This document shows, in pieces, positions 1-64,000 of a DNA stretch of 64,000 nucleotides (positions are counted from its first letter, which is position 1; the number at the start of each line of letters is the position of its first letter). The DNA lies in NCBI GenBank assembly GCA_028718185.1, contig JAQUMH010000002.1, forward strand, positions 4,088-68,087, given 5' to 3'. The translations under genes and the position numbers were made by a program. The notes under the pieces are model-generated. The model had not been told where the DNA came from and searched no databases. It saw only the letters and a list, made by a program, of their open reading frames with translations. This DNA is from Elusimicrobiota bacterium (GTDB taxonomy: Bacteria; Elusimicrobiota; UBA8919).

Positions 1-998
1 TTTGCTGACGGTTTTATTTCTTCTCCACATCCGCATTTCTTTATTTTAAAATATCCTGCTGAAGCAATCATAGCTGCATTATCTGTACATAAAACTATTT
101 CAGGTATAAATAATTTTATATTCTCTGCCTTGCATTTTTCAACAAAAGTTGAACGTAATTGCGAATTAGAAGAAACGCCTCCGCCTAAAACTATTTTTTT
201 AATATTGTATTTCACAGATGCCATAATTGTTTTTTTTACAAGAACATCAACACACGCCTGCTGAAATGAAGCACAAATATCAAGAATCTGCCGGTTCCGT
301 TTTTTTATGTCAATTTTATTTGCAAAAATATAATTTATAATTGCAGTCTTGAGCCCTGAAAAAGAAAAATCCCAAGAATCATGCATATATGGTCTAGGAA
401 ATTTTATTTTTTCCGGATTTCCCTGTTTTGATAATCTATCTATTATAGGTCCTCCAGGGTAACCCAACTTCATAAATTTTGCAATTTTATCAAAAACTTC
501 ACCCACAGCATCATCACGGGTCCTGCCTAAAATTTCATATTTCCCCATATCTTTAACAAGAATCAAGTCAGTATGCCCTCCGGAAACGACAAGGGCAATG
601 AACGGTGGAACAAGTGCTGATTCCTGCTTTCTATGTCTATCTGTTTTTATGAAACTGGCAAAAATATGCCCTTCAATATGATTTACACCGACAATCGGAA
701 CTTTTAATATATCTGAAACTACCTGCGCAGTTGTTGTACCAATAAGCAGTGAACCAATAAGTCCCGGACCTTTCGTAACACTAACAGCATCAATCTTTTT
801 TATTTTTCTTAAAGCTTCTTCAATTACCACATTTATATTTTCAAGATGCTGCCGTGACGCAAGTTCAGGAACAACTCCACCGTATTTCTTATGAATCTTT
901 ATCTGTGACGATACAACATTTGTCAAAATAAATCTTCCGTCTTTTACAACAGCAGCCGACGTTTCATCACAAGAAGTTTCAATCCCAAGAATATTCAT
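1..998 (-). CDS. tsaD: tRNA N6-adenosine threonylcarbamoyltransferase TsaD (Kae1 family); 3' end runs off the window
   Basis: The reverse complement of 961-998 reads MNILGIETSCDET. Further in, that of 661-700 reads PIVGVNHIEGHIF. Both are TsaD/Kae1 signatures. It is absent from the ORF track because the frame is cut by the window edge. Confidence 0.9.
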   Translation of the reverse strand, partial: MNILGIETSCDETSAAVVKDGRFILTNVVSSQIKIHKKYGGVVPELASRQHLENINVVIEEALRKIKKIDAVSVTKGPGLIGSLLIGTTTAQVVSDILKVPIVGVNHIEGHIFASFIKTDRHRKQESALVPPFIALVVSGGHTDLILVKDMGKYEILGRTRDDAVGEVFDKIAKFMKLGYPGGPIIDRLSKQGNPEKIKFPRPYMHDSWDFSFSGLKTAIINYIFANKIDIKKRNRQILDICASFQQACVDVLVKKTIMASVKYNIKKIVLGGGVSSNSQLRSTFVEKCKAENIKLFIPEIVLCTDNAAMIASAGYFKIKKCGCGEEIKPSA

Positions 999-1009
999 AA
1001 AGTAAAGTT

Positions 1010-1072
1010 TATAGAGTTTTAGAGTTATAGGGTTTTAGGGTTTTAACTCTATAACCCAATAACCCTATAACC
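1010..1072. repeat. Four tandem 8-nt units (TATAGAGT/TTTAGAGT/TATAGGGT/TTTAGGGT) followed by about 3.5 units of their complement (AACTCTAT/AACCCAAT/AACCCTAT/AACC); a long imperfect palindrome
   Basis: Read directly. Unit-by-unit antiparallel pairing gives 6-7 of 8 matches per unit. It sits between the stop of the 357-aa ORF and the tsaD start. Confidence 0.7.
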
Positions 1073-1073
1073 A

Positions 1074-2147
1074 TTATTTAACGGTTCCCTCGTTCTTAAC
1101 ATATTCCGAAACAGTTAAAAAAGAAATACCTGCTTTTTTAAATTCAGGAATAACTTTATAAAGTGCTAACGGAAGATTTTTTGTATGTATGTGTCCTATT
1201 GCTACACATCCGTCATTTTTCTCTACTTTTTTCTTTAGTAAATAAAGTTGTTTTAAAATGTATTCGAGATTGTCCTCGTTATCCAAAAAAACCTCGTTTC
1301 TTCGTGAGATTATATTCATATTAACAGCAACTTTATATGCGACAGATTTATTTGACGTACTTGAATCGACAAAAATAAGATTTTTTTGTTTTATAACGTT
1401 CAAAAATTCTGTAATTTTACTTTTATCTTGTGTAAAAGCACTTCCCATATGATTATTTACGCCTGTTACACCTTCAACATTTTTAAGATTTCTTAATACC
1501 ATATTTTCTATTTCTTTAGCAGACATATTCAGTAAAATTGCTGCCTTGCCGGGATTTACAGTTGGGTATCTTTCGGGTTCCATCGGCTGATGCAAAAAAT
1601 ATTCCTGATTGTTTTTTTTCAACTCGCTAACAAGATAAGCAGAATATCTTTCATAAGGAAGAATACTGTATGTAAGAGGAATATTCAACTTTAAAAAGCT
1701 TTCTAACTCATCTTTTTTATATCCTATATCATCAATTAAAATTGCTGCTTTTAATTTTACAGGTTTAGCCGGCAAAAATAAAATCTTATTTAAAATAATC
1801 CCGTTTTTTAAAATCAAAAGTAAATTATTTTTCCCGTCGAAATCAGTATTTACACCATAATATTCTTCAAGCCCAACTTTCACTTTTACAACTATATCAG
1901 CTATCTTTTTTGTATCAGTTTTTATATCTTTATTAACTTCAATCCACTTTGCGACTTTTGATTCTTTTTCAATACGGAGATTCCGTACTACTTCTTCGTT
2001 AGTTACCCCGGAATCTGTTAATATTTTGTTAATTTTAATGTCAATTTGGTTTGACAATGTAGAAAGATCTTCCGGTCTACTACGGAAATAGAATATAATT
2101 ATAATACATATAATTACAAGAATCAAAAGTCGCCAGAGTTTTTTCAT
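1074..2147 (-). CDS. Divergent polysaccharide deacetylase family protein (YibQ-like), N-terminal membrane anchor
   Basis: 357-aa ORF with a hydrophobic N-terminus. Motifs AAILIDDIGY, PLTYSILPY, HQPMEP and NNHMGS are typical of the family. Confidence 0.7.
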   Translation of the reverse strand: MKKLWRLLILVIICIIIIFYFRSRPEDLSTLSNQIDIKINKILTDSGVTNEEVVRNLRIEKESKVAKWIEVNKDIKTDTKKIADIVVKVKVGLEEYYGVNTDFDGKNNLLLILKNGIILNKILFLPAKPVKLKAAILIDDIGYKKDELESFLKLNIPLTYSILPYERYSAYLVSELKKNNQEYFLHQPMEPERYPTVNPGKAAILLNMSAKEIENMVLRNLKNVEGVTGVNNHMGSAFTQDKSKITEFLNVIKQKNLIFVDSSTSNKSVAYKVAVNMNIISRRNEVFLDNEDNLEYILKQLYLLKKKVEKNDGCVAIGHIHTKNLPLALYKVIPEFKKAGISFLTVSEYVKNEGTVK

Positions 2148-2150
2148 TCT

Positions 2151-3497
2151 TTATTTACCGATTAGAATATCTCTTACTTGTAAAATCTGTATCCCTCTCT
2201 CAAGAATTTCATCTTTTGCTTTTACATTTTGAACAATTGCAGTTGATGTTACAACATTGTAAGCGTCGGGCTTACCCGCTGCAGGTGAAACAGATTTTTT
2301 ATCTTTATCTTTATCCTTTTCTTTACCTTTATCTTTAGCATTTGCAATTTCATCATCTAATTCCTGTTTCTGAAGTGCAATTTCTGTCTCGCGTGTAACA
2401 TCGATAACTATATCAGGAGTTATTCCACCCGTTTTTTTCACTGGATCTCTATGAATACTTCTCCCGGATGGCGTATAATATTTTTGAGTTGTTAGTCTAA
2501 GCGATGCTCCACCTTCAAGCGGAAGAAGCGATTGGACAGAACCCTTACCGAATGACTGCATTCCTATAATAACTGCTCTCTTGTGATCTTGCATACAACC
2601 GGCAACTATTTCAGCCCCGGATGCAGAACCCTTATTAACTAAAACAACCATAGGAACATTTGCATAAGGAGCAGTTGAATCGCTGCGGTAATCCTGTCTC
2701 GGGAACTTTCTGCCCTGGGTAAAAACAATCAATTTATTTTCACCGACAAATCTTTTACAGATATCGACAGCAGTATTCAGCAACCCGCCCGGGTCATTTC
2801 TCAAATCAAAAACAATTGACTTCATACCTTGCTTCGTTAGCTCAGAAAGCGCAATGTCTAATTCTTCGGTTGTTTTTGCGTTCATTTCAGTAACCCTAAA
2901 ATAACCTATGGTATCAGTAAGCATCTTCGCTCCTACAACCGTTACAACCGGAATATCTTCTCTCGTCAATGTTAAATCAAACGGTTCTTTATCTTTACGA
3001 AATAAAGTTATCGTTACCTTGGTGCCGGGGAGACCCCGCAATTTTTCAACTGCCTTATCTGTTGAAAGATCTTTGGCATCTTCGCCGTTAATTTTTATAA
3101 TTTTATCTTCCGGTAAAATACCCATTCTCCACGCCGGTGTCCCTGGTATAGGTGTAACTACTGTAATCCAACCGTCATTTGATTCGGATATTCTGATTCC
3201 TAAACCCCCAAAATGACCTTCTGTATGAACTTTCATCTCTTTTGCTTCAGTAGGTTCCATGAACTGAGAAAAAGGGTCAAGTGTCCTCATCATTCCGTCA
3301 GCAGCACCGTAAATAAGCTTTTTCATATCCGGCTCATCTACATAACTTTCTCTTACATATACCAGTATCTGTGATAAAATCTTTATCTGGTTATAGACGT
3401 CATCAGAAGCTGCTTTGACCATGTCATACTTTAATAATGATACTCCTATTATTAAAAATAACACCAAAACTAAAAATCCTTTCTTTTTCTTAAACAT
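2151..3497 (-). CDS. ctpA: Carboxyl-terminal processing protease, peptidase S41 with PDZ domain
   Basis: 448-aa ORF with a signal-like N-terminus. It has a GGLGIRI...PGTPA PDZ region, the S41 core LVNKGSASGAEIVAG and QSFGKGSVQ. Confidence 0.85.
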   Translation of the reverse strand: MFKKKKGFLVLVLFLIIGVSLLKYDMVKAASDDVYNQIKILSQILVYVRESYVDEPDMKKLIYGAADGMMRTLDPFSQFMEPTEAKEMKVHTEGHFGGLGIRISESNDGWITVVTPIPGTPAWRMGILPEDKIIKINGEDAKDLSTDKAVEKLRGLPGTKVTITLFRKDKEPFDLTLTREDIPVVTVVGAKMLTDTIGYFRVTEMNAKTTEELDIALSELTKQGMKSIVFDLRNDPGGLLNTAVDICKRFVGENKLIVFTQGRKFPRQDYRSDSTAPYANVPMVVLVNKGSASGAEIVAGCMQDHKRAVIIGMQSFGKGSVQSLLPLEGGASLRLTTQKYYTPSGRSIHRDPVKKTGGITPDIVIDVTRETEIALQKQELDDEIANAKDKGKEKDKDKDKKSVSPAAGKPDAYNVVTSTAIVQNVKAKDEILERGIQILQVRDILIGK

Positions 3498-3588
3498 TTT
3501 ACCTCCTGTAAATTTTTACTTCAAAGCCTGTATGAAACTAATTGTCGGTCGGAGAATTTATGGGCTAATATATTTTAACCCTCATGCT

Positions 3589-3678
3589 GTCATTGCGAGC
3601 CCGCCAACGGTTCAGTGGCGGGCGTGGCAATCTCTATTTAAAAACTACGAGATTGCTTCACCTTCGGTTCGCAATGAC
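3589..3678. repeat. Palindromic mosaic element, family A (GTCATTGCGAG...GCAATCTC / GAGATTGC...TCGCAATGAC) with a nested hairpin CCCGCCAACGGTTCAGTGGCGGG
   Basis: Read directly. Outer and inner arms are mutually complementary. The nested hairpin recurs inverted at 44165-44187. Confidence 0.8.
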
Positions 3679-3751
3679 ACCAGTAATAATCTATATTTTA
3701 ACTTCAACAACAACCTCTATTCTTAACCTTTAGTTTTGTGACCGGCTATTT

Positions 3752-5056
3752 TTACTTCAACCAGCTAAGCGGGTCCTGGGGTACACCATCTCGCCTTAAT
3801 TCAAAATATAGCGATGCATCCTGCGTATAAACTGAAATCCCTACGATACCTATGACTTCACCTTTTTGTATTTCCTGTTCTTCTTTAACCATTATTTTAT
3901 CAAGATTACCGTATATGGAATAAAACCCTCCTAAATGGTCAATAATTACCATTTTCCCATATGACTTAAACTCACCGGCAAAAACTACTTTTCCTTTATC
4001 TATTGCAATTATATTCTGACCAAGTATTGATTTTATTCTTATCCCGTTGTTAATTACCCAAGTATCCAGTTCCGGATGTTTTTGTTTGCCAAAAATTGAT
4101 GAAACATTTTTTCTTAAATCAGATGTTTCACCTTCTATAGGCCAGGATATTAAACCTTTCTTTTTCGACATTTTAATCCTGGATAACCGTTCTTCTTCTT
4201 TTTGTTTTTCTGTTTCTTTAGCTTTTTTTTCTAAAAGATCTATTAATTCAGAAAGCATCGTTTCAGAGTCTCTTAAGCTGCCAATTTCCTGTTCATAAAA
4301 AATGCGTTTCTTAACAACAGTTGAAAGAAGCTGTTTTTTATCATTTTTTTGTCTTGAATATGTTTGTTCTGAAATACCTTTCTTTAATTCAAGATTTTTC
4401 AGTTCTTCCATCCCGCTTTCAAGTTTAATTTTAAGTGATTCATATTTGTTTACATTTTTTGCTGTTTGAAGATAAACGAACGATTTTTGTCTTGCTAAAA
4501 GCTGCAAGAATTTATAACGTTTTACCAAATCAGCCGATGAATTCGAAGAAAGCAATATCCTTGCCGAATATTCATCAGTAACCGGTCTTCCTACTCCCTG
4601 GATATATGCAAACCTTATCTCGTTTCTTAGCGTATCTTTCCACTTAATCATTTCTTTCTTTGTTATTTCTAACTTAATTTTTAAACCGTCTATAGATTTT
4701 TGCTGTTGAGCAATCAATATTTTTGTTTTTTGTAATTCAATTTTTGTTGATTCAAGGTTTCTTAGAATATTTTCAAGTTGTGATTCTATTGACGCTTCCT
4801 TTTTTTTTATAATTTTTACATTATCTTCTTTTTTAGAAATTTCTGTTTTAACCCCGGTCAGCTCTTTTTTACTCTTTTTTATTTTCTGTTTATATTCTTT
4901 TATCTGTTTATCATAATTATCAGCATAAGTATAACAAATACAAGAAAAAGCAATTATACTGAAATAAATAATCCCCGCTAAAACCTTCATGAATTGATTT
5001 TCAGTTTGCCGTTTTAAGCCTATTATTTTCTTTTTATTGTTTTTTTGAAAAAACAT
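3752..5056 (-). CDS. envC: EnvC-like murein hydrolase activator: coiled coil plus degenerate LytM (M23) domain
   Basis: 434 aa with a long K/E-rich coiled coil. The C-terminal LytM fold (YGKMVIIDHLGGFYSIYGNL ... LYFELR) lacks the catalytic H..D and has Tyr in place of the LHFE His, as in non-catalytic EnvC. It overlaps ftsX by 23 nt. Confidence 0.75.
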   Translation of the reverse strand: MFFQKNNKKKIIGLKRQTENQFMKVLAGIIYFSIIAFSCICYTYADNYDKQIKEYKQKIKKSKKELTGVKTEISKKEDNVKIIKKKEASIESQLENILRNLESTKIELQKTKILIAQQQKSIDGLKIKLEITKKEMIKWKDTLRNEIRFAYIQGVGRPVTDEYSARILLSSNSSADLVKRYKFLQLLARQKSFVYLQTAKNVNKYESLKIKLESGMEELKNLELKKGISEQTYSRQKNDKKQLLSTVVKKRIFYEQEIGSLRDSETMLSELIDLLEKKAKETEKQKEEERLSRIKMSKKKGLISWPIEGETSDLRKNVSSIFGKQKHPELDTWVINNGIRIKSILGQNIIAIDKGKVVFAGEFKSYGKMVIIDHLGGFYSIYGNLDKIMVKEEQEIQKGEVIGIVGISVYTQDASLYFELRRDGVPQDPLSWLK

Positions 5057-5789
5057 TTTTTGGTATTCTCAATGCTAAGCTTGCAACTATTACAATTATT
5101 AAAATTAATATAATTTCATATCTCGAAAAGAAAACCGGTGCCTTAAAATTTGGAACAAATAAATGTTTATAAATTATATTTAAGATATAAAAACCAATTC
5201 CTCCCCCGACAATTCCGTCATATATTCCGTGAATATATTCTTTTTTATTTGTCGACAAAAATACAGCAACAAATGAAATAATAATAAATAAGCTGAAAAT
5301 AAGATTTCCAAACCTGCTTAAGTTTCTAAATACTTTATTTATCGCTAGCAGATTTTCAGCTTCAACTGAAGTGTAATATATTTCTTCTATACCGTCTATT
5401 AATTTGACTTCTTCTGCTACCCTTTTAATTGTCTCGGGATCTTTTTTCGTTAAATAAATATCGACTGTTGCGGGAAGCGGGTTTTCGTCAAGAATTTTAA
5501 TTTGTTTGGCAAATTCCTGGTTTTTCTTAAACTCTTCAATCGCTTCTGCTTTGGAGGTATATTTTATTTTTTCTATTGTTTCAATATCGCTTATCTTTTT
5601 TAAAAGTTCGTCCTTTTGATTATCATTTTCTACATTATCGCTTATGAATGCAACAATTTCAACCCGTTCTTCAAGTAATGTAAGATAAGAAAACAGATTC
5701 TTTAAAACAAGTGAAAAAAATCCATAAAAAATCAAACTGACTAATATAAAAATAATTCCCAGTAACGATAGTTTTTTAATATATTTCAT
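5034..5789 (-). CDS. ftsX: Cell division permease FtsX-like
   Basis: 251 aa. The topology is TM1, a periplasmic domain, then three C-terminal TM segments. It lies immediately upstream of envC-like, the classical ftsX-envC pairing. Confidence 0.7.
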   Translation of the reverse strand: MKYIKKLSLLGIIFILVSLIFYGFFSLVLKNLFSYLTLLEERVEIVAFISDNVENDNQKDELLKKISDIETIEKIKYTSKAEAIEEFKKNQEFAKQIKILDENPLPATVDIYLTKKDPETIKRVAEEVKLIDGIEEIYYTSVEAENLLAINKVFRNLSRFGNLIFSLFIIISFVAVFLSTNKKEYIHGIYDGIVGGGIGFYILNIIYKHLFVPNFKAPVFFSRYEIILILIIVIVASLALRIPKNVFSKKQ

Positions 5790-6874
5790 GATAATTTGTT
5801 CCTTTCAAGCTCTGAAATACACAATTCGGCTGTTTTTTTTGCCTTATTTTTTAAATCTTCCAATATTTCAAACGTTTTATTTATACCATTCTTTTTGCCT
5901 GATATTTCGTTTAGCGTATATTTATAAATATCTCCGGACGTAAACTCATTTATTTTCGCGGAGTTTTCATACCCAATCAGACTAAGGAAATTTGTAATTT
6001 TCGAATATCTTGATATAGGGACAAATGGTATCCCATACTTTGATGCAAGAATTAAACCATGTAAACGCATGCTGACAATTACATCCAGCCGTGAAAACAG
6101 CTTTAATATATCATCAATTTCTTCCCAGATAAAAATTTCTGTCTTTTGAGCAATCTCATTTTGTATCATTCTAAGTATTTTCAAATCTGATGTTTTCTGA
6201 AATGGTATAAAAATAATTTTTGTCCCCGTATTTTCCATGAACAACCTTGAAAGTTCGGAAAATATTTTTATATCCTTTTTCCAATTACCGGTTTTTCTGA
6301 TAATTACACCTATTTGATTATTTTGTATATTATTGTTCTTTTTATACGGCTCTAAATCAAGCCCGAACACCGGATCTGCCGTAATAGTAATTTCTTTCCT
6401 TACCCCGAAAGATTCTAACATTTCTTTATCTTGTCGTGTACGTACTGTAATGCGGTTTACTTTATTAAAACAATTCTTAATAAAATATCTATTGAATAAA
6501 TGCCTGATTTCACCAATACCTACAGCATAAACAAAAACAGTCTTTTTGAAAATAGCTGCAATAAATATTATTAAAAGGTAATACCATAGACTTAAAGAAC
6601 CTGTCGTGTCCTGGAAAAGACCGCCGGCACCCGAAACAAGCATTTTACAATTTTTAATCTCTTTTAATATGGTAAAAAGATTCCATCTGTTAATTGAGCG
6701 CAAATTATATGTTATTGCCGTTTCTTTTGGTGTCGCTGACAATACAGTAATTTTTATCCCAGGCTTGTAAAATCTTAAATCATTTACTATTGCTTTAAGA
6801 ATAAGTTCATCGCCTGTATTTTTGAAACCATAATAACCGGAAATAACTATATCAGACATTTGCTGTTTTACCAA
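5786..6874 (-). CDS. csaB: Polysaccharide pyruvyl transferase CsaB
   Basis: N-terminal ISGYYGFKNTGDELIL and SGAGGLFQDTTGSLSLWYY match the CsaB signature. Confidence 0.8.
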   Translation of the reverse strand: MVKQQMSDIVISGYYGFKNTGDELILKAIVNDLRFYKPGIKITVLSATPKETAITYNLRSINRWNLFTILKEIKNCKMLVSGAGGLFQDTTGSLSLWYYLLIIFIAAIFKKTVFVYAVGIGEIRHLFNRYFIKNCFNKVNRITVRTRQDKEMLESFGVRKEITITADPVFGLDLEPYKKNNNIQNNQIGVIIRKTGNWKKDIKIFSELSRLFMENTGTKIIFIPFQKTSDLKILRMIQNEIAQKTEIFIWEEIDDILKLFSRLDVIVSMRLHGLILASKYGIPFVPISRYSKITNFLSLIGYENSAKINEFTSGDIYKYTLNEISGKKNGINKTFEILEDLKNKAKKTAELCISELERNKLS

Positions 6875-8309
6875 GAAAGTATGAATAAATATAAATTAAT
6901 ATTATACCTAAAATTATCCCAAAACATATTCCGTTAAAACTTCTTAAAAGTGAAATATAAAATGGAGTATGAATATGGCAAAATGTATTTATTATTGAAA
7001 TCTGCCCGATTATTCCAATAACAAAAAATGGTTTCCACATATAACTTTTTACATTATACTTAAGATAACTAGCTAACAGCATAAACGGGTGACCGATACA
7101 AAATTCCTTGAGACGAGGTCTGATATAAAATATTTTTTCCAGCAAAGAACGGAAAGTATCTTCCGTAGAAGTAATACTGCCGTAATTTCCGGTTCTCATG
7201 ATATAAAAACCTGCTGCCAAAATCAAAACACCTAAAGAAAACAATTCAATATATAACACAGGTTTTTTTAGAAACCCATTAAAATTATCTTTAAATAACA
7301 TATAACATATAAAAAGCACAGGCATAATTGAAGCTATCTTTACTCCGCTAAATAAATCAACTTCCAGCATAAAATTCTTCATTGATAAAACACCTGCAAT
7401 TATAACTCCGGATAATAAAGAAATTAGTGTTAATATAAGAAAAGCAGCAACTGTCTTTAAAACAGGGGACCTCTTGGTGAATATAAAACTGAGATTTGGC
7501 AATAACAAAAATATAAATACCGGAGATAATAATGCTACAAGCAATGAAATGATTTTTAAAAAAATAGTGTATTTCAAAAGTTTAACGTTTATATCTTTTA
7601 CCGGAGCAGGTCTTTCTATGTTAAATCCGGCTTCTTTCAGGACATTTTTTGATTGACGGATATATTCAATTGCATTCTCCAAATCAGTTTGTGCCAAATC
7701 AACAATAACTATCCTTACATTCCTTTCTAAGACTGCTCTTTTTATTCTTTCAAGATTTTTCTTATAATCCCCTTCCCATCTTGTCTTAAATACCCTGAAT
7801 CCCGTAGATGTATTTTCCAATATTTTTCTAACTTCTTTCTGCTTGGCAAATTCAACAAGCCCGAAAGTATAATCAAAATCTTTTGGAATTTCCCCGTAAA
7901 AATCGTCAGATAAAATAACAGATAATATGCCCGGCGTTTTTACGGGCACTTTAGAAATATCTCCCTGTACAGACAAAACAATATTAAGATTCAGTTTTGA
8001 AGCATTTGAAATTTTTTCCGGCGACGGTCCATAATATTTTTCCTGTGGAAGTTTCTTGTATTTTATCTCGCCGCTTTCCTCATAATATTCTTTTGCTTTT
8101 TCATCTGATATTACGACCGTATTTATTCCGGCATTCTTAAAATCAACTAATTTCTCAACTCCGAAAAAGTTAGCCGCATCATCATATTCAATCGCTAATG
8201 CCACCGAATGGTTGTCTTCGTTATGAATTCTGTTTTTCAACGGTATGATGACCATGCATGAAAGTATAATAACAAAAACAATATAAATAATAACTATTTT
8301 TTTTAACAT
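6852..8309 (-). CDS. Polytopic membrane protein, DUF5693-like (frequent csaB neighbour)
   Basis: 485 aa: an N-terminal TM, a soluble domain, then about 8 TM segments. The motif IRPRLKEFCIGHP is present. The call rests on synteny with csaB plus that motif only. Confidence 0.4.
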   Translation of the reverse strand: MLKKIVIIYIVFVIILSCMVIIPLKNRIHNEDNHSVALAIEYDDAANFFGVEKLVDFKNAGINTVVISDEKAKEYYEESGEIKYKKLPQEKYYGPSPEKISNASKLNLNIVLSVQGDISKVPVKTPGILSVILSDDFYGEIPKDFDYTFGLVEFAKQKEVRKILENTSTGFRVFKTRWEGDYKKNLERIKRAVLERNVRIVIVDLAQTDLENAIEYIRQSKNVLKEAGFNIERPAPVKDINVKLLKYTIFLKIISLLVALLSPVFIFLLLPNLSFIFTKRSPVLKTVAAFLILTLISLLSGVIIAGVLSMKNFMLEVDLFSGVKIASIMPVLFICYMLFKDNFNGFLKKPVLYIELFSLGVLILAAGFYIMRTGNYGSITSTEDTFRSLLEKIFYIRPRLKEFCIGHPFMLLASYLKYNVKSYMWKPFFVIGIIGQISIINTFCHIHTPFYISLLRSFNGICFGIILGIILIYIYSYFLGKTANV

Positions 8310-8348
8310 TTTTAAATCAAATATTCAGTATTCTTAAAATTAAAACTT

Positions 8349-9410
8349 TTAGTCAAACCTCTTTTTAAGATTATTTCTATCTCTCTCTAAATCGTCCGGG
8401 GTCTTTATCGGAATGAATCTTTTTTCTCTATCAACAACAACATATTTTGTCTTTAGCATTGCAGAAAGGTCACCGGTAAGCCGTTCAAACTGTATAACTT
8501 TTTTATCCCCGACCTTTTTTTCAACATAATAAAAAGGTAATGAAAAGGAGCTTTTTAGTGCACTTGCTTTAAAAACATAAGTTGCTGTGTTGAAAACAGA
8601 AATTGAATCCTGGTTAAAATCCGGAGGGAACTTGAACTGCTCTACAATTTCCACATGCCCGTCAACAACTGCCGGAGCACCGCCTTTATCTCCGGGATAT
8701 TTTACGGCAAGTTCAGCGGTCATTTCCGATTTTCCTTCTATGTGGTACCCCAAAATCTGCTCGTCTATTGTGGCTCCAAGATTATCTACATTAGAATACC
8801 ATAAATGTTCGCCGCCATTCTTAATAAAATCATTCAGAAAACCGCTTTTTTGAAACGCGTAAATAAAATCGCCGTGTCCCGGACCGTAATAACTGTCTTT
8901 TTCCGGCAAAAAATAACTCCCGTCAATATTCAATCGTTTTGCAATAAACTGACTAAAACACTTTATATTATTTTCAAGCCCGAAATAGCCGTTTTCTTTA
9001 AGATATTTAAGTGTCGAATTCTCTGTTGCAAAGCTATTCATTATGTAAATCGGAATTGAAACATTATATTTTAAGTTAACTTTTTTTATTTGTTCAAGTT
9101 TTATCTGTAAAAAACTCTTTTTATCATAAACTTCAACAATCCCTTTGACAACCCCGCCAAATCTTGTCGCCATCCCGCCGTTAACAACCACAATACCTAA
9201 TTTTTTACTCTTTATTGCAGCAGCCCCAACCTCAGCCAATGTTTGTTTTGTATCCAAATCTTTCTCTGAATTAAAAAATTTTGTTTCATCAGGCGATTCC
9301 ACCTTTCCCTTGATAATGTTATTTTTATCGGAAAATTCACCCGACAGAAACTTTTTTCTTAAATCCTCAAACAACTTTTCATCATAATTATATTTTTTCA
9401 AAATATCCAT
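8349..9410 (-). CDS. UDPGP-family (eukaryote-type) NDP-sugar pyrophosphorylase, putative UTP-glucose-1-phosphate uridylyltransferase
   Basis: 353 aa. The glycine-rich loop VVVNGGMATRFGG and GPGHGD are typical of PF01704-type enzymes. Confidence 0.6.
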   Translation of the reverse strand: MDILKKYNYDEKLFEDLRKKFLSGEFSDKNNIIKGKVESPDETKFFNSEKDLDTKQTLAEVGAAAIKSKKLGIVVVNGGMATRFGGVVKGIVEVYDKKSFLQIKLEQIKKVNLKYNVSIPIYIMNSFATENSTLKYLKENGYFGLENNIKCFSQFIAKRLNIDGSYFLPEKDSYYGPGHGDFIYAFQKSGFLNDFIKNGGEHLWYSNVDNLGATIDEQILGYHIEGKSEMTAELAVKYPGDKGGAPAVVDGHVEIVEQFKFPPDFNQDSISVFNTATYVFKASALKSSFSLPFYYVEKKVGDKKVIQFERLTGDLSAMLKTKYVVVDREKRFIPIKTPDDLERDRNNLKKRFD

Positions 9411-9450
9411 ATATATTTTTTTTATTCTAAAACAAAAAGGAAAATTGTTT

Positions 9451-9507
9451 TAGTTATAGAGTTATAGGGTTTTTAGAGTTTAAATCCTAAAAACACTTTC
9501 TATAACC
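9451..9507. repeat. Second copy of the TATAGAGT/TATAGGGT 8-nt unit family with a partial inverted arm (CTATAACC)
   Basis: The sequence tagTTATAGAGTTATAGGGTTTTTAGAGTT...CTATAACC was read directly. It uses the same unit vocabulary as 1010-1072. Confidence 0.6.
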
Positions 9508-9536
9508 TTGCTTAACGAAATCCTTCTGACAACAGT

Positions 9537-10670
9537 TTATTTTACAAGACTCTCATAGAGTTTTTTTGTTTTTTGAGCAATATATTCCCAGGAAAAATAT
9601 TTTTCAACACGTGCTCGCCCGTTTTCGCTGAATTTATTTCTTAATTTTTCATCTTTTAAAAGTCTATTAACAGCATCCGCTATTTGTTTTGAATTTTTCG
9701 GCTCGACCAGAATACCTGTTTCCTCCGGCATAACAACTTCTAAAATCCCGCCTGTTGCAGCAGCGACTACAGGTGTTTTACATGCCATAGCTTCAAGATT
9801 AATTATTCCAAACGGCTCATAAATTGAAGGACAAACAAAAACTTTTGCTGAACTATATAACTGAATATATTCTTCTTCTTTAAGTAATTTATGAATCCAA
9901 ACAATATTCTTTTTCTTTTCAACTTTTTTCGTCATTTGTTCTTCATAATCCTTAGTATCAGCACCATAAGCACCGAAAACAATCTGGACGGGAATGTCGT
10001 CGGCAGCATCAATTAAATATTCCATTCCTTTCTGAGGCGTAGGCCTGCCTACAAAAAGTATATAATCATCTGCTATACCATATTCTTTTTTCAATGACGG
10101 GCTCAAAGGTGTATATTTCCACTTATTCAAGTCAACCCCGTTATGAATAACCTCAATCTTGTCAGGAGAAATAGTAAAATACTTAAGTATATCCTGTTTC
10201 ATTAAACCTGAAACACCAATAATTTTATCTGCTGATTCTATACATATTTTTTCAATCCAGGCACTCAATTGATATCCTCTGCCTAACTGGTCTTCTTTCC
10301 AAGGCCTAAGGGGCTCTAACGAATGACAGGTTGCAACGAACGGAATGTTATATAATATTTTGGCAAGAAGTCCGCCAAAATGCCCATACCATGTATGTGT
10401 ATGAACAACATCGGAATTAATATCCTCTAAAACGGAAATAAGATTTGTAGACATTGTTTCAAGAGTAGGTGAGAACTTTTTACCTTTTAATTTTTCCCAA
10501 CCCTTATAGCCGATTGCTTTCAGTGTTTTTTCATCAATTTTCTGGTCTCCAAAACACCTTACTTCAACTTCCATTATTTTTGAAAGTTCCTGTGCCAAAT
10601 ACCTTAAGTGAACTCCTGCCCCTCCATAAACATATGGAGGATACTCTTTTGCCATCATTGTTACTTTCAT
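9537..10670 (-). CDS. glgM: GT4 alpha-glucosyltransferase of the actinobacterial GlgA/GlgM type (candidate maltose-1-phosphate synthase)
   Basis: 377 aa. The N-terminus is EYPPYVYGGAGVHLRYLAQEL and the C-terminus is a GT4 motif (EPFGIINLEAMACKTPVVA). It is adjacent to glgE. The symbol is inferred from family plus context, not shown. Confidence 0.6.
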   Translation of the reverse strand: MKVTMMAKEYPPYVYGGAGVHLRYLAQELSKIMEVEVRCFGDQKIDEKTLKAIGYKGWEKLKGKKFSPTLETMSTNLISVLEDINSDVVHTHTWYGHFGGLLAKILYNIPFVATCHSLEPLRPWKEDQLGRGYQLSAWIEKICIESADKIIGVSGLMKQDILKYFTISPDKIEVIHNGVDLNKWKYTPLSPSLKKEYGIADDYILFVGRPTPQKGMEYLIDAADDIPVQIVFGAYGADTKDYEEQMTKKVEKKKNIVWIHKLLKEEEYIQLYSSAKVFVCPSIYEPFGIINLEAMACKTPVVAAATGGILEVVMPEETGILVEPKNSKQIADAVNRLLKDEKLRNKFSENGRARVEKYFSWEYIAQKTKKLYESLVK

Positions 10671-10759
10671 TATTATACGCTCCTATTTTAATCAAGATAT
10701 AACTATTTTAATGAATTAAACAAAAAATATTTTTTTATCTTCAAAAAACATCATAATTC

Positions 10760-10811
10760 ACCCCTCATCTTTCATCTTCTCCCCTGTGGGGAGAAGAAAG
10801 AGTTGAGGGGT
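10760..10811. repeat. 52-nt GC-rich imperfect palindrome (ACCCCTCATCTTTCATCTTCTCCCC tgt GGGGAGAAGAAAGAGTTGAGGGGT) just after the glgE stop
   Basis: Read directly. The arms are about 24 nt. On the minus strand the nearest T-run starts about 11 nt after the stem, so terminator function is uncertain. Confidence 0.6.
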
Positions 10812-10832
10812 ATGATTTTTTTATGTTTTGAA

Positions 10833-12737
10833 TTAATGTCCAGGTGCTGTTATATAAGCATGAATAATTGACTGGAACTCATATTTTCTTGCTTCTATAT
10901 TTATCGTGTTAGCATAATTTTCATCAAAAGTTTCACCGGTATAAACTCGCCATAAAATTTCGTTATTAAAAAATTCTGCTAATTCTCTTCTCGCATAGAC
11001 ATCATTGTGTTTTGTAACCTTTTCCCGTAACTCAAAGAATTTTTTTGAATGTTGTACTGCAAGTTCGTTTTGAGGTTCATTTTTTGTGGCGCGCCAAGGG
11101 CGCGCTACTACACGAAATATATAAACAGGTTCTTTGTGGGGTTCAAGACGAACATAATTTTCTCTGCCATGCCATACATACTTCTTACCGGTAATCAATT
11201 CTTCTACAATATAATCCGTATCTGATGAAATACCAAACTCTTCAACAGGTACGGTCACTCTTGCATTCTGAATTTCAAAAGGATTAACATTTACCGCAAT
11301 TAGAATTATATTGTCTCCATATTTTTTTCCATAGAAAAATATATTGTCATTAATGGAATTGTAAATTCTTAAATTATCGTATTGTTGCAATGCAGGATTA
11401 GAGTTCCGTATTTCGTTGATTTTAGCTATATAATCTTTTATGTTTCCCTGTTTATTCCAATCCCAAACCTTATACTGGTATTTTTCCGAGTCGGCATAAG
11501 TTTCGGTTCTGGGAAAAGCATTTCCATCGCAAAGTTCATAACCGCTATAAATACCATACACTGAAGAAAGCGTGGAAGCGAGCGCGACTCTCATTTTGAA
11601 AGCAGGCTGTCCTCCCGACTGAATTATCGGCGGGCATATATCAGGAGTGTTGGTAAAATAATTTGCCCGTAAAAAATCCTTTAAATAAAAATTTGTTAAT
11701 TTTAAGACATATTCTATCAATTCATTTTTCCCGTTCCGCCAGGTAAAATATGTGTATGATTGTGAAAAACCTACTTTTGCAAGTTCTTCAAGCTTCTCAT
11801 AATTTGTGAATGCTTCCGCTAAAAATACGGTATCAGGATATTCTTTTTTTATATCACGTATGACCCACCCCCAAAACTCTGTCGGCTTTGTATGAGGATT
11901 ATCAACACGAAAATGGGTGACACCCTGTTTCCTCCAAAACACAAAAATTGATTTCATCTCCTGCCACATCATATCTTTGTTCGGCGGATAAAAATTTAAC
12001 GGATATATATCTTCATATTTTTTTGGCGGGTTTTCAGCATAGGCGATTGTTCCATCAGGTCTTTTGTGAAACCACTCAGGATGTTCTTTAACATATGGGT
12101 GGTCGGGAGAACACTGTAACGCAATATCAAGTGCGATTTCAATCCCAACTTTATTGGCTTCCTTTACGAAATGTTTAAAATCCTCAACTGTTCCAAGTTC
12201 CGGCTCCACAGACTTGTGACCACCCTGCTCGTTACCAATAGCCCACGGGCAACCGGGATCATTTGGTCCGGCATTTAACGAATTATTAGGTCCTTTGCGA
12301 TGAGACCTGCCTATAGGGTGAATAGGCGGTAAATATATAACGTCAAATCCCATTTTTTTGATATCAGTTAACCGATTTTCGCAGTCAGTGAATGTCGCAC
12401 TTTTCCCGGGTTGAATACCTTGTGAACGTGGAAACATTTCATACCAAGCTGCAAAACGTGCGTATTTTTTTTCAACCATAACTTCTAATATTTTACTGTA
12501 ACCGGCAATTGTATATTGATAAAAACCCGGTGTTATCGGAGTAAATGATGCAGTATATTTTACACCCTCTTTAAGCATTAAAATCTCTTTCCATTTTTTT
12601 TCTGATATTCTTTTGTATCTTAAAACAGGATGCTCATCGCCTTCAATTTCACAAGAAACAATAAACCCCCTGTCAACCTCAGTTTTAACAGGATACAACC
12701 CACCTTCTATTTCCGGATACACATTTTTAATAATCAT
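10833..12737 (-). CDS. glgE: Alpha-1,4-glucan:maltose-1-phosphate maltosyltransferase GlgE with an unusual ~95-aa C-terminal tail
   Basis: 634 aa. The N-terminus NVYPEIEGGLYPVK has the DUF3416-type start. The GH13 core includes FDVIYLPPIHPIG, HFRVDNPHTKP and FLAEAF. Confidence 0.85.
   Translation of the reverse strand: MIIKNVYPEIEGGLYPVKTEVDRGFIVSCEIEGDEHPVLRYKRISEKKWKEILMLKEGVKYTASFTPITPGFYQYTIAGYSKILEVMVEKKYARFAAWYEMFPRSQGIQPGKSATFTDCENRLTDIKKMGFDVIYLPPIHPIGRSHRKGPNNSLNAGPNDPGCPWAIGNEQGGHKSVEPELGTVEDFKHFVKEANKVGIEIALDIALQCSPDHPYVKEHPEWFHKRPDGTIAYAENPPKKYEDIYPLNFYPPNKDMMWQEMKSIFVFWRKQGVTHFRVDNPHTKPTEFWGWVIRDIKKEYPDTVFLAEAFTNYEKLEELAKVGFSQSYTYFTWRNGKNELIEYVLKLTNFYLKDFLRANYFTNTPDICPPIIQSGGQPAFKMRVALASTLSSVYGIYSGYELCDGNAFPRTETYADSEKYQYKVWDWNKQGNIKDYIAKINEIRNSNPALQQYDNLRIYNSINDNIFFYGKKYGDNIILIAVNVNPFEIQNARVTVPVEEFGISSDTDYIVEELITGKKYVWHGRENYVRLEPHKEPVYIFRVVARPWRATKNEPQNELAVQHSKKFFELREKVTKHNDVYARRELAEFFNNEILWRVYTGETFDENYANTINIEARKYEFQSIIHAYITAPGH
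11087..11112. repeat. Palindromic module (GTGGCGCGCCAAGGGCGCGCTACTACA) inside the glgE reading frame
   Basis: It has the same architecture (GC stem, CCAAGG loop, then ACTACA) as the intergenic copies at 19385-19407 and 44011-44035. It is translated as VVARPWRAT. Confidence 0.75.
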
Positions 12738-12796
12738 AAATATAAACCTCTTAACATTGCATTAATATCGCAAGTAAGCAAGAAATTTTCGCACAA

Positions 12797-12920
12797 CCTA
12801 ATCACAGAGCGAGGGAGTTGTTGAGCAGAACTTCACGGAGTTCCGCTTAAAACATTCAGCGGAACGAGTGAGAGTGCCAGCACAAGCTGGACACGGTTCT
12901 GCGAAACAAGCTCCCGAGCG
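12797..12920. repeat. Conserved ~125-nt structured element, copy R1 (three-helix design)
   Basis: The 63-nt stretch 12816-12878 is identical to 42799-42861. A long-range helix pairs GCAGAAC (12824-12830) with GTTCTGC (12896-12902). There is an internal hairpin GTTCCGCT/AGCGGAAC and a second hairpin CCAGC/GCTGG. Confidence 0.75.
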
Positions 12921-12953
12921 CAAATCAAGAAAATTTGCTTGCGAACGTTTTTT

Positions 12954-13952
12954 TTAAGTTTCTCTCAAAAATTTTGCTGCTTCTTCCGGCGGTGTCGGAT
13001 TTATATAAAAACCTGTTCCCCATTCAAATCCGGCAACTTTTGTTAATCGCGGCATCATCTCTAAATGCCAGTGATAGTATAGCGATTTTCCGCTACGGCA
13101 AGGTGAATTATGTATGACAAAATTATAAGGCGGGTCTTCTAACGTTCTGTTCATTCGCCCATTAATATCCCTTAAAATCATAGCAAGATTTACAACTTCG
13201 TGTTTTTGCAAATCCTCAAATACTGATGAATGAACTTTTGGAAGTATCCATGTTTCAAAAGGAAATCTTGACGCAAAAGGTGTAATACAAATAAAATCTG
13301 CGTTTTCAGATACAATTCTTACATTTGCTTCTGTCTCTTCCCTTATAATATCACAAAAAACACATCTTTCTTTATATTCATAATAGTTTCTGCTACCCAC
13401 CAATTCCTGCTTAACTCTTACCGGAACAGTCGGCATAGCAATAATCTGTGAATGTGGATGCACAAGCGAAGCACCGGCAGCAGCCCCGTGATTTTTAAAA
13501 ACTAAAATATACTCAAAACGTATGTCTTTTTTCAAATCAAGTGTCCTGTCACGCCATGCCCATATAATTTCTTCAACATCCTTATTTTCTATATCTGAAA
13601 ATGCGGCATTATGTTTAGGTGTTTCTATAACAACTTCATGAGCACCTATCCCATCCATAAAATCAAACATACCCTCACCGCGCCTGCCAAGATTTCCTTC
13701 TACCCTTAAAACAGGATATTTATTAGGAACAACCCTGACCCACCAGCCCTTTTCGTCTTTTCTGGTCCCGGGTTCTCTAAAAGATAAAATTTCGGGAGGT
13801 GTTTTACTCTCATTCCCCAAACAAAAAGGACACCCGCCGTTACTAGTCAAAGAATCTTCGTGAATTTTTTCAACATCCGGCTGAACTTTTCCCCGTTCAG
13901 TTGTAATAATTACCCACCTGCCAATAACCGGGTCTCTTCTTAATTCAGGCAT
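12954..13952 (-). CDS. GalT-family hexose-1-phosphate nucleotidyltransferase (galactose-1-phosphate uridylyltransferase-like)
   Basis: 332 aa. It has the N-terminal RRDPVIGRWVII, the zinc knuckle CPFCLGNE and the active-site motif HPHSQI. Confidence 0.75.
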   Translation of the reverse strand: MPELRRDPVIGRWVIITTERGKVQPDVEKIHEDSLTSNGGCPFCLGNESKTPPEILSFREPGTRKDEKGWWVRVVPNKYPVLRVEGNLGRRGEGMFDFMDGIGAHEVVIETPKHNAAFSDIENKDVEEIIWAWRDRTLDLKKDIRFEYILVFKNHGAAAGASLVHPHSQIIAMPTVPVRVKQELVGSRNYYEYKERCVFCDIIREETEANVRIVSENADFICITPFASRFPFETWILPKVHSSVFEDLQKHEVVNLAMILRDINGRMNRTLEDPPYNFVIHNSPCRSGKSLYYHWHLEMMPRLTKVAGFEWGTGFYINPTPPEEAAKFLRET

Positions 13953-13994
13953 CTTTTTCTCCTATTGTAATTGTTAAAAATCAAACAATTCTAA

Positions 13995-14046
13995 TCTGTG
14001 TAATCTCACTTTTAACCTGCCTACCGTCAGGCAGGTCTGTGTAATC
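13995..14046. repeat. 30-nt hairpin module (contains CCTGCCTACCGTCAGGCAGG) flanked by an 11-bp direct repeat TCTGTGTAATC
   Basis: TCTGTGTAATC occurs at 13995-14005 and again at 14036-14046. The hairpin is at 14017-14036. All read directly. Confidence 0.7.
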
Positions 14047-14063
14047 ATAGTTTTTGTGTCTCT

Positions 14064-14996
14064 TCAACAAAAACTAAGTTTTCCAGGGGTTGAATATTTA
14101 CAAAACCCGCAGTTTTCCAAATACTTCATTGAATTTTTCAGCTCGCCTTTTGTTGCTGTTGAATATACTTCAGCAACAAGAATTGTTTCTTTTTGTATAA
14201 ATTCTGATATTTCATTAAAATTAACTTCTCCGGTTCCCGGCGCTTTGTGGTCACGAACACCTGAAACATCATGCAAATGCATACCAATAAGCCGGCTAGA
14301 AAACATTCTTAGAAAATCAATGTGGTTTTTTACAATACCCTGCTTCTCGGCAACAACTGAATGTCCGACATCATACCACAAACCGAGATAATTCGTGTCA
14401 AACTTGCCGAGAATAACCGCATATTCCTCAAACGAAGGTATCTCATCCGCTATTAAACGATTTTCAATTCCTATTTTAACATTTTTTTTTACAGCATAAT
14501 TTAAAATTTCGTCAAGCGACTTCAAAACATTATCCAGGAATAATTTTGATTTTATCTTTCTTTCACGCAAAAACATTTTCAACGTTTTACTATATTCACC
14601 GCTGCCTTTTGTATCTTTATATTTTTTTGCTAAAAGCCCCCCGGATAACTCCATTTCAACTTCACCTGAATGAACAACAACTGCATTTGCACCAGTATTA
14701 CAGGCAATATCTATCGTCTTTTTTGTAAGTTCTACTGCTTTATCCCTTTCTTCTTTGTTAATTGCAGAAATATGATATGCATTGCAAAGAACCCTATCTT
14801 TTGGAACAAAATCAAGCTTGGGACAAAAGTTATGCACTGAAACGACTTTTAGATTTCCAGTTATATAATTAATAAAATCTTCAGGAACTTCTACACTTAA
14901 TTCTACAGAACAAAACCCAAGCGACTTTATTTTATTAACGAGTAGTACCGGATCTTTATATTTTGAAATGTTATATACCGTTGAAAGAGCTATCAT
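14064..14996 (-). CDS. Sugar phosphate isomerase/epimerase family (xylose isomerase-like TIM barrel)
   Basis: 310 aa. The motifs VVVHSGE, IGIEN and GMHLHD fit the metal-binding pattern of the AP-endonuclease-2/XI-like TIM barrel fold. Confidence 0.6.
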   Translation of the reverse strand: MIALSTVYNISKYKDPVLLVNKIKSLGFCSVELSVEVPEDFINYITGNLKVVSVHNFCPKLDFVPKDRVLCNAYHISAINKEERDKAVELTKKTIDIACNTGANAVVVHSGEVEMELSGGLLAKKYKDTKGSGEYSKTLKMFLRERKIKSKLFLDNVLKSLDEILNYAVKKNVKIGIENRLIADEIPSFEEYAVILGKFDTNYLGLWYDVGHSVVAEKQGIVKNHIDFLRMFSSRLIGMHLHDVSGVRDHKAPGTGEVNFNEISEFIQKETILVAEVYSTATKGELKNSMKYLENCGFCKYSTPGKLSFC

Positions 14997-15028
14997 AATG
15001 TCTCAGGTTCTGAATTCTTTTCATGCCA

Positions 15029-17020
15029 CTATCTGCCTTCCTGCTGTTGTTTCTGATAAAGTTCTATTAACGGCTGAGAAACAATAGAAGGTGCTTCTTC
15101 ATAGTGTGAAAACTTCATTTTAAAACTCCCGGCACCCTTTGTAATTGAACGCAAATCCGTAGCATAACTTGAAACTTCCGATAACGGGGCAGTTGCTATT
15201 ACTTTCTGTTTTTTACCAAGTCTATCCATACCCATAACCCTTCCTCTTCTTGCATTTAAATCACCCATAACTGCACCCATATAGTCATCAGGAATTACAA
15301 CCTCTAATTCAGCAATCGGCTCTAAAATAACAGGTTTTGCTTCCGTTACACCCTTTTTAAGCGCCATACTTCCGGCAATTTTAAAAGCCATATCTGACGA
15401 GTCAACTTCATGATAACTGCCATCGTACAACGTGACACGCATGTCGGTTACAGGATAACCGGCAACAACTCCCTGCTCCATCGATTCTTTTACGCCTTTT
15501 TCAACTGCCGGAATATAATTTCTGGGTATTCTGCCTTCACGAATGGCATTTACAAATTCAAATCCTTTTCCCCTTTCCATCGCCTCAACCTTAAGCCAGC
15601 AATCACCATATTGTCCCCGCCCGCCTGTTTGCCTTTTATATTTCCCCTGGACTTCTTTAGTCCCTTTAATTGTTTCTCTATAAGCAACTCTGGGCGGTTT
15701 AAGTTCAACATCTATTCCATATCTTTCTTTTACCCGTGCAATTGCAATTTCTATATGAAGTGCTCCCAACCCGGATAGAATCAATTCTTTAGTCTCTTTG
15801 TTATAGTATGACTTGATTGTAGGATCTTCACGCATCATTGATTGAAGTGCTGATGCAACTTTTTCTTCTTCACCTTTTGATTTAGGGAATACTGCTTTAC
15901 TGATACTCGGTTCCGGAAAAATTATAGTTTTAATCTTACTTATAGCCGATTCAGTCGCAGCAGTTACTGTTGCACGCGACTCATCACAAAGAATATCGTT
16001 TGTCTGAGTTTCCTTCAACTTTACCGAAACTATTATATCACCGGCTTCTGCTTCTGATATTTCCGTTTTCTTCTTACCCAACAATGTACATAACGTTCCC
16101 AATCTTTCTGTAGTACGGCGGTTGGCATTTTTAAGGTCCTGACCTTGTACAACTTTCCCCGAATATATTCTAAGGAAAGAAAGACTTCCCGTCTGCGGTT
16201 CAATAACACTTTTAAAAACTAGTGCTAACGCCTTGTCATAACCGGATATAATTTCCCCCTGCGGTAAAAAATCAGTTATGAAATTTGCAATCAAATCACA
16301 ACCAACATTTTTAGTTGCACTCCCGCACAAAACAGGAATTACAGTCTTTGCCTTAATACCTTTTTTTAGTCCTGAAAACAATTCATCTTTTGAAATTTCT
16401 TTACCTTCAAGGTATTTTTCAATAAGAACATCATCACTGGAAGATACAGCTTCAACATATTTTTCTTTATAGCTGTTAAATTCAGCAGGAACCGTATCGC
16501 TAATCAAAGAAATTACCTTAGAAAAACTTGAACTGGTACCATCCGGTAAAAAAACAGGTATTGTTAAGCCACTAAATTCTTTTAACTGTTTTACAGTCTT
16601 TGCAAAATCCACATTTTCTTTGTCCAATTTATTAATAAAAATTACTTTGGGTTTGTCGCAATTTTCCCAGAGATATTCAAATGTTGCATCAATATCTGTC
16701 GCGGCATCTAATACAAAAATTACCGAATCCGCTACACTAATAGCAGAAATCGCCTCACCGATAAAGTCAGAGTATCCCGGTGTATCCAGAATATTTATTT
16801 TTACACCGTTATTCTCAAACGACATTAGTGAAGTATAAATAGAGGATATTCTTGAAATTTCGTCAGGATTATAATCACTTGTAGTATTTCCTTCCTCCAC
16901 TTTCCCCAACCGGTTCGTTATCTTGGCATTAAACAAAATCGCCTCAACTAAAGATGTTTTTCCCGCTCCGCCGCTTCCTACAATCGCCACGTTCCTGATT
17001 TTTTCTTTAGCATAATTCAT
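15029..17020 (-). CDS. Elongation factor G family GTPase (short EF-G paralog)
   Basis: 663 aa. G1 is GSGGAGKTS, G3 is DTPGYSDF and NKLD is present. The C-terminal EF-G domains IV/V include GAGSFKMKFSHYEE. Confidence 0.85.
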   Translation of the reverse strand: MNYAKEKIRNVAIVGSGGAGKTSLVEAILFNAKITNRLGKVEEGNTTSDYNPDEISRISSIYTSLMSFENNGVKINILDTPGYSDFIGEAISAISVADSVIFVLDAATDIDATFEYLWENCDKPKVIFINKLDKENVDFAKTVKQLKEFSGLTIPVFLPDGTSSSFSKVISLISDTVPAEFNSYKEKYVEAVSSSDDVLIEKYLEGKEISKDELFSGLKKGIKAKTVIPVLCGSATKNVGCDLIANFITDFLPQGEIISGYDKALALVFKSVIEPQTGSLSFLRIYSGKVVQGQDLKNANRRTTERLGTLCTLLGKKKTEISEAEAGDIIVSVKLKETQTNDILCDESRATVTAATESAISKIKTIIFPEPSISKAVFPKSKGEEEKVASALQSMMREDPTIKSYYNKETKELILSGLGALHIEIAIARVKERYGIDVELKPPRVAYRETIKGTKEVQGKYKRQTGGRGQYGDCWLKVEAMERGKGFEFVNAIREGRIPRNYIPAVEKGVKESMEQGVVAGYPVTDMRVTLYDGSYHEVDSSDMAFKIAGSMALKKGVTEAKPVILEPIAELEVVIPDDYMGAVMGDLNARRGRVMGMDRLGKKQKVIATAPLSEVSSYATDLRSITKGAGSFKMKFSHYEEAPSIVSQPLIELYQKQQQEGR

Positions 17021-17544
17021 TTTTGCTCCTCTTCAACATTTAGTTCTTCAAGAGACGGAAGTTCTTCTGTTGATTTTAAACCAAAATAAATTAAAAATTG
17101 TTGGGTTGTCCCATATAGAAATGGAGTCCCTATTGTGTCCTTCTTACCGCTGATTCTAGCAAGATTTTTCTCGACAAGACTTTTTAAAACAGCACTTACT
17201 TCAACTCCCCGTATCTGTTCTATTTCCGCGCGTGTAATCGGCTGTCTATAAGCAACAATTGCAAGTGTTTCAAGTGCTGATGTAGAAAGCTTTAAGGTTA
17301 TCTCTTCTTTGTAAAGTTTTCTTATAGAAGGTGCATATTCTCTTTTAGTCGAAAATTGCCATCCTCCCGCTATTTCCACTATATAGAAAGGTGATTGCCT
17401 GGATTCATACTCTTCGGATAGCTCCTGAATTGTTTTTTTTATTTCGTCTTCAGATTTTACACCTGTTATTGAAGCAATCGTTTCAATTTTCATCGGTCCC
17501 TGTGACACAAACAAAAGCACTTCTATTGTTTTTTTTAGTTCCAT
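17017..17544 (-). CDS. scpB: Segregation and condensation protein B
   Basis: 175 aa. Motifs EVLLFVSQGPM, LETLAIVAYRQPITRAEIEQIRGV and TPFLYGTTQQFL. It overlaps the EF-G paralog gene by 4 nt. Confidence 0.85.
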   Translation of the reverse strand: MELKKTIEVLLFVSQGPMKIETIASITGVKSEDEIKKTIQELSEEYESRQSPFYIVEIAGGWQFSTKREYAPSIRKLYKEEITLKLSTSALETLAIVAYRQPITRAEIEQIRGVEVSAVLKSLVEKNLARISGKKDTIGTPFLYGTTQQFLIYFGLKSTEELPSLEELNVEEEQK

Positions 17545-17567
17545 ATTGAGATTTTTTTCAACTCCAT

Positions 17568-18293
17568 TTATAATTTTTGTGAATCACTTTGCTCGTTAAC
17601 CTTCCGATAAACCCTGATTTCGCTAAAATGATTATTCTGCCTTACATATAACTGCCCGATTTTTATCAACTCAAGCATTGCTAAAAATGTAACTATGATA
17701 GATACACGGGTTTCATCCTTTGCAAAAAGCGAATAGAACGAAACAAAACTTTTACCCTCTAAAAGTGAAAGTATCACTCTTATCTTTTGCTCAATCGTAT
17801 ATTCATCCTTTATTATTTCTTTTGATGATTTTTTTGCTTTTGCCAAAACACTTTTAAAAGCATCTATTAAATCAAAGAGCGTTACCTCTACACCGAAATC
17901 CTCATCAATAAATTCAGGCGTCACCTTGCGATAAAAAGAATCCTTTTGATTTTCAAGATTATTTCGAAGCTTATTTGCCGCTTCTTTATATTTTTTATAT
18001 TCCAACAAACGTTTAACAAGTTCATCACGCGGGTCATTGAATTCATCTTCCTCTTCATCGTCATGCGTTGGTAAAAGCATTTTTGATTTTATCCTCATAA
18101 GTGTTGAAGCCATAATCAAAAAATCGCCAACGCTATCCAGGTTTAATTGTTTTATGATATCCAAGTATAAAATATATTCGGATGTAATTTTAGATATCGG
18201 AATATCGTAGATATCTAAATTATCCTTTTGTATAAGGTGAAGCAGAAGGTCCATCGGTCCTTCGAAAATTTCTAATTTTATTCCATATTCCAT
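17568..18293 (-). CDS. scpA: Segregation and condensation protein A
   Basis: 241 aa. Motifs FEGPMDLLLHLIQK and VTFLAMLEL. It lies adjacent to scpB. Confidence 0.85.
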   Translation of the reverse strand: MEYGIKLEIFEGPMDLLLHLIQKDNLDIYDIPISKITSEYILYLDIIKQLNLDSVGDFLIMASTLMRIKSKMLLPTHDDEEEDEFNDPRDELVKRLLEYKKYKEAANKLRNNLENQKDSFYRKVTPEFIDEDFGVEVTLFDLIDAFKSVLAKAKKSSKEIIKDEYTIEQKIRVILSLLEGKSFVSFYSLFAKDETRVSIIVTFLAMLELIKIGQLYVRQNNHFSEIRVYRKVNEQSDSQKL

Positions 18294-19264
18294 AGTTTCA
18301 ACGCTTTTTTAATTTCTAAAATTGTTTGTGATGCAGCATTTTTTGCTTTAAGATTTCCATCTTTAAGTATTTGATTAATTAAATTAATATCTTTTCTAAT
18401 CTCTTTTTGTTTTTTATGAATTGGTTCTAATGATTTTATTATCTCAGTTGCAAGTGACTGTTTGCACTTAACGCATCCGATTTTTCCATTTTTGCACATT
18501 TCCTCAATTTCTTTAAGGTTTTTAGAATAAATTTCACAAAGTGCAAAAATTGGGCATATATCAGGATGTCCTTTATCGGTCGGGTGAATTCTTGCGGGGT
18601 CTGTTATATAGGTCATGACTTTTTTTGAGATTGTATCAGGAGTATCTGAAATATAAATACAATTATTCAGTGATTTTGACATCTTTCTACCGTCATTACC
18701 TGGTATTCTTGGTGTCTTGGTGAGAATCGCCTGCGGTTCAACCAATATATTTCCATAGAGTAAATTAAATTTTCTTGCGATTTCCCTTGTTAATTCCAGA
18801 TGAGGTAGTTGGTCTTCACCTACGGGAACTTTATCGGCTTTGTAAATTAAAATATCAGCCGCTTGAAGCACCGGATATCCCAAAAAACCATATGTACAAA
18901 GATCCCGAGTTTTTATTTCCTTGAGTTGTTCTTTATAGGTTGGACATCGTTCTAGCCATGGAAGCGGAGTAATCATTGATAGAATCAAATGTAATTCTGC
19001 GTGTTCTTGAATTTGGGATTGAACAAAAAACGTTGATTTTGACGGGTCAAGTCCGACAGCTAACCAGTCAACTACCATATCAACTGAATATTGTTTTATT
19101 TTATCTGTGTTTTCATATTCAGTTGTCAAAGCATGCCAGTCGGCAACAAAATAAAAACAATCATAATTTTTCTGAAGCTCAACCCAATTTGAAAGCGCAC
19201 CATGCAAATGACCAAGATGCAGTCTCCCAGAAGGTCTCATCCCCGACAATACTCTCTGTTTCAT
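18278..19264 (-). CDS. trpS: Tryptophan--tRNA ligase
   Basis: 328 aa. It has the class I HIGH-type motif (GRLHLGHLHG), KMSKS and GEDQLPHLELTR. Confidence 0.93.
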   Translation of the reverse strand: MKQRVLSGMRPSGRLHLGHLHGALSNWVELQKNYDCFYFVADWHALTTEYENTDKIKQYSVDMVVDWLAVGLDPSKSTFFVQSQIQEHAELHLILSMITPLPWLERCPTYKEQLKEIKTRDLCTYGFLGYPVLQAADILIYKADKVPVGEDQLPHLELTREIARKFNLLYGNILVEPQAILTKTPRIPGNDGRKMSKSLNNCIYISDTPDTISKKVMTYITDPARIHPTDKGHPDICPIFALCEIYSKNLKEIEEMCKNGKIGCVKCKQSLATEIIKSLEPIHKKQKEIRKDINLINQILKDGNLKAKNAASQTILEIKKALKLWNME

Positions 19265-19288
19265 ATATAATCCAGTCTGTTACAAGTT

Positions 19289-19515
19289 AGGCAAAGCTTC
19301 GCTTTGCAGCTACAAACCAATTGATATTGTAGCCGCAGAGCGTTAGCTCTGCTAAATCATTGAAATCCTTATACTCGAGTTAACGCCGACCAAGGTCGGC
19401 AACTACATCATCATTGTAGTGGCAGAGCTTGCTCTGCCTGCATCTTTAATATTCTTACAAATATTTTAAATTTTGTCCCGCTCCAGTTCCGCGCCTGCCT
19501 GCCTGCCGGCAGGTT
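19289..19515. repeat. Intergenic mosaic of at least 5 GC-rich hairpin modules arranged as hairpin-CTACA...TGTAG-hairpin units
   Basis: Modules read directly: GCAAAGCttcGCTTTGC; GCTACAA...TTGTAGC; GCAGAGCgttaGCTCTGC; GCCGACCAAGGTCGGCaACTACA...TTGTAGTGGCAGAGCttGCTCTGCC; and CCTGCCTGCCGGCAGG. Confidence 0.8.
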
Positions 19516-19520
19516 CCTTA

Positions 19521-20165
19521 TCAGACACCCGTAAAAAGAAGCCCTTGCAAAACTGATACTATTGACCACAAAAAATTAAGAAAACCAAACGAAAGTAAAA
19601 TAAATATTATAATAATTCCATATCTTTCAAGTTGGTTATATTTATAAGCAATATGTGAAGGTAAAAACGCCGAAAGTATTCTTGAACCGTCTAATGGCGG
19701 TATCGGAATAAGATTGAAAACAGCGAGCACTAAATTTATCTGAACATTAATGTATAAAAGTTTTATAATTAAATTATTAACCGATGAATAGGGGTCAGCA
19801 CCTGTAATCTTGAAAAGCCAGATAATCAAAGCGGATAATATTGCCATTGCAAAATTTGAGCCCGGACCCGCAAGTCCGACTTTCGCCATATCTTTTACCG
19901 GATTATTAAGACGGTAATAATCTATCGGAACCGGTTTAGCCCATCCGATTAAAATTGGCGCATGAATAAGAATCAATAGCAACGGAAGTATTATTGTTCC
20001 CATCATATCAATGTGCGGGATAGGATTAAGAGTAAGACGCCCTTGCATTTTTGCAGTATCATCACCGTTTAAGTATGCAACCCAGCCATGACAACACTCA
20101 TGAACAACAACCGCAAAAAACAAAAGCGGTATAGCAAGAATTAAATCAACATTAGAAATATTCAT
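19521..20165 (-). CDS. Site-2 protease family (peptidase M50) membrane metalloprotease
   Basis: 214 aa and polytopic. HExxH (HECCHGWVA) lies in TM1 and the second motif NLIPIPPLDGS is present. Confidence 0.7.
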   Translation of the reverse strand: MNISNVDLILAIPLLFFAVVVHECCHGWVAYLNGDDTAKMQGRLTLNPIPHIDMMGTIILPLLLILIHAPILIGWAKPVPIDYYRLNNPVKDMAKVGLAGPGSNFAMAILSALIIWLFKITGADPYSSVNNLIIKLLYINVQINLVLAVFNLIPIPPLDGSRILSAFLPSHIAYKYNQLERYGIIIIFILLSFGFLNFLWSIVSVLQGLLFTGV

Positions 20166-20202
20166 ATTTTTATATTATATTCATCTGTTAGAAAATGTCA
20201 AT

Positions 20203-20256
20203 AAAAAAATCCTCAATGTAGCAGTCGCATTACTATGCGACTTTAGTGAGGATTTC
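20203..20256 (-). terminator. Rho-independent terminator of the giant-gene operon
   Basis: The minus-strand RNA reads GAAAUCCUCA-cuaaa-GUCGCAU-agua-AUGCGAC-ugcuacau-UGAGGAUUU, followed by a U7 tract. It lies about 140 nt after the 4192-aa ORF stop. Confidence 0.65.
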
Positions 20257-20397
20257 TTATTAATATCACAGTTCTAATATTTTATGCTAAACGAAACCTT
20301 GCGGATTTAGTGTATGCTTTCATTTTACCACTTAAGTTAACCAAGCTAACTCCTCTAAGACCCTAAGACTTTATAATTCTGGACTTCGAACACCTTT

Positions 20398-23300
20398 TCA
20401 TTTTATCAGTCCTACCTTCCCGGTCTTCTTCCTGCCTGTAGCGTCTCTTATCTGATAAATATATACTCCTCTGGCTACTTTGTCTCCATCGTCATTCTTG
20501 CCATCCCACTCAAGCCAGCCAAGATTACCAAAGTCTGCCTCTTTGAGTTCCCTTGCCAATTCACCGGATACAGTGTATATCTTCATTTCACTGTTTATAG
20601 GCAGGTTTATTACCTTTAACTTACCACCTACCGCCATGTTAGGTTTATATGGGTTAGGATATACTTTCACATTACTCAGGTCTGTCGCAAGATAACTGCC
20701 CAATATACGATATGTTGTGAATCGTTTCACATTCGCTGTTATTGTCTTGTTTAGCTTGTCTACTATATGTACTCCAGGCACCAATTCCCACTCCCTACCG
20801 TTCCATGAATATATCCTTAATCCTTCTTCCTTTAATTCACCTATATCCACTAACGTGTATGGGATTGTTATGCTTATCGGCTTTGTAAATATATCTTCTT
20901 CCAATACCGATGTCTTATTTGTAAATGACAATCTTCCAAAATCATAACTTATGGGTTTCACGGTATCTACATATCTCGCTGCGTTTCTTACTACCGCCGG
21001 CGTCTTTGTCTTTATCACTGCCAAATTCCTGGTTTCTGTCAATACGTTTTCGCTCACTATTATCTTTAGTTTGTTTACTCCTTTTATCATTCCGCCATTG
21101 TTTCCTATTGGTTTTGCAAGATACATATCGTTGATATTTGTCAGGGTAGGCAACATGCTGTCTCCGGTAACTGATACTGTCTCTATTTCACTATTGAATG
21201 GTATTGATATCTCCCTTTCTCCTGTATCTTCTTTTGTCAGTATTGCGTCTGCAACGTTCAATATACCGGTTTTTGAGTTCTTTGTTGATAGTGTTAGTGT
21301 CCCGCTGTAATCCGTTGTGGGGTTATTGTCATTTGTATTGTATACTTGTGCTTTGAATTTCAAGCTTGATACTGTTATAGCTGGGTCTAATGACGCTGTA
21401 TCTAATGTCGGTCCGTCTTCGTAGTAATATGACTTTAAGGTGTTACTGTACTTTATAATAGGTTTTGGTGGTGTAGCGAGTCCTGTTACTGTCTCAAGAC
21501 GAACATCATCTATGTAATATGTATCGCCTGCAGTCGCATATGGCGTAAACCAGAACCGGAAACGTCCATCGGTTACCGGAGCTGTAAAGCCTGTGGTGAT
21601 AAATTCGGTAGTAAATGTCTGCCAGCTTGTGCCAAGGTTCGCTGTGTAATTCAAACCGTAGTCTGTGTATGGGGTCCCATGCTTTAACAAGTGTACTGTT
21701 ACGGCATGTCTGGTTGGCGAATAGGCTGTAAATATCAATCTATATCTGGTATTAGGGTTAAGGCAAATTCCTGTCTGGTATAATTGGATGTTACCATTGG
21801 CAGCGGTTATTGTACATTTGGCGGATTTGGCTCCTTCAAAACCTGGTGTTGTGCTAATAAATGTGCCTCCGCCACCTGCATAATATGCCCAGGAATCTGT
21901 ACCTGATTCAAAGCCGGCATTTATAACATGATTTGTGCCGGAAGAAGTGCTTAGTGTGCTGAACGTATAATTTTCGCTTGTTGCTATATTGCCGGAACCA
22001 TCTTTACTTGTTACATGGTAATAATATGTAGTACCTAACGTTAAGCCGGTTATGTTAACGCTATGGCTTGTTACTTTTGTTGTATCTGATGTCGTTGAAA
22101 TACCATATAGTGTTGTTGTACTGTACTCTACCTGTGAATCGCTTGGTTCATTGGTGAGCCAATTTATTACTGCGGAATTCCAGGTTATATTGCTGGATGT
22201 AACGCTCGTTATTATGGGCGGGGTTGTATCAGGTGGGACTGTTTCAAGGTGTATATCGTCTACGTAATACACATCACCTGCTGCTGCATATGGGGCATAC
22301 CACAACATTAAACGGGCATCAGTAACAACAGACGAAAATCCGGTTGTTACAAATTCGGTGGAATATGTCTGCCAGCTTGTGGTCAGGTTCGCCAAATAAT
22401 TATCCAAACCATAATTGGTATATGGGGTGCCGTGTTTGAACACGCGCACTGTCATATCATGTCCTGTATTGGAATAGGCTGTAAATGTTAATTTATATCT
22501 GGTATTCGGATTAAGGCAAATTCCTGTCTGGTATAACTGGATGTTACCGGTGGATTTGGTTATTGTACATCTGGCGGACTTGCTACCTTCAAAACCGGGT
22601 GATGTGGTAACAAACGAGCCTGCTTCTTCGGTATAAAAAGCCCAGGATGTTGTGCCTGATTCAAAACTATGATTACTTATGAAATTTATGTCGCTTGTAA
22701 ACGTATTGTCTTCGCTTGTTGAAAAATTACCTGATTCATCTCTGCTGCTTACCCTGTAATGATATACTGTACCAGGCATTAATCCTGTTATATTAGCACT
22801 GTGATTTGTTAACTTAACTGTACTTAACACTGTTGAGTTTCCATATGATGTTGTTAGTCCGTACTCCACCTGCGAATCGCTTGGTTCATTGGTTATCCAA
22901 TTTACTAATGCGGAATTCCAGGTTATATCGCAGGATGTAACGCTCACTATTATTGGCGGGGTTGTATCAGGTGGAACTGTCTCAAGATGTACATCGTCTA
23001 CGTAATACACATCTCCTGCTACTGCATATGGCGCATACCAGAACATTAAACGGGCATCAGTAACTACAGACGAAAATCCGGTTGTTACAAATTCGGTGGA
23101 AAATGTTTGCCAGGTTGTGGTCAGGTTCGCCAAATAATTACTTAATCCGTAGTTGGTATATGGGGTGCCGTGCTTGAACACGTGCAATGTCATATCACGG
23201 CCTGTATTGGAATATGCTGTAAATGTTAATCTATATCTGGTATTCGGATTAAGAACGATATCTTTTTGGTATAACTGGAGGTTACCGGTGGATTTGATTA

Positions 23301-26300
23301 TTGTACATCTGGCAGACTTGCTACCATCAAAACCAGGTGATGTGGTAACAAACGAGCCTGCTTCTTCCGTATAAAATGTCCAGGATGATGTGCCTAATTC
23401 AAAACTATGATTACTTATGAAATTTATGTCGCTTGTAAACGAATTATCTTCACTTGTTGCAAGATTACCTGCTGTATCTTTACTCTTTACCCTATAATGA
23501 TATACCGTACCTGATGTTAATCCGGTTATATTAACGCTATGATTTGTTACCTTAACTGTATCTAACACTGATGAGTTACCATATGATGTCGTTAGTCCGT
23601 ACTCCACCTGTGAATCACTTGGTTCATTGGTTAACCAATTTATTACTGCGGAATTCCAAGTTATATCGCTGGATGCAACATTCGTCATTATCGGCGGGGT
23701 TGTATCACTCATCACTTCAAACTCTGTTGTTGCAGATGAAGCATTACCTGCTAAATCAATAATATTTACTTTGCAAGTGTATGTACCGGAAGAAACATTT
23801 TGCCCAATTGTATTTTTGCCATCCCACTCACAACTATAATTTCCAGCAGGTACAGCCAAATTACTTATAAGGGCTCTTGTTAGTACATCATTATTGTAAA
23901 TTTCAACATTTATTACCGATTCTTTAGATAGAACAAATGAAATTTCTGATTTAATCCTTGCACCATCTGGTGATATTACTGCAGCAGATACCGATAAATT
24001 AGTTATCTGTGGTAAAGTGGTATCTCTTGTTATTGATGTTATTTTTGATTTAGGGCTATCAAACGGAATATTATTAAACCACCTCGTCGTTTTTGCAAAT
24101 ATTGGATTTGCTCCTTCTGAAAGCGAAATTTCTGCTGAAAATCTGCCATTACTATCTGCTTTTACTGTCTTCAAACTAGCACCGTCATTATATACTGTTA
24201 CATCTGCAACAGCTTCTACTACGCCTGTAATTGTTATATATTGCTGGTTTGTTATTGTTGATATATTTGCGTCAAATTCAGGTATTGGCACTTGTGGGAT
24301 TATTAAATACTGCGAAAATCCTACTACTTCACAACTTACTTCAAAAATATCGTTCTTCCCTGATGCATCTTTTTTCCACCCTAAACTTGTTAGTGTTGTT
24401 GGTTTTACTTTGCCATTACTGTCGACATGATATGCAGTGAGTTTTCCTATATCTACATTTGTAACTTCTTCAGGTAAAAATCGCACTGTTAAAACAGCAG
24501 GAGCAACTAATTTACCATTTCCATCTTTATTAAATTGTATATCTTTTGGTTCCATATCAAATAACGCACCAAGAGGCAGAGGCATACCTGTATCAACAAT
24601 AATATCTGTATCTGACAATTTTACTGGTGTTATGCTTACAGTGGTTGGTTGTAATAATGAATCAGTGTAAAATTCTAAATATGCTTTGTTCCATGGTGCT
24701 GATACATATTTATGTTCGCCAGGAAATACTTGTTTACCAACATATACTGTTTGCTCTATTTCTTTTACACCATTACCGGCAAATACATATAACTTTATTT
24801 TGTACTCTCCATTAAGTCCTGATACATCCCAAAATGATAGTGTATTATTTGAAACAGGTTGAGTGGATATTACCGGTATGGTTTTCAATATTGTATCGCC
24901 TGTCTTTTGATAGAACATTGAATATCCCTTAAAATCACTCCCAAACGCACTACCTTTTATCTCAACAAATCTTTTTGGTGCCGCTTCATCTGTTGATATT
25001 TTTACGGTAAAGTCGTCATTAATATCATTACTATCTGTGTTTGATGCTTTGGTAAGTTTCTTATCCACTACCAAATCATTACACATAGTGCCGTCTGGAT
25101 ATTGCAATTTTATGTCCCATTGTTTTTGAGTATCATAATTATCTGCATCAATCCACACATAAGGATTGTCTATAGTAGTTCCATTTTGTTTCCAAAAAGT
25201 ATATTTGTTTTTAATTTCATCGGGGTTATTCATATTTACCAAAGGATATGCTGCAGAAATCGTTATTGGTCTATATCGGTCAGCAACTGTTGGTTCAAAA
25301 GGTCCTTCTATTACAAAATCTGCTTGAAGATTATTACCACTATTATTAAATTCATTATTTTTACTAATGATCTTATGTTCTGGCAATCCTTGGTCATCTG
25401 TTGTCATATCCCATGATTCTTTCTCGTTGGTTGTCGCTTTTAATTCTAAAAGACCTCTTTCTTCTACTATTGTTTTAAGGACTTTAGGATTTGTTTGAGT
25501 CACAAATGTATAAGGAGATGATGACGGAATATAGTCATACGGTATTCTTATTTCTTCAATTGAATTGTAAGTATCGTGCCCATTATAACAAGTATTATTT
25601 ACAGTTACTGAAGGTTCGTAATTTGCATTTATTTTTACTTCACGTAAAACAGGAGTTTTACTTCCATCATTTGTAGATAAAGTTGCTTTCCATCTGATGT
25701 ATTTTCTTGGTGTTGAGTAAATTGGCTGACCAGGGGTTGCTGTTCTTTCAGATTCCCAACTATATCCATCATCACTCGTTTGAGTCGTATAAGTGATATT
25801 CGTTCCTGAAGGTTTGTATTCAGATACCTCAAAATTTCTCCAAGACGATGGTGCTGTTTTACAATCGTGTGCTTGAGAAATAAGTGTTCCAACTAAACCA
25901 AAATTCTGAGTGACATTGTATATTACTGGAGTTGTTTGTAAATCACGAGTAGCAAAATCTGCCCTCCATTTAAAATACCGTTTCTGACCAAGTGATGGCA
26001 CTACTCCATTTTCCACTATTGGGGCGGCTTCCCAGTTAATATTTTCTCCAGAACTATTGTAGCTTGCAATCCTATATGTTATGTGAGCCCCTCCTAAATA
26101 ACCTACATTATTTTCATCACTCGTTTGAAATAAGTTCCAAATTGGTGAATAAGAATATGTATCATGTTCTTGTGAAATAAACACACCTGTATTTTCATAT
26201 CGTTTTTGGTATCCCTCTATACTATTAAGAAATAAATATGCACCATGATTTGAATTGTGGGGCTGCACAAGGATCTTAAAATATGGTGCATAAAATGGTG

Positions 26301-29300
26301 TGGGAACTTCTTCATCAAATGAAATATTTATACTAGAACCATGAGAAACTACCTGACTCCAATACTTGTAAGTTGTCCATGGGCCATTTGAACTATTGCC
26401 GTATTGCAAGTAGATATTAGCACCACAATTATTTCCATCTTTATGCCATACAGCAACACTTCCTACTACCCGTAATCTATAAAATTTATAATGCCATGGA
26501 TATATAGGTGGTACACCTTGAGGAGGTCCTGAACGACCACAAACAAACGCCCAAGTGTTTCCATACCCAGCCCATGCAGGCCAGACAAGAGTACTATCAT
26601 TTCTATCATTTGCATTTGTCCAAGATGAACTAGGAGCAAGCGGATAATTACCCGAAATATCATCGTATTGTTCATGTATTGCATCCACAACATATTGACT
26701 AAACTGAACTTTATTATCAGCAATTATAAGAGTAGGTGTTTTTTGCCCATTATAAAAAGTAGAAATATCATCATATTTTTTGGTACATATCTTAACATTA
26801 CCCGACTCTGAATTTAGGTCAATATTACTTATGCCTCCTTGTCCAAAATCTTGTTGTGATGTTTGTATCCACGACTGTGCAGCATGTGTTTGCACAGTAG
26901 CAGAAAATGATTGCGGTGAATAATATTCCCCCTTTTTTACAGTTGCGGACCAGTTGAAATTAGAAGACCCTTGATTAACTGAATATGGTGCTGGTGAAGT
27001 AATTTCTGCTAACCCACTTCCTGGTCCTCCAATAACTGCAATTGAAACTGACGCGGAACCTTTTGTCTGGTCATCTACTGCAATAACATCTATCTTGCAA
27101 GTATATAACCCTTCTACAATACTACTCCAGACTGTTGTATACTCTGTCAACCCAGATGTAAATTCATTATCAACCATCTTTACAAGATTACCTACTGTAT
27201 CATAAATAGTAATATATACTGTAGCTGCTTTTGTCAGTTCATATGTAATTTGGACTGGTTCATTTAACAAGACATCTGATTTGTCTGATTCAAATTTTGT
27301 AATCTTTAGTGGTTCTGTTATGGTTACATTTACATTTACACTAACAGATTTCTTATCCATCCCGAGACCGTCTATATCTACTGCTGTTAATTGTATCCTG
27401 TAAATCCCATTTTGCACATACTGTTTTCTAAAATCCTTACCATCCCACTGTATTGTTTCACCAGCAGTTTTATTAAAATATTCTGAATGTAAAATTACCG
27501 GACCAAATGTGTTGACATCAACCATCTTAAAAATATCCAGTACCACATTTGACTTTTTGCCGGTATTCTGCATTAAAGTATATGAGATATTCAATTTATC
27601 ATTTATTGTGGTTATATTAAACACCTGGTCAGAAATAGGTGCTGTGATATTAAGTATCGGCTTGTCAGTTTCTGGAATTGTATTGTCCACTTTTACCGAT
27701 ACTGTTATTGCACTGTAGTTTGATGGCATAGCACTATCCTGTGCAACCAATAAAATTGTATAGGTACCATTTGGTAAAGATGATACATCCCAATACGCTA
27801 ATGTTGAATTTAGTATTGCTCTGTATGATGCATTAGAATTTGGATAATTTACATCATTTGGACTTTGATTTGACACAGGTACTGGTATCGATTTCCATAC
27901 ATTCATATCTGGACTTATGTAATTGTCTGGTGTCGCATTACTATAAGTAGCATACCATACTTTGTAACACAAAAAGTCAATATTATCATTTACTACTGGA
28001 TCTATTGCTATACCAACTATTTCTACTTGATTACCAACTATGCCATTAAATACTGGTGACACTATTTGGGCAGGTATCTGATTTTTTATTACATTTACCG
28101 TCTCTTCTGCTTTATTTCCTACTTCATCTGTTGTCTTTATTTTTATAACATAACTTCCATCACTTGCAAAACTGTTATCTTGTTTCTTTCCATCCCATGT
28201 ATAGGAATATAACACATCTTTTTGTTTTACCTCGGATATTGGACTTCGGACTATCTGTCCTAATATATCTTCAACAGCTACCTCTACTGTTGCATTATCA
28301 CTTATCTTATAATATGCTGTTACAGTATCATTTTTAAGTTCTGGATTAAATATTTGTATATTTGTGTAAAGTGTGGTTACAAATGACGGTGTTCTATCTA
28401 TCTTAAATGTTTGCAATATTGGAATCGTATTGCCTATATTTCCAGATTCATCTGTTGCTTTTAATCCTAATGTATACTCTCCATCAGACGCAGTATTCCC
28501 CAACGCATCTGTCCCATCCCAAGCATATAGAAGATTTTGTGTTATATTCGGTGTAACTACAAAATCTGTTACTTTTGTAAACAATCTTGTTCCTGATGTA
28601 AAAGTAAAACTCACCTTTGCTGATGGTGAAAATCTATCAAATATATCAAATGATATATCTACACTTTTATCATTTTTAGTAAAAATATTATGGGAATAAG
28701 CACCAGGATTTATATATATACTGCCATTTGATACCTGTGGTGGTGTTATGTCTACAATTATATCGCCTTCATATACCTTTAAGTTCTCTGCCTCATCAAC
28801 TGCTGTTATTTTACATTTGTAAATCCCTTCTGCTACTACTACCCCATTGGTATTTTTACCATCCCATATATCTAAATTTGCCCCTATATTCTTTGAAATA
28901 CTATCAATAAGTGTTCTTACTAAATTATTCTGTAAGTCATATATTTTTATTGTTGTTTTAATCACTGTTGAGAAATTATCCGATAAAGTATAATCTATCG
29001 TTGTTGCCTCTTTTATTCCATCACCATTAGGTGAGAATGCAAGACAGGAATAACTCGTTATATCTGGTGGAGTTATATCGTATCTCAACGTAACTGTTGC
29101 ATTTTTAGTGTAGTCAGTATTTCCAGCATTATCTTTAAGCCAGATATATAATATATTATTCCCTTCAACAACAGAGAAATTGGAAGTAAATGTTTGAGTA
29201 TTAGGAATATAATTTGCAGGTTCCGTATTTAACTTATAATATGCTCCTGCTATTCCTGATAAATCAGAAGGAGTTGACCATGATATGGTAAATTGTGTCT

Positions 29301-32300
29301 GGTTTGTCCAACCGGATGGTGAAACAGATAAAGATTGTGGTTTATCTGGCGGGGTCGTATCTACTATTATTCCATCACTGCTAACCGGGGTCTCGGAACC
29401 AGCTCCATTTTTCGCTTTCACTGTAAAATAATAAATACCGTCATCTAAAGGTGAATCAAATGTCCTAGTTATATTACTAAGTGTTCCTGTTGATGTTAAA
29501 GCGATAATATTATACCATCCAGTATTCGGATATTGTGATGTTCCTATTGCATATTGATATTCCACAATTCCAGAGATATCCTCGGTAAAACTCCAATTAC
29601 AAGAAAGTTGTGTGTTATTGTTTGTATATAACCCATCATTAATTGATACACACATTGGCGAAGTTGTATCAATCATTACACTGCCTCCTGTTAGCCATGC
29701 ACTCCATCTACCTGCCCCATTTTGAGCACGAACTTTTGCAAAATATGATTGACCATGAATAAGACCATCTACAGTATAATTTGTTTGACTATTTGGAACA
29801 TCTGCTTGTGCTATTAGGCTATCTGTGATGCTATTATAAATTGCAATATTAAAATTAGATATACCACTTTCCATATCGGTAGCAAAATCGCCTTCCCATG
29901 TAAATGTTACTGTTGTAGAAGAGGAATAGGCACCTCCTGCAAATCTTGGTGCCTTTGCAGGACCACTAGGCATTTCTGGGTCTGTTGTATCAAGATAAAT
30001 TTCATCCTTTATTTCTACTATAGAAATATTTCCTGCTTTATCTTTATATCTCGCCCATACCGTTTTATTACCTGCTCCTGCTGTCAACCACCAAGGAGAA
30101 TAAATATGTGTATACTCAATCCAATCTCCAATAAAAATTATTCCATCATAAGAAAACTGCATCCAACCAACTTCACTATTATCTGAAACTGTGGAATACA
30201 AACTAACTTGCTGACTACCTGTAAAATTTTCTAACGGTGCAAATGTATCTCTAATAAGTAAACTTCCAATCGGTGGGGTAACATCAATCATAAACTCTTT
30301 ACCAATAGTTGGTGTAACATTTGTAGCAATATTCTCTCCAATATCTTTTCCACTTATGGTAACGGAAACCATTCCTTCAACACCAGGACCAGAAACAATA
30401 TTTACTTCACCTTTATACACATTCCCTGATACAAGTATGGTTGCTACTTCTGTTTTATCATTCACAGTACCAGGAGCATCTATACTGAATGTTGGGTTGG
30501 CAGATAATTGTTCACTTGCAGTTATTTTTAGATAAATTGTTTGTGCTTTAGTTATTGGCTTTCCTGTATAAGTTGCTAATGGTTGTGTAAGATTTGAATC
30601 TGCAAAATATTCTACTGTGAAATTTGGTGGTATCATTGCTATTAAAGAGTAATCTAAATTATTAGCAAAAGCGTCTGTATTGCTTGGTATAACAATAACT
30701 TTGGAACAAGTTGTATCAAAATTGGAAATGGATACGGTATTACCAGTTTTATTTAAATCATTTTGTTCTTCTATAGTGCCATCCATTTTAACTTTCAACA
30801 CTTTGCCACCCCATAATGGTGTAACTACTGATGAATCAAAATTAAGGAGAAGCGTTTGTGGAGTTGGTTTATCAGGTGCTGGACGAAATTCAAAATAGTG
30901 ACTTGCAAGATGCATAACAGTATTAACTCCTGATGGGTATTGGTATTTAGCAGAAGTATCTAAAACTGTTATCTTCGGATAAGAATTACCTTCAATATAA
31001 TATTTAGAAGCATCATAATTCCAAACAGTAAATGTCTTAAATTCATTAGATAAACTTGTTCCATGACCTGATATTAATTCGCTATCAATTGCCGACAAAG
31101 AATCGGTAGTTTTACATATATCCCAAATCTGGCGAATTATATCTTTCTCATTAAATCTCTCGGAAAAATATTTTGCAAAAATACAGGAACCGTATTCATT
31201 CCAATCATTTATATAATCCAATGATTGAGTAGAATTTGCAAACCAAGATGGCTTTCCAGCAAATCCTTTAAGATATTGTAAATAGTCATTTACATTAGGA
31301 TAAATTTCATCTTCCATCCAGACAGATGTAGCTTCATTCCACCAATAATTATCATCTCTTGGATTATAACTACATTTAACAGCATGAAAAAACTCATGGG
31401 CGGAGGTAATCTGCATAGCATCTGTACCATGTGTATAAAATTTATCACCAATATAATCATTGTCTACCTGAATTATAGAACCTAAAATTGGATGTTTATA
31501 TGCAGTGCTTCCATATGCGCCATTTCCTAAATTTAAAATATAAACAGGTAATTTATTTTCAATTACAAAATATTCTGATGGTGGAGATTCATAACCATAT
31601 GAACCAGGTTTCACTATTTGGTTCCAACTATATTCAAAATACTGTCCAAAATTATATACATAATCGGGAATACCATTGTGTGATTGCCAACCTGCTGAAT
31701 TGACCTGATTAACATCAGGATTTGAAATTGTATATGCTCTAAAATGAAACTTAAAATTAGTGGTTTTATAAACGCCGTAAGTGTAATATACATCTTTTAT
31801 ATTGCTAACATTACCAGCAACATCCCACACTTGTATCATTATATGATTTATTCCTTGGCGAAGATTAATATTATCAAACGATTTAGTATCATTTGTGCCA
31901 TTTACGTATTGTTCTTTTGCTGGTCCTATTTCTGGTATTACCACTATTTTTTCCAATTGAATCGTATCTGACACAGTAACATTTATTGTTATTGTTTCAT
32001 TTTCTCCTTGATTTTGGTCAGGAGGATTAAATGAGACCACGGTAGGTTTAGTTTCATCAAGTATAATGGAAGTGGAAACAAAGGATGATATATTACCTGC
32101 ATAATCTTTAACTCTAAAATATATTGTTTTTGCACCTTCGCCAGTAGAATTAATATAATAAGATTTTGATATAGAATAATCTTCCCAAGTTGATGGCCAA
32201 TTATTAGAATCCTCAGTAAATTGCATTTTCGCCACACCGGAAGTTGCATCACTTGCTAATAACGCTAATGTAATAATTCTATTATTAGTAAATCCCGTAC

Positions 32301-32976
32301 CAGGAGAAGTAATTAAAACAGATAATCCACTCGGAACTGTTTTGTCTATCTTTACAGTTTGTGAATGAGTGGCTTCGCCATTACCAGTATTATCATATGA
32401 CCAATAGTAAACCGTATGCTCTCCATTAGCCCCAATTGCGAATGGCGTAGTGTAAGTTTGAGCAGACAAGTCACCATCAACCAGGTAAAGCGTTTTATTA
32501 ACTCCAGATGTTACATCATAAGCATTTAACGTTACCGTAACATCCGATTTATACCAACCATTTTCGCCGAATGTCCCTGATAAATTACAAGTTGTTGATG
32601 GCGAATATGTATCAAGGGTTATGCTATCATTTGTACTTCCTATATCAGTTGGGGAATAAGTAGTTACAAACACTTTCATATATACCGTTTTATTGCCATC
32701 TCCACTGCCTCCACCGTAAGCAGTCAAGTCCCAGCTGTATTTTATAGAACTTATTCCTTCCCAAGGGGACCATGACGAATTGTTGTTACTGAATATCATC
32801 CATTGAGCATCGGACGGTATATTACCGATGGTTAGCGTTGTGTATTTATAATTTGTATAATCAGCACCCGAGTTGATGTTCAAAGTTAAACCTATTACTC
32901 TTTGAGCGAAAGAAAATAAAAATACAAAACCTATAAAACATCTTAGTAAATAATAAAATTTAAATTTTTTATACAT
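20398..32976 (-). CDS. Giant (4192 aa) secreted multidomain surface protein: signal peptide, Ig-like/OmpL47-type domains, an HExxH metalloprotease-like domain, a series of FlgD-Ig-like domains, 3x (FN3 + CBM4/9-like) and a T9SS-type C-terminal domain
   Basis: A single uninterrupted 12.6 kb frame with a hydrophobic N-terminus. It contains HEFFHAV...NEATSVWMEDE and repeated ..SPNGDGIKE...WDGKN..G..V..G.Y motifs. Three units start TPPI(I/M)..V.S.DITWNSA.(V/I)NW.TNEPSDSQVEYG and continue N(H/A)(S/G)FE.G...W...YY(V/I)DD(V/I).LE. The C-terminus reads VYPNPYKP...GVYIYQI. Confidence 0.9.
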   Translation of the reverse strand: MYKKFKFYYLLRCFIGFVFLFSFAQRVIGLTLNINSGADYTNYKYTTLTIGNIPSDAQWMIFSNNNSSWSPWEGISSIKYSWDLTAYGGGSGDGNKTVYMKVFVTTYSPTDIGSTNDSITLDTYSPSTTCNLSGTFGENGWYKSDVTVTLNAYDVTSGVNKTLYLVDGDLSAQTYTTPFAIGANGEHTVYYWSYDNTGNGEATHSQTVKIDKTVPSGLSVLITSPGTGFTNNRIITLALLASDATSGVAKMQFTEDSNNWPSTWEDYSISKSYYINSTGEGAKTIYFRVKDYAGNISSFVSTSIILDETKPTVVSFNPPDQNQGENETITINVTVSDTIQLEKIVVIPEIGPAKEQYVNGTNDTKSFDNINLRQGINHIMIQVWDVAGNVSNIKDVYYTYGVYKTTNFKFHFRAYTISNPDVNQVNSAGWQSHNGIPDYVYNFGQYFEYSWNQIVKPGSYGYESPPSEYFVIENKLPVYILNLGNGAYGSTAYKHPILGSIIQVDNDYIGDKFYTHGTDAMQITSAHEFFHAVKCSYNPRDDNYWWNEATSVWMEDEIYPNVNDYLQYLKGFAGKPSWFANSTQSLDYINDWNEYGSCIFAKYFSERFNEKDIIRQIWDICKTTDSLSAIDSELISGHGTSLSNEFKTFTVWNYDASKYYIEGNSYPKITVLDTSAKYQYPSGVNTVMHLASHYFEFRPAPDKPTPQTLLLNFDSSVVTPLWGGKVLKVKMDGTIEEQNDLNKTGNTVSISNFDTTCSKVIVIPSNTDAFANNLDYSLIAMIPPNFTVEYFADSNLTQPLATYTGKPITKAQTIYLKITASEQLSANPTFSIDAPGTVNDKTEVATILVSGNVYKGEVNIVSGPGVEGMVSVTISGKDIGENIATNVTPTIGKEFMIDVTPPIGSLLIRDTFAPLENFTGSQQVSLYSTVSDNSEVGWMQFSYDGIIFIGDWIEYTHIYSPWWLTAGAGNKTVWARYKDKAGNISIVEIKDEIYLDTTDPEMPSGPAKAPRFAGGAYSSSTTVTFTWEGDFATDMESGISNFNIAIYNSITDSLIAQADVPNSQTNYTVDGLIHGQSYFAKVRAQNGAGRWSAWLTGGSVMIDTTSPMCVSINDGLYTNNNTQLSCNWSFTEDISGIVEYQYAIGTSQYPNTGWYNIIALTSTGTLSNITRTFDSPLDDGIYYFTVKAKNGAGSETPVSSDGIIVDTTPPDKPQSLSVSPSGWTNQTQFTISWSTPSDLSGIAGAYYKLNTEPANYIPNTQTFTSNFSVVEGNNILYIWLKDNAGNTDYTKNATVTLRYDITPPDITSYSCLAFSPNGDGIKEATTIDYTLSDNFSTVIKTTIKIYDLQNNLVRTLIDSISKNIGANLDIWDGKNTNGVVVAEGIYKCKITAVDEAENLKVYEGDIIVDITPPQVSNGSIYINPGAYSHNIFTKNDKSVDISFDIFDRFSPSAKVSFTFTSGTRLFTKVTDFVVTPNITQNLLYAWDGTDALGNTASDGEYTLGLKATDESGNIGNTIPILQTFKIDRTPSFVTTLYTNIQIFNPELKNDTVTAYYKISDNATVEVAVEDILGQIVRSPISEVKQKDVLYSYTWDGKKQDNSFASDGSYVIKIKTTDEVGNKAEETVNVIKNQIPAQIVSPVFNGIVGNQVEIVGIAIDPVVNDNIDFLCYKVWYATYSNATPDNYISPDMNVWKSIPVPVSNQSPNDVNYPNSNASYRAILNSTLAYWDVSSLPNGTYTILLVAQDSAMPSNYSAITVSVKVDNTIPETDKPILNITAPISDQVFNITTINDKLNISYTLMQNTGKKSNVVLDIFKMVDVNTFGPVILHSEYFNKTAGETIQWDGKDFRKQYVQNGIYRIQLTAVDIDGLGMDKKSVSVNVNVTITEPLKITKFESDKSDVLLNEPVQITYELTKAATVYITIYDTVGNLVKMVDNEFTSGLTEYTTVWSSIVEGLYTCKIDVIAVDDQTKGSASVSIAVIGGPGSGLAEITSPAPYSVNQGSSNFNWSATVKKGEYYSPQSFSATVQTHAAQSWIQTSQQDFGQGGISNIDLNSESGNVKICTKKYDDISTFYNGQKTPTLIIADNKVQFSQYVVDAIHEQYDDISGNYPLAPSSSWTNANDRNDSTLVWPAWAGYGNTWAFVCGRSGPPQGVPPIYPWHYKFYRLRVVGSVAVWHKDGNNCGANIYLQYGNSSNGPWTTYKYWSQVVSHGSSINISFDEEVPTPFYAPYFKILVQPHNSNHGAYLFLNSIEGYQKRYENTGVFISQEHDTYSYSPIWNLFQTSDENNVGYLGGAHITYRIASYNSSGENINWEAAPIVENGVVPSLGQKRYFKWRADFATRDLQTTPVIYNVTQNFGLVGTLISQAHDCKTAPSSWRNFEVSEYKPSGTNITYTTQTSDDGYSWESERTATPGQPIYSTPRKYIRWKATLSTNDGSKTPVLREVKINANYEPSVTVNNTCYNGHDTYNSIEEIRIPYDYIPSSSPYTFVTQTNPKVLKTIVEERGLLELKATTNEKESWDMTTDDQGLPEHKIISKNNEFNNSGNNLQADFVIEGPFEPTVADRYRPITISAAYPLVNMNNPDEIKNKYTFWKQNGTTIDNPYVWIDADNYDTQKQWDIKLQYPDGTMCNDLVVDKKLTKASNTDSNDINDDFTVKISTDEAAPKRFVEIKGSAFGSDFKGYSMFYQKTGDTILKTIPVISTQPVSNNTLSFWDVSGLNGEYKIKLYVFAGNGVKEIEQTVYVGKQVFPGEHKYVSAPWNKAYLEFYTDSLLQPTTVSITPVKLSDTDIIVDTGMPLPLGALFDMEPKDIQFNKDGNGKLVAPAVLTVRFLPEEVTNVDIGKLTAYHVDSNGKVKPTTLTSLGWKKDASGKNDIFEVSCEVVGFSQYLIIPQVPIPEFDANISTITNQQYITITGVVEAVADVTVYNDGASLKTVKADSNGRFSAEISLSEGANPIFAKTTRWFNNIPFDSPKSKITSITRDTTLPQITNLSVSAAVISPDGARIKSEISFVLSKESVINVEIYNNDVLTRALISNLAVPAGNYSCEWDGKNTIGQNVSSGTYTCKVNIIDLAGNASSATTEFEVMSDTTPPIMTNVASSDITWNSAVINWLTNEPSDSQVEYGLTTSYGNSSVLDTVKVTNHSVNITGLTSGTVYHYRVKSKDTAGNLATSEDNSFTSDINFISNHSFELGTSSWTFYTEEAGSFVTTSPGFDGSKSARCTIIKSTGNLQLYQKDIVLNPNTRYRLTFTAYSNTGRDMTLHVFKHGTPYTNYGLSNYLANLTTTWQTFSTEFVTTGFSSVVTDARLMFWYAPYAVAGDVYYVDDVHLETVPPDTTPPIIVSVTSCDITWNSALVNWITNEPSDSQVEYGLTTSYGNSTVLSTVKLTNHSANITGLMPGTVYHYRVSSRDESGNFSTSEDNTFTSDINFISNHSFESGTTSWAFYTEEAGSFVTTSPGFEGSKSARCTITKSTGNIQLYQTGICLNPNTRYKLTFTAYSNTGHDMTVRVFKHGTPYTNYGLDNYLANLTTSWQTYSTEFVTTGFSSVVTDARLMLWYAPYAAAGDVYYVDDIHLETVPPDTTPPIITSVTSSNITWNSAVINWLTNEPSDSQVEYSTTTLYGISTTSDTTKVTSHSVNITGLTLGTTYYYHVTSKDGSGNIATSENYTFSTLSTSSGTNHVINAGFESGTDSWAYYAGGGGTFISTTPGFEGAKSAKCTITAANGNIQLYQTGICLNPNTRYRLIFTAYSPTRHAVTVHLLKHGTPYTDYGLNYTANLGTSWQTFTTEFITTGFTAPVTDGRFRFWFTPYATAGDTYYIDDVRLETVTGLATPPKPIIKYSNTLKSYYYEDGPTLDTASLDPAITVSSLKFKAQVYNTNDNNPTTDYSGTLTLSTKNSKTGILNVADAILTKEDTGEREISIPFNSEIETVSVTGDSMLPTLTNINDMYLAKPIGNNGGMIKGVNKLKIIVSENVLTETRNLAVIKTKTPAVVRNAARYVDTVKPISYDFGRLSFTNKTSVLEEDIFTKPISITIPYTLVDIGELKEEGLRIYSWNGREWELVPGVHIVDKLNKTITANVKRFTTYRILGSYLATDLSNVKVYPNPYKPNMAVGGKLKVINLPINSEMKIYTVSGELARELKEADFGNLGWLEWDGKNDDGDKVARGVYIYQIRDATGRKKTGKVGLIK
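20401..20670 (-). other. T9SS-type / FlgD-Ig-like C-terminal sorting domain of the giant protein (last ~90 aa)
   Basis: The sequence is VKVYPNPYKP..KLKVINLP..MKIYTVSGELAREL....WDGKNDDGDKVARGVYIYQIRD...GKVGLIK. It fits the Por-secretion CTD pattern (YPNP at the start, G.Y near the end). Confidence 0.65.
21492..23706 (-). repeat. Intragenic tandem triplication, 3 x 738 nt (246 aa each: FN3 + CBM4/9-like module)
   Basis: The equivalent Asp codons of PPDTTPPI lie at 23704-23706, 22966-22968 and 22228-22230, an exact 738-nt period. Units 1 and 2 look about nine-tenths identical at the nucleotide level over the stretches compared by eye. Unit 3 is clearly more diverged. Confidence 0.9.
31333..31398 (-). 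other. Putative zinc-metalloprotease active site (HEFFH at residues 527-531, candidate third-ligand Glu at 548/555)
   Basis: The reverse complement of 31384-31398 encodes HEFFH. It is followed by AVKCSYNPRDDNYWWNEATSVWMEDE, which resembles the thermolysin-type HExxHAV plus downstream E arrangement. Confidence 0.55.
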
Positions 32977-32981
32977 AAAAA

Positions 32982-34172
32982 CTATTGTTTTTTCTTAATT
33001 AAAATAATATTTATTTCCTTTGTGCTGGTATTCCCATAACAATCAGTGGCAACTACTTTAACTTTATTTACTCCTTCTTTTTGAAGATATGGTTTAATAT
33101 CATCCAAAGAATATACTTTTTTTCTGAAGCTAGTAGTAAAATTATATGGGGACCCAAAACTTATACGTTTGTTATTAGAATATGTGCATAATAATGTTGG
33201 ACTACTATCTCCATATATAAACTTTATTGAACCATATATCTTGCCTTTCACATATTCTTCATATGGTATCTCATCAAACTTTTGCCCATCTTCTACACCT
33301 TCTATCTCTATTGTGGGTGGGGTAATGTCTGTTTTGGCTTTCGGTGGATAAACAATCCAAACACTATCAAAATCCTCTTGCATCGCAAACTTACTTCCTT
33401 CATTCTCTGCACCAATACTAACATTCCAGATTCCTGTTGATGGTAATACCCCCGTCTCACTGAAATTATATATATTTTGTCCAGGAGGACCATATAATTC
33501 TACAAGTCCAGGTTTATCTTTAAACTGTTCTTTAAATTCAAGATAATATTTTCTACCTCGTTCTTTTCCATACATCTTCTCTTGATATATTTCTTCCGGT
33601 AATATATGTTCCACTTTAGATAATTTTATCTTTTGTTTTTCTGTTATACTTACATCTCCAATTTTTATCCAAGCATTTGTTACATTATAAACCTCTGGCG
33701 TTTCTATTGTGCCTTTTATTACTATATTAGACGAATCTACCACTTCACTATCTTTTGGTTCAATTATCTTAACAATAGAACTTTGCTCGCTATAAAAATT
33801 TAATCTATTTTTCCATGTTATTATTTTTATTTTCTTCTTGTTCACCTCACTTAACTTATTCCATATATTTTCTAATTCTCGTTGAATATCTAATGTAGAA
33901 TTCTTTTTCTGATACAATCGCATATTAGGCTTCTTATATTTTTGAGGTAAAGAATCAGGATCATTTATGCAGTAGAACTTATACATAAATGCCGTCTCTT
34001 CATCTATAATTCCTGCATGCCGATCATCTTCCACCAAATTCCACGACCTTTTTTCACCAGGGTTAGAAACCGCTTCCCTGGCAAACATTATGCCGATTCC
34101 TCCAATCAAATCAACAAATAAACAAATTAACACCCACTTGTTAAACAATTTTCTTATCAACATTTTTTTCAC
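32982..34172 (-). CDS. Hypothetical membrane-anchored protein (396 aa), no family recognised; its stop lies 5 nt before the giant-gene start
   Basis: It has an N-terminal TM (WVLICLFVDLIGGIGIMF). The rest looks predicted beta-rich (VVATDCYGNTSTKEINI is an Ig-like-type ending). The tight spacing suggests translational coupling. Confidence 0.6.
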   Translation of the reverse strand: MKKMLIRKLFNKWVLICLFVDLIGGIGIMFAREAVSNPGEKRSWNLVEDDRHAGIIDEETAFMYKFYCINDPDSLPQKYKKPNMRLYQKKNSTLDIQRELENIWNKLSEVNKKKIKIITWKNRLNFYSEQSSIVKIIEPKDSEVVDSSNIVIKGTIETPEVYNVTNAWIKIGDVSITEKQKIKLSKVEHILPEEIYQEKMYGKERGRKYYLEFKEQFKDKPGLVELYGPPGQNIYNFSETGVLPSTGIWNVSIGAENEGSKFAMQEDFDSVWIVYPPKAKTDITPPTIEIEGVEDGQKFDEIPYEEYVKGKIYGSIKFIYGDSSPTLLCTYSNNKRISFGSPYNFTTSFRKKVYSLDDIKPYLQKEGVNKVKVVATDCYGNTSTKEINIILIKKKQ

Positions 34173-34260
34173 CTCTATTTTATCTAAAATATTATTTTAT
34201 TTTTCCTAAATCTGTTTTAGTTTTATCACCAAGTTTTACTGGTTTTGTCTCTTCAAATAA

Positions 34261-35262
34261 TCACTCGCTTCCAAAACTATAACCAATTGATACTCTTTGG
34301 TTTGGGTTAAGTGTTTCAACCAAACCAATCCCATAATCAACTTTTAATCCTTTCATTTGGAAACCTGCGCCAAGAGTAACCTTATCAATATCATATCCTA
34401 CTTTATAGCCAAATCGCAGAAATACTGTTTCTTTGAAACTATACTCAATACCAATGTTTTCCCTTATATTACTTTCATTTGGTTTAACTGTGTCAATGGC
34501 AATCAAAAAACTGTGATTTTGTAATACCGTTTTATTATATGCTATTCCTAACCTTATGTTCATAGGAAGTGCGTCTCCCTGTTCAATGTACTTCAGTTTT
34601 GTCCCTACATTTTGAACAGCAAGTCCTGTTGAAAGTCCATCAACGGTTGTATAATATAAAATACCAAAATCCACTGCATATGCAGTCCCTGAATATGTTT
34701 CTACAAGTTTGGATGAAAGATACTTTGCAGTTAACCCTAATGAAAAATTATTGAAAATTTCTTTGCCATAACCTATTGTTCCAACTATATCCTGCTGTGC
34801 TTTAACATTCCTTGAAGTACCATCAAGATTATTCCATTCAAAATTACCACCATCATAATAAAGAAAACTTGCTCCAAAACTGCCTATTCCATTTGATGGC
34901 GTTCCTACCCATCCAACTAAACCGTAATTTTCATCTACTCTGCCTTTTAAATACATACTCGCTATTTCATTACCTTCTATATTTACCAAACCTGCCGGGT
35001 TATAATAAAGTGCATTTGTGTCATCACATACAGCAACAAACGCTTCACCCATACCTACAGTTCTGGCACTTACTGTCTGATTTAAAATCCTTGCACCGGA
35101 GGTACCAGAACCAGCATAAAGACAGGAAGTAGGGAGTAGGAAGTAGGAAGTGGTAAAGGCAATAAATAAAACCAGAGATTGCCACGAGCCAATTGACATC
35201 GGCTCTCGCAATGACTTCCTTTCTAAAATTTCTCTAAACATAACACACATCCTAAACATCAA
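34261..35262 (-). CDS. PorV/PorQ-family (UPF0164-like) outer-membrane beta-barrel protein; the true start is probably Met22 at 35199
   Basis: The motif GARILNQTVSARTVGMGEAFVAVCDDTNALYYNPAGL matches the PorV/LptO N-terminal signature. Amphipathic beta strands alternate through to the C-terminal ...IGYSFGSE. Confidence 0.6.
   Translation of the reverse strand: MMFRMCVMFREILERKSLREPMSIGSWQSLVLFIAFTTSYFLLPTSCLYAGSGTSGARILNQTVSARTVGMGEAFVAVCDDTNALYYNPAGLVNIEGNEIASMYLKGRVDENYGLVGWVGTPSNGIGSFGASFLYYDGGNFEWNNLDGTSRNVKAQQDIVGTIGYGKEIFNNFSLGLTAKYLSSKLVETYSGTAYAVDFGILYYTTVDGLSTGLAVQNVGTKLKYIEQGDALPMNIRLGIAYNKTVLQNHSFLIAIDTVKPNESNIRENIGIEYSFKETVFLRFGYKVGYDIDKVTLGAGFQMKGLKVDYGIGLVETLNPNQRVSIGYSFGSE
35124..35215. 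repeat. Repeat modules forming the 5' end of the PorV-like ORF (7-nt AGGAAGT/AGGGAGT units plus a family A half-element GAGATTGCC...CTCGCAATGAC)
   Basis: AGGAAGTAGGGAGTAGGAAGTAGGAAGTGG at 35124-35153 and GAGATTGCCACGAGCCaattgacatcGGCTCTCGCAATGAC at 35175-35215 were read directly. They are translated as ...REPMSIGSWQSL...TTSYFLLPTSCL. Confidence 0.75.
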
Positions 35263-35285
35263 CGTTTATCAATTTTGCTTGGCAC

Positions 35286-38200
35286 TCATTTCACAACGCA
35301 AATCTTTTTTGTTTGTTTGAATCCTGGTCCTTCTATATGAATATAATAAATTCCTGAAGCAACTACTTCTTCTTCACTATTTTTACCATACCAATTTTCT
35401 GAATATGTTCCCGCAACCACATCCTTATCAACAAGTGTTTTTATAAATACACCGTCTATCGTGTATAGTTTTATTGTTATATGTCCTGCCTGTGGTACAC
35501 TGTAATAAACTTTACAAATATCACCTTTTATTGGATTAATCACATTATTTACAGGCAATATATGGTCTTGTTCAAGTTTTGCCTGATGCGAAGAATACAG
35601 ATTAACCAAATAAATATCACCACCATAATTACAAACCACTTTTGTACCGTCGAGTGAAAATCTTGAGTTATCATACCCAAAAACATAAGATGCAGGAGTA
35701 AGTTGCTGCCTTTCAGAACCATCAGGATTGGAAATAACAATTTTACGATTCAATAAGGATTCATCAACATATGTAATTTTTGAACCATACCAGTCAATAC
35801 CCCATTTAGTGAGTTGATAAACCATACCAGTTACTGTATCAATTACTCTATCATAATTAACAACTTTTGTAGCATCGGGAGACCATCCGATATCCCATAT
35901 GAACCATATATTACCATCTTTTGTGATTTGTGTGTTTGTTCCATTCTCGTATATCCACAAATCACCATTATAATAATAGGCAACTTTAGAACCAGAAGGT
36001 GAGTAAATCGGATAAGACCCAATCGCAATTTTTTGTTTACTTGTACCATCACTGTTTATAATGTATGTTCCTGAAACACCGCTTATTGTCCCAAAGAAAA
36101 CAACTTTTGTTCCATCTGATGAGAATGACGGTACACTATAGGAAACAAAATCAGGAAAAGAAACAAGTTTGATAAGCGAAGAAAAGTTACTAATAACAAG
36201 TTCAGTTCCTAAAATGAATGTAATTTTTTTATTATCCTGTGACCATCCGATATAATATGTTGGACTGGCGCTATCAACAGAATAAACCGAATTCCCATAA
36301 ATATCTTTCACTTTTACATAATATCTACCATTATAAAGATAAGAATACGCAACTTTAGTGCCATCGGGCGATAATACTTCAGATAAAAACGATGTTGTGC
36401 TAGTTTCAATCAGTGTCTCATTTTTCCCATTCACATCAATAGACTTTAATTCTTCTCTGTCTTCATAATTAGCATTATAAATAATTTTTTGTCCAGCATC
36501 AACCAAATTAAAGTAATAAGATAAGGTATTATTTGTAAGATTTTTCTTATTAGTAGCATCTGTTTTTATCGTATATATATTTTGTTGACTGCCACAACCT
36601 ATACGATCGTTGGTAGGTGAGAATGCAAAAAAGTCATAATCTTCAACAATTTTTATATTTCCGGTTCCATCACTGTTTATGATATAACATGAATTGGAAT
36701 CAGCGTAATAATTATAACCGAGATAGCAAACCTTTGAACCATCAGGTGACCATTTAAATTTATAGTAGTAGTATCCAGCGGTTGTTGTTAACTGTATATT
36801 TCCGGTTCCATCAGGATTAATTGTGTAAAGGTAATCACTTGGAGAGGAACCATAACAGTAAACAATTTTATTAGTAGCTGACCAATCAGGGAAACTTCCA
36901 TCACATAAATAATTTGGCGCACCACCTGTTGACGTTATAATATTTATATCACCTGAAAAATAATATACAATTTTATTACTATCAGGTGCCCATGAATAAC
37001 CCGCCCAACACTCTGCAAGATACATATACCCTGTTCCATTAATATTTATTACTGAAAGCCTATTACTATCTTTAATAAATGCTATTTTTGTGCCATCAGG
37101 TGATACTTTAATATCTTCCATTGTTGATGTAGATGTATATATTACAGTTTTTCCTGAACCGTCATTATTCATAGTACATATAGAATAATTTAAAACGGTA
37201 TCATTTGCTCTGACATATATAATTTTGCTCTGCCCGAAAATAAACTTTGCACCCAACTCAACATATTCATCATTCGTAATTTGTTTTTTATTAGAACCAT
37301 CTGCCGACATAATGTAAAGGTCAACACCATTTTCATTATTCAGTGAATAGACAATTCCTGCTGATGACCAGTCAAAAGCAGTATATTCGGCACGGCTTCC
37401 GGTTAATCTTGTTGTCCAACCTGCAGTTCCTTTTGCTGTGCTTTCAATCGCAATCCCTGTAAAATTCTGGTCTGTTTGATTCGCTGAAAGATTAGAATAA
37501 CTTTTACTTTCCGGTGAGAATGTATAATTTGTCTTTGTCGGTGTAACAGTAAAATTCCCTCCTTCAGAAATACCTGTGAATTTATAATATCCTGTTGCTG
37601 TTGTAGTCGAAAATCTTAAATCTGCACCAGTTAAACACACCAGAACACCATTGATTGCTGTCCCTGAATTATCTTTAACATAACCCGCTATTGCAAAAAG
37701 TTGAGGGGTAGAAACATCGGGTGCATCAATAGAATATGTGGCTCCAATTGCTAATGTATTCCATTTATCATATGCTTGAAAATAATATATATAATCAGTT
37801 CCGGAGGATAAATTTGTAGAATATGTAAAGAGTTTGCCATCAGAATATGAGGTATCGTTGACATCAACTTCGTTCATTATATAGGTTTTTGTTCCTTGCC
37901 AACTCGCACCTAATGCTGTGGATATTACAACTCTTGGATAATATGATTCTGGAGCATCATCATCGGCATCTGTATATTTTACTCTACATGTGAATATTGT
38001 TGAAGGACTGCCTGTTTCAGGATTTAAGCCATCAGAAGTATAATTTGTCTCACCTGTCCACGAAAGCACAGGTGCTGTATTGGTAGAACGATAATTAAGA
38101 TACCCTGACCAACTATTATAAGAAAATTTAAGTTTCAGGTAATATATCTGTGATGATGTTGCATTATAATTAAATGGATCACCAGATGAACTACTTGCTA

Positions 38201-38510
38201 CTTGATTTGTTCCTGCAGAATCGCTGTAGAGGTAAGCATTGCAATTATTGGAATAATTGGTAAAAGAAAAATAATATATTGTGCCTGCTGTCATTGATAT
38301 CTTAAACCAATCTGTTGTATCTGTTGCAGATAAATCGTGTGGTCCATCTGATTGGGTAGTTGCGGTAGGTGTTATAACTGTTCCATTTACTGCATTATCA
38401 TCTGTCGGATCCCATGCATCTGCATAAAGATAGGTAAAGAATATAAATTGAACTAAAAAAAGAAATAAAATGTATTTTATGCAACAGGGAAACTTTAATC
38501 TAATCTTCAT
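35286..38510 (-). CDS. 1074-aa secreted protein: PPC-like domain, CarboxypepD_reg-like domain, multiple TolB/PD40 beta-propeller repeats and a T9SS-type C-terminal domain
   Basis: It has a signal-like N-terminus and FAIAGYVKDNSGTAINGVLV...GYYKFTGI. There are at least 7 motifs of the S(P/S/L)(D/S)G(T/S)K(V/I) type. The C-terminus reads ..ITIKLYTIDGVFIKTLVD...GIYYIHIEG. Confidence 0.75.
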   Translation of the reverse strand: MKIRLKFPCCIKYILFLFLVQFIFFTYLYADAWDPTDDNAVNGTVITPTATTQSDGPHDLSATDTTDWFKISMTAGTIYYFSFTNYSNNCNAYLYSDSAGTNQVASSSSGDPFNYNATSSQIYYLKLKFSYNSWSGYLNYRSTNTAPVLSWTGETNYTSDGLNPETGSPSTIFTCRVKYTDADDDAPESYYPRVVISTALGASWQGTKTYIMNEVDVNDTSYSDGKLFTYSTNLSSGTDYIYYFQAYDKWNTLAIGATYSIDAPDVSTPQLFAIAGYVKDNSGTAINGVLVCLTGADLRFSTTTATGYYKFTGISEGGNFTVTPTKTNYTFSPESKSYSNLSANQTDQNFTGIAIESTAKGTAGWTTRLTGSRAEYTAFDWSSAGIVYSLNNENGVDLYIMSADGSNKKQITNDEYVELGAKFIFGQSKIIYVRANDTVLNYSICTMNNDGSGKTVIYTSTSTMEDIKVSPDGTKIAFIKDSNRLSVININGTGYMYLAECWAGYSWAPDSNKIVYYFSGDINIITSTGGAPNYLCDGSFPDWSATNKIVYCYGSSPSDYLYTINPDGTGNIQLTTTAGYYYYKFKWSPDGSKVCYLGYNYYADSNSCYIINSDGTGNIKIVEDYDFFAFSPTNDRIGCGSQQNIYTIKTDATNKKNLTNNTLSYYFNLVDAGQKIIYNANYEDREELKSIDVNGKNETLIETSTTSFLSEVLSPDGTKVAYSYLYNGRYYVKVKDIYGNSVYSVDSASPTYYIGWSQDNKKITFILGTELVISNFSSLIKLVSFPDFVSYSVPSFSSDGTKVVFFGTISGVSGTYIINSDGTSKQKIAIGSYPIYSPSGSKVAYYYNGDLWIYENGTNTQITKDGNIWFIWDIGWSPDATKVVNYDRVIDTVTGMVYQLTKWGIDWYGSKITYVDESLLNRKIVISNPDGSERQQLTPASYVFGYDNSRFSLDGTKVVCNYGGDIYLVNLYSSHQAKLEQDHILPVNNVINPIKGDICKVYYSVPQAGHITIKLYTIDGVFIKTLVDKDVVAGTYSENWYGKNSEEEVVASGIYYIHIEGPGFKQTKKICVVK

Positions 38511-38549
38511 ATTCTTTACATCCAGTTTAATAATATCTGTTTTAAAATA

Positions 38550-38577
38550 ATTATAAATATTTTAAGAACTTTGTCAA
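38550..38577 (-). promoter_or_regulatory. Near-consensus sigma70-type promoter for the four-gene operon (TTGACA-16 nt-TATAAT)
   Basis: On the minus strand, TTGACA is at 38577-38572, a 16-nt spacer follows, and TATAAT is at 38555-38550. This is about 40 nt upstream of the ATG at 38510. The call rests on the sequence match only, with no expression data. Confidence 0.5.
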
Positions 38578-38746
38578 GTATTTTCCTTATTTAGCAAATT
38601 TTTATGTGCAATTATTAACACTATTTGCCAACTACTAGTTGATTATATTATTTTATGGTTACATTCTTAAATAATTTGTCAAGAGGTTATTTGTATATAT
38701 TGTTGTGCAATTATCGATATAATTAATTAATAAATATTTATTTATT

Positions 38747-47052: not shown

Positions 47053-47165
47053 CCCCGCAGCAAACTGCGGGGTATCAAATTGCCACCCCGCACAGTTTTG
47101 TCGTAGACAAAACTAGACGTGGGGGTTCTCCTTTCCTTATCCCCGTCAAGTGAAACTTGACGGGG
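47053..47165. repeat. Three hairpin modules: CCCCGCAGcaaaCTGCGGGG; CCCCGCACAGTTTTGTCgtaGACAAAACTAGACGTGGGG; CCCCGTCAAGtgaaaCTTGACGGGG
   Basis: Read directly. The middle module has a relative inside an ORF at 57626-57664. Confidence 0.75.
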
Positions 47166-47191
47166 TATTTGCTGAAGGAGAATAAAAAAAT

Positions 47192-50100
47192 TTATTCTAT
47201 AAGCCGTTTAAAATAATCTTTTATTATTGTTTCATATTTTTGCGGATATTTTTGTCTGAGTGATTCAATTATTGATTCCCTGAATTCTTTTGGCGGCTTA
47301 TATTCGTCGATTGAAGGTATTTTTACGAAACCTTCCCTGAACCCCGTATAACCGCCTTCTTTATTACCTCTATTCCCGCGTGTTCTAAATTTACCACCCA
47401 TCCCCATTGAACCTTTGCCCCCCATACTACTCGCCTGTCCCATTTGACTTAAAGCGCCTTCTAACCCCTCTTTACCACTTAACAAATCATTGAGCGCTTT
47501 TTTTTCAAAATCAACTGCTGACGGGTCATTGGCGTTTGAAAGTTCATCACTAGCCGAACCCATCGCTTCCTGGGACGATAAAATCTTTTTGGCAGCATCT
47601 GACGGTATGGAAAGCGTCTTGCTTAATATTCCAAGGACTTTTTTGTGCAGTAATTGTGCCTGTTTTTGATTTAATTTTTGTGTTTTTGACAGTTGATTAT
47701 GCTTTTCTAAATCGTTTTCTGTAAAAATACTTGTTTTTGGCGGTGCAAATTTCTTCAATTCATTAAGAATCTCCTGTTCAATAGTTTTGCTTGATAAAAC
47801 ATATTCAGCAGATTTTTTAATATTTACATTTTTGGATATATTTTCAAGTTCCGCTATTATTGTTATTAATAATTCATTTGACTTTTCAATTTTTTCATCG
47901 GTAAATTCCTTTAAAACAATTCCCATCTGGGTTTCAGGCTGGACATAAAGATTAAAAACAGACGGATGTGTTGTTGTGCTTTTTTCAATAATTGTTTTTG
48001 AATCGTTGAGTCTGGACATTGCCAATTTCTGTTTTTCTACAAGTTTTTTAAGCAATTCTTTTTGCAATGACAATATCTTCTTTGCCCGTTGCATGTCCAA
48101 TTCCTGAGTACTATTCAAAATCTTCCGCTGTTCTTCTACTATCTTGTCCAGGTCATTAAGCGATTCTTCTGTTTCCTTTTGAAGTTTCTGCTGTGCACTG
48201 CTTGTTGTTGAATTTGAAGAATTTTCCATTGTATTAAGGATATCGGATATTTGCTTGCTGAGTTTTTCAGCAAGCTCTATCGCTTTATCAATATTACCGG
48301 ATTGAAGAGACCACTTCATTTCATCTGCTGCCGATCTCATTTCAGTAAGATCTATTTTTTTCACATTCTCATCGTTTGCAAAATCTTCCGGTAATTTTTG
48401 CGGCATTTCTGAAACTTTTTTTGATAATTCTTCCATCAGCTTGGAAAGTTTTTCATTTGCTTCCTGAAGTTTTTTCATCTTTTCCGGATCTGAAAAATTT
48501 TTCATATCTTTAAGATTTTGTTCTATATCTGACGAAGTATCCGCCATATCTCTTACAGTGGAAAGCATATCTTCCATTTTTTGTTTTTTAGCAATATCTT
48601 CTGAAAATACACCCAGTCTTTTAAGTTCTTCTATTATTTCATCCTGTACCCGTTCCGCATTATCATATTGTTTATTAGAAAGCGAATCCTCAGCTTCGTT
48701 CATTTTCTGTTCCCCGATTGTCTTTGCCGCTTCAAGTAAATTTTTATACTCTGAATATGCATTATAATCAGTTAACGGATCGTTTGCCATTTTTTCCACT
48801 GTCTTACTGAATTCATCTGTTGCTTTATTCATTAACTCCTGTGCATTTTTCTGCATATTAGCAGCATTTTCAATATCACGTTTAGCAAGTGATGTTCTGC
48901 TCTGAAGCTGTCTGGATAATATTTCCTGCAATTTCCTATTGAAATCAGATATTTCATCTTCTATAATTTTGTGTTCCATTTCATATGACATAACCTCAAT
49001 ACTATATGTTTTTGAATTTCCGGTTAAATGAGCAGGATAAATATTATTATCTGCAACTTCAAGACGATATTGGATTACATCGCCCGGTTTCAACCCCAAA
49101 TCAGCTACTGATATTTCATAATCATCTAATATTTTCTGTGTAGGTTTTATAAATGATTTTATTTTCACCTGTTTTTTAAGCGTTAAATAGTCTATATTGA
49201 TTTCTGATATCCCGAAATCATCTTCTGCGGAATAGATAATTTTTAATTTTTCATTTTCCGAAACTATAATATCGCAGGCAGGAGCAACTATTTCAATAAC
49301 AGGCGGACTGTTTTTAGTTACGCTAACCTTGTACTTCACGGGTTGCCTGTAGATATCCCCGTCAATAGAAACTGCTTCTATCCAGTATTCAGTTTGATTT
49401 TGTATTACAAATTGGGAAGTAATTAGATTTTTAGAAATATCCATTTTATTTTTTTCATTCATATCGGTTATCAAAAATGCTTCTTTGGCTTTTTTATTTG
49501 TCTGTGCAGTGATTTTAACCGTAGTACCTACCGGCGCTTCTATATCGCTTTCTTCAACAATTTTGTCCGGTAATCCTATGTATGAAGGATATATATATTC
49601 AAGTTTTATATCAGCGATTGTAAACGGCGAAGTTATTTTCACATCATACTTATGTGATTTATTGTCCAATACTACGACATAATATTCTGTATTATCTGTT
49701 ATTTTTTCAATAGCCTCCGCATATTCGCCTTTACCTGTTTTTTTCATTTTCTTTTTATGCCATTCACTGTTAGCTTCTCTAAAATAAAGATATGGCGTTG
49801 ATTTGTCAGGTTTAACAACTGCACGAATATTCACATCACTACCAAGATTAACTGAAATATCTCCTGGCAAAACTGCAATTTCCATCGCCGAAAGAAAAGG
49901 TATTAAATATCTTTTTAATTGAAGTGAATTGAAAAATAAAGCAAAATTCACCAGGAAAATTAAAAATACAATGATAATATTTTTCAATGGTTTGAAATCT
50001 GTGAATTTTTTTAATAAATCCTTAGAAATTTTTGATGATGTGATTCTTACGAATTCTTCGGCAAATAACGATGATGTTTCGGAATATTTATTATTTTTAA

Positions 50101-50413
50101 GTTGAATTGCATTTATCAAGTCATCTTTCAATGTGCTGTTTTTTTTCTGAATCAAAATCGCTATATCTTCATTTGCTGTTTTTAAATAAATTATTTTTAG
50201 TATTATCTTCATAATAAATACTATTGAAAACACAATCATTACCAGCCATAGAGAGACTCTTAATGCATATGACGATAAATTAAAAATATCGGCAAAATAA
50301 TTTATAAACACAATAAAAAACAAGAATATGAAGATTTTTGTAATATTTTCAACAATATACAAAAACATTATCCTCTTCTTTGTCTTTGATATTAAATTAT
50401 TTATATTATCCAT
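47192..50413 (-). CDS. DUF4175-family membrane protein with a very long coiled-coil/low-complexity region (terminal member of the Bat-associated cluster)
   Basis: 1073 aa. Two N-terminal TM segments are followed by DIAILIQKKNSTLKDDLINAIQL, a K/E/Q-rich centre and the C-terminal ...YETIIKDYFKRLIE. Confidence 0.6.
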   Translation of the reverse strand: MDNINNLISKTKKRIMFLYIVENITKIFIFLFFIVFINYFADIFNLSSYALRVSLWLVMIVFSIVFIMKIILKIIYLKTANEDIAILIQKKNSTLKDDLINAIQLKNNKYSETSSLFAEEFVRITSSKISKDLLKKFTDFKPLKNIIIVFLIFLVNFALFFNSLQLKRYLIPFLSAMEIAVLPGDISVNLGSDVNIRAVVKPDKSTPYLYFREANSEWHKKKMKKTGKGEYAEAIEKITDNTEYYVVVLDNKSHKYDVKITSPFTIADIKLEYIYPSYIGLPDKIVEESDIEAPVGTTVKITAQTNKKAKEAFLITDMNEKNKMDISKNLITSQFVIQNQTEYWIEAVSIDGDIYRQPVKYKVSVTKNSPPVIEIVAPACDIIVSENEKLKIIYSAEDDFGISEINIDYLTLKKQVKIKSFIKPTQKILDDYEISVADLGLKPGDVIQYRLEVADNNIYPAHLTGNSKTYSIEVMSYEMEHKIIEDEISDFNRKLQEILSRQLQSRTSLAKRDIENAANMQKNAQELMNKATDEFSKTVEKMANDPLTDYNAYSEYKNLLEAAKTIGEQKMNEAEDSLSNKQYDNAERVQDEIIEELKRLGVFSEDIAKKQKMEDMLSTVRDMADTSSDIEQNLKDMKNFSDPEKMKKLQEANEKLSKLMEELSKKVSEMPQKLPEDFANDENVKKIDLTEMRSAADEMKWSLQSGNIDKAIELAEKLSKQISDILNTMENSSNSTTSSAQQKLQKETEESLNDLDKIVEEQRKILNSTQELDMQRAKKILSLQKELLKKLVEKQKLAMSRLNDSKTIIEKSTTTHPSVFNLYVQPETQMGIVLKEFTDEKIEKSNELLITIIAELENISKNVNIKKSAEYVLSSKTIEQEILNELKKFAPPKTSIFTENDLEKHNQLSKTQKLNQKQAQLLHKKVLGILSKTLSIPSDAAKKILSSQEAMGSASDELSNANDPSAVDFEKKALNDLLSGKEGLEGALSQMGQASSMGGKGSMGMGGKFRTRGNRGNKEGGYTGFREGFVKIPSIDEYKPPKEFRESIIESLRQKYPQKYETIIKDYFKRLIE

Positions 50414-50447
50414 AATTATTAAATATTATGTGGCTATTGAAAAATTT

Positions 50448-52292
50448 CTATTTTATTAATTTCCCCTTTGCTATTTCAAGATACTTTTTTGCTTCACTGT
50501 TATTTGGATTATTTTTAATTACAGTTTGTAATTCAACAATAACTTTCTTCCAATCGCTTTTTTGCCAATATAAAATTGCGAGCTCATAATGTACATCTGT
50601 ATAATTTGGATTTAAACGTAAAGCCTCTTTGAATTCTTTTATTGCAGCATCAGTGTTGTTAACGCGGGGGAACATTCTGCCTAGATTAAAATGAATATCA
50701 GCATTATTTGTCATATCATAAACAAATATAGAATACCCTATTTTATCTACAGGTTCGTATTTTTTTAACCAATCGAAAGCATGAATATCACCTAAATATA
50801 AACCTTGCAGATAAGTGGCACTTACAGCTAAAAGATTCTGTCCCTTTTTATTTACATAATCAACTTCCGGAGAACAGACAGGCGTTAGTATATGCTGTCC
50901 CTTTAGTCCATAGTACATTGAGTCACCTTGTCCAAAATAACACTCTACTAAATTTGCCGGTTTTACTTTATCAATATATTTTTTAAGACCCTTTAAATCC
51001 TGCCCCCAGTCAAGATTTGATTCTACAACATATTTCCACCCGTTCTTTGGTCCGCCGATAAACTCATTAAAATATGCCAGATGATGAGGGAATATACGTA
51101 CAGCCGAATAAAGATACCACAGACAAAGAAATAACACTGCCATTTTTTTTACTATCTTGCTATTTGCATTAACTGCGTTAAAAACATTAACCACACTTCC
51201 TGCCAATACAAAAAGGAACGGGTAAACAGGCAGTATATATCTTAATCCTAATTGTGTTTGACTTTTAGATGCACTAACAAAAAATATAAATGCCGGAAGA
51301 AAAACAAATATTTCATCATTATTCCACAAGCATTTCATATGCTTGTGGCTTATTTTTATCAAACTCCAAAACAACAATATTATAAATGGAACCGGCGTTT
51401 TTATTAAAAATGCTATTATAAAATAATACCACCAACCGCCTGACGAATAGCTTCCCATTAGAAAATTAGGATTTCCTGCTTCTTTTGTTTTAACAATTAT
51501 AGATGAAAAAACGATACTTATTCCTTTAAAATATGAACCTATACCTGTCACCCTGTAGGATAATAAAATAACACAACATGCAATAATAACAGAACTTATC
51601 AATCTCCACCATTTTTTGTTTAATTTATTATATTCAAAACCTGCTAAAAGCATAAATACAGGAACAAGCACTATACTCGAGACTTTTGATACCTGAGCCA
51701 AACCAAAACAAAACCCTACTAATAAAGCATTTAACCAAGTTTGTTTTTTAGAAAATTTCCAGAAAAAATATACACTTAAAAATATAAAAACCGTTACCCC
51801 AAAATCCGTTGTTGCAATTCCAGAATGCGATATAATGTCAGCTGAGAAAGAATAAAGAAATAATGTCAATAACCCCGCCTTCACCCCATATAACCGGCTT
51901 GAAAATTTGAAAACAAAAAAACCCAGCAAAAGAGCCAGAATAAATATCGGTATTCTGCCAAGAAAAAGTATTTTATCAGCACTTGTTGTATTTTCATATA
52001 GGAACTTTTTTCCGTAAGCAAATAGTTCTCCGGCATTGTCTTTTAAATTTTCCGGAGGAAGAGGCGGAAGTTTTAATTTAAGCGGTAATAGAAAACTTGC
52101 AGATAACATTCTCAAAAAAGGCGGATTATTCGGTGCAAAACTAAAATCCCCTGTTTTTAAATTATAATACCCTACAGCTAAATAATGCGGTTCGTCATAA
52201 ACCGGGCATTTCGTCCATGGACCAAATGCAACCTGGAGTCCAAAAACAATAAAAAGAAACATAATAATCAGCAATTCAATCTTTCTATTCAT
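50448..52292 (-). CDS. GT-C fold glycosyltransferase, family 39 (ArnT/PMT-like) with C-terminal TPR repeats
   Basis: 614 aa. A first-loop acidic motif (YDEPHY) is followed by about 11 TM segments. The C-terminal TPR region includes AIKEFKEALRLNPNY..HYELAILYW. Confidence 0.65.
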   Translation of the reverse strand: MNRKIELLIIMFLFIVFGLQVAFGPWTKCPVYDEPHYLAVGYYNLKTGDFSFAPNNPPFLRMLSASFLLPLKLKLPPLPPENLKDNAGELFAYGKKFLYENTTSADKILFLGRIPIFILALLLGFFVFKFSSRLYGVKAGLLTLFLYSFSADIISHSGIATTDFGVTVFIFLSVYFFWKFSKKQTWLNALLVGFCFGLAQVSKVSSIVLVPVFMLLAGFEYNKLNKKWWRLISSVIIACCVILLSYRVTGIGSYFKGISIVFSSIIVKTKEAGNPNFLMGSYSSGGWWYYFIIAFLIKTPVPFIILLFWSLIKISHKHMKCLWNNDEIFVFLPAFIFFVSASKSQTQLGLRYILPVYPFLFVLAGSVVNVFNAVNANSKIVKKMAVLFLCLWYLYSAVRIFPHHLAYFNEFIGGPKNGWKYVVESNLDWGQDLKGLKKYIDKVKPANLVECYFGQGDSMYYGLKGQHILTPVCSPEVDYVNKKGQNLLAVSATYLQGLYLGDIHAFDWLKKYEPVDKIGYSIFVYDMTNNADIHFNLGRMFPRVNNTDAAIKEFKEALRLNPNYTDVHYELAILYWQKSDWKKVIVELQTVIKNNPNNSEAKKYLEIAKGKLIK

Positions 52293-52303
52293 ATATTAAG
52301 AAA

Positions 52304-52396
52304 CACGAATTATCACGAATGTTATGACACATCACGAATTTATCACGAATATTCGTATCCTATTCGTGATTTTTTGGTTATTCGTGTTCATTCGTG
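52304..52396. repeat. ~93-nt imperfect palindrome built from 4 direct CACGAAT units and 4 inverted ATTCGTG units, symmetric about 52350/52351
   Basis: CACGAAT is at 52304, 52314, 52333 and 52344. ATTCGT(G) is at 52351, 52362, 52380 and 52390. The central ACGAATATTCGT is a perfect 12-nt palindrome. The last unit supplies the final codons (IHE-stop) of the 726-aa ORF. Confidence 0.8.
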
Positions 52397-54568
52397 TATT
52401 TGAGCGTTTTTCCTTGCCATGTAAAGATATTTCTGGGCATCGATATTGTTTGGATTGATTTTTAGAGTTTTTTCAAGTTCTTCAATAACTTTATCCCATT
52501 TATTAAGACGCCAATATGCCACTGCCATATTATAGTGTGCATCCATATAATCGGATTTAATTTTGACTGCTTCGTTATATTCGGAAATAGCTTCATTAGT
52601 TTTGTTTTGTTTTTCATAAATAGTCCCAAGATTATTATAAACAATTGCCCAATCGTAAAGAATTGAATCAACCACTTCCGGAAAAGACTTATATTCAATT
52701 GCATCATTGTACATTTTTGTATAATATTTTATTGATTCCTTATAGTAATACTCGGTTTTTTCTAAATCATTTTTTTGATAATAAAGCCAGCCGAGATTAT
52801 AATATATAGAAGGATAATCTTCTTTTATTGATATTGCTTCATTAAATTTTATTATTGCATCTTTTTCTTTATCTTCCCTCATAAAGAAAAGACCTGCTTT
52901 GAACAAAGAATCGGCATATTGTGAGATAATTTTCTGTGTAAAAAAATCCGGATATGCAGATGCATTGAGAACGCTTCTCTTTATGTAAAATTCCACAAAA
53001 TTAACCGGCTTATCAAATACTGTTTTTATATCTTTTACCTGAAAAACCAGCCCATAAGGATAAACATAATATTTCTGACCAAGCATTTCGTAATCTTCAA
53101 CATCACTTGTAAAACAGACATTCCTGTTTTTATTGAATATATAAAACTGGGAAAATGTATCCGGATTATTTAATGAAAAAACATCCGTATTTTTATATTT
53201 TTTTAACGTTTCCTGATACCATTTACTTCCCGAAAGTCCTTTTGCTATAACTGTAATATCATTACGTTTATTTTCCACATACTGTAAATACCATTCTGAA
53301 AAAACCTGAATATCTTCTCTTGATATAATTATTGAATTGGCCGGAAGAGACCTGAAAACGTTCCTTGCAAAATCGTATGCAGTAAAATTATTACGCATAT
53401 TTTGTTTACCTATATTTAATGTAAATAACCATATTGGAATTATTAAAAAAATAATAGAAACCGTTTTTAACTTTCGGGACACAAAATATATCCCGAAACC
53501 AAACCACAAAGCAAGCATTAAATCAGAAATTAAATAGTGCGGTTCCACAATTGCAAGTGCATACGGGTTAGGCGGCATTTTAGCAATTGTAATGAAAAAA
53601 GGTCCTGTGATAATGTAAATCATTAATGTTGATATCAAAAAATCCTTTTTTGCTTTATACAAATATAAAAATCCAAAAAATACTATCGGAATACCAATAA
53701 TGGTAAATAGATTAAAAGTTCTTTCTAAATAGACCTTCATTCCCGAGTAAAAAACATCACTGATTTTATATCTTGTGGAGATTAAATCCAATGTTTTCCC
53801 GTGCGTTTTACGGGTAATTGTATCCATTACTGTCTGTATATTATCGGGTTTATTCCAATTTAGATATGGCTGAGTTTTTGACCTTGCAGGCAAAAATGCA
53901 AATATAGAAAAACCAAGAAAAAACAGAATTACATAAGTAATTATATTTTTAATTGAAAAAAGGTTTTGTATTTTACTCTTTACAACCCAATATAAAATCC
54001 CGGGAACAATTAAAATTATCTCAATACGGTTGCCTGTCGCTAGCCCTAACAGGAAAGAAACGAGTAACAAGTAACGAGTAGTGAGTAATAAATAAATTAT
54101 CAATACAATAAAAAAGATGTTTAGAGTATACATTTCCGCGACTACTGAAACAGACCATAAGGTCTTGGAAAAAGCAAAAATAAGAACAGGTAAGCAGGCG
54201 GATAATAAGAAAGCGGGATTGTGCGATTGTGGGATTGTGGAATAGAGAGAGTGCGGGATTGCGGGATTGTGGGATTGCGGGATAGAAAAAGAACAGGTCA
54301 ACTGCTTTATAATCAAATATATGATACTACAAGTTAAAGCGCCAAAAACAGCACTCATGCAGTTTACACGATAGGCTATATTTCCGAATGGAATTAAAAT
54401 TGTAAAGATTTTTCCAAGAACCACATATAACGGATACCCGGGCGGGTGAGCTATTCCATACTTGTAACAAACAGATACCATCTCTCCTGCATCACGATAG
54501 ATTGCAACCGACGGGAACAATGTATAAACAAACACCCAAAATGTTAATAAAAACAAGAAATAAATCAT
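52388..54568 (-). CDS. DUF2723 (TMEM260-like GT-C) membrane protein with C-terminal TPR repeats, paralog 1
   Basis: 726 aa. The N-terminus is YRDAGEM....GIAHPPGYPLYVVLGKIF...PFGNIAYRVNCMSAVFGALTC, followed by many TM segments and a TPR tail. Confidence 0.65.
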   Translation of the reverse strand: MIYFLFLLTFWVFVYTLFPSVAIYRDAGEMVSVCYKYGIAHPPGYPLYVVLGKIFTILIPFGNIAYRVNCMSAVFGALTCSIIYLIIKQLTCSFSIPQSHNPAIPHSLYSTIPQSHNPAFLLSACLPVLIFAFSKTLWSVSVVAEMYTLNIFFIVLIIYLLLTTRYLLLVSFLLGLATGNRIEIILIVPGILYWVVKSKIQNLFSIKNIITYVILFFLGFSIFAFLPARSKTQPYLNWNKPDNIQTVMDTITRKTHGKTLDLISTRYKISDVFYSGMKVYLERTFNLFTIIGIPIVFFGFLYLYKAKKDFLISTLMIYIITGPFFITIAKMPPNPYALAIVEPHYLISDLMLALWFGFGIYFVSRKLKTVSIIFLIIPIWLFTLNIGKQNMRNNFTAYDFARNVFRSLPANSIIISREDIQVFSEWYLQYVENKRNDITVIAKGLSGSKWYQETLKKYKNTDVFSLNNPDTFSQFYIFNKNRNVCFTSDVEDYEMLGQKYYVYPYGLVFQVKDIKTVFDKPVNFVEFYIKRSVLNASAYPDFFTQKIISQYADSLFKAGLFFMREDKEKDAIIKFNEAISIKEDYPSIYYNLGWLYYQKNDLEKTEYYYKESIKYYTKMYNDAIEYKSFPEVVDSILYDWAIVYNNLGTIYEKQNKTNEAISEYNEAVKIKSDYMDAHYNMAVAYWRLNKWDKVIEELEKTLKINPNNIDAQKYLYMARKNAQIHE
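54061..54095. repeat. 7-nt tandem units (CGAGTAA/CAAGTAA/CGAGTAG/TGAGTAA/TAAATAA) inside paralog 1, encoding part of a TM helix
   Basis: Read directly. A related array is at 56012-56053 in paralog 2. Confidence 0.6.
54213..54284. repeat. Nine consecutive 8-nt units (GCGGGATT/GTGCGATT/GTGGGATT...) in frame in paralog 1 (72 nt)
   Basis: The 8-nt register is kept over 54213-54284. It is translated as SIPQSHNPAIPHSLYSTIPQSHNPAF. Confidence 0.8.
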
Positions 54569-56529
54569 AATCTTTTTTTAGCTATTTCCAGATAATTTTT
54601 CACATCAGCTCTTTCCGGATTTATCTGTAAAACTTTTTCAAATTCTTCCACCACACCCTGCCAGTTTTTCATATCCCAGTATAAAGCTGCTAAACTATAA
54701 TGTGCATCTTCATAATTTGGGAATATTTCAATGGCATTTTTAAACATTAATATCGCCGTATTTTTTTGATTAGTTTCAATATAATACTTTGATAATGTAA
54801 GATAATAAAAATAAGCTAAAATAGCATCACGAAACCTCGAATACTTTCCTCTTAATGCATAAATATAAGAAAAATCATGTTGAGGCATTTCCTTGTTAAG
54901 TGAATATAAAAGCCCTGCATTATAAAATTTCATATCACTGAAATAATCAGGATTTTCAGCTAAATAATAAGTGCTTTTCCCGCTATCTAAAATCATTTTT
55001 CTTTCAATCGGCAACCTAACCATCCGCCTTTCACTACCCTTAATCCAATAATACCTATCACCATATATGTTGGGAAAAACACTTGCATTACAGTCAAAAA
55101 CATCTACTGTCGGCCTTCTTTTTTCAACTATTTTCTGATATGCAAGAATAAATACAGATTCATCTGCTTTATCCAGAAAAAGCAATGAGTTATTTGAAAC
55201 AGTTTTCAAAATATTTTTGCCGAGGTCAAACGGGAAGAAATTGTATCTTAAATTGTTTCTTTGAAAGTTTGCCGAAAACTGGAAAACCAAAAATCCTGTT
55301 ATAAAAATATAAGCCACGAACGTGCAAACCGCTTTATGGTAAACCCAGGTTGTTTTATCGACTATATACTTTACCCCCATACCAATCCATATTGCGAATA
55401 TTATTACTGAAGGTATGTGAAAGGGTTCGAGCAGGTCTCTCGTAGAATCATCTACAGGTTTATTAGCCAAAAACATAAAAATTGGTCCAGAAAAAAAGAA
55501 GATTAAAAATAGAAACCAAAAATATTTCTTTTCTTTTTTATAATTATAAATAAAACCGGTAATTCCTAAAATAGATCCAAAGACAGTAAATGAATCTACG
55601 ATATTTTTAATATATTCCCAAAGCTGCTGCATCAGCAGAGGCAGGGGTCTAAATAAATATCCCCCTTTCTCTTCAATATGCATTACACCGCCGTATCCTA
55701 TCCTGAAAACTACTCTTAAAAAATTTATAAACTTACCGGGATTGTCCCAATTGGCTATCGGATTTTGGCGGGAACGAATAAACAAATATAAATATAGTGA
55801 AAAACCAAGTAAAAAAAATAGCGTCCAATGTCCGATGTCCCTGCCCCGTGGCAAGGCGGGCGATGTCCAATGTCTTAAAGGTTTATTTTGAACTGAGTTT
55901 GCTCCGCTCAAAACAGGATACTTAGGACTTTGGAGTATTAAATATAACATACCGGGAAATAAAAGTACTAGTGTATGGTGGTTACAAAGCCCTAAACCGA
56001 ATAAGAAAGAAATGAGTAACGAGTAACGATTAACGAGTAATAAATAAATAATCAATATGACAAAAAACGCGTTTAATGTGTATATCCCGCCTTTTGTCTG
56101 GACACATTGAGACCAAAATATATTAGAAAAAGCTAAGAAAAAGGCGGATAAGAAAGCGGGAAAGCGGGAAAGTGGGAAAGCGGGATTGTGCGATTGAGAG
56201 ATAGCGGAATCGTGGGATTGTGCGATTGTGGGATTGTGGGATAGAGGGTCAGCGGACGAGCTGGTAAGATGCTTCATTAACAAATACATTATACCGCAGG
56301 TTAATGCTCCGAAAAAGACGCTCATGCAATTTACACGATATGCTATGTTTCCATAAGGGATTAAAATTGTAAATATCTTCCCAAGCAACACATACAACGG
56401 ATATCCCGGCGGGTGACTAATACCCAAAACGTACGAAGAAGTTATAAGTTCGCCACTATCGCCTGTACATACAGTAGGTGAAGAAGTGAATAGTAATATT
56501 CCTAAGTTTATCAAAAATACTATTATCAT
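54565..56529 (-). CDS. DUF2723 (TMEM260-like GT-C) membrane protein with a short C-terminal TPR region, paralog 2
   Basis: 654 aa. The N-terminus is TGDSGELITSSYVLGISHPPGYPLYVLLGKIF..PYGNIAYRVNCMS. There are 4-nt overlaps with both neighbours. Confidence 0.65.
   Translation of the reverse strand: MIIVFLINLGILLFTSSPTVCTGDSGELITSSYVLGISHPPGYPLYVLLGKIFTILIPYGNIAYRVNCMSVFFGALTCGIMYLLMKHLTSSSADPLSHNPTIAQSHDSAISQSHNPAFPLSRFPAFLSAFFLAFSNIFWSQCVQTKGGIYTLNAFFVILIIYLLLVNRYSLLISFLFGLGLCNHHTLVLLFPGMLYLILQSPKYPVLSGANSVQNKPLRHWTSPALPRGRDIGHWTLFFLLGFSLYLYLFIRSRQNPIANWDNPGKFINFLRVVFRIGYGGVMHIEEKGGYLFRPLPLLMQQLWEYIKNIVDSFTVFGSILGITGFIYNYKKEKKYFWFLFLIFFFSGPIFMFLANKPVDDSTRDLLEPFHIPSVIIFAIWIGMGVKYIVDKTTWVYHKAVCTFVAYIFITGFLVFQFSANFQRNNLRYNFFPFDLGKNILKTVSNNSLLFLDKADESVFILAYQKIVEKRRPTVDVFDCNASVFPNIYGDRYYWIKGSERRMVRLPIERKMILDSGKSTYYLAENPDYFSDMKFYNAGLLYSLNKEMPQHDFSYIYALRGKYSRFRDAILAYFYYLTLSKYYIETNQKNTAILMFKNAIEIFPNYEDAHYSLAALYWDMKNWQGVVEEFEKVLQINPERADVKNYLEIAKKRL
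55821..55874. repeat. GTCCAAT/GTCCGAT 7-nt units flanking a GC segment, in frame in paralog 2
   Basis: GCGTCCAATGTCCGATGTCCCTGCCCCGTGGCAAGGCGGGCGATGTCCAATGTC was read directly. It is the reverse-complement vocabulary of the GACATTG array at 62100-62134. Confidence 0.65.
56152..56247. repeat. Twelve consecutive 8-nt units (4x GAAAGCGG-type, then GATTGTGC/GATTGTGG-type) in frame in paralog 2 (96 nt)
   Basis: The register is kept over 56152-56247. It is translated as ADPLSHNPTIAQSHDSAISQSHNPAFPLSRFPAF. Confidence 0.8.
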
Positions 56530-58787
56530 TTTTTTAGTATTGCCAGATACTTTTTTGCTTCGGAATGAGCAGGATTAAGCTGTAATACAGTTTCAAATTC
56601 TTCAACAACACCTTTCCAGTATTTTATTTTCCAATAAGCAACACCCAGATTATAGTGTGCATCAACATAATAGTATTTTAGCGATATTGCTTTTTTATAT
56701 TCGGATAATGCTGCTTCATTTTGATTTGTCTTCTCATACAAAACACCAAGATAACAATGCGGTTCCGCAAGCTCCGGACTTGCTTCCGAAGATTTCATAT
56801 AATCGTCTTTTGCTTCTTCATATTTATTTATTTGGAATTTTTCATACCCCCTTGTCAAATAAATAAATGCAAGATTATTCCTGATGTTTTCATCGTAGGG
56901 ATTTATTTCAATACCTTTTCTATATCTTACAATTGCCTCTTCAATAAATCCTTTTTCTTTGAGTGAAATTCCGATATTATTATAAACCCATTCTACATCT
57001 CCGCCGTTTTGTCCGGCTTTATCATATTCTTTTAACATTTCATCATTTTTCTTGTCTTTATAATATTTTTCAGCAAGAAAATAGTGGTATTGCGAAGAAA
57101 CATCTCTCAAAAGGTATTCACTTAAATAATTTTTATTATCTATACCACGAGTTACATATACCTGCCACAAATCATAATTAACGTTCAGCGGTTTTGCTTT
57201 ATATATTATTCCTGAAATATCAGATTTGACATCCCTTAAATTTGAAAAACTACTACCTAACGAAAAACATATAGGTCTTGCTTGTTTTAATAGTTCTCTT
57301 TGAACATACTCCCTTCTTTCCTGCTTTTGTTCTTTTGTAAGTTGAAAGAAATCATCACCATAAACATTCTTAAATAAAAGTCCGGTATCGGTATAAAAAG
57401 AAACATCTAACCGTTTTTTTAGGCACCATTGCTGGTAAGACAGAAGAAACATCTGATTATCACCTGAAGAGAAAAAATGTGAATTTTTGGGAAGAGACTT
57501 TATAATATTTGAAGAATAATCATATGCTACAAAATTATTTCTTTTGCTATTATAATTAAAATTCATAATGACAGGTAAAATCAAAAGGCAGGAAAATAAA
57601 GAAAGTTTTAAATATTCAGAAGGTTCCCCCCTAGTTTTGTCTAACGATAAAACTGGCAGGGGGGTACTTTTTTTGAATTTATTAAAGGTAAAAATGCGAA
57701 AAAAGTAAAAAAAGCCAATCCCTAGCCAAATAGCCATAACGGTATAGGCAGGTAGATAATAAACTTCTACAACGGATGTTTGCTGCGGATTGAATTGAAA
57801 TCTTAAAATAAAGATTAGACCTAAACCGTTTAATAAAAATAATCCTACAGTAAGAATACATATTTTTTTACACGATTTATAAAATTTTATTAAACCAAAC
57901 AATACAAAAGGTAACATATAATATGTGAATTGTTCACCTGCAAGTTTAAAATAATGTTTTATAAACAACAACTTTGTCGAAAATGTAACTTTTTGTCCGA
58001 ATTCATATGATTTATATTGAACACGCCTGATATGTGCTATAAAATTATGCAATGTTCCTGTATTTCCCTGATTCATTAGAGGATTTTCCAAAGACCGGAC
58101 AGGCATAGATACCAGAATCGTCAAAGCCAGCAATATAAAAAATATACAAATAATAATATTAGCAAAAGGTTTATTTTTCCCAAAGAGATTCTTCCAGTAA
58201 AAAACTAAAAATGCAATTAGCAATAATCCGGAAATATAATGTCCTGCTATGCTTAATCCCGCAATAAAAGAAAACAAATAAATATTTTTATTTTTCAATA
58301 CTGATATATAGATAAGTAATACAATAAAAAACGAAGTTAGGGTATATATACCGCCTTTAGCTATAACACTTTGCGACCAGAAAGTTTTAGAAAAAGCTAA
58401 AAATAACGCAGGAAGACAGGCGAATAAGAAAGTGGGATTGTGGGATTGTGGGATTGTGGGATAGCGGAATAGCGAAGCAGAAGATGAGGAGATAAGCTGT
58501 TTCATAACCAAATACACAATTCCGCATGTTAATGCGCCGAAAACGGCGCTCATTATGTTTAATCTATATGCAATATTTCCGTAAGGTATTATGAATGTAA
58601 ATATTTTTCCAAGCAATACATACAATGGATACCCGGGCGGATGAGTAATACCCAAAGTATATGCCGCAGTTGCAAATTCTCCGCTATCACCCACATAAAC
58701 TGTAGGGCATAATGTTATTAGATATATCCCTAATGATAATAAATACACTAAAATCATTGCAGACCGCTTCTCCTTCGTAAAAACCAT
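56526..58787 (-). CDS. DUF2723 (TMEM260-like GT-C) membrane protein with extended C-terminal TPR repeats, paralog 3
   Basis: 753 aa. The N-terminus is VGDSGEFATAAYTLGITHPPGYPLYVLLGKIF..PYGNIAYRLNIMSAVFGALTC, with a long TPR tail. Confidence 0.65.
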   Translation of the reverse strand: MVFTKEKRSAMILVYLLSLGIYLITLCPTVYVGDSGEFATAAYTLGITHPPGYPLYVLLGKIFTFIIPYGNIAYRLNIMSAVFGALTCGIVYLVMKQLISSSSASLFRYPTIPQSHNPTFLFACLPALFLAFSKTFWSQSVIAKGGIYTLTSFFIVLLIYISVLKNKNIYLFSFIAGLSIAGHYISGLLLIAFLVFYWKNLFGKNKPFANIIICIFFILLALTILVSMPVRSLENPLMNQGNTGTLHNFIAHIRRVQYKSYEFGQKVTFSTKLLFIKHYFKLAGEQFTYYMLPFVLFGLIKFYKSCKKICILTVGLFLLNGLGLIFILRFQFNPQQTSVVEVYYLPAYTVMAIWLGIGFFYFFRIFTFNKFKKSTPLPVLSLDKTRGEPSEYLKLSLFSCLLILPVIMNFNYNSKRNNFVAYDYSSNIIKSLPKNSHFFSSGDNQMFLLSYQQWCLKKRLDVSFYTDTGLLFKNVYGDDFFQLTKEQKQERREYVQRELLKQARPICFSLGSSFSNLRDVKSDISGIIYKAKPLNVNYDLWQVYVTRGIDNKNYLSEYLLRDVSSQYHYFLAEKYYKDKKNDEMLKEYDKAGQNGGDVEWVYNNIGISLKEKGFIEEAIVRYRKGIEINPYDENIRNNLAFIYLTRGYEKFQINKYEEAKDDYMKSSEASPELAEPHCYLGVLYEKTNQNEAALSEYKKAISLKYYYVDAHYNLGVAYWKIKYWKGVVEEFETVLQLNPAHSEAKKYLAILKK
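57626..57664. repeat. Hairpin module CCCCCCTAGTTTTGTCtaacGATAAAACTGGCAGGGGGG in frame in paralog 3
   Basis: It has the same design as the intergenic module at 47083-47125. It is translated as TPLPVLSLDKTRGEP. Confidence 0.7.
58432..58475. repeat. GTGGGATT x3 perfect plus 2-3 degenerate 8-nt units, in frame in paralog 3
   Basis: Units begin at 58432, 58440, 58448, 58456 and 58464. It is translated as ..RYPTIPQSHNPTF. Confidence 0.8.
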
Positions 58788-60808
58788 TCAATTGAAAGTA
58801 ATATAATTAGAAGAATATAGATTATAGGCTTATTCCAAATATTTATTTCATATAAAAGATCTGACTGTGTTGTCCGTGGCTTAATCTCTAGTTTATTAAA
58901 ATTAAACTCTTCAATTGACATAAATTTGCCATTAGTCAAATCTGCTACTTCTTTCATAAACGGTTCATTAACAAAATTTGATTCTAATTCTTTTGAGACG
59001 TCAAAAACATTTAAGGATATGTTATCATTTCCCAAAAATTTCTTATTATAATACGCCTGCGCTTCTAACTTATACTCGCCTGCTAAATTAATTTCAGTGC
59101 TAAACTCATACTCGCCATTCTCAATTCCCGGAGGGACAGCAATAGATTCTTTTTTACCGTCAGGTGTTTGTATTCTTACACTTACAATTGCATTATCTAC
59201 GGGTTTAAAGTATTCATCCTTTACTCGCATTTTTATCTTTGCAATATCGCCTATATTATAGTTATTTTTTGCTATTATAGCCACCTGTTTCATTGATGCG
59301 GCATTCGTCAACCATTTTATTGACTGTCCGAAAAACTTTACGTAATTATATGAGTTATCGCTACCAAGCGCCAAGCGCCACATAGATGGAGTAAGAATAC
59401 ACATAACCCTGCCTTTATCTTTTTCTTTAATTGTAATAACCGGATATTTTGATTTTTCGGTTTCAGCAAGAACAATGGTTTTTTCTCTGACTGCAGCAAT
59501 ATTTACACTATCCAGTTCCGGCATGTTTTTCCAGATAGCATCATTAGAAACCGGGTCATCTACGAGTCTCATTATGCCATGTTCGGGGTGCAAAACGTTT
59601 AATCCATATTTAGCCGATGAAATATCAGAAGACGGGGTTATCGGTAAAATTTCATTAATCGGCGTGTTTTGATATATGTCCAATGGCACTTCCCCGCCGA
59701 TTATTAAAAGTGCTTTGCCGTATTCAGTAACAAAATTTTTAATATTCATAAGATACTGTGTGCTGATAGGAAATTTAAAAAAATTAAAATTATCAAATAT
59801 AAGCAAATCAAAGTTAAAGATTTCCCTTGAAAATATTTCTTCAACAGGAAAAGGAATAAGCGAAAGCTCGTTATCTGATACAGCAACAACATTTTCAGGA
59901 TTTCGCAATATTACAAACGATACAAGTTCAACATTGGGATTATTTTTAAGAGTGTTCCTCAGGAAAGAATAATTAAATGACGGCTGCCCGCAAAGATATA
60001 AAATACGTATTTTTTCCGGTTCAACATTCAGGACAAACTTTTTCTTATTATCCGAAAAATCTTTTTCCCCCTCATAAGTAGGTATTTCAATTACATAAGA
60101 AACCGAACCAGCTTCTTCAGGTATAACTTCAAAAGGGACTTCGAATACACCGTTGTTTTCAATATCCAATATTTTAGTTTGCAAAACGATTTTATTGCTG
60201 GTTTTAAGAAAAATTGATATTTTTTTACCTATAAAACCGGTGCTGTTTATATTCGCGACAATTGTAGTGTTAACATTTCTAAAAACAATATCCGGTACTT
60301 CAACATTACCAATTGAGATATTTTTCTGTAGATTAGAAATTTCCGGAATAACAGCAAAAACAGGTATTTTCAAATCACCCAGCTCGCTTAACACTTCTTT
60401 TGAATCTTTATTGATATTTTGATTCCCATCTGAAAATAAAATTATACTATCAATATCTTTGCCTATAAAATCAGTTTTTATCTTTTCTAATGCTCCGGTT
60501 ATATCCGTTTTCTTCCCTTTAGATTTCAATGATTCTACTTCTTTTTCAGAAACATTCCTTATATTATCTGAAAATGCAAAGAAGAACGGTTTAACTTTGT
60601 TATTTTTAACAAGTTGCAAATTTACCTTACTTTTTATTTGTTCAAAACCTTTTTGACTTATATATCCCATGCTTTGAGAATCATCGATTAAAGCAATAAC
60701 CGTAGGAATATTTCTTTTTTTATATACCTTTTTAACCGGCTGAAAAACAAGCAGAATTATAACTATAAATATCAGTATCCTTAAAATCAAAAGTATTTTC
60801 TTTATCAT
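58754..60808 (-). CDS. Membrane-anchored vWA-like / GATase1-like protein of the Bat-associated cluster
   Basis: 684 aa. An N-terminal TM is followed by VIALIDDSQSMGY (a DxSxS MIDAS-like motif). The central RILYLCGQPSFNYSFLRNTL resembles the DUF1355/GATase1-like block. There is a C-terminal TM. Confidence 0.5.
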   Translation of the reverse strand: MIKKILLILRILIFIVIILLVFQPVKKVYKKRNIPTVIALIDDSQSMGYISQKGFEQIKSKVNLQLVKNNKVKPFFFAFSDNIRNVSEKEVESLKSKGKKTDITGALEKIKTDFIGKDIDSIILFSDGNQNINKDSKEVLSELGDLKIPVFAVIPEISNLQKNISIGNVEVPDIVFRNVNTTIVANINSTGFIGKKISIFLKTSNKIVLQTKILDIENNGVFEVPFEVIPEEAGSVSYVIEIPTYEGEKDFSDNKKKFVLNVEPEKIRILYLCGQPSFNYSFLRNTLKNNPNVELVSFVILRNPENVVAVSDNELSLIPFPVEEIFSREIFNFDLLIFDNFNFFKFPISTQYLMNIKNFVTEYGKALLIIGGEVPLDIYQNTPINEILPITPSSDISSAKYGLNVLHPEHGIMRLVDDPVSNDAIWKNMPELDSVNIAAVREKTIVLAETEKSKYPVITIKEKDKGRVMCILTPSMWRLALGSDNSYNYVKFFGQSIKWLTNAASMKQVAIIAKNNYNIGDIAKIKMRVKDEYFKPVDNAIVSVRIQTPDGKKESIAVPPGIENGEYEFSTEINLAGEYKLEAQAYYNKKFLGNDNISLNVFDVSKELESNFVNEPFMKEVADLTNGKFMSIEEFNFNKLEIKPRTTQSDLLYEINIWNKPIIYILLIILLSIEWFLRRRSGLQ

Positions 60809-60857
60809 ATATTTCCACTAAAAATACAATAGTTTTTTGTCGGGTACATTTTCGTTC

Positions 60858-60950
60858 GAGATTGCTTCGCTAACGCCTACCTACCGTCATGCAGGCTCAC
60901 AATGACAAATCTGCCTGTCATTGCGAACTGACTCATCGTGAAGCAATCTC
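60858..60950. repeat. Family A palindromic element (with nested CCTACCTACCGTCATGCAGG hairpin) abutting and overlapping the GIY-YIG stop codon
   Basis: GAGATTGCTTCGC...CACAATGAC is at 60858-60905 and GTCATTGCGAAC...GAAGCAATCTC at 60917-60950. Both were read directly. Confidence 0.8.
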
Positions 60951-61251
60951 ATAAGTTATTATACAAATCAGTCCACCTTGAATTCATAATTTCAACTAAC
61001 TTAATTTTCTTATTTCTTGAACCCGCTTTTATTTGTTTTTCTCTGCTTATTGCATCTACTGGATTTTCAAAAACTTCATAATAAACAAGTTTATTAATGT
61101 TGTATTTTTCAGTGAAACCTTTTACAATTTTATTTTTATGTTCATAAACTCGCTTTTTTAAGTTGCTTGTTATTCCCGTATAAAGAACTGTATTGTTCTT
61201 GTTTGTTAAAATATAAATTGAATAATACTTTTTCATTTGAGATTGCCCCAT
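60949..61251 (-). CDS. GIY-YIG nuclease superfamily protein (small UPF0213/COG2827 type)
   Basis: 100 aa. Motifs YSIYILTNKNNTVLYTGITSNLKKRVYEH, NKLVYYE and REKQIK. Confidence 0.8.
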   Translation of the reverse strand: MGQSQMKKYYSIYILTNKNNTVLYTGITSNLKKRVYEHKNKIVKGFTEKYNINKLVYYEVFENPVDAISREKQIKAGSRNKKIKLVEIMNSRWTDLYNNL

Positions 61252-61285
61252 AAAAGGGATTTACAACTTCGTCATCCCAAACATT

Positions 61286-61313
61286 GAGATTGCTTCGCTA
61301 CGCTCGCAATGAC
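61286..61313. repeat. Family A half-element GAGATTGCTTCGCTACGCTCGCAATGAC upstream of the GIY-YIG gene
   Basis: Read directly. It lies about 35 nt upstream of the GIY-YIG start codon. Confidence 0.8.
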
Positions 61314-61353
61314 TTCATGTTTAACAAACATTTTAAACAACACTTGTGTCTAT

Positions 61354-62148
61354 TCATCTTAGTTTGTTTTGTATAAATGATTTGTGTATGCTGTCGGACT
61401 TGTATGTACCGGTTAAAGCATACATTATAATATTAAGTGTTAATTTCTTGGCTTCCCACCTCTGCTGTTCTTCGCAAGGATAAATATAATTACCAAGATT
61501 GTCTTTTTCCCATGCACCTAATAAATCATTCTGTGAGTATATAATGCTATAGCGTTCACCTATTTTGCAGCCTTCCAAATATCTATTTACAACAATTCTT
61601 CCTGATGTATTTTTTAACAAGTAAAAAGATTTAAATATTGCATCGTTCATAGGTATTTTTTCAAGCGGATTTTCAGAAAGCAGTTTTGCAATAGTAGTCC
61701 TAATTAACTTGTCAAACCCAAAACCTTTTTTACCTGATGAATCATCAATAAAAATCATTCCACCACCTTGTATATACTTTTTAAGCATCTTTAACTCATT
61801 ATCCGTCAATTGCGGAAAATCAGAGTCACCTGTAATTACAATAAAGGGCGACCAGAAAAGTTCCTCTTCTGTTATCCTGATAATCCGCCTCTGCGGCACA
61901 ACCTTCACGCTTGTTGTCATGACCAGGTATTCCGAAATTCTATCCCATGCTGTTTGCCGCATATCCCATTTACCCGCATATTGCAGCTGGCTAAAAACAA
62001 ATTTGCCCCCTTGCTGGCAGTAAAGATTGTCCGAAGTCCAAAGTCCGAAGTCCGAAGTCAATAAAACCATAACAAAAATAAATATGAACCATTTAGCATG
62101 ACATTGGACATTGGACATCGGACGTTGGACATTTTTTTTATTTATCAT
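61354..62148 (-). CDS. DUF4159 domain protein (Bat-associated cluster)
   Basis: 264 aa. After the signal region, FVFSQLQYAGKWDMRQTAW and GGMIFIDD fit the DUF4159 pattern. It overlaps the upstream vWA gene by 4 nt. Confidence 0.55.
   Translation of the reverse strand: MINKKNVQRPMSNVQCHAKWFIFIFVMVLLTSDFGLWTSDNLYCQQGGKFVFSQLQYAGKWDMRQTAWDRISEYLVMTTSVKVVPQRRIIRITEEELFWSPFIVITGDSDFPQLTDNELKMLKKYIQGGGMIFIDDSSGKKGFGFDKLIRTTIAKLLSENPLEKIPMNDAIFKSFYLLKNTSGRIVVNRYLEGCKIGERYSIIYSQNDLLGAWEKDNLGNYIYPCEEQQRWEAKKLTLNIIMYALTGTYKSDSIHKSFIQNKLR
62038..62134. repeat. Two 7-nt tandem arrays in the 5' end of the DUF4159 ORF: GTCCGAA-type x5 (62038-62072) and GACATTG-type x5 (62100-62134)
   Basis: Read directly. 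They are translated as ..LTSDFGLWTSD.. and ..NVQRPMSNVQC... Confidence 0.8.

Positions 62149-64000: not shown

Follow-up and report, generated by a model that had tools for sequence, protein, structure and literature searches.

Between a galT-like gene and a glgE-like gene of this Elusimicrobiota genome lies a strongly folded sequence, whose core recurs without a single change between two pilT genes of the same window, i.e. the whole stretch of 64,000 nucleotides (64 kb) that was analysed. What kind of element is this, and how did it come to stand inside operons? An earlier note on this DNA offered two alternatives, a very recently mobile element or a constrained structure, and the results of our analysis support both at once. 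We lean towards the explanation that the element, here called E, and its relatives, here called F, are a new family of non-autonomous, modular interspersed repeats that resemble the BOX and ERIC elements of other bacteria. It forms part of a modular superfamily that is new in itself, although its general kind is known, and that comes from a phylum for which we found no earlier description; within the sampled sequences, the superfamily appears to be restricted to one Elusimicrobia clade.

Structure of the two copies in the window

The 63-nt identical core that the earlier note had reported for two sites, R1 and R2, is present exactly twice in the window, on the + strand at 12816-12878 and 42799-42861, with 0 mismatches, and no such match was obtained in 100 shuffles (0/100). 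Similarity between the two copies extends beyond the core, over approximately 12797-12922 for R1 and 42780-42911 for R2. As RNA of the + strand, R1 is predicted to fold with a minimum free energy (MFE) of -59.3 kcal/mol (z = -7.0) and R2 with -55.0 kcal/mol (z = -4.8) relative to shuffled controls; the complementary strands of both copies also fold as RNA, and as single-stranded DNA the element folds on both strands (z = -4.6 to -7.1). Both copies are predicted to fold as a long closing stem (P1 and P2) that opens into a three-way junction, from which P3 and P4 branch off. The helices proposed in the earlier note, i.e. GGGAG/CTCCC and GCAGAAC/GTTCTGC for the closing stem and the hairpin GTTCCGC(T)/(A)GCGGAAC, all reappear in the MFE folds, and its third hairpin, our P4, is paired in R1 and R2 although its sequence is wholly different between them.

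The core element of R1 occupies 12806-12922 of the + strand, comprises P0-P4 and scores 124.5 bits (E = 7e-32) with the covariance model described below. At its foot, P0 is formed by GAGCGA (12807-12812), which faces GAGCGC (12916-12921) to give two Watson-Crick pairs flanked by tandem G·A. The 5' strand of P1, GGGAGTTGTT (12813-12822), pairs with AACAAGCTCCC (12905-12915), leaving G12910 bulged. Between P1 and P2 lies an internal loop of purines, GA/GAA; in P2, GCAGAAC (12825-12831) pairs with GTTCTGC (12896-12902). P3 (12832-12872) consists of TTCAC/GTGAG, a GGA/GA internal loop and the hairpin GTTCCGC-loop-GCGGAAC, and the variable hairpin P4 (12874-12894) reads GTG-CCAGC-ACAA-GCTGG-A-CAC with a conserved bulged A at 12891. 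R2 is a short form of the E family (42789-42911, + strand; 98.4 bits, E = 1e-24), in which P4 reads CCCCGACG-TAA-CGTCGGGG (42860-42878) and the bulged A is at 42879.

The extent of about 125 nt that the earlier note had assigned to R1 is correct for the region shared with R2 and leaves out a pair of outer arms. When R1 is folded with its flanks, a 5' arm GCAAGTAAGCAAGAAATTTTC at 12770-12790, which is a terminus of the F type, pairs with a 3' arm GAAAATTTGCTTGCGAAC at 12929-12946 (both + strand), the predicted partner positions in that fold being 12929-12942. The total insert is therefore a long form of about 177 nt (approximately 12770-12946) around an E core of about 115 nt. Its outer 3' arm ends about 8 nt from the stop codon of the galT-like gene (12954-12956, minus strand), and the junction alignment places the 3' end of R2 directly against the stop codon of pilT (42911-42913, minus strand). 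Outer arms homologous to those of R1 were also found at loci L006 and L026.

Distribution of copies and conservation of the fold

Further copies were sought by scanning sequence collections with short words from the core. A 20-mer of the core retrieved four contigs from metagenomes, and an 18-mer retrieved 56 loci from genomes, of which 51 were chance matches in coding DNA of high-GC genomes and five were real copies, located on four contigs of Elusimicrobia bacterium UBA4817 and in one groundwater Elusimicrobia MAG; a genome scan with a 20-mer that reached into the variable hairpin gave no match. The E copies thus number 11, i.e. two in the window, four on metagenome contigs and the rest in two Elusimicrobia MAGs, with at least four in UBA4817 and from one to at least four per sampled genome. 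A covariance model built from these 11 copies recovers exactly the same 11 in 167 kb of Elusimicrobia DNA and no copy in approximately 220 kb from the closest relatives. With the related elements described below included, those located between unrelated genes amount to 11 E and 7 F, of which two E and one F are in the window.

The earlier note could not assign the element to an RNA family, and Rfam 15 likewise holds no match to it: at gathering thresholds the complete window gave none, at E <= 10 the interval 12700-13000 gave nothing but a chance HgcG match that lies beyond the element, only tRNAs were found at L005-L008, and the F2 region gave only weak chance matches to C/D-box families, which fall in the adjoining CGCTGAT repeats and not in the element itself. 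Among known self-cleaving ribozymes (hammerhead, twister, twister-sister, pistol, hatchet and HDV-like), none gave an Rfam match at E <= 10, and no CUGANGA…GAAA core was seen on reading the E sequence. Searches of plasmid and phage collections with blastn returned nothing relevant to E, scans of viral contigs returned only chance 18-mer matches, which the covariance model rejected, and in the searchable literature we found no description of Elusimicrobia repeats or MITEs.

Alignment of the 11 copies shows that the fold is conserved by compensatory change, which supports P1, P2 and above all P4. RNAalifold predicts 35 pairs from this alignment, 10 of them with compensatory double changes. In the model-fitted alignment 97.4% of the cells hold standard pairs and 9 pairs are changed on both sides, a level of covariation that was reached in 0/500 shuffles and is destroyed by sliding the partners against each other, although the statistic is inflated by the relatedness of the sequences and by the fitting of the alignment to the model. 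The bulk of the signal comes from P4, where 6 of the 8 pairs are changed on both sides while a bulged A on the 3' strand and a CAR loop motif are retained. P1 exchanges GC with AU and UA with CG among copies, and P2 has one compensatory change from G-C to A-U, in L011, and one G-U pair, in R2. P2, P3, the junction and the GA/GA and GGA/GA loops form an invariant core; the stems of P3 are identical in 11/11 copies and are for that reason uninformative on pairing, and their constancy implies sequence-specific recognition. The elements are also distinguished by base composition, with 55-62% GC in surrounding genomes of 34-40%. Structure-preserving variation is therefore present among the copies, and their orientation is strongly non-random (see below), which in both respects is the reverse of the pattern that the earlier note had named as speaking against its proposal.

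Shared ends define a larger superfamily

A search with the end motifs of E revealed that these ends, 5' (T)TAATCG-NG-GAGCGA-GGAAGAAATTT… and 3' …AAATTTGCTCCC-GAGCGA-C, are shared with at least two other element types of differing interior, F1 and F2. The F2 element of the window (45910-46018, + strand) has the ends GAGCGAGGAAGAAATTT…/…AAATTTGCTTCCGAGCGA, as do the outer arms of R1, around another interior, and the stop codon of a PPIase gene (46021-46023, minus strand) follows 2 nt past it. Further F2 members are at L008 and L011, and the element at L076 is probably F2 as well. F1 is represented at L006, L059 and L065, the last of these being a relative without E. In three E copies, R1, L006 and L026, the E core is nested within outer arms, giving the long form.

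The hexamer GAGCGA is common to all of these types, being kept on both sides of P1 in the 11 E copies and present in the F elements. It forms a direct repeat that flanks the closing stem on both sides and, when placed antiparallel to itself, gives two Watson-Crick pairs between two tandem G·A. All intergenic occurrences of GAGCGA on the + strand of the window (5/5) lie inside its three elements. We also observed a 22-nt palindrome, CCRAAGGRARTCCCTTYAGGGR, five times in related loci and in a single orientation (5/5), always directly 3' of a GAGCGA-like motif (AGTGA in one case).

Insertion into operon spacers

Comparison with close relatives bears on the mobile half of the earlier note's alternative, since the element is absent from the orthologous spacers at every E site that could be tested (3/3). 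The galT|glgE spacer is 216 bp in the window and 14 bp in a relative with 76% GlgE identity; in another relative, with 82% GlgE identity, it is 122 bp of unrelated sequence. The pilT|pilT spacer is 230 bp in the window as opposed to 7, 62 and 87 bp in relatives of 86-88% identity, and pilT stops at the same codon in the window and in the relatives. At secD|secF, where UBA4817 carries a copy, a relative with 93% SecD identity has a 4-nt overlap of the two genes, and against it the element aligns as a clean insertion flanked by …TCAATAT and GATGCAA…; in relatives at 94%, 89% and 85% the spacers are unrelated and AT-rich. Both comparable F sites, PPIase|DUF2851 and EF-G|AP-endonuclease, are likewise empty in relatives, with a PPIase|DUF2851 spacer of 0 nt in L065. 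Because the sites are empty in close relatives, the comparison shows the E copies to be lineage-specific insertions into very short operon spacers. Locus L007 was considered as an orthologue of the R2 site and rejected, as blastx found no shared genes.

Outside P4, R1 and R2 are 93% identical to each other and 77-86% identical to all other copies. Being mutually closest, they must have arisen by a duplication within the lineage of the window; P4 was afterwards replaced or remodelled in one or both copies, leaving 63 adjacent bases unchanged.

No consistent target-site duplication was found across 18 elements, and the comparison of filled and empty secD|secF sites gives at most an ambiguous (A)ATAT duplication. 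The inner parts of the ends are complementary to each other (P1 and the outer AAATTT arms), the outermost GAGCGA motifs are direct repeats and TAATCG has a partial 3' partner. No transposase or partner gene adjoins any copy or is present among the 28 of the 36 window genes that were checked, and the IS110 gene at L065 and the rve gene at L076 adjoin no element.

Position and orientation relative to genes

The earlier note placed both copies inside co-directional gene pairs, and this holds; the genes, however, lie on the minus strand, so the strand whose fold it described is antisense to them. On the mRNA strand, R1 is preceded by the galT-like gene (12954-13952, minus strand; Pfam GalP_UDP_transf) and followed by the glgE-like gene (10833-12737, minus strand; Pfam GLGE_C, GlgE_dom_N_S and Alpha-amylase). 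R2 is preceded by a PilT twitching ATPase (42911-43975, minus strand; Pfam T2SSE), named after a 100%-identical protein, and followed by a PilT-family ATPase (41586-42680, minus strand; Pfam T2SSE). The GlgE and PilT proteins are 100% identical to proteins of an Elusimicrobia MAG. The minus strand carries every one of the 36 long ORFs in the window.

This orientation is general. The purine-rich strand, which carries GAGCGA, is antisense to the adjacent protein genes in 16/16 cases (10 E and 6 F) and sense in both of the tRNA-tRNA spacers found (2/2), where an E element lies between tRNA-Phe and tRNA-Thr (L011) and an F2 element between two tRNA-Pro genes (L008). As RNA, the purine-rich strand is more stable than its complement in 19/19 elements, by a mean of 8.9 kcal/mol; with DNA parameters the difference between strands is small. 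As the purine-rich strand is antisense to the operons, it is the weaker-folding complement that their mRNA carries. Replication direction was rejected as the cause of the orientation, since L008 and L011 each hold two oppositely oriented elements and GC skew merely tracks the coding strand.

Position is equally constrained. Read along the mRNA, the element starts 0-9 nt past the upstream stop codon or overlaps it: the junction is TAG|TCGCTC at L026, L059 and L076 and TAG|CCGTTC at R2, the distance is 2-9 nt at most others, and at L006 the stop codon lies inside the outer arm. The element ends on this strand with …CTCGCTC-NN-CGATTA, and an A-rich stretch, a Shine-Dalgarno-like sequence such as AGGAG and the start codon follow. 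No intrinsic terminator was called at R1 or R2, and no U-tract follows the element on the mRNA strand. CGATTA, which may belong either to the element or to its target, is also present where E is absent, namely between secD and secF in L083 and L084 and close to glgE in L001, and is missing from the other empty sites inspected; as a general translation-initiation motif it was rejected, its only intergenic occurrence in the window being at R2.

The flanking pairs comprise galT|glgE, pilT|pilT, secD|secF, motB|motB-like, dcd|cvpA, SIS protein|cytidylyltransferase and HEAT protein|YggS-like protein, and the downstream genes (glgE, pilT, secF, motB-like, cvpA, cytidylyltransferase, yggS-like, miaB-like and acylphosphatase) are unrelated to one another. 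A riboswitch or other gene-specific cis-regulatory leader is thereby ruled out, as the flanking pairs are unrelated housekeeping genes and the folded strand is antisense to them.

Discussion

E has the broad features of a small interspersed repeat, namely occurrence at several unrelated intergenic sites, presence/absence variation and a stable predicted fold. The unrelated sites and the variable presence, together with the duplication within a lineage, the shared ends with exchangeable interiors and the nesting of one element in another, indicate a repeat of the BOX, ERIC and REP kind, and the small palindromes inserted beside the same GAGCGA-like motif point in the same direction. We propose that an enzyme supplied in trans would copy the element, and that it would recognise the shared GAGCGA-bounded ends and the invariant core in a folded single strand. 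The lack of proper terminal inverted repeats and of target duplications makes an HUH/Y1-like single-strand route or a recombinase route likelier than DDE cut-and-paste. Surviving insertions would be those that keep the operon working: they fall precisely into the gap from stop codon to ribosome-binding site and are oriented such that the mRNA receives the pyrimidine-rich complement, which folds less strongly. The paired base of the hairpin may hold the stop codon near the next start site, and translational coupling may thus be tolerated. We read the orientation rule as mainly one of survivorship: in spacers of 0-15 nt, only insertions that preserve the stop codon, the ribosome-binding site and a weak mRNA structure persist.

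Several observations stand against the interpretation of E and F as repeats. No transposase or other partner gene was found beside the copies or among the 28 of 36 window genes, the copy number is low (one to at least four per sampled genome), and the lack of a convincing target-site duplication or true terminal inverted repeat leaves the transposition chemistry a guess. The invariant core and the GC-rich island are equally traits of a functional RNA under selection, the better-folding strand is the non-mRNA strand, which would make sense only if that strand serves mobility or is separately transcribed, and both copies in tRNA-tRNA spacers have the opposite, sense orientation. It is unlikely, but conceivable, that the purine-rich strand is the active form of a novel kind of element, either as a new class of small structured (perhaps catalytic or protein-scaffolding) RNA made from the copies in tRNA operons and spreading via RNA or single-stranded DNA, or as the passenger of an undescribed single-strand transposition system that recognises the self-pairing GAGCGA (tandem G·A) and targets the gap between stop codon and ribosome-binding site.

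Three other explanations were considered. That the elements are small structured RNA genes on the purine-rich strand, antisense in protein operons and sense in tRNA operons, seems unlikely to us. A protein-binding or catalytic fold would then be built from the paired 5' and 3' ends, the tandem G·A loops, the invariant junction and the bulged A, with the repeated GAGCGA as its recognition unit; this agrees with the top strand being the better fold in 19/19 elements, with the presence of the GA/GA and GGA/GA purine loops on that strand only, with G-U pairs that favour it, and with the high GC content of the elements in AT-rich surroundings. In most copies, a hexamer rich in A and T (TTTAAT, TATAAA or CCTAAT) 4-5 nt upstream of GAGCGA might be taken for a weak -10 box of a promoter; it has no critical position-2 A in most copies, however, and no consistent -35 box of a sigma-70 promoter accompanies it on the top strand. 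A T-run of at least 5 follows the top-strand 3' end in 6/18 elements, yet there is no consistent terminator, and none at R1 or R2. The copies in tRNA spacers are sense and stop 2 nt and 5-6 nt short of the tRNA that follows, a position at which they would be trimmed by RNase P. Against this stand the difference in presence among close relatives at every tested site, the exact placement between stop codon and ribosome-binding site, which resembles the survival of insertions rather than the placement of genes, the common ends with different interiors, which are more typical of mobilisable modules, and the lack of an Rfam family match.

Alternatively, the elements could be a host-selected intercistronic device that acts in the mRNA as the pyrimidine-rich complement, with spread being secondary, which we consider quite unlikely. 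By analogy with known repeats, a hairpin after the stop codon would block 3' exonucleases or create a processing site and so set the ratio between cistrons. The complement is indeed on the mRNA strand in 16/16 protein-gene contexts, it starts 0-9 nt past the stop codon or overlaps it with the ribosome-binding site next, it stands in tight pairs such as secD|secF, motB|motB and pilT|pilT, and it still folds at -40 to -55 kcal/mol. REP and ERIC provide precedents, and the effects of ERIC on mRNA depend on its orientation (PMC3049150). The fold on the mRNA strand is nevertheless the weaker one in every copy, the internal loops become U/C mismatches there and the frequent G-U pairs become C·A mismatches, and a mere stabiliser has no need of an invariant P2/P3 sequence. 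Close relatives, moreover, have no copy at the corresponding junctions, where in some of them the genes overlap, and there is no functional theme among the flanking genes. We regard it as very unlikely that E is a DNA-level site, i.e. a site of recombination or binding, possibly attC-like, or a signal for single-strand initiation or pausing, which could use the directly repeated GAGCGA together with the inverted repeat GTTCCGC…GCGGAAC. Such a role is consistent with the folding of both strands as single-stranded DNA (z = -4.6 to -7.1), the direct GAGCGA repeats at both ends, the 22-nt palindrome right after a GAGCGA-like motif in one orientation (5/5), and an orientation that is fixed relative to a genome with all genes one way. 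The attC R''/R' consensus (RYYYAAC/GTTRRRY), as judged by reading, is absent, however; the neighbours are syntenic core housekeeping genes rather than cassettes, no recombinase is nearby, and the opposite orientations within one locus at L008 and L011 make replication direction alone insufficient.

To our knowledge, almost no non-coding or mobile DNA has been described from uncultured Elusimicrobia. The definition of the E superfamily by its ends, core, fold and covariance model enables annotators to mask these sequences or to distinguish strains by them, and E/F insertions explain the sudden spacers of 100-250 bp within operons of very compact, one-strand genomes. They also provide a natural experiment, in which a hairpin of 115-180 nt has been placed in constant orientation into the gap between stop codon and ribosome-binding site of tightly coupled genes, secD/secF for example. 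Should the rule of orientation and the asymmetry between strands result from mechanism and not from survival, they would point to an unknown mobilisation route or to a small RNA. The elements would gain greatly in interest if the purine-rich strand turned out to be expressed as RNA or to be acted upon by a new system of single-strand mobilisation.

Relation to known repeats

In size, E is similar to the ERIC/IRU elements of Enterobacteria and Vibrio (~127 bp), with which it shares an imperfect palindrome, location in the transcribed spacers of operons, sequence conservation across species, variable presence at orthologous sites and longer forms that arise through inserted modules. ERIC elements occur in both orientations, form a simple rod without a covarying side hairpin and are not, as a rule, flush with stop codons. 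E, in contrast, is near-fixed in orientation and flush with stop codons, and has no sequence relationship to ERIC.

The BOX elements of Streptococcus pneumoniae and S. suis (boxA-boxB(n)-boxC) are comparable in their conserved terminal modules with an exchangeable or variable interior, in their predicted long stem-loop and in their intergenic location, often within transcription units (PMC3049150). They too are non-coding, their mobilising enzyme is uncertain, and they often overlap the 3' end of a gene and give its stop codon (PMC3049150); the pneumococcal BOX, which is modular and predicted to fold, supplies the stop codon of 36 genes (PMC3049150). E differs from BOX in having no sequence similarity to it and in belonging to another phylum, in its ends, where the direct GAGCGA motifs pair only via G·A, in its interior, a three-way junction with an invariant core, in its near-absolute orientation relative to genes, and in the number of copies seen, which is far smaller than the 100+ of BOX.

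With MITEs (Correia/NEMIS, RUP and those derived from IS630 or IS5), E has in common that it is non-coding, 100-200 bp long, intergenic and able to fold as RNA, and MITEs can likewise bring regulatory signals such as a promoter, a ribosome-binding site or a stop codon. The terminal inverted repeats of E are, unlike those of MITEs, weak, its outermost GAGCGA motifs are direct, and there is no consistent target-site duplication. The attC sites of integrons are similar in being imperfect palindromes of a folded single strand with extrahelical bases, a variable centre and a fixed orientation after genes. E lacks their R''/L''/L'/R' consensus and their integrase, is flanked by syntenic core genes and has a much longer conserved core.

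REP/BIME elements and the REPIN-RAYT system (Y1 HUH) resemble E in being extragenic, structured and mosaic, with a short motif at the foot of the hairpin and neither terminal inverted repeats nor target duplications. REP units are, by comparison, 20-40 nt long and present in hundreds of copies, and a REPIN is an inverted doublet, whereas the end motif of E is direct. No RAYT gene was seen in the window of ~64 kb (28 genes checked) or at the short loci. The mobilisation of a folded single strand by REP-RAYT is the best mechanistic analogy for E, and the 22-nt palindrome found beside GAGCGA-like motifs is itself REP-like.

Sequences associated with the element ends

A 22-nt palindrome, CCRAAGGRARTCCCTTYAGGGR, occurs in five related loci (L006, 1211-1232; L011, 5484-5505; L026, 403-424; L042, 2087-2108; L059, 685-706). 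In each of them it immediately follows, on the 3' side, a motif similar to GAGCGA (AGTGA in one case), and its orientation is constant. When L026 is set against L006, the palindrome resembles a 25-nt insertion, possibly with a duplication of CGA. This REP-like module targets the motif at the ends of E and F elements, the folded interspersed repeats with common GAGCGA-bounded ends. Transposase and integrase genes are also encoded in the related genomes, namely an IS110-family transposase gene (L065, 1509-2825) and an rve-type integrase gene (L076, 12351-13571), and neither of the two has an E or F element adjacent to it.

The third element in the window, F2 (45910-46018, + strand), has the same GAGCGA-bounded ends as the outer arms of R1, a long-form E copy, and a different interior. 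The stop codon of a peptidyl-prolyl isomerase gene lies 2 nt from F2, and in the relative L065 the spacer at this site measures 0 nt. The interval from F2 to the DUF2851 gene start holds some eight copies of (A/C)CGCTGAT at uneven spacing (45775-45875), which give weak chance matches to C/D-box families in Rfam.

Spacers that are free of an element carry the motif (GGAGG)CGATTAAAA (L083, 2199-2230; L084, 3113-3150; L001, 9985-10000), where it adjoins either the stop codon of secD or the start codon of glgE. The same motif is found after the element on the mRNA strand at other sites, and its copies in the element-free spacers could represent either a target motif or the relic of a lost copy.

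Other repeats and gene layout of the window

A further family of small hairpin repeats is located at 3590-3680, 39700-39830 and 44030-44190; the ends GTCATTGCGA…GCAATCTC and TTCCCAC…GTGGGAA are kept and the middles vary. This family includes a perfect inverted pair of 25 nt (3599-3623 and 44164-44188). Inside the 108-nt gap that leads from R2, the other E copy, to the pilT start codon lies a palindrome, CCTGCCTACCGGCAGG(TAGG), at about 42696-42722, which the spacers of the relatives lack.

The gene arrangement across the window (1-64000) is an extreme case of one-strand organisation: the minus strand carries every one of the 36 long ORFs, and the GC skew of the + strand is strongly negative. 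Relatives lack a block of about 18 kb (20398-38510), and their genes for the M50 peptidase and the poly(A) polymerase are direct neighbours. The block contains a PorV-like gene, a 1074-aa ORF and an ORF of 4192 aa that carries tandem repeats of 738 nt (21488-23737). Further along, three paralogous genes of about 2 kb each stand in a row (52388-58787), and direct repeats within this run (54040-54449, 55992-56416 and 58304-58644) share 69-78% identity.

Follow-up and report, generated by a model that had tools for sequence, protein, structure and literature searches.

The window analyzed here, that is, the whole 64,000-nt stretch of DNA, belongs to an AT-rich Elusimicrobiota MAG, and the feature under study occupies a 111-nt spacer that separates two minus-strand genes: an AP_endonuc_2/sugar-phosphate isomerase-like TIM-barrel gene upstream and a galactose-1-phosphate uridylyltransferase-like (GalT-like) gene downstream (Table 1). 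Scanning the window with up to one mismatch, we found two plus-strand copies of the 11-mer TCTGTGTAATC and no third copy, which confirms the 11-bp direct repeat around 30 nt that an earlier note on this DNA had described. The 30 nt consist of TCACTTTTAA (14006-14015) followed by the palindrome CCTGCCTACCGTCAGGCAGG, which is predicted to fold as single-stranded DNA into a 7-bp stem with a 6-nt loop (-6.1 kcal/mol). RNA folding of the spacer predicts three hairpins (z = -4.95), with the palindrome, lengthened by its flanks, forming a 10-bp stem. Rfam searches returned nothing at gathering thresholds for the whole window and nothing at E values up to 1 for 12700-14100.

Table 1. Coordinates of the features discussed in the text (positions in the 64,000-nt window)
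Feature	Position	Strand	Remark
GalT-like (galactose-1-phosphate uridylyltransferase-like) gene, downstream	12954-13952	-
Ribosome-binding site AGGAGAAAAAG of the GalT-like gene	13953-13963	-	Kept in relatives
Promoter-like TTAAAA-16-TAGAAT, adjoining the palindrome on its downstream side (coding strand)	13988-14015	-	Consensus match only
Tandem unit 1, TTCTAATCTGTGTAATCTCAC, 21 nt	13989-14009	+
Direct-repeat copy, left, TCTGTGTAATC	13995-14005	+	Within tandem unit 1
Tandem unit 2, probably split by insertion: TTTTAA (14010-14015), 20-mer, TCTGTGTAATCATAG (14036-14050)	14010-14050	+
Putative inserted unit: GC-rich palindromic 20-bp module CCTGCCTACCGTCAGGCAGG	14016-14035	+	Recurrence elsewhere and filled/empty pairs
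Direct-repeat copy, right, 11 nt	14036-14046	+	Distal portion of the probably interrupted tandem unit 2
AT-rich hairpin TAGTTTTTGT/ACAAAAACTA across the stop codon of the upstream gene	14048-14076	-
AP_endonuc_2/sugar-phosphate isomerase-like TIM-barrel gene, upstream	14064-14996	-
Related palindrome CCTGCCTGCCTGCCGGCAGG, 8 nt past the stop codon of an M50 peptidase gene	19494-19513	+
Second family copy CCTGCCTACCGGCAGGTAGG, 2 mismatches, no flanking direct repeat	42701-42720	+
Third family copy CCTACCTACCGTCATGCAGG, decayed, 2 mismatches, inside a GTCATTGTGAG...GCGAAGCAATC hairpin frame	60876-60895	+
100-aa single-domain GIY-YIG gene	60949-61251	-	Pfam E = 3e-16; weak match to structure 1ZG2

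The palindrome belongs to a widespread family. A scan of metagenome contigs with the query CCTGCCTACCGNCAGGNAGG matched at least 120 stretches, and the family consensus, CCTGCCTACCGGCAGGCAGG, was present at 123 of 138 sites among the matches listed, in more than 120 metagenome contigs; the exact variant found in the window occurs in at least six other contigs. The carrier contigs listed have GC contents of 0.31 to 0.68, come from at least two phyla and share no common flanks and almost no genes. One of them (L102; GC content of 0.68) is Chloroflexota-like by its DnaJ protein, with its closest named relatives ~70% identical. The same 20 letters were found in Elusimicrobiota-like, Chloroflexota-like and virus-classified contigs, the last accounting for 12 stretches. 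Copy density reaches five in 9 kb in contig L052, compared with three or four in the 64-kb window. Each of the window's four copies lies between genes. Of the variant palindromes that the earlier note had listed elsewhere, those at 42701-42720 and 19494-19513 stand, while the one placed at 60879-60898 was off by 3 nt and really lies at 60876-60895. A literature search found no description of the 20-mer element. An assembly or sequencing artifact, such as a hairpin adaptor, was considered and rejected because the copies are intergenic, decay by point mutation and recur in independent assemblies (the window and L001; L015 and L059).

To establish what the family inserts, we compared filled and empty versions of the same sequences. 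In pairs located on the same contig (L021, L037, L043, L052, and L121), the 20-mer is the exact difference and no flank is duplicated. The cleanest pair, in L037, has flanks of ~140 nt that are ~97% identical, and the 20-mer is the sole indel. Cross-contig pairs (L110 versus L080/L118 and L044/L065 versus L029) likewise differ by exactly the 20-mer, and their flanks are not duplicated. The window contains a pair of its own, in which a filled site at 60860-60906, with the 20-mer between GTCATTGTGAG and CGTTAGCGAAGCAATC, differs from the empty GTCATTGCGAGCGTAGCGAAGCAATC at 61288-61313 by exactly the 20-mer. Among the 120 sites listed, 50 had no direct repeat abutting the 20-mer, 56 had one of 1 nt, 9 had one of 2 nt and 5 had one of at least 3 nt. 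Judged from these alignments, members of the family are a discrete 20-nt insertion unit with clean ends and without target duplication. The proposal that such mini-palindromes are, or were, mobile is well supported by the filled/empty pairs; the 11-bp repeat, which had been offered as direct evidence for it, is no evidence for mobility. Cytosine was the base at position -1 in 57% and at position +1 in 70% of the 120 sites listed, and other flank positions were unconserved. The copy at 14016-14035 has A at -1 and T at +1, unlike the usual C of the family.

The surroundings of the copies are also distinctive. Inverted repeats of at least 8 nt flank 23% of the sites listed versus 2.5% of controls, making them nine times commoner, and direct repeats of at least 8 nt flank 12.7% of the sites listed versus 3.3% of controls. 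These direct repeats do not abut the 20-mer and derive from short-period arrays, which is the situation at 13995-14046 as well. Self-nesting of the form cctgcctgc[20-mer]cggcaggcagg was seen in several unrelated contigs, and in L043 (~4700-4870) and L121 (~10400-10590) the 20-mer sits within the D-loop of an incomplete second copy of a tRNA 5' half. Going by these flanks, the 20-mer prefers the loops or centers of other hairpins, its own copies included. Its orientation relative to neighboring genes (28 versus 16 among the copies listed) showed no significant bias. The tRNA remnants in L043 and L121 are situated directly upstream of an intact tRNA gene, a layout that resembles an att-site remnant.

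Several other repeats share the window with the palindromes. A repeat of ~125 nt is found in the spacers at 12797-12921 and 42780-42908, 95% identical over 82 nt, with an internal segment exchanged between the copies, one having AGCACAAGCTGG and the other the palindrome CCCGACGTAACGTCGGGG; there was no Rfam match for the 12797 copy, and none for the 42780 copy, which was scanned at the gathering threshold only. Arrays with an 8-nt period (GGGATTGT/GAAAGCGG) at 54213-54283, 56152-56246, and 58432-58462 lie at matching places close to the 5' end of each of three paralogous open reading frames arranged in tandem, apparently inside the reading frames; two of these three were scanned, and both match the TMEM260-like O-mannosyltransferase family. 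Short-period word arrays were noted at 1006-1072, 9433-9486, 45823-45865, 52293-52387, 56014-56040, and 62029-62133, composed of the words AGTTTTAG/TAACCCTA, CGCTGATT, TCACGAAT (in both orientations), GAGTAAC, GTCCGAA, and GACATTG, some of them in spacers and others within open reading frames or overlapping them; comparable arrays are found around the 20-mer in metagenome contigs that are unrelated (L026, L046, L051, L066, L094, and L095). The 25-nt palindrome GCCCGCCAACGGTTCAGTGGCGGGC occurs at 3599-3623 and 44164-44188 in opposite orientation and with 100% complementarity, and one copy is nested inside a GTCATT...AATC frame. A 734-nt spacer at 38511-39244 carries two direct repeats of ~100 nt (CCCGATTTTTATTTATRGAATTTGTTATCGG...), with a GC-rich hairpin after each of them. 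Finally, a 4,192-aa open reading frame at 20398-32976, which is missing from the syntenic region in relatives L003-L009, has internal repeats of 738 to 753 nt (21488-23737).

At the spacer under study, when positions 14016-14035 and no others are deleted, the exact match lengthens from 11 to 14 bases and the right copy becomes ...TTTTAATCTGTGTAATCATAG. Without the 20-mer, the adjacent 21-nt units TTCTAATCTGTGTAATCTCAC and TTTTAATCTGTGTAATCATAG agree at 17 of 21 positions, 14 of them consecutive. Tandem Repeats Finder reported no repeat in the intact spacer; in the spacer from which the 20-mer had been deleted, it reported a period of 21 with 2.4 copies, 79% matches and a score of 65. Because the deletion restores a tandem repeat, the palindrome appears to have landed within a preexisting local duplication. 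We infer the insertion at 14016-14035 from the behavior of the family because this locus has no orthologous empty site. We consider it probable that the module interrupts the second unit of an older 21-bp tandem repeat (~13985-14054, 2.4 copies), in which case the spacer before insertion would read ...CTCACTTTTAATCTGTGTAATCATAG..., 20 nt shorter. On the evidence of the sequence, the 11-bp flanking repeat is made up of the parts of that tandem repeat on either side of the insertion and is no insertion footprint.

A short repeat of this kind might also arise by chance. Dinucleotide shuffles predict 2.4 exact direct repeats of at least 11 nt within 60 nt per 64-kb window, and the coding DNA of this window does hold three comparable and ordinary ones, both of which would be compatible with a fortuitous 11-nt match. 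Against this, the repeat is intergenic, and just 0.07 to 0.09 such repeats are expected in the window's 3.5 kb of intergenic sequence. Once the 20-mer is removed, moreover, the match rises to a close repeat of 14 exact nucleotides and 17/21 overall, and a 14-nt exact close repeat was seen in 0.2% of intergenic shuffles. The 11-nt repeat taken alone is mildly unusual; it is the 14-nt result after removal of the 20-mer that makes it significant. Given its rarity in intergenic DNA and the 14-nt match, we regard the repeat as a real duplication rather than noise, and a chance match is a very improbable explanation for it.

The earlier note had interpreted the same repeat as an 11-bp target-site duplication, left by the transposition of a 30-nt element, made up of TCACTTTTAA and the palindrome, into a site with a single TCTGTGTAATC. 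The corresponding empty site would be ...TTCTAATCTGTGTAATCATAG..., 41 nt shorter and with one copy of the 11-mer. This interpretation would account for exact 11-nt repeats that immediately border the 30-nt segment, and intergenic DNA seldom contains such a repeat (0.07 to 0.09 expected). It sits poorly with the composition of the supposed element, since its left 10 nt, TCACTTTTAA, were found at this site alone among the copies compared. Only the 20-mer recurs: TCACTTTTAA lies beside none of the 135 other listed copies that have full flanks, for which the best left match to TCACTTTTAA was 6/10 and the best right match to TCTGTGTAATC was 6/11, and the 30-nt hairpin module is therefore not a unit. 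CACAGA-type words showed no enrichment beside the 20-mer, which places the 11-mer outside any extended consensus. The geometry is also at odds with a duplicated target. The segment has no terminal inverted repeats, with TCACTTTTAA unpaired at the right end; the palindrome adjoins the right repeat only, the left one being 10 nt off; and the TAA that precedes the palindrome prolongs the repeat, something not expected of a target-site duplication. When the other copies were checked for flanking duplications, as had been suggested, none was present at the three others in the window, and across the palindrome family exactly 20 nt are inserted without duplication, with abutting repeats of 0 to 1 nt at 106 of the 120 sites listed. 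A search of the metagenome collection for a predicted 22-mer empty site gave no matches, which is weak evidence, with the nearest relatives ~61% identical in protein. Overall, the target-site duplication is unsupported and largely refuted, and we judge it very improbable.

Two further explanations concern function rather than insertion. Because the 21-nt units differ at four positions, paired functional sites are conceivable, and the tandem units could be such sites rather than a neutral duplication. In this model, the 14-nt words GATTACACAGATTA (coding strand) would be paired sites for a regulator of the GalT-like gene, with an original separation of 21 nt, or about two turns of the helix, and the palindrome would have been inserted between both words or would act with them. 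The words do overlap the promoter-like TTAAAA-16-TAGAAT just upstream of the GalT-like gene, their spacing of 21 nt, now 41 nt, keeps both on the same helix face, and in RNA the flanks lengthen the palindrome stem. The window contains no excess of the word, however (11 matches versus 11.7 expected, with up to three mismatches); relatives, with a gene gap of 9 to 16 nt, have nothing similar; and the partial third unit reported by Tandem Repeats Finder fits slippage or duplication better. Paired regulator sites are therefore unlikely, if still worth keeping in mind. Alternatively, the palindrome might have evolved at its present site, downstream of the TIM-barrel gene, as an intrinsic terminator with no relation to the repeat. 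Its GC-rich stem 28 nt past a stop codon in an AT-rich genome is what such a terminator would provide, but its tail, UUAAAAGU, has no U-tract, and a terminator scan made no call. At least six unrelated contigs moreover contain the identical 20-mer, more than 120 contain the consensus, and the 20-mer also lies upstream of genes and within other repeats. A terminator as the origin of the palindrome is refuted by this evidence, and we give it next to no credence; the palindrome may nevertheless contribute secondarily to termination or to the stability of the mRNA.

The same locus was examined in relatives. Gene order around it is kept in three related Elusimicrobiota lineages. In two of them the orthologous spacer measures 9 nt (L009-L011) and 16 nt (L006-L008) and contains the ribosome-binding site only, free of hairpins. 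The third lineage (L003-L005, 10943-11046) has a 104-nt spacer with a different 20-nt palindrome, CATCCGCTAACCGGCGGATG, so that such palindromes have colonized this spacer independently. Exact-protein look-ups led to a single other assembly of the same organism, L001, which is filled and is identical across the aligned spacer and gene ends. No orthologous empty site was found for the locus among these relatives, the nearest of which have ~61% protein identity and unalignable spacers, and the protein collection contained none closer. A scan of the genome collection with the TIM-barrel protein gave a single match, unrelated and 28% identical.

We also looked for an enzyme that might mobilize the palindromes. 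No transposase family was found among the window open reading frames examined, 20 of them by Pfam and most others by synteny; this check covered all except the 4,192-aa open reading frame and one TMEM260-like paralog, and within that scope the earlier statement that the window carries no transposase holds. Clustering of 854 open reading frames from the 120 loci listed revealed no recurrent protein family near the copies, and tblastn with the GIY-YIG protein of the window found homologs at just 2 of 132 loci.

A mechanism that would fit these observations is one in which the 20-mer travels as a single-stranded hairpin, with a structure-specific enzyme acting in trans, either a RAYT/IS200-type HUH tyrosine enzyme or an Ssn-type nuclease system, cutting and rejoining it. 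Exposed single-stranded loops would be the preferred targets. After insertion, the transcript would gain a stable stem-loop between genes that are 9 to 16 nt apart in two related lineages, and the inserted palindrome might then act as an mRNA 3'-end barrier or an attenuator in the manner of REP elements. By analogy with those elements, a role of CCTGCCTACCGTCAGGCAGG in mRNA stability or attenuation is possible. A broader and more speculative reading, which we put forward as a tentative possibility that we think somewhat doubtful, is that CCTGCCTACCGGCAGGCAGG would be a self-contained 20-nt insertion unit that crosses phyla with identical sequence, occurs also in virus-classified contigs and targets the loops of preexisting hairpins without duplicating them. 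The loops so targeted would be those of its own copies, of repeats of the Ssn type and of remnants of tRNA D-arms. If this is true, there would be an unrecognized trans-acting, structure-specific insertion machinery, or a route of templated synthesis, that is common to phyla; such machinery would differ from the REPIN-RAYT systems, which are bound to lineages.

For the locus itself, the consequence is that a false footprint is removed: the 11-nt repeat is silent on how the palindrome moves. The filled/empty pairs, on the other hand, are direct sequence evidence that a hairpin of just 20 nt is a discrete insertion unit. For the question of how hairpin repeats of the REP-like and Ssn-associated kinds multiply, so small, conserved and widespread a unit would be a convenient substrate with which to find the enzyme. 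Enzymes that cut and join at defined single-stranded DNA hairpins are of practical interest too.

Among known systems, miniature inverted-repeat elements (MITEs) such as Correia/NEMIS, RUP, and ERIC resemble the 20-mer in being small, nonautonomous, intergenic and hairpin forming. MITEs, however, are 70 to 300 bp long and have IS-matching terminal inverted repeats and target-site duplications, whereas the 20-mer is just 20 bp long and has neither, so it was rejected as a member of this group. Elements that encode TnpA also insert without target duplication, depend on hairpins and prefer single-stranded targets. They differ in their size of ~0.7 to 2 kb, in having left and right ends that are distinct from each other and carry guide sequences, of which none are found here, and in inserting 3' of a fixed 4- to 5-nt target, of which there is likewise none here. 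The mobile GC clusters of yeast mitochondria are short GC-rich palindromes that have spread through AT-rich spacers and nest within one another, as the 20-mer does. These clusters are organellar and 30 to 50 bp long, some classes have short flanking repeats, and their sequence is unrelated to that of the 20-mer.

The hairpin repeats associated with Ssn offer a closer comparison. They are found in distant bacteria and have been tied to small GIY-YIG single-stranded DNA nucleases (PMC11893778, Nat Commun 2025). The 20-mer shares with the Ssn/NTS/dRS3 repeats the property of being a short hairpin repeat found across distant bacteria, and the base directly after it is C at 70% of the sites listed; for binding by SsnA, the cytosine directly after the palindrome matters (PMC11893778). 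In the window, GTCATTGCGAG...GCGAAGCAATCTC hairpin frames lie on both sides of the GIY-YIG gene, at 61288-61313, 60917-60948 (inverted), and 60860-60906. The frames flanking this open reading frame are of the GTCATTGCGAG...AATCTC type, and the GTCATT...AATC frames around the gene recall the NTS-ssnA-NTS layout, one of them carrying a nested 20-mer. Further frames of the GTCATT...AATC type were noted at 3589-3634, 3651-3678, and 39705-39736. In contrast to Ssn repeats, the 20-mer lacks an oriented GTCAT tag, and GIY-YIG homologs are not enriched near it (2 of 132 loci); Ssn, moreover, is known for cutting and not for inserting. The published SRM pattern, HGTCWYN(0-2)YYVSBRHN(0-5)WNVSBRGN(0-2)RNCYNB, had no matches on either strand of the window. 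Because this pattern is unmatched and GIY-YIG homologs are unenriched, we treat the link to Ssn as a lead and not as membership.

REP elements provide the other close parallel. Like REPs and BIMEs, which are extragenic imperfect palindromes of 20 to 40 bp, the 20-mer is extragenic, with 20 bp and a 7-bp stem. Both are nested in or adjoin other repeats as mosaics, with REPs reported within other palindromes (PMC3733652), both show no target-site duplication, and both probably act as hairpins in mRNA. The two large REP superfamilies carry a terminal GTAG/CGTC tag, which the 20-mer lacks, GTAG being internal and present on its complementary strand only, and the inserted unit is a single exact 20-nt hairpin rather than a REP doublet (REPIN). 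REPs also have a high copy number, more than ~100 in one genome; the 64 kb of the window show three or four copies of the 20-mer. A RAYT gene was not seen among the window open reading frames examined. REPIN-RAYT systems are described as inherited for the most part vertically within individual lineages (bioRxiv 10.1101/2022.05.22.493013), whereas the 20-mer is common to contigs with GC contents of 0.31 to 0.68 from at least two phyla. By analogy, then, the 20-mer would work most like a REP element, and REP and Ssn-associated hairpin repeats are the closest known kinds.

Follow-up and report, generated by a model that had tools for sequence, protein, structure and literature searches.

The locus described here raises the question of why an outer-membrane barrel of the PorV/PorQ family should be encoded among large proteins ending in C-terminal domains (CTDs) of the T9SS kind in a member of the Elusimicrobiota, a separate phylum outside the FCB group. 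Published work states that no phylum beyond the FCB group has T9SS genes (PMC11285876). The locus lies in a 64-kb window (the whole stretch of DNA analysed) from an uncultured Elusimicrobia bacterium, and its barrel matches at 100% identity an NCBI entry from an Elusimicrobia MAG, "PorV/PorQ family protein [Elusimicrobia bacterium]". The analysis leans, with slightly better than even confidence, toward an operon that combines a display pair with a pair formed by a 396-aa protein and a giant protein, the barrel being a dedicated docking partner for CTDs.

Architecture of the locus

Four genes, all read from the minus strand, encode proteins of 1074, 333, 396, and 4192 aa, the sizes given by the original prediction, and are separated in the ORF list by gaps of 23, 88, and 5 nt. 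A promoter-like site, TTGACA-16-TATAAT (38550..38577, minus strand), matches the consensus at 12 of 12 positions, as judged from sequence only, and stands 39 nt ahead of the start codon of the first gene. Promoter-like sites overall are no commoner in the 19.5 kb scanned than in shuffles (90 vs 98.7), so weight is placed only on the two perfect matches found there and on their positions. These matches, at 38577-38550 and 20201-20174, both sit in the intergenic regions bounding the four-gene cluster, the second just beyond the terminator and ahead of the next gene. That terminator-like element is a nested hairpin followed by U7 (20203..20256, minus strand); the RNA 20262-20198 folds with -24.6 kcal/mol (z = -6.7), a value equalled by 0 of 200 shuffles, and was missed by a simple scan because its inner hairpin is enclosed by an outer stem. 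The predicted bracketing of exactly four genes by a promoter and a terminator was thus borne out.

Profile scans show that the first gene (35286..38510, minus strand) encodes an exported 1074-aa protein with a signal peptide, N-terminal domains, a CarboxypepD_reg-like Ig domain (aa 274-330), a TolB/PD40-type propeller region at about aa 380-980 (TolB propeller, 72 bits; propeller part of Dpp5, 77 bits; PD40, 22.5 bits), and a C-terminal CTD.

The barrel

The second gene (34261..35262, minus strand) encodes 333 aa if read from a TTG codon; the start is more probably ATG 35241, the NCBI call of 326 aa, or ATG 35199, and the gap to the propeller gene, 23 nt from the TTG, is 44-86 nt from these likelier starts. 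The signal peptide ends in ...CLYA, followed by GSG. As predicted, the protein contains the motif GMGEAFVAVCDDTNALYYNPAGL and belongs to the PorV/PorQ family, scoring 176.4 bits on NF033709 (cutoff 90; match 1-326 of 326) and 37.3 bits on PF19572 (cutoff 27). It stays below the equivalog cutoffs of both PorQ (NF033711, 90.3 bits vs 220) and PorV (NF033710, 84.0 bits vs 250). Barrels of related loci reach 55-124 bits on the PorQ equivalog, with a lower PorV score in every one tested. Searches of Pfam and NCBIfam gave no match to PorP/SprF (PF11751, TIGR03519). In the closest relative, P0002, the barrel is 82% identical.

The AF2 model (pLDDT 92.5) has an N-terminal plug and about 14 long strands, as counted from its DSSP string. 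Its best Foldseek matches are to PorV (8gl6_F, E = 5e-16, TM 0.73; 6h3i_F, E = 5e-15, TM 0.72), and the profile of the barrel family matches PorV in the PDB with E = 1.8e-44. Identity of the barrel as FadL or OmpA was rejected on the NF033709 score and on the TM values, which are only 0.51-0.58 for TodX and FadL. In a barrel of the PorV/PorQ fold, the C-terminus is periplasmic. Some homologues carry C-terminal LysM, OmpA, or TPR domains, consistent with a fixed membrane anchor, and weak Toluene_X matches occur among the homologues. Some barrels (P0089, P0091, and P0003) are fused at the C-terminus to FlgD_ig or CarboxypepD_reg Ig domains.

C-terminal domains of the two large proteins

Both large proteins had been predicted to end in T9SS-type CTDs, an assignment that is supported by the profile matches, although borderline by model scores. 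The type-1 CTD of the propeller protein (35289..35558, minus strand; ending ...KKICVVK) is Ig-like and resembles FlgD_ig and T9SS type A domains; taken alone, it scores 23.3 bits on TIGR04183 (cutoff 23) and 24.5 on FlgD_ig (cutoff 27). The type-2 CTD of the giant (20401..20679, minus strand; VYPNPYKP..., ending ...KVGLIK) is most similar to the C-termini of PorZ and PorU: alone, it scores 55 bits (E = 5e-15) on the C-terminus of the PorZ equivalog (positions 669-753 of 757), 37.8 on that of PorU, and 27.1 on TIGR04183. The TIGR04183 cutoff is passed only by the isolated domains, the full-length scans giving 15.9 bits for the propeller protein and 17.3 for the giant. Both CTDs fall under all Pfam cutoffs, with 15.3 and 18.1 bits on PF18962 and 13.5 and 21.4 on CHU_C (cutoff 27 in each case), and neither matches the type B model TIGR04131. 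As for the description of both ends as about 90 aa of the YPNP type, the length and the Ig-like character held for both, whereas YPNPY occurs in the giant only, the propeller protein having NNVINP.

Homologous CTDs in related loci score 22.6-38.2 bits on TIGR04183, all but that of L020 above the cutoff, and type-2 CTDs, the giant's included, reach 45-66 bits on the C-termini of PorZ models. The CTD profile also matches the CTDs of PorZ, RgpB, PorU, and HBP35 in the PDB. These matches to T9SS type A, PorZ, and PorU models favor an ordinary T9SS, possibly with a divergent SprA/Sov and PorK-N elsewhere in the genome, in which the barrel would be a shared, general PorV/PorQ protein and its position meaningless; the PGAP name "T9SS type A sorting domain-containing protein" is already in use in Elusimicrobiota (P0123). 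Against it stands the reported absence of T9SS genes in such phyla, and also the window itself: when 30 of its 34 other ORFs with a length of 120 aa or more were scanned against Pfam, housekeeping genes turned up but, as predicted, no T9SS core gene. The four ORFs outside these scans are 1074-2147, 5034-5789, and the plus-strand 15410-15778 and 24017-24430, the latter two lying within longer minus-strand genes.

Conserved linkage of CTD and barrel genes

The position of the barrel was compared across 27 related loci (L001-L027) with 31 barrels, from Elusimicrobia, FCPU426, Desantisbacteria, Goldbacteria, and others. In 20 of the 31 cases, the gene immediately upstream, on the same strand, encodes a protein with a terminal CTD (gaps of -115 to +233 nt), as does the propeller gene in the window, and 28 of the 30 terminal-CTD genes in these loci are no more than two genes away from a barrel. 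The barrel had been predicted to be a cargo-linked gene, and this linkage has been kept in evolution. The passengers are mutually unrelated (amidase, LamG, FG-GAP, Kelch, subtilase, beta-helix, fn3), so the linkage tracks the CTD rather than the passenger. The CTD of the propeller protein is 31-46% identical to those encoded immediately upstream of barrels in L001-L012, and on an independent metagenome contig (L032) a CTD at 81% identity is followed after 12 nt by a barrel. Several loci (L002, L005, L017, and L023) have two or three barrels each, most beside a CTD gene.

CTD and barrel also co-vary. Their pairwise identities correlate with a Mantel r of 0.80 (0 of 2000 permutations as high), a value confounded by shared genome ancestry, and identity to the window barrel is 29-41% for the barrels paired with type-1 CTDs and 23-31% for those paired with type-2 CTDs.

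An ordinary T9SS with a barrel of meaningless position is difficult to reconcile with adjacency across several phyla behind passengers that differ by locus, with the multiplied barrels, with the co-variation, or with a barrel under both equivalog cutoffs. In its favor, the linkage is weak when tested in reverse: among eight contigs chosen by their CTD alone, two have an adjacent barrel, five have none, and one is cut off. Many CTD proteins therefore lack a barrel of their own, and CTD proteins must to some extent be handled in common. On balance, the ordinary T9SS is considered an unlikely explanation of this locus.

The giant protein and its partner

The locus had been read as a possible module for displaying the giant, but the conserved partner of the barrel is instead the gene directly upstream, that of the propeller protein. 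The giant gene does not adjoin the barrel gene, and in other loci the partners of its CTD subtype are more distant barrels. According to profile scans, the exported 4192-aa protein (20398..32976, minus strand) contains OmpL47-type, MXAN_6640-type HExxH metalloprotease, fn3, and internal FlgD_ig domains, three CBM_4_9 domains, and the C-terminal CTD. Its putative metalloprotease domain of the MXAN_6640 family (aa 431-698, 30883..31686, minus strand; NF045524, 180.9 bits, cutoff 140) has the motif HEFFH at aa 527-531 (nt 31384-31398). It also has three tandem 246-aa repeats (21487..23700, minus strand), each fn3-like plus CBM_4_9. The first two share 84% identity at the protein level and 88% at the DNA level, and TRF overlooked the array, whose 738-nt period is longer than its 500-nt limit.

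The gene preceding the giant (32982..34172, minus strand) encodes the 396-aa protein, which has no Pfam or NCBIfam family and for which AF2 on the single sequence gave a pLDDT of 36. The protein, originally labelled a membrane-anchored unknown, has an N-terminal hydrophobic helix and is not unique: a word-index search returned only the protein itself, whereas a full HMMER search recovered nine relatives (28-45% identity, seven below E = 1e-20, one named as Elusimicrobia). This family, though very small, accompanies the giant gene. In another metagenome contig (L038), which has no barrel, a 396-aa homologue (35% identical) directly precedes a giant homologue that is collinear and 35-39% identical, protease region included. 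By these sequence comparisons, the 396-aa protein and the giant HExxH adhesin form a separately conserved pair. The four-gene order appears in none of the relatives examined, a comparison that does not extend to the closest relative, P0002. In place of the predicted conserved four-gene module, the operon is, by the same comparisons, two separately conserved pairs joined together.

Comparison with known systems

The arrangement had not been recognised as described, but it is not unprecedented, since cargo-linked barrels are already published. Genes for type B CTD cargo are linked to those of cognate PorP/SprF-like shuttles or anchors, with the barrel required for secretion and anchoring and recognition being pair-specific (PMC12618676, PMC9143113), and PorU is held on PorV and PorZ on PorQ via their CTDs, which dock on the outer face of the barrel (PMC5562754). 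The SprB-SprF, PG1035-PorP, and Fjoh pairs share with this locus a cargo gene linked to its own outer-membrane barrel, but here the barrel is of the PorV/PorQ family, and the CTDs are type A, FlgD_ig, or PorZ-like rather than TIGR04131. All type A CTDs are held to be served by a shared PorV (PMC12618676). The new elements here are the family of the barrel, the type of CTD, and the occurrence in phyla outside the FCB group.

A close likeness is to PorZ-PorQ and PorU-PorV, in which a secreted protein, its Ig-like CTD retained, sits 1:1 on a PorV/PorQ-family barrel (PMC5562754); here, likewise, the giant's and other type-2 CTDs match the C-termini of PorZ and PorU, and the cargo-linked barrels lean toward PorQ. 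The barrel is, on these two grounds, most likely a dedicated docking partner. In Bacteroidota, porU lies next to porV and precedes it, and PorZ (PDB 5m11) resembles the upstream protein here in combining a beta-propeller with a CTD. In contrast to those systems, the window barrel reaches neither equivalog cutoff, the body of the propeller protein has no PorZ similarity detectable by sequence, the sortase domain of PorU is absent, and the passengers vary freely by locus in a host phylum outside the FCB group. PorV (LptO), which binds CTDs, is the closest solved structure and sequence and has the conserved N-terminal motif in common with the barrel. However, PorV is one shared, abundant protein with many cargoes, whereas these barrels are multiplied, each beside a cargo gene, and the score of the window barrel on the PorV equivalog is far from the cutoff.

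Proposed mechanism and alternatives

In the favored explanation, the first pair would consist of a Sec-exported passenger, here the TolB/PD40-type propeller protein, ending in an Ig-like CTD of the T9SS kind, and, as the next gene, the PorQ-leaning, 14-strand FadL-fold barrel. The barrel would bind the uncleaved CTD non-covalently, with the passenger held or shuttled on the cell surface. In the second pair, the small membrane-anchored protein of a rare family precedes the metalloprotease/adhesin, and the giant, with its CTD of the retained PorZ/PorU type, would probably dock on the barrel of this operon or else on a paralogue encoded at another site in the genome. The family memberships, fold, conserved adjacency, and CTD-barrel co-variation were established here; physical binding of CTD to barrel, surface exposure, and retention of the CTD would be expected by analogy with the known systems. 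By the same analogy, the recurring pair of CTD protein and PorQ-like barrel probably acts as a tag-and-anchor display cassette.

An alternative is that the barrel is both translocon and anchor for the upstream protein, with no T9SS, a self-sufficient two-partner export as in two-partner secretion (TpsA/TpsB) or Slam/T11SS, in which the cargo gene likewise adjoins a dedicated outer-membrane barrel. Slam is described as a 14-strand barrel with adjacent substrate genes, and the modelled barrel has a 14-strand FadL fold; FadL itself, as distinct from this model, is known for a lateral opening. The near 1:1, tightly spaced gene order in phyla without a reported T9SS (PMC11285876) would also fit, and none of the papers searched links PorV with these phyla. 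The barrel differs from TpsB and Slam, with no Omp85/POTRA or DUF560 signal at E <= 0.01 in Pfam and NCBIfam and with a C-terminal Ig domain as the targeting signal. Furthermore, its lumen is plugged in the model by the conserved N-terminal segment, folded propellers are among the passengers, which can be as long as 1914 aa, some CTD proteins have no barrel, and no member of this fold is known to export proteins. Two-partner export is accordingly judged doubtful, as is the putative role of the passenger-CTD and PorQ-like barrel pair as a stand-alone surface-display or export system without the T9SS translocon. If true, such a system would be native to Elusimicrobiota as well as to the neighboring candidate phyla FCPU426, Desantisbacteria, and Goldbacteria, and each FadL-fold barrel would accept, and perhaps translocate, the CTD-tagged protein that is its own partner.

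A periplasmic tether, in which CTD proteins bind the periplasmic face of the barrel and the propeller protein is a TolB-like envelope factor, would suit the TolB-like propeller and the periplasmic Ig fusions of some barrels, yet it is very improbable, as the passengers at other loci are made of modules typical of surface or extracellular proteins (subtilase, lectins, FG-GAP, Kelch, beta-helix, fn3, CBM) and, in the known systems, PorV and PorQ receive the CTD at their outer face (PMC5562754). Finally, the barrel is hardly likely to be a FadL-type channel importing hydrophobic products of neighboring hydrolases in a nutrient-acquisition locus: the FadL-superfamily fold, the secondary structural matches to TodX and FadL, and the Toluene_X matches would agree with this, but by structure and by sequence alike the barrel matches PorV far better than FadL or TodX, the linkage tracks the CTD rather than the enzymatic activity of the passenger, and CTD and barrel co-vary.

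Operon architecture

Four minus-strand genes encode, in transcription order, the 1074-aa propeller protein (35286-38510), the 333-aa barrel (34261-35262), the 396-aa protein (32982-34172), and the 4192-aa giant (20398-32976), with intergenic gaps of 23, 88, and 5 nt. Upstream lies a perfect match to a TTGACA-16-TATAAT promoter (38577-38550, minus strand), one of only two 12/12 matches in the 19.5 kb scanned; the other (20201-20174, minus strand) is located just past the operon terminator, ahead of an M50-peptidase-like gene (19521-20165). Promoter-like sites in total showed no excess over shuffles in the same scan, so that weight is placed only on the two perfect sites and their positions. The terminator RNA comprises a nested hairpin followed by U7 (-24.6 kcal/mol, z = -6.7). 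All four products begin with a hydrophobic, signal-like segment, and both large proteins are closed by an Ig-like domain of ~90 aa. The four co-directional genes between promoter and terminator, as originally noted, are confirmed.

The C-terminal domains

When the full-length proteins were scanned, their C-terminal domains (CTDs) scored below the cutoff of 23 for the type A model TIGR04183 (15.9 for the propeller protein and 17.3 for the giant); scanned as isolated domains, they reached 23.3 and 27.1, respectively. For the giant CTD, the generic type A model is outscored by the C-termini of the PorZ equivalog model (55 bits, E = 5e-15) and of PorU (37.8 bits). In the PDB, the CTD profile matched FlgD Ig domains and the CTDs of PorZ, RgpB, PorU, and HBP35. 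Two CTD subtypes were distinguished: type 1, that of the propeller protein (NNxxNP...ASGIY...VVK), whose partner barrels are 29-41% identical to the window barrel, and type 2, that of the giant (VYPNPYKP...), whose partner barrels are 23-31% identical to it. All type-2 CTDs matched the PorZ C-terminus, at 45-66 bits. Besides its CTD and a propeller region of the TolB/PD40 type, the propeller protein contains a CarboxypepD_reg-like domain; it was also considered as a PorZ orthologue, an assignment that was rejected, as outside the CTD it has no PorZ similarity and only weak similarity to TolB.

Identity and fold of the barrel

The barrel passed the cutoffs of the PorV/PorQ family model NF033709 (176 bits, cutoff 90) and of Pfam PorV (37.3 bits, cutoff 27), and fell below those of the PorQ (90.3 versus 220) and PorV (84 versus 250) equivalog models; the PorQ equivalog score exceeded the PorV score for every cargo-linked barrel tested. 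An identical protein (100%) is present at NCBI from an Elusimicrobia MAG, encoded on a 301-kb contig, and an 82%-identical relative occurs in a second Elusimicrobia MAG. The AlphaFold2 model, built with 101 homologues (pLDDT 92.5), had as its top PDB matches the PorV chains 8gl6_F and 6h3i_F of SprA-PorV complexes (TM 0.73), compared with 0.51-0.58 for TodX and FadL. Likewise, the family profile matched PorV in the PDB at E = 1.8e-44, the sole other match being a FadL homologue at 9e-4.

Some barrel homologues carry an extra C-terminal LysM, TPR, OmpA, FlgD_ig, or CarboxypepD_reg domain (loci L010 474-1715, L013 4189-5436, L004 9986-11398, and L012 9965-11623; proteins P0076, P0089, P0091, and P0003). 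Such additions would provide a link to peptidoglycan or an added periplasmic Ig domain. Since the C-terminus is periplasmic in a fold of this kind, LysM, TPR, or OmpA domains at this position suit a fixed anchor.

A conserved pair of CTD protein and barrel

A scan for the barrel family, limited to one genome per species, yielded 27 loci from Elusimicrobia, candidate division FCPU426, Desantisbacteria, Goldbacteria, Calditrichaceae, Ignavibacteriota, one Bacteroidota genome, and some unclassified MAGs, in which ORFs were called and scored by HMMs made from the CTDs and barrels. On the same strand, 20 of the 31 barrels are immediately preceded by a gene whose product ends in a CTD (gaps of -115 to +233 nt). 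Counted from the other side, the 30 terminal-CTD genes have a barrel directly downstream (20), two genes downstream (5), directly upstream (3), or none nearby (2). The passengers in these loci are unrelated, including an amidase, a LamG lectin, FG-GAP and Kelch propellers, an S8 subtilase, and beta-helix and fn3 arrays (322-1914 aa). Four loci (L002, L005, L017, and L023) hold two or three barrels each, most adjoined by a CTD gene; the cassette thus multiplies within genomes. CTD identity was correlated with barrel identity over 22 pairs (r = 0.80, with 0 of 2000 permutations as high), a value inflated by shared ancestry; the loci holding several different cassettes speak against ancestry as the sole cause.

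A conserved third gene after the barrel was also sought in the 27 loci and rejected, as the genes at that position show no relationship with one another or with the 396-aa protein. In two Calditrichaceae loci (L014 6407-12497 and L015 2-5459), a CTD protein is followed by a 362-aa protein, a barrel, and a second CTD protein; the 362-aa protein has a CxxxCxxC motif and is radical-SAM-like by eye. A barrel between two CTD genes is common to this layout and the window.

The linkage was also approached from the CTD side, by a type-1 CTD profile search using short CTD fragments. This gave a small sample of eight distinct metagenome contigs chosen by CTD alone. On L032, an 81%-identical CTD is followed after 12 nt by a barrel, and on L028 a barrel lies directly upstream of the CTD gene; five contigs (L029, L030/31, L033, L034, and L035) have no barrel, and L036 is cut off. 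It is therefore common for a CTD protein to lack its own barrel, as the giant does here, and either a barrel can serve several clients or some pathway is shared. On L028 (126-2879), the barrel and the adjoining FG-GAP/CTD gene are each broken across several frames, representing either pseudogenes or assembly errors of the contig. A close type-1 CTD fragment, P0126, is attributed by its label to a Dehalococcoidia MAG; Dehalococcoidia are usually regarded as lacking an outer membrane, and the label is probably a binning error.

The 396-aa protein and the giant

The giant combines OmpL47-type, fn3, and internal FlgD_ig domains with an HExxH metalloprotease of the MXAN_6640 family (181 bits, cutoff 140; HEFFH at aa 527) and three CBM_4_9 modules. 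The latter lie within three tandem 246-aa repeats, located by script as 738-nt units of an fn3-like module plus CBM_4_9 (21487-23700, minus strand); Tandem Repeats Finder returned nothing for the giant gene, the 738-nt period being beyond its limit. The first two repeats share 88% DNA identity, which points to a recent duplication and flags a stretch that may have collapsed or expanded in assembly.

None of the 27 loci encodes a relative of either the 396-aa protein or the protease region of the giant. A word-index search with the 396-aa protein returned only itself, and the orphan status this implied was overturned by a full HMMER search of 1.84 billion representatives, which identified nine relatives (28-45% identity, seven below E = 1e-20), one of them named as Elusimicrobia. 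The single-sequence AF2 model of this protein was unusable (pLDDT 36). On L038, the one metagenome contig recovered, a homologue of the 396-aa protein is directly followed by a collinear giant homologue that is longer than 3298 aa and 35-39% identical, including the protease region, and the gene upstream of this pair is not a barrel. Given this pair without a barrel, and the cassette in other loci, the window operon is best described as two conserved pairs joined together: the propeller-CTD protein with the barrel after it, and the 396-aa protein with the giant after it.

Proposed function and alternatives

In the best-supported reading, the barrel would be dedicated to docking the upstream gene's product by its CTD; in the window operon the same barrel would probably dock the CTD of the giant as well. 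Both passengers would then be bound through their CTDs and presumably exposed at the surface with the CTDs retained. The analogy is with PorU and PorZ, whose CTDs are retained and which are anchored by PorV and PorQ, respectively (PMC5562754); the PorQ-PorZ pairing is also described in PMC10947112. The original prediction of a cargo/shuttle/anchor module holds insofar as the barrel is cargo-linked and probably an anchor or shuttle, but conservation does not extend to the four genes as a unit, and it is the upstream protein, not the giant proposed for display, that forms the conserved pair with the barrel. Nor is the arrangement new in principle: proteins with type B CTDs have PorP/SprF-like barrels as their cognate binding partners, often encoded beside them (PMC9143113, PMC12618676). 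What appears to be undescribed is the use instead of PorQ-like barrels with type-A/PorZ-like CTDs, as a repeated cassette, outside the FCB phyla.

Work on the T9SS has treated PorV as a shuttle shared by type A CTDs in a system confined to the FCB phyla, and T9SS genes have been reported absent elsewhere (PMC11285876). An ordinary T9SS with one PorV shared as a housekeeping component would accommodate the CTD proteins that have no barrel of their own; with a CTD gene directly upstream of most barrels, and with no T9SS core genes found among the operon's flanking genes in the 64-kb window, as originally noted, this explanation is unlikely. Export of the partner by the barrel itself is quite improbable, though it would fit the gene pairing. 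It is similarly doubtful that the cassette constitutes a T9SS-independent display system. Should SprA and PorK-N prove truly absent from the genomes, it would indicate an undescribed outer-membrane display route. A periplasmic tether is very improbable. A FadL-type uptake channel is the least credible, both fold and profile placing the barrel with PorV.

No literature was found linking PorV or the T9SS with Elusimicrobia, Desantisbacteria, or Goldbacteria. The two-gene CTD/barrel cassette, simple and repeated, is now recognized in phyla beyond the FCB group, offering a minimal natural system for CTD recognition by a PorV/PorQ-type barrel, in which two CTD subtypes track two barrel groups. It also supplies an annotation rule: in these phyla, a "PorV/PorQ family protein" predicts a surface protein encoded by the upstream gene. 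In Parapedobacter flavus (Bacteroidota; L027 3076-11122), a 2079-aa terminal-CTD protein is encoded two genes upstream of a PorQ-like barrel, suggesting that the linkage may occur inside Bacteroidota too.

Genomic surroundings

All window ORFs of at least 120 aa outside longer genes are on the minus strand; two plus-strand ORFs (15410-15778 and 24017-24430) both lie inside longer minus-strand genes. G+C content is ~34%, with a negative GC skew in 30 of 32 2-kb windows. The 64 kb probably belongs to a single replichore arm in which genes strongly favour one strand. Neighbours of the operon are housekeeping genes, among them those for a class I (Trp/Tyr-type) tRNA synthetase, ScpA/B, EF-G, CCA-adding enzyme, and PilT-like ATPases. 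Two tandem PilT/T2SSE-type ATPase genes adjoin a gene for a cNMP-binding and GAF-domain protein (40663-43975, minus strand). Four tandem paralogues resembling membrane glycosyltransferases, three TMEM260-like and one PMT_2, occupy 50448-58787 (minus strand); their products (614, 726, 654, and 753 aa), each with C-terminal TPR repeats, may glycosylate surface proteins. They are flanked (47192-50413 and 58754-63845, minus strand) by genes for DUF4175 (1073 aa), GATase1-like/YtkA, DUF4159, and VWA/DUF58 proteins, a set similar to a Bat (aerotolerance)-type cluster.

Follow-up and report, generated by a model that had tools for sequence, protein, structure and literature searches.

The closest named relatives of the protein described here belong to the MXAN_6640 family of putative metalloproteases, whose typical members are secreted proteins of 500-730 aa, with a median of 585 aa. 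A literature search found no functional or biochemical study of any member of the MXAN_6640/DUF6055 family; the sole trace it found is a fungal DUF6055 protein that has been placed in the MEROPS family M106 and called "not properly described" (PMC11241649). The nearest relatives of solved structure are lugdulysin and hyicolysin from the MEROPS family M30 (PDB 7bb8 and 7bb9). In lugdulysin, a tyrosine located 70 residues after the second zinc-motif histidine, Tyr315, is mutated in PDB 7bb9 (E242Q Y315F, according to the entry title). A third described system is the T9SS, whose cargo proteins, such as gingipains, PorZ, and mirolase, belong to Bacteroidota and the FCB group.

The locus considered here lies in a 64,000-nucleotide stretch of DNA (hereafter the window), whose minus strand bears at 20398-32976 an ORF of 4192 aa. 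The product of this giant ORF is identical to NCBI MDD5687129.1, a protein annotated as "carbohydrate binding domain-containing protein" and encoded on a 301-kb contig of an Elusimicrobiota MAG. Residues ~401-698 of the giant are probably an active zinc metalloendopeptidase of the MXAN_6640 family, situated distally on a surface-anchored carbohydrate-binding protein that would be exported by a T9SS-like route.

Modular Organization of the Giant Protein

The following parts of the giant can be distinguished, from the N-terminus to the C-terminus:

32890-32976, minus strand: putative signal peptide, aa 1-29, MYKKFKFYYLLRCFIGFVFLFSFAQRVIG, recognised from the sequence itself
31777-32604, minus strand: Ig-like / OmpL47-type beta-barrel modules before the protease domain, aa ~125-400 (NCBIfam NF047446, three stretches, E 8e-30)
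30883-31776, minus strand: catalytic domain of the MXAN_6640 family, a predicted gluzincin, aa ~401-698
30607-30882, minus strand: beta-sandwich, aa ~699-790, located behind the catalytic domain in the small homologues too
27337-30606, minus strand: stalk of FN3, Big_13, and FlgD-Ig modules, aa ~790-1880
24277-27336, minus strand: central ~1000 aa with almost no recognisable family, aa 1881-2900
21487-23709, minus strand: three tandem repeats of 246 aa, each consisting of FN3 (Pur_ac_phosph_N-like) and CBM_4_9, aa 3092-3829 (CBM_4_9 in three stretches, E 8e-37)
20401-20664, minus strand: putative T9SS-type C-terminal sorting domain, aa 4105-4192

The initial annotation had proposed OmpL47-type folds around the zinc motif and FlgD-Ig, FN3, and CBM modules in the rest of the protein. 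Both proposals hold, the former by the NF047446 matches listed above, which are accompanied by weak matches to Big_7 and Big_13, and the latter by four matches to FlgD_ig, four to fn3, and three to CBM_4_9. The beta-sandwich resembles a pre-peptidase C-terminal / collagen-binding domain. In the central part, aa 1881-2900, weak matches to Big_6, Glucodextran_B, and Por_Secre_tail-like models occur at the edges alone, and no sequence match was obtained in the PDB. The FN3-CBM_4_9 repeats begin at aa 3092, 3338, and 3584 and are 66-84% identical to one another in pairwise comparison.

It is this architecture that sets the giant apart from its family. Of the 258 family proteins examined, no other exceeds 1250 aa, and the giant has the longest flanks, with 396 aa before the domain and 3515 aa after it, the next largest C-terminal extension being 852 aa. 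At the best 80 loci, taken from 185,579 species genomes, the corresponding ORFs reach 861 aa at most, the median being 619 aa. The catalytic domain and the beta-sandwich thus appear to be a module that normally makes up a secreted protein of ~600 aa with a T9SS-type C-terminal domain; the same module would have been fused into the 4192-aa protein near its N-terminus, where it is preceded by a putative signal peptide and Ig-like modules. The giant fusion architecture, in Elusimicrobiota, is new, while the family itself is already known and named.

The HEFFH Motif and Family Membership

The putative catalytic residues lie at the following positions:

31384-31398, minus strand: HEFFH, aa 527-531, two putative zinc-binding His and the putative catalytic Glu528
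31333-31335, minus strand: Glu548, invariant, most likely the third zinc ligand judging from the helix register of the model, within WWNE near the start of the helix that follows the HExxH helix
31312-31314, minus strand: Glu555, invariant, two helical turns past Glu548, a putative second-shell residue
31192-31194, minus strand: Tyr595, invariant, 64 residues after His531, a candidate catalytic residue

The initial annotation had reported HEFFH at residues 527-531, within the range 31333-31398. Translation of the reverse complement of this range gives HEFFHAVKCSYNPRDDNYWWNE, which confirms the motif; the codon of His527 occupies 31396-31398 on the minus strand, the codon of Glu548 is the last one in the range, and that of Glu555 lies outside it by 21 nt.

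A pentapeptide of this type may arise by chance in a non-enzymatic Ig-like region, and the shortness of the motif is the sole point in favor of such a reading. HExxH occurs once in the 4192-aa protein, against a chance expectation of 0.024 per protein calculated from the residue composition, the surrounding sequence matches a family domain with E 4e-53, and the motif is invariant among homologues. The idea of a chance motif has therefore been rejected, its probability being practically nil.

The family assignment comes from NF045524, "MXAN_6640 family putative metalloprotease", which matches aa 431-698 over model positions 16-290 of 290 with 180.9 bits (E 4.4e-53), well above the curated cut-off of 140 bits; a model of this name had been among those recommended for a profile search of the region. 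Pfam is less informative, as aa 343-729 match no peptidase family and no DUF6055 model (PF19527) even at E <= 10. PF19527 does match 26 of 41 aligned homologues, and from these profile matches the domain of the giant is taken to be related to DUF6055 but beyond the reach of the Pfam model.

A search with aa 421-810 against 5.8 billion proteins gave 140 relatives, 25-37% identical among the 120 listed. Nearly all of the matches listed are 400-670 aa long; many combine PF19527 with a T9SS C-terminal sorting domain (PF18962) or FlgD_ig, and several bear the name "MXAN_6640 family putative metalloprotease". The family is very large, because a profile of the catalytic domain alone matches 10,200 of 1.84 billion cluster representatives at E <= 1e-3 (3,228 at E <= 1e-30), the clusters being counted at 50% identity. 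Hosts at the best 80 genome loci include Zixibacteria, Latescibacterota, KSB1, Calditrichota, Ignavibacteria, Gemmatimonadota, and Nitrospirota, as well as Actinomycetota (Nocardioides/Marmoricola) and some Bacillota; none of these 80 loci carries an Elusimicrobiota title, several being labelled just "bacterium". The domain of the giant is at most 37% identical to those loci, and its best identity to any NF045524 family member is ~32-37%. It has in common with the family the AHEFFH...E....W.E[DE]...Y signature, the beta-sandwich behind the catalytic domain, and a T9SS-like C-terminal domain at the protein end.

Predicted Fold and Conserved Residues

An AlphaFold2 model of aa 343-729 has a pLDDT of 75 on average and exceeds 90 across most of the catalytic core; confidence is low in some loops and in the initial, truncated Ig domain. 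In the model, a helix of aa 517-537 bearing HEFFH is followed by a 3-residue turn and by a second helix of aa 541-558 that bears both Glu548 and Glu555. This is the gluzincin arrangement for which a structure prediction had been suggested in the initial annotation. A Foldseek search against the PDB ranked lugdulysin (M30) at the top (E 1e-5), followed by collagenase T (M9) and then by M1 aminopeptidases; all top matches are MA(E) enzymes, and the same ranking was obtained with a model of a small homologue, P0002.

On the basis of the model, the domain is assigned to the gluzincins of clan MA(E), with M30 and not M4 as the nearest solved relative. The likeness to lugdulysin and hyicolysin concerns the three-dimensional fold, as modelled, whereas the sequence identity to lugdulysin is 15% and the N-terminal region differs. 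The Pfam model PF10460 (Peptidase_M30) does not match the domain of the giant and matches 2 of the 41 homologues weakly (E 0.036). Thermolysin (M4), M1 aminopeptidases, and M9 collagenases have structural scores clearly below those of M30 and differ in accessory domains, and no family HMM for M4, M1, or M9 matches the domain of the giant. Thus, the description of the motif as thermolysin-like stands at the level of the clan and fails at the level of the family: membership in M4 has been rejected, since there is no M4 profile match and thermolysin is not the closest fold, and we regard it as very improbable.

In the 41-sequence alignment, where overall identity to the domain of the giant is 24-32%, the invariant columns are A526, H527, E528, F529, F530, H531, E548, W553, E555, and Y595, so that H527, E528, and H531, singled out for a conservation check, have all proved invariant. 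The same columns are invariant in an alignment restricted to the catalytic domain. HExxH is present in 256 of the 258 family proteins, in 215 of them in the form HEFFH, and the whole pattern HExxH..E....W.E[DE] is found in 249.

These data bear directly on the question of whether the domain might be a catalytically dead binding module, that is, a pseudo-peptidase serving solely as a part of an adhesin. The rest of the giant is indeed built from binding and stalk modules, and the activity of the family is a predicted one. However, pseudo-enzymes usually lose catalytic residues, whereas here every expected catalytic residue is kept and is invariant across homologues at ~30% overall identity; a dead module is accordingly quite unlikely, and an active metallopeptidase remains the preferred reading.

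Profile searches against PDB sequences, made with both the full and the catalytic-only alignments, gave just CTD/FlgD matches or noise. Because there is no PDB sequence match, no residue-level alignment of the domain with lugdulysin and the M1 enzymes can be made, and helix register and analogy serve to assign putative roles to Glu548, Glu555, and Tyr595. In the helix hairpin defined by the AlphaFold2 secondary structure, Glu548 is about as far from the turn as His531, and Glu555 is level with His527. The placement of Glu548 relative to His531 is that of the thermolysin ligand Glu166 relative to His146, and the local WWNE is similar to the "NE" ligand motif of gluzincins such as thermolysin and M1 enzymes. 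Glu548 is thus most likely the third zinc ligand. Because it is level with His527, Glu555 fits a second-shell carboxylate orienting the first histidine, which is its likely role; alternatively, it may itself be the third ligand. Tyr595 is a candidate for transition-state stabilization and parallels Tyr315 of lugdulysin.

Gene Neighborhood and a Putative C-Terminal Sorting Domain

The giant is the last of four genes on the minus strand, which are preceded one by another in the order: 1074-aa protein, PorV/PorQ-family protein, 396-aa ORF, giant, with gaps of 23, 88, and 5 nt. The first two are as follows:

35286-38510, minus strand: 1074-aa protein with TolB/DPP5-like beta-propeller repeats and a C-terminal domain of the same type as that of the giant, the first gene of the string
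34261-35262, minus strand: PorV/PorQ-family outer-membrane protein gene, two genes upstream of the giant (NF033709, 176.4 bits, cut-off 90; Pfam PorV, E 2.8e-9)

The C-terminal domain of the giant matches the CTD of PorZ (5m11_A, residues 664-748) with E 6.4e-5 and shares 33% identity with the C-terminal end of the 1074-aa neighbor (E 8e-9). It also gives weak matches to CHU_C and FlgD_ig. In contrast to the T9SS cargo of Bacteroidota and the FCB group, the host here is an Elusimicrobiota MAG, and the curated type-A CTD model stays below its threshold (TIGR04183, 17.3 bits, cut-off 23). Adjacency of a PorV gene was also considered as a family-wide trait and rejected, being seen at 1 of 80 loci. 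The surroundings of the gene for P0001, the closest homologue, gave no further clue.

The operon also contains genes for a PorV-family protein and for another protein with a CTD, which may suggest that the protease acts on its own surroundings, processing or shedding the giant itself or the co-encoded CTD protein, and not external substrates. Processing of this kind has precedents, as M30 and M4 enzymes self-process. Nevertheless, the same module occurs in thousands of free secreted proteins of ~600 aa without such a partner, and the PorV adjacency is limited to the one locus in 80, so that action in cis or on a partner is an unlikely substitute for the degradation of external proteins, which we continue to favor.

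A Family N-Region Encoded by the Upstream ORF

The remaining gene of the string, located between those of the PorV/PorQ-family protein and the giant, carries a segment that elsewhere in the family belongs to the protease itself:

32982-34172, minus strand: 396-aa ORF directly upstream of the giant, its stop codon 5 nt before the ATG of the giant, in a different frame
33798-34031, minus strand: family N-region on the 396-aa protein, aa ~48-125, detected by tblastn, phmmer, jackhmmer, and a family-only HMM

The N-region is a helical segment found directly before the catalytic domain in ~55% of MXAN_6640 family members. When the neighbors of the giant were compared with the 80 loci by tblastn, aa 5-89 of the 396-aa ORF matched, at 3 loci, a segment that immediately precedes the catalytic domain. 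A phmmer search found 19 family proteins, with the match always at that N-terminal position. A jackhmmer search from which the signal peptide was left out reached convergence with 145 of the 258 family proteins; with the signal peptide included, 142 were found, and in these a median of 3 aa separates the end of the N-region from the catalytic domain. An earlier HMM built from all N-terminal regions, a mixed and poorly aligned set, had no match in the window. The family-only HMM of the N-region (152 rows), when run against the 503 ORFs of the window, has the 396-aa ORF as its single match (E 6.3e-7); when the filters are switched off, the runner-up among the ORFs reaches 4 bits. The segment itself scores 28.6 bits compared with <= 7.4 bits in 1000 shuffles. 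The giant lacks the N-region, both in the jackhmmer search among the 258 family proteins and in the HMM search of the window ORFs. The separately encoded N-region is a new feature of this locus and was missed in the initial annotation.

It has also been considered that the two ORFs are one gene broken by a sequencing frameshift. This was rejected, as the junction contains stops in both frames and the giant begins with its own putative signal peptide. The rest of the 396-aa protein shows no significant similarity to the first 400 aa of the giant, and a search of 5.8 billion proteins for homologues of the 396-aa protein found only itself.

One can imagine, then, a split enzyme or zymogen, in which the 396-aa protein supplies the N-region in trans, whether to assist folding, to keep the enzyme latent (as an inhibitor), or to serve as a permanent subunit. 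The position of the N-region in 145 of 258 family proteins immediately before the catalytic domain, its restriction within the window to the 396-aa ORF, and the spacing of 5 nt between two genes on the same strand all speak for such a division of labor. The N-region also looks like a folded element, with four helices at a pLDDT of ~90 in the P0002 model. The match of that homologue to mature lugdulysin is not extended by it (276 aligned residues with the N-region and 273 without), which indicates that the N-region lies outside the mature M30 core, as expected of a pro-segment. On the other hand, ~45% of family members have no N-region, so it is inessential for the fold. The Cys of its "kCaTP" motif, conserved in 69% of members, is replaced by Ser in the 396-aa protein. 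Moreover, this protein has no detectable homologues elsewhere, and the segment may be a mere relic of gene rearrangement. On balance, supply of the N-region in trans is possible though doubtful. The more specific proposal that the N-region on a secreted 396-aa protein might associate in trans with the catalytic domain and regulate the time or place at which the protease of the surface fiber is active, as may be read from the sequences, is a shade more tentative still.

A split enzyme extends the explanation given above and does not exclude it. A point against activity should be mentioned in this connection, namely that the N-region is missing in cis, and activity could suffer if the N-region were needed for folding.

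Proposed Mechanism and Biological Meaning

If the mechanism is that of gluzincins in general, a single zinc ion would be bound by Glu548 and by two histidines of the preceding helix, His527 and His531, Glu528 would activate the zinc-bound water, and Tyr595 would stabilize the tetrahedral intermediate, with Glu555 probably orienting His527. The giant would be exported and held at the cell surface via its C-terminal end; its CBMs would attach to a polysaccharide surface, where proteins would be cut by the protease at the opposite end of the giant. The extracellular degradative or predatory/attachment role proposed in the initial annotation is therefore plausible as far as the domain content allows one to judge. 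One paper reports cellulose-bound Elusimicrobia that carry CBMs and have no cellulases (PMC7031533); an attachment role for the CBMs of the giant would agree with this, although the paper does not deal with the giant itself.

The locus leaves the general understanding of zinc proteases unchanged. Its meaning lies rather in the family and in the organism. The MXAN_6640/DUF6055 family is spread over many little-studied phyla with an intact gluzincin site, so that any handle on it is useful, and the giant is an extreme case within it, coming from Elusimicrobiota, a phylum with few cultured members. A protease carried on a CBM-bearing surface protein of 4192 aa points to particle attachment coupled to protein degradation. 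Finally, the relocated N-region is a natural experiment on the role that this segment may play across the whole family.

The giant protein

The zinc protease domain of the giant surface protein is overlooked by standard annotation: the public record names the protein solely after its carbohydrate-binding domain, and the Pfam DUF6055 model gives no match to the diverged domain copy, so that the protease domain remains invisible there despite a score above the cut-off of the NCBIfam model for MXAN_6640 family metalloproteases.

30883-31776 (-), protease domain, an annotation gap
24277-27336 (-), central ~1000 residues (aa 1881-2900)
21487-23709 (-), three tandem 246-aa FN3+CBM4_9 repeats (aa 3092-3829)

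Except for weak matches at its edges, the central region matched no family in Pfam, and no match was found among PDB sequences. The FN3+CBM4_9 repeats share pairwise identities of 84% and 66%, which indicates a recent internal duplication.

Flanking genes

32982-34172 (-), immediate upstream neighbour of the giant gene, an ORF of 396 aa
33798-34031 (-), family N-terminal helical region on this ORF
19521-20165 (-), small M50-like membrane metalloprotease gene just downstream of the giant gene

The helical region carried by the 396-aa ORF is the segment that precedes the catalytic domain in ~55% of MXAN_6640 proteins, and it is missing from the giant protein itself. The remainder of the ORF is Ig-like in appearance, and a search for its homologues detected none.

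In a KSB1 MAG (locus L025, region 6829-8619), a homologue with 44% identity to the M50-like metalloprotease is located two genes downstream of a MXAN_6640 family protease; the ORF before it is similar to a portion of the 1074-aa protein listed below. Conserved synteny of the M50-like gene with a family protease is possible, the arrangement being seen in only one of the 80 best genome loci with such a protease.

Elsewhere in the window, four consecutive paralogous genes (50448-58787, (-); 614, 726, 654 and 753 aa) encode a protein O-mannosyltransferase-like domain, of TMEM260-like or PMT_2 type, followed by C-terminal TPR repeats, and two PilT/T2SSE-type ATPase genes lie side by side (40663-43975, (-)), adjoining a gene for a cNMP-binding and GAF-domain protein. 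Three further large proteins have DUF-type assignments only:

47192-50413 (-), DUF4175 protein, 1073 aa
58754-60808 (-), GATase1_like/YtkA protein, 684 aa
44231-45766 (-), DUF2851 protein, 511 aa

A possible T9SS-like cargo cluster

34261-35262 (-), PorV/PorQ-family outer-membrane protein gene
35286-38510 (-), gene for the 1074-aa TolB/DPP5-like beta-propeller protein

Both genes belong to the same gene string as the giant, and the C-terminal sorting domain of the 1074-aa protein is of the giant's type. This shared domain, together with the common string, hints at a T9SS-like cargo cluster, formed by the PorV/PorQ gene, the 1074-aa protein and the giant, in an Elusimicrobiota genome.

What the first reader, a model, noticed from the sequence alone, without database searches (positions are those of the whole stretch)
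50448..58787. Four tandem GT-C + TPR proteins, three of them TMEM260-like (DUF2723): candidate protein O-glycosyltransferases for Ig-like surface proteins
Seen in sequence: three consecutive paralogs share the N-terminal block (D/G)(S/A)GE......G(I/V)(A/T/S)HPPGYPLYV.LGKIF...P(F/Y)GNIAYR.N.MS. All carry C-terminal TPR repeats of different lengths. A fourth protein is GT39/ArnT-like with a YDEPHY loop plus TPR.

Established knowledge: DUF2723 is the family of human TMEM260, which was reported to be a protein-specific O-mannosyltransferase acting on IPT/Ig-like domains. GT39 enzymes are lipid-carrier-dependent protein or lipid glycosyltransferases.

Inference: the genome encodes very large Ig-like-domain proteins only ~12 kb away (20398-38510). 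These enzymes may therefore form a paralog-diversified, substrate-specific surface-protein glycosylation system. The TPRs would act as substrate-recognition modules.
Basis: partly seen in the sequence, partly recalled or inferred. Interest (0 to 1): 0.55.

Follow-up and report, generated by a model that had tools for sequence, protein, structure and literature searches.

The report
Conserved four-gene membrane glycosyltransferase cassette
Four neighbouring genes in an Elusimicrobia genome encode membrane sugar-transferases, three of them clear relatives of the human protein O-mannosyltransferase TMEM260; they form an old, conserved cassette, but nothing ties them to the giant surface proteins nearby.

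Summary
Window 50448-58787 (minus strand) holds four tandem GT-C genes. Three are TMEM260/DUF2723 paralogs with TPRs (T1, T2, T3). One is a PMT_2/GT39-type enzyme with a YDEPHY loop and a short TPR. NCBI already names them this way.

The three paralogs match solved human TMEM260 and keep five of its six tested functional residues, including the catalytic-base Asp. Both AlphaFold models are confident and fit the GT-C fold.

New here:
- The order T3-T2-T1-PMT_2 is an old cassette. Each paralog has its own ortholog at 52-67% identity, against about 36% between paralogs.
- In at least seven related Elusimicrobia genomes the cassette sits inside a MoxR-DUF58-BatA/vWA-DUF4159-GATase1-like-DUF4175 operon. 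One relative has the same operon without it. A distant lineage has the cassette outside any such operon.
- Paralogs share a conserved N-terminal donor/catalytic region that undergoes gene conversion, but differ strongly in the periplasmic acceptor-binding domains.

The proposed link to the Ig-like giant proteins is not supported: unrelated genes intervene, and there is no IPT/TIG domain and no TMEM260 sequon.

An unexplained extra: 7-8-nt tandem-repeat cassettes encode a fast-changing cytoplasmic loop in these genes.

Verdict: new members of a known kind; moderate interest.

The parts
50448..52292 (-). PMT_2/GT39-type GT-C glycosyltransferase (614 aa) with a YDEPHY first periplasmic loop and a C-terminal TPR (about residues 531-612)
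52388..54568 (-). T1: TMEM260/DUF2723-family GT-C with a Rossmann-like domain and TPRs (726 aa)
   Evidence: PF11028 E=3.2e-33 plus TPRs. Orthologs at 55-67% identity in related MAGs. D26, H41, R253 and D419 are invariant among the three paralogs. Mapping T3 onto the human chain equates them to human D52, H67, R264 and D441. T1 has His where human has Y267.
54565..56529 (-). T2: TMEM260/DUF2723-family GT-C with a Rossmann-like domain and a short TPR (654 aa)
   Evidence: PF11028 E=1.1e-34 plus about 2 TPRs. Its start overlaps the T3 stop and its stop overlaps the T1 start by 4 nt each. Orthologs at 52-58% identity, some without TPRs.
56526..58787 (-). T3: TMEM260/DUF2723-family GT-C with a Rossmann-like domain and TPRs (753-aa ORF; probable true start at 58757, giving 743 aa)
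   Evidence: PF11028 E=1.2e-32. phmmer against solved human TMEM260 9rql_A E=8.4e-25; profile E=2.8e-95. AF2 pLDDT 92.7, pTM 0.92. T3 D34, H49, R255, Y258 and D443 align to human D52, H67, R264, Y267 and D441.
58754..60808 (-). Upstream operon gene: 684-aa membrane-anchored GATase1-like protein; its stop overlaps the probable T3 start
   Evidence: PF07090 E=1.9e-6, YtkA/MG2-like Ig domain. Orthologs at 56-63% identity lie immediately upstream of T3 in relatives. Hydrophobic segments at both ends.
47192..50413 (-). Downstream operon gene: 1073-aa DUF4175 membrane protein, 34 nt after the PMT_2 gene
   Evidence: PF13779 E=3.9e-26. Orthologs at 52-59% identity lie immediately after the PMT_2 gene in relatives. 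In L012 it lies 13 nt after the GATase1-like gene, which marks the empty site.
61354..62148 (-). Operon gene: DUF4159 protein (264 aa) with a signal-anchor flanked by two heptamer arrays
   Evidence: PF13709 E=3e-36. Arrays (GTCCGAA)x4.4 at 62029-62059 and (GACATTG)x4.9 at 62100-62133 encode the N-terminal tail and the post-TM segment.
62145..64000 (-). Operon gene: BatA-N/vWA protein, cut off by the window end
   Evidence: VWA_2 E=1.1e-17. The frame stays open to the window end and encodes the double-TM BatA-type N-terminus. Orthologs of 643-648 aa follow MoxR and DUF58 in relatives.
58432..58462 (-). T3 loop array: (ACAATCCC) x3.9, perfect, encoding IPQSHNPT in the low-confidence loop (residues 101-120)
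   Evidence: TRF. The pattern occurs only in T1-T3: 14 matches against 0.52 expected. Translation. pLDDT 62-70 there.
56152..56242 (-). T2 loop arrays: (ACAATCCC) x7.6, degenerate, followed by (CCGCTTTC) x4.2
   Evidence: TRF; translation.
54215..54283 (-). T1 loop array: (ACAATCCC) x8.6, degenerate
   Evidence: TRF; translation.
52293..52387 (-). T1/PMT_2 intergenic region made of direct CACGAAT and inverted ATTCGTG heptamers; folds as a hairpin
   Evidence: Sequence. RNA fold -26.7 kcal/mol, z=-3.47, 0 of 200 shuffles as stable.

Best explanation
The region is a conserved four-gene cassette of lipid-carrier-dependent GT-C glycosyltransferases, in the order T3-T2-T1-PMT_2.

**Shown**
- T1-T3 are true members of the TMEM260 (DUF2723) family. 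Each has an N-terminal multi-helix GT-C membrane domain, a beta/alpha domain in the position of the human Rossmann-like domain, and C-terminal TPRs.
- They keep the human enzyme's donor-binding Asp and His, the phosphate-binding Arg and the catalytic-base Asp.
- The fourth enzyme is a PMT_2/GT39-type GT-C with the Asp-Glu first-loop motif.
- In this clade of Elusimicrobia the cassette lies in a MoxR-DUF58-BatA/vWA-DUF4159-GATase1-like-[cassette]-DUF4175 gene string. Three of the junctions are 4-nt ATGA overlaps.

**Inferred from the human mechanism**
- Each enzyme takes a sugar from a polyprenyl-phosphate-sugar donor at the periplasmic face of the inner membrane.
- It transfers the sugar to Ser/Thr of an extended segment of an exported polypeptide. 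The TPR 'fingers' and Rossmann-like 'palm' hold that segment.
- The three paralogs share a donor-binding/catalytic N-terminal region, kept alike by constraint and, in relatives, by gene conversion. Their acceptor-binding domains have diverged. So they probably put the same sugar on different acceptor sequences.
- The sugar, the donor synthase and the acceptors are unknown.
For: **Family membership**
- Pfam hits.
- Homology to solved human TMEM260: profile E=2.8e-95; single sequence E=8.4e-25 over residues 13-466.
- D52, H67, R264, Y267 and D441 equivalents are conserved. These residues are essential in the human enzyme.
- Confident models: pLDDT 92.7 for T3, with helices through about residue 413, then 5 strands with helices, then TPR helices; pLDDT 94.7 for PMT_2.

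**Cassette conservation**
- Same order with paralog-specific orthologs in L001/L010, L003, L006/L008, L009, L011, L013 and L014.
- Same order in the 50%-GC lineage L016, outside any MoxR operon.
- Empty site in L012.

**Module pattern**
- Regional identities.
- 90-99% DNA identity between same-genome paralogs over residues about 40-115, against 40-50% elsewhere.

**Operon coupling**
- 4-nt overlaps at GATase1-like/T3, T3/T2 and T2/T1; no convincing terminator between the genes.

**Precedent for GT-C plus TPR acting on proteins**
- Human TMEM260.
- P. aeruginosa TfpW, required for pilin glycosylation.
- Prokaryotic full-length TMTC-like proteins.
Against: - No activity, donor or acceptor is shown for any bacterial TMEM260 homolog. 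The 2023 paper notes only 'distant homologs in bacteria'.
- Human R355 is not conserved (Val or Pro), and T1 has His at the Y267 position.
- No polyprenyl-phosphate sugar synthase (GT2) gene was found among the annotated window ORFs.
- Many bacterial PMT_2-type GT-Cs modify lipids or glycans rather than proteins (own knowledge: ArnT, YfhO, GtrC types).
- Family members occur in many unrelated contexts, so context gives no single functional clue.
Confidence: 0.6

Rival explanations
1. One reading: the four enzymes are dedicated glycosyltransferases for the giant Ig-like surface proteins encoded about 12 kb away (20398-38510).
For: - Human TMEM260 modifies Ig-like IPT domains.
- The 4192-aa protein has many Ig-like/fn3 modules and is 20% Ser+Thr.
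- PorV and FlgD_ig genes lie 1-3 kb from a family member in Firestonebacteria.
- The C-terminus of a giant protein lies 9 kb from another paralog.
Against: - Ten annotated ORFs with no functional connection lie between the two loci.
- The cassette's conserved neighbours are MoxR-operon genes. In L016 they are a Na/H exchanger and PilZ.
- Pfam finds no IPT/TIG domain in the giant proteins.
- Neither the human sequon nor its core occurs in any window ORF.
- In the human enzyme, recognition is of an extended sequon, not of a folded Ig domain.
Confidence: 0.1
2. The cassette serves the surrounding MoxR/vWA ('Bat-like') system. It would glycosylate the periplasmic parts of the membrane-anchored operon products (BatA/vWA, DUF4159, GATase1-like, DUF4175), or help assemble their envelope complex.
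For: - The cassette sits between the GATase1-like and DUF4175 genes in at least seven genomes, with overlapping or closely spaced genes.
- All the flanking products have hydrophobic anchors and large extramembrane parts.
Against: - The same operon exists intact without the cassette in L012.
- The same cassette exists outside any such operon in L016.
- The topology of the flanking proteins is unresolved.
- No paper in the library describes this operon type.
Confidence: 0.2
3. The acceptors are not proteins. Some or all four enzymes would decorate envelope lipids or glycans (lipid A/LPS core, lipoglycans, polysaccharide), as ArnT-, YfhO- and Emb/Aft-type bacterial GT-Cs do.
For: - Most PMT_2 orthologs in the operon have no TPR.
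- Many bacterial PMT_2 proteins are annotated as ArnT-like.
Against: - T1-T3 keep the Rossmann-like-domain Asp that acts as base on the peptide hydroxyl in human TMEM260.
- They also keep peptide-binding-type TPRs.
- The strong divergence of these domains between paralogs fits varied polypeptide acceptors.
Confidence: 0.2
4. The 7-8-nt tandem arrays inside T1-T3 are slipped-strand phase-variation switches that turn individual glycosyltransferases on and off.
For: - The unit length is not a multiple of 3, and the arrays lie inside the ORFs at the same site in three paralogs.
- T3 and several relatives have perfect arrays.
- The window has 10 such arrays against 0 in 20 shuffles.
Against: - Copy numbers are low (about 4), and the T1 and T2 arrays are degenerate (75-77% matches).
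- Every allele seen is in frame.
- Near-identical contigs show the same copy number (L001, L002, L010).
- Length variants in the protein clusters come from start-site calls, not from the loop.
Confidence: 0.1

Closest known systems
Human TMEM260 (protein O-mannosyltransferase for IPT domains; PDB 9RQL/9RQM/9RQN)
   Same: - Homologous over the whole GT-C and Rossmann-like region (E=8.4e-25 single sequence; E=2.8e-95 profile).
- Same order of GT-C membrane domain, beta/alpha domain and TPR.
- D52, H67, R264, Y267 and D441 equivalents conserved.
   Different: - Bacterial, so the donor must be a bacterial polyprenyl-phosphate sugar of unknown identity.
- R355 is not conserved.
- Longer and variable TPR arrays.
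- Three diverged paralogs in tandem, plus a GT39-type partner.
- No IPT sequon in nearby proteins.
PMT/POMT (GT39) and ArnT (GT83) GT-C enzymes
   Different: - No MIR domain.
- A C-terminal beta-rich domain plus a 2-repeat TPR takes its place.
- Structure cannot tell a PMT-like protein acceptor from an ArnT-like lipid acceptor.
Eukaryotic TMTC1-4 and their prokaryotic full-length homologs (PMT_2-like GT-C plus TPR)
   Same: Same architecture: a PMT_2-type GT-C followed by TPRs. Such proteins are noted as widespread in poorly characterised prokaryotes (PMC7801869).
   Different: The window protein has only about 2 TPRs, and most of its orthologs have none. No orthology to TMTCs was tested.
Pseudomonas aeruginosa TfpW (GT-C with a periplasmic TPR, required for pilin glycosylation)
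   Same: A bacterial GT-C with 11 predicted TM helices and a periplasmic TPR. Pilin glycosylation depends on it.
   Different: It is Emb-like and adds D-arabinofuranose. It is encoded next to its substrate gene pilA. No sequence relationship was tested here.
Bat / MoxR-vWA 'aerotolerance' operons (Bacteroides, Leptospira)
   Same: The surrounding genes are MoxR, DUF58 and BatA-N/vWA.
   Different: - The classical Bat operon has free-standing TPR proteins (BatC/BatE; own knowledge).
- It has no GT-C genes.
- TPR matches to BatC here are far below the cut-off (27 against 175 bits).
Heptameric G-rich repeats of Xanthomonas/Nostoc, and in-frame palindromic elements of Rickettsia
   Same: - Short 7-nt-unit arrays with a preference for about four units (PMC4692102).
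- Repeat elements translated in frame inside genes (Rickettsia RPEs; own knowledge).
   Different: - The units here are very diverse and mostly not G-rich.
- The arrays come in pairs and sit inside coding regions.
- They are exchanged wholesale between close relatives.

Membership tests
TMEM260 / DUF2723 (PF11028) protein O-mannosyltransferase family | Significant match to the family's N-terminal model | tested here: met
   PF11028 E=3.2e-33 (T1), 1.1e-34 (T2) and 1.2e-32 (T3), each above the 24.2-bit cut-off.
TMEM260 / DUF2723 (PF11028) protein O-mannosyltransferase family | Sequence homology to the solved human enzyme across the GT-C and Rossmann-like domains | tested here: met
   phmmer of T3 residues 1-560 against 9rql_A: E=8.4e-25, residues 13-466 aligned to 31-464. 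Profile of 87 homologs: E=2.8e-95.
TMEM260 / DUF2723 (PF11028) protein O-mannosyltransferase family | Sugar-recognition-motif Asp (human D52) and His (H67) | tested here: met
   T3 D34 and H49 align to them. They are invariant in T1-T3 and at least 90% conserved in 87 homologs.
TMEM260 / DUF2723 (PF11028) protein O-mannosyltransferase family | Donor-loading-loop Arg (R264) and Tyr (Y267) | tested here: met
   T3 R255 and Y258. The Arg is invariant in T1-T3. The Tyr is present in T2 and T3; T1 has His.
TMEM260 / DUF2723 (PF11028) protein O-mannosyltransferase family | TMH10 Arg (R355; the human R355A mutant keeps about 20% activity) | tested here: not met
   Human VVERFW aligns to T3 VVEVYY, T1 IVEPHY and T2 LLEPFH. 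The Glu is kept; the Arg is replaced by Val or Pro.
TMEM260 / DUF2723 (PF11028) protein O-mannosyltransferase family | Catalytic-base Asp in the Rossmann-like domain (D441) | tested here: met
   T3 D443 aligns to D441. It is invariant in T1-T3 and at least 90% conserved in 87 homologs.
TMEM260 / DUF2723 (PF11028) protein O-mannosyltransferase family | Architecture: multi-pass GT-C membrane domain, then a five-stranded Rossmann-like domain, then TPRs | tested here: met
   In the AF2 model (pLDDT 92.7) helices run to about residue 413. Strands follow at 437-440, 463-466, 506-508, 523-525 and 528-530 with helices between them. TPR helices span 558-752. TM helices were not counted individually.
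TMEM260 / DUF2723 (PF11028) protein O-mannosyltransferase family | O-mannosyl transfer from a polyprenyl-phosphate-mannose donor to Ser/Thr of a protein | not testable with these tools
   Needs biochemistry or glycoproteomics. No donor-synthase gene was found among the annotated window ORFs.
TMEM260 / DUF2723 (PF11028) protein O-mannosyltransferase family | Acceptors carry the IPT-domain sequon P-x5-P-x3-G-P-x2-[GA]-G-G-x2-[ST] | tested here: not met
   No match to the full sequon or to its core in any of 36 window ORFs. Pfam finds no TIG/IPT domain in the giant proteins. Bacterial enzymes may use other sequons.
GT39 / PMT_2 (PF13231) GT-C glycosyltransferases | Match to the PMT_2 model | tested here: met
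   E=7.8e-11, 42.9 bits against a 26.1 cut-off. NCBI name 'glycosyltransferase family 39 protein'.
GT39 / PMT_2 (PF13231) GT-C glycosyltransferases | Acidic Asp-Glu motif in the first extracytoplasmic loop | tested here: met
   YDEPHY at residues 32-37, directly after TM1. D33 and E34 are at least 90% conserved in 86 homologs.
GT39 / PMT_2 (PF13231) GT-C glycosyltransferases | GT-C fold | tested here: met
GT39 / PMT_2 (PF13231) GT-C glycosyltransferases | Luminal MIR domain of eukaryotic PMT/POMT | tested here: not met
   No MIR family among the Pfam hits at E<=0.01. So this is a bacterial PMT_2-type enzyme, not a canonical PMT.
MoxR-vWA ('Bat-like') operon | MoxR AAA+ ATPase, DUF58 and BatA-N/vWA genes in one string with the region | tested here: met
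   The window holds BatA-N/vWA, DUF4159, GATase1-like and DUF4175 genes. MoxR and DUF58 lie upstream in the syntenic relatives L001, L003, L006 and L012. They are beyond the window end here.
Phase-variable contingency locus | Copy-number polymorphism or frameshifted alleles at an intragenic repeat tract | tested here: inconclusive
   Tracts with 7-8-nt units are present. All alleles seen are in frame, and near-identical contigs have equal copy numbers. Too few population data.

The most novel reading that the evidence does not exclude
The paired 7-8-nt tandem-repeat cassettes are a so-far undescribed kind of in-frame, fast-turnover sequence element in Elusimicrobiota.

**What they do**
- They encode the cytoplasmic TMH2-TMH3 loop and the start of TMH3 in these glycosyltransferases.
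- They also encode the signal-anchor flanks of the DUF4159 protein.

**How they behave**
- They are swapped wholesale between orthologs in the same 90%-identity cluster.
- They spread between tandem paralogs by gene conversion.
- Some form hairpins of -36 to -40 kcal/mol inside the mRNA.

**What that could mean.** They could be mobile mini-elements or a programmed variation or regulation device for membrane-protein genes.

A second novel reading is that the GT-C cassette is a dedicated glycosylation module of the uncharacterised MoxR/BatA/DUF4175 envelope system.
Probability: 0.2. Interest if true: 0.65.

Novelty: new member of a known kind. Interest (0 to 1): 0.4.

Why it matters
**An untested family.** Bacterial TMEM260 homologs form a large family, with 8,189 cluster representatives at E<=1e-10. 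I found no experimental study of a bacterial member. The one paper in the library that mentions them notes only 'distant homologs in bacteria'.

**What this locus offers.** It has three paralogs with a shared catalytic region and diverged acceptor-binding domains, plus a GT39-type partner. There are also natural 'with' and 'without' genomes for the same operon.

**What could be tested with it**
- Whether TMEM260-type O-glycosylation of extended polypeptides predates eukaryotes.
- How TPR and Rossmann-like modules set acceptor specificity.
- Whether there is any link to the poorly understood MoxR/vWA envelope operons.

**Limits.** None of this overturns current knowledge, and the enzymes are already correctly named in public annotation.

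**Side finding.** The tandem-repeat cassettes are odd. If real as a mechanism, they would interest people who study genome plasticity.

Tried and rejected
- **Exact look-up of the 753-aa T3 ORF:** not on record. The recorded protein, P0001, has 743 aa.
- **Foldseek of the T3 model against PDB:** dominated by TPR proteins, and 9RQL did not appear among the matches. Only PglB and STT3 show the GT-C part. Homology to TMEM260 therefore rests on sequence.
- **NCBIfam:** only sub-threshold TPR matches, and nothing for the flanking operon proteins.
- **PDB sequence search with the PMT_2 protein:** TPR hits only.
- **Genome scan with the DUF4175 alignment:** only 9 loci, because the derived patterns were too specific. 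The one non-Elusimicrobia locus, L015 (Brocadiia), was uninformative. So the spread of the operon and cassette outside this clade was not measured.
- **Literature on DUF4175 and DUF4159:** only an unrelated partial-domain case, A. baumannii AdvA.
- **Promoter and terminator scans:** counts no higher than in shuffles.
- **Hairpin idea for the window's own T-gene arrays:** rejected, with folding energy about 0.
- **Recent tandem duplication as the origin of the three paralogs:** rejected, because each paralog has its own ortholog across genomes.
- **Repeat-length polymorphism in protein clusters:** the length differences came from start-codon calls.
- **Metagenome scan for repeat-number alleles:** not run. 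The T3 cluster has a single member from one NCBI contig, so no variants were expected.

Full report
**1. Observation**

The window is AT-rich (about 30-39% GC), and all 36 ORFs of at least 150 aa lie on the minus strand.

At the stated coordinates there are four consecutive ORFs:
- 50448-52292: 614 aa.
- 52388-54568: T1, 726 aa.
- 54565-56529: T2, 654 aa.
- 56526-58787: T3, 753 aa.

Pfam results:
- T1, T2 and T3 each match TMEM260-like PF11028 at E=1e-33 to 1e-35.
- Each also carries C-terminal TPR families of different extent.
- The fourth protein matches PMT_2 PF13231 at E=7.8e-11, above the curated cut-off, and has TPRs at residues 531-612.

The paralogs are about 36% identical overall.

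The YDEPHY loop follows the first transmembrane helix of the fourth protein. Its Asp-Glu pair is nearly invariant in 86 homologs.

- T3 probably starts at 58757. That ATG overlaps the upstream stop as ATGA. NCBI's protein has 743 aa against the 753-aa ORF.
- The first motif is D(S/A)GE.
- The proteins are already annotated at NCBI as 'DUF2723 domain-containing protein' and 'glycosyltransferase family 39 protein' in an Elusimicrobia MAG with a 301-kb contig.

**2. What the proteins are**

*Homology to human TMEM260*
- A profile of 87 homologs matches solved human TMEM260 (9RQL) at E=2.8e-95.
- T3 residues 1-560 alone match it at E=8.4e-25, over residues 13-466 against 31-464.

*What the human structure shows.* The cryo-EM paper (bioRxiv 10.64898/2026.03.17.711096) describes:
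- an 11-helix GT-C 'wrist' that binds dolichyl-phosphate-mannose;
- a Rossmann-like 'palm' carrying the catalytic base D441;
- TPR 'fingers' that bind an extended acceptor peptide.

In that work D52, H67, R264, Y267 and D441 are essential. The R355A mutant keeps about 20% activity.

*Residue mapping*

| Human residue | T3 equivalent | Conservation |
|---|---|---|
| D52 | D34 | invariant in T1-T3 |
| H67 | H49 | invariant in T1-T3 |
| R264 | R255 | invariant in T1-T3 |
| Y267 | Y258 | Tyr in T2 and T3; His in T1 |
| D441 | D443 | invariant in T1-T3 |
| R355 | Val | Pro in T1 and T2; not conserved |

The Asp, His, Arg and catalytic Asp are also at least 90% conserved across the 87 homologs.

*T3 model.* The AlphaFold model is confident (pLDDT 92.7, pTM 0.92). 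It shows, in order:
- membrane helices up to about residue 413;
- five strands with intervening helices;
- TPR helices.

*Family size.* The TMEM260-like family is large: 8,189 cluster representatives at E<=1e-10 for the non-TPR part of T3.

**3. Surroundings and relatives**

*The operon.* The conserved context is not the giant-protein locus. In related Elusimicrobia MAGs the gene string is:

MoxR - DUF58 - BatA-N/vWA - DUF4159 - GATase1-like (about 683 aa) - T3 - T2 - T1 - PMT_2 - DUF4175 (about 1,070 aa)

This is seen in L001/L010, L003, L006/L008, L009, L011, L013 and L014.

The window shows the same string from BatA-N/vWA onward, with that gene cut by the window end. Gene spacing in the window is tight:
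- 4-nt overlaps at GATase1-like/T3, T3/T2 and T2/T1;
- a 95-nt gap between T1 and PMT_2;
- a 34-nt gap between PMT_2 and DUF4175.

No convincing terminator lies between the genes.

*Age of the triplication.* Each paralog has its own ortholog at 52-67% identity, while paralogs within a genome are about 36% identical. So the triplication is old, not a recent tandem duplication.

*Two natural controls.* These are the most informative comparisons.
- L012 has the whole operon but no cassette. Its GATase1-like gene is followed after 13 nt by DUF4175, and no GT-C gene lies within 10 kb.
- L016 comes from a 50%-GC lineage whose RimO is closest to Elusimicrobiota proteins. It has T3-like, T2-like, T1-like and PMT_2-like genes in the same order. 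There they lie between a Na/H exchanger gene and PilZ plus a methyltransferase-GT2 gene, with no MoxR operon.

So the four-gene cassette is the conserved unit. Its residence in the MoxR operon is a feature of one clade.

*Other contexts.* Other family members lie in unrelated settings.

**4. How the paralogs differ**

Identities by region:

| Region (T3 numbering) | Same-genome paralogs | Orthologs in other genomes |
|---|---|---|
| Residues 1-95 | 67% | 78% |
| Residues 146-420 | 30% | 64% |
| Rossmann-like domain | 22% | 73% |
| TPRs | 31% | 63% |

At the DNA level, same-genome paralogs in several relatives reach 90-99% identity over residues about 40-115. The rest of the gene is 40-50% identical. 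That is a clear gene-conversion tract over the donor-binding region. In the window genome the same segment is 72-79% identical.

The pattern is a shared sugar-binding and catalytic N-terminal region with diverged acceptor-binding domains.

**5. Most likely mechanism**

*Shown:* family membership, conserved functional residues, domain order, cassette conservation and operon embedding.

*Inferred by homology:*
- Each enzyme takes a monosaccharide from a polyprenyl-phosphate sugar at the periplasmic face.
- It transfers the sugar to Ser/Thr in an extended stretch of an exported polypeptide held by the TPR and Rossmann-like domains.
- The three paralogs recognise different acceptor sequences.

*Unknown:* the sugar, the donor synthase and the acceptors. 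No donor-synthase gene was found among the annotated window ORFs.

I put about 0.6 on protein O-glycosylation.

*Rivals:*
- Lipid or glycan acceptors, most plausible for the PMT_2 enzyme: 0.2.
- Operon-encoded membrane proteins as the specific substrates: 0.2.
- The neighbouring giant Ig-like proteins as the specific substrates: 0.1.

The two substrate guesses sit within the protein-acceptor reading.

**6. The Ig-like protein link**

The giant proteins exist, but the link is weak:
- Ten annotated ORFs with no functional connection separate them from the cassette.
- Pfam finds no IPT/TIG domain in them.
- Neither the human sequon nor its core occurs in any window ORF.
- The human enzyme reads an extended sequon, not a folded Ig domain.

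Two loose proximities exist elsewhere. They are not more than chance would give in genomes rich in such proteins.

**7. An unexplained feature inside the genes**

*In the window*
- The loop at T3 residues 101-120 has low model confidence.
- By homology it lies between TMH2 and TMH3, on the cytoplasmic side.
- In all three window paralogs it is encoded by tandem copies of the octamer ACAATCCC: 3.9 perfect copies in T3, and 7.6 and 8.6 degenerate copies in T2 and T1.
- The pattern occurs nowhere else in the window: 14 matches against 0.52 expected.

*In relatives*
- The same site holds quite different, genome-specific pairs of 7-8-nt arrays.
- These pairs are shared among the paralogs of a genome. 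The gene-conversion tract explains that.
- The T3 orthologs P0003 (707 aa) and P0250 (718 aa) sit in one 90%-identity cluster. They are 86% identical in a global alignment that includes a 10-residue difference in the called start, yet they carry entirely different cassettes.
- The first array encodes a polar, charged loop. The second encodes the start of TMH3.

*Abundance*
- The window has 10 arrays of period 7 or 8 with at least 3 copies, against 0 in 20 dinucleotide shuffles.
- The 315 kb of window plus related loci holds 78 such arrays, mostly of about 4.4 copies.

*A dispersed, hairpin-forming example*
- The pair (GTCCGAA)n + (GACATTG)n occurs in L009 T1-T3 and in L011 T2.
- It also occurs, inverted, around the signal-anchor coding segment of the window's DUF4159 gene at 62029-62133.
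- It folds as a long hairpin: z=-6.7 to -8.0 in the relatives, and -4.8 in the window copy.
- The window's T-gene arrays do not fold.

*Phase variation*
- All alleles seen are in frame.
- I found no copy-number polymorphism.
- Phase variation is therefore neither supported nor excluded.

*Precedent.* Heptameric repeats with a preference for four units are known in Xanthomonas and Nostoc. Those are G-rich and mostly intergenic (PMC4692102).

**8. Comparison and novelty**

- The enzymes are new members of known kinds: the TMEM260 family and PMT_2/GT39-type GT-Cs.
- GT-C plus TPR enzymes are known in eukaryotes (TMEM260, TMTC1-4).
- In bacteria, TfpW is one experimentally studied case.
- Full-length prokaryotic homologs have been noted before.

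New here are:
- the conserved 3+1 cassette;
- its clade-specific insertion in a MoxR/BatA/DUF4175 operon, with a natural empty site;
- the shared catalytic region with diverged acceptor domains, and the gene conversion behind it;
- the repeat-encoded hypervariable loop.

Interest is moderate (0.4). It is a good experimental entry point into bacterial TMEM260-type glycosylation, but not a surprise to a specialist.

Noticed in passing
window 54215-54283, 56152-56242, 58432-58462 (also 54055-80 and 56014-40); L001, L003, L009 and L011 at the same site: The cytoplasmic TMH2-TMH3 loop of all three TMEM260-like paralogs is encoded by tandem 7-8-nt repeats. The repeats are genome-specific but shared among the paralogs of a genome. 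Orthologs in the same 90%-identity cluster carry entirely different repeat cassettes.
   Followed up: partly
window 62029-62059 and 62100-62133 (5' end of the DUF4159 gene): (GTCCGAA)x4.4 and (GACATTG)x4.9 flank the segment that codes for the signal-anchor helix. The same heptamer pair forms the T-gene loop in L009 and L011, in the opposite orientation. It folds as a long hairpin (z -4.8 here; -6.7 to -8.0 there). DUF4159 genes of L001, L003, L006 and L012 have other arrays at the same place.
   Followed up: partly
window 1006-1072, 9452-9480, 35124-35151: More short arrays with 7-8-nt units lie in intergenic DNA and at the 5' end of the PorV-like gene. The window has 10 such arrays (TRF score at least 40) against 0 in 20 shuffles. 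The 9452-9480 array is weaker (score 35) and is not among the ten.
   Followed up: partly
window 52293-52387 (between T1 and the PMT_2 gene): The 95-nt spacer is built of direct CACGAAT and inverted ATTCGTG heptamers and folds as a hairpin (-26.7 kcal/mol, z -3.5). It could be an internal regulatory or processing site in the operon.
   Followed up: partly
window 60949-61251: A 100-aa GIY-YIG nuclease-domain gene sits between the DUF4159 and GATase1-like genes. In L001, L003 and L006 those two genes overlap, so this looks like an insertion specific to this genome.
   Followed up: no
L012 7939-13318: A related Elusimicrobiota MAG has the complete MoxR-DUF58-BatA-DUF4159-GATase1-like-DUF4175 operon with only 13 nt where the 8.3-kb GT-C cassette sits in the window. 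This is a natural empty site.
   Followed up: yes
L016 8001-16484: A 50%-GC contig, probably from a distant Elusimicrobiota lineage, carries T3-like, T2-like, T1-like and PMT_2-like genes in the same order but outside any MoxR operon. PilZ and a methyltransferase-GT2 fusion gene follow; the fusion might make the lipid-linked donor.
   Followed up: partly
window 20398-38510: The 4192-aa protein ends in FlgD_ig/CHU_C-type domains and lies next to a PorV-like gene (34261-35262). This suggests a type IX-like sorting system for giant surface proteins in this Elusimicrobium. A PorV plus FlgD_ig pair also lies near a TMEM260-like gene in Firestonebacteria (L019).
   Followed up: no
window 47095-47195 (between the DUF4175 and CpXC genes): A strong GC-rich hairpin (-34 kcal/mol, z -5.7) without a clear U-tail. 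It may mark the 3' end of the operon.
   Followed up: no
L009 8301-10002: The PMT_2 ortholog is split into two overlapping ORFs. This is either a frameshift or a sequencing error.
   Followed up: no
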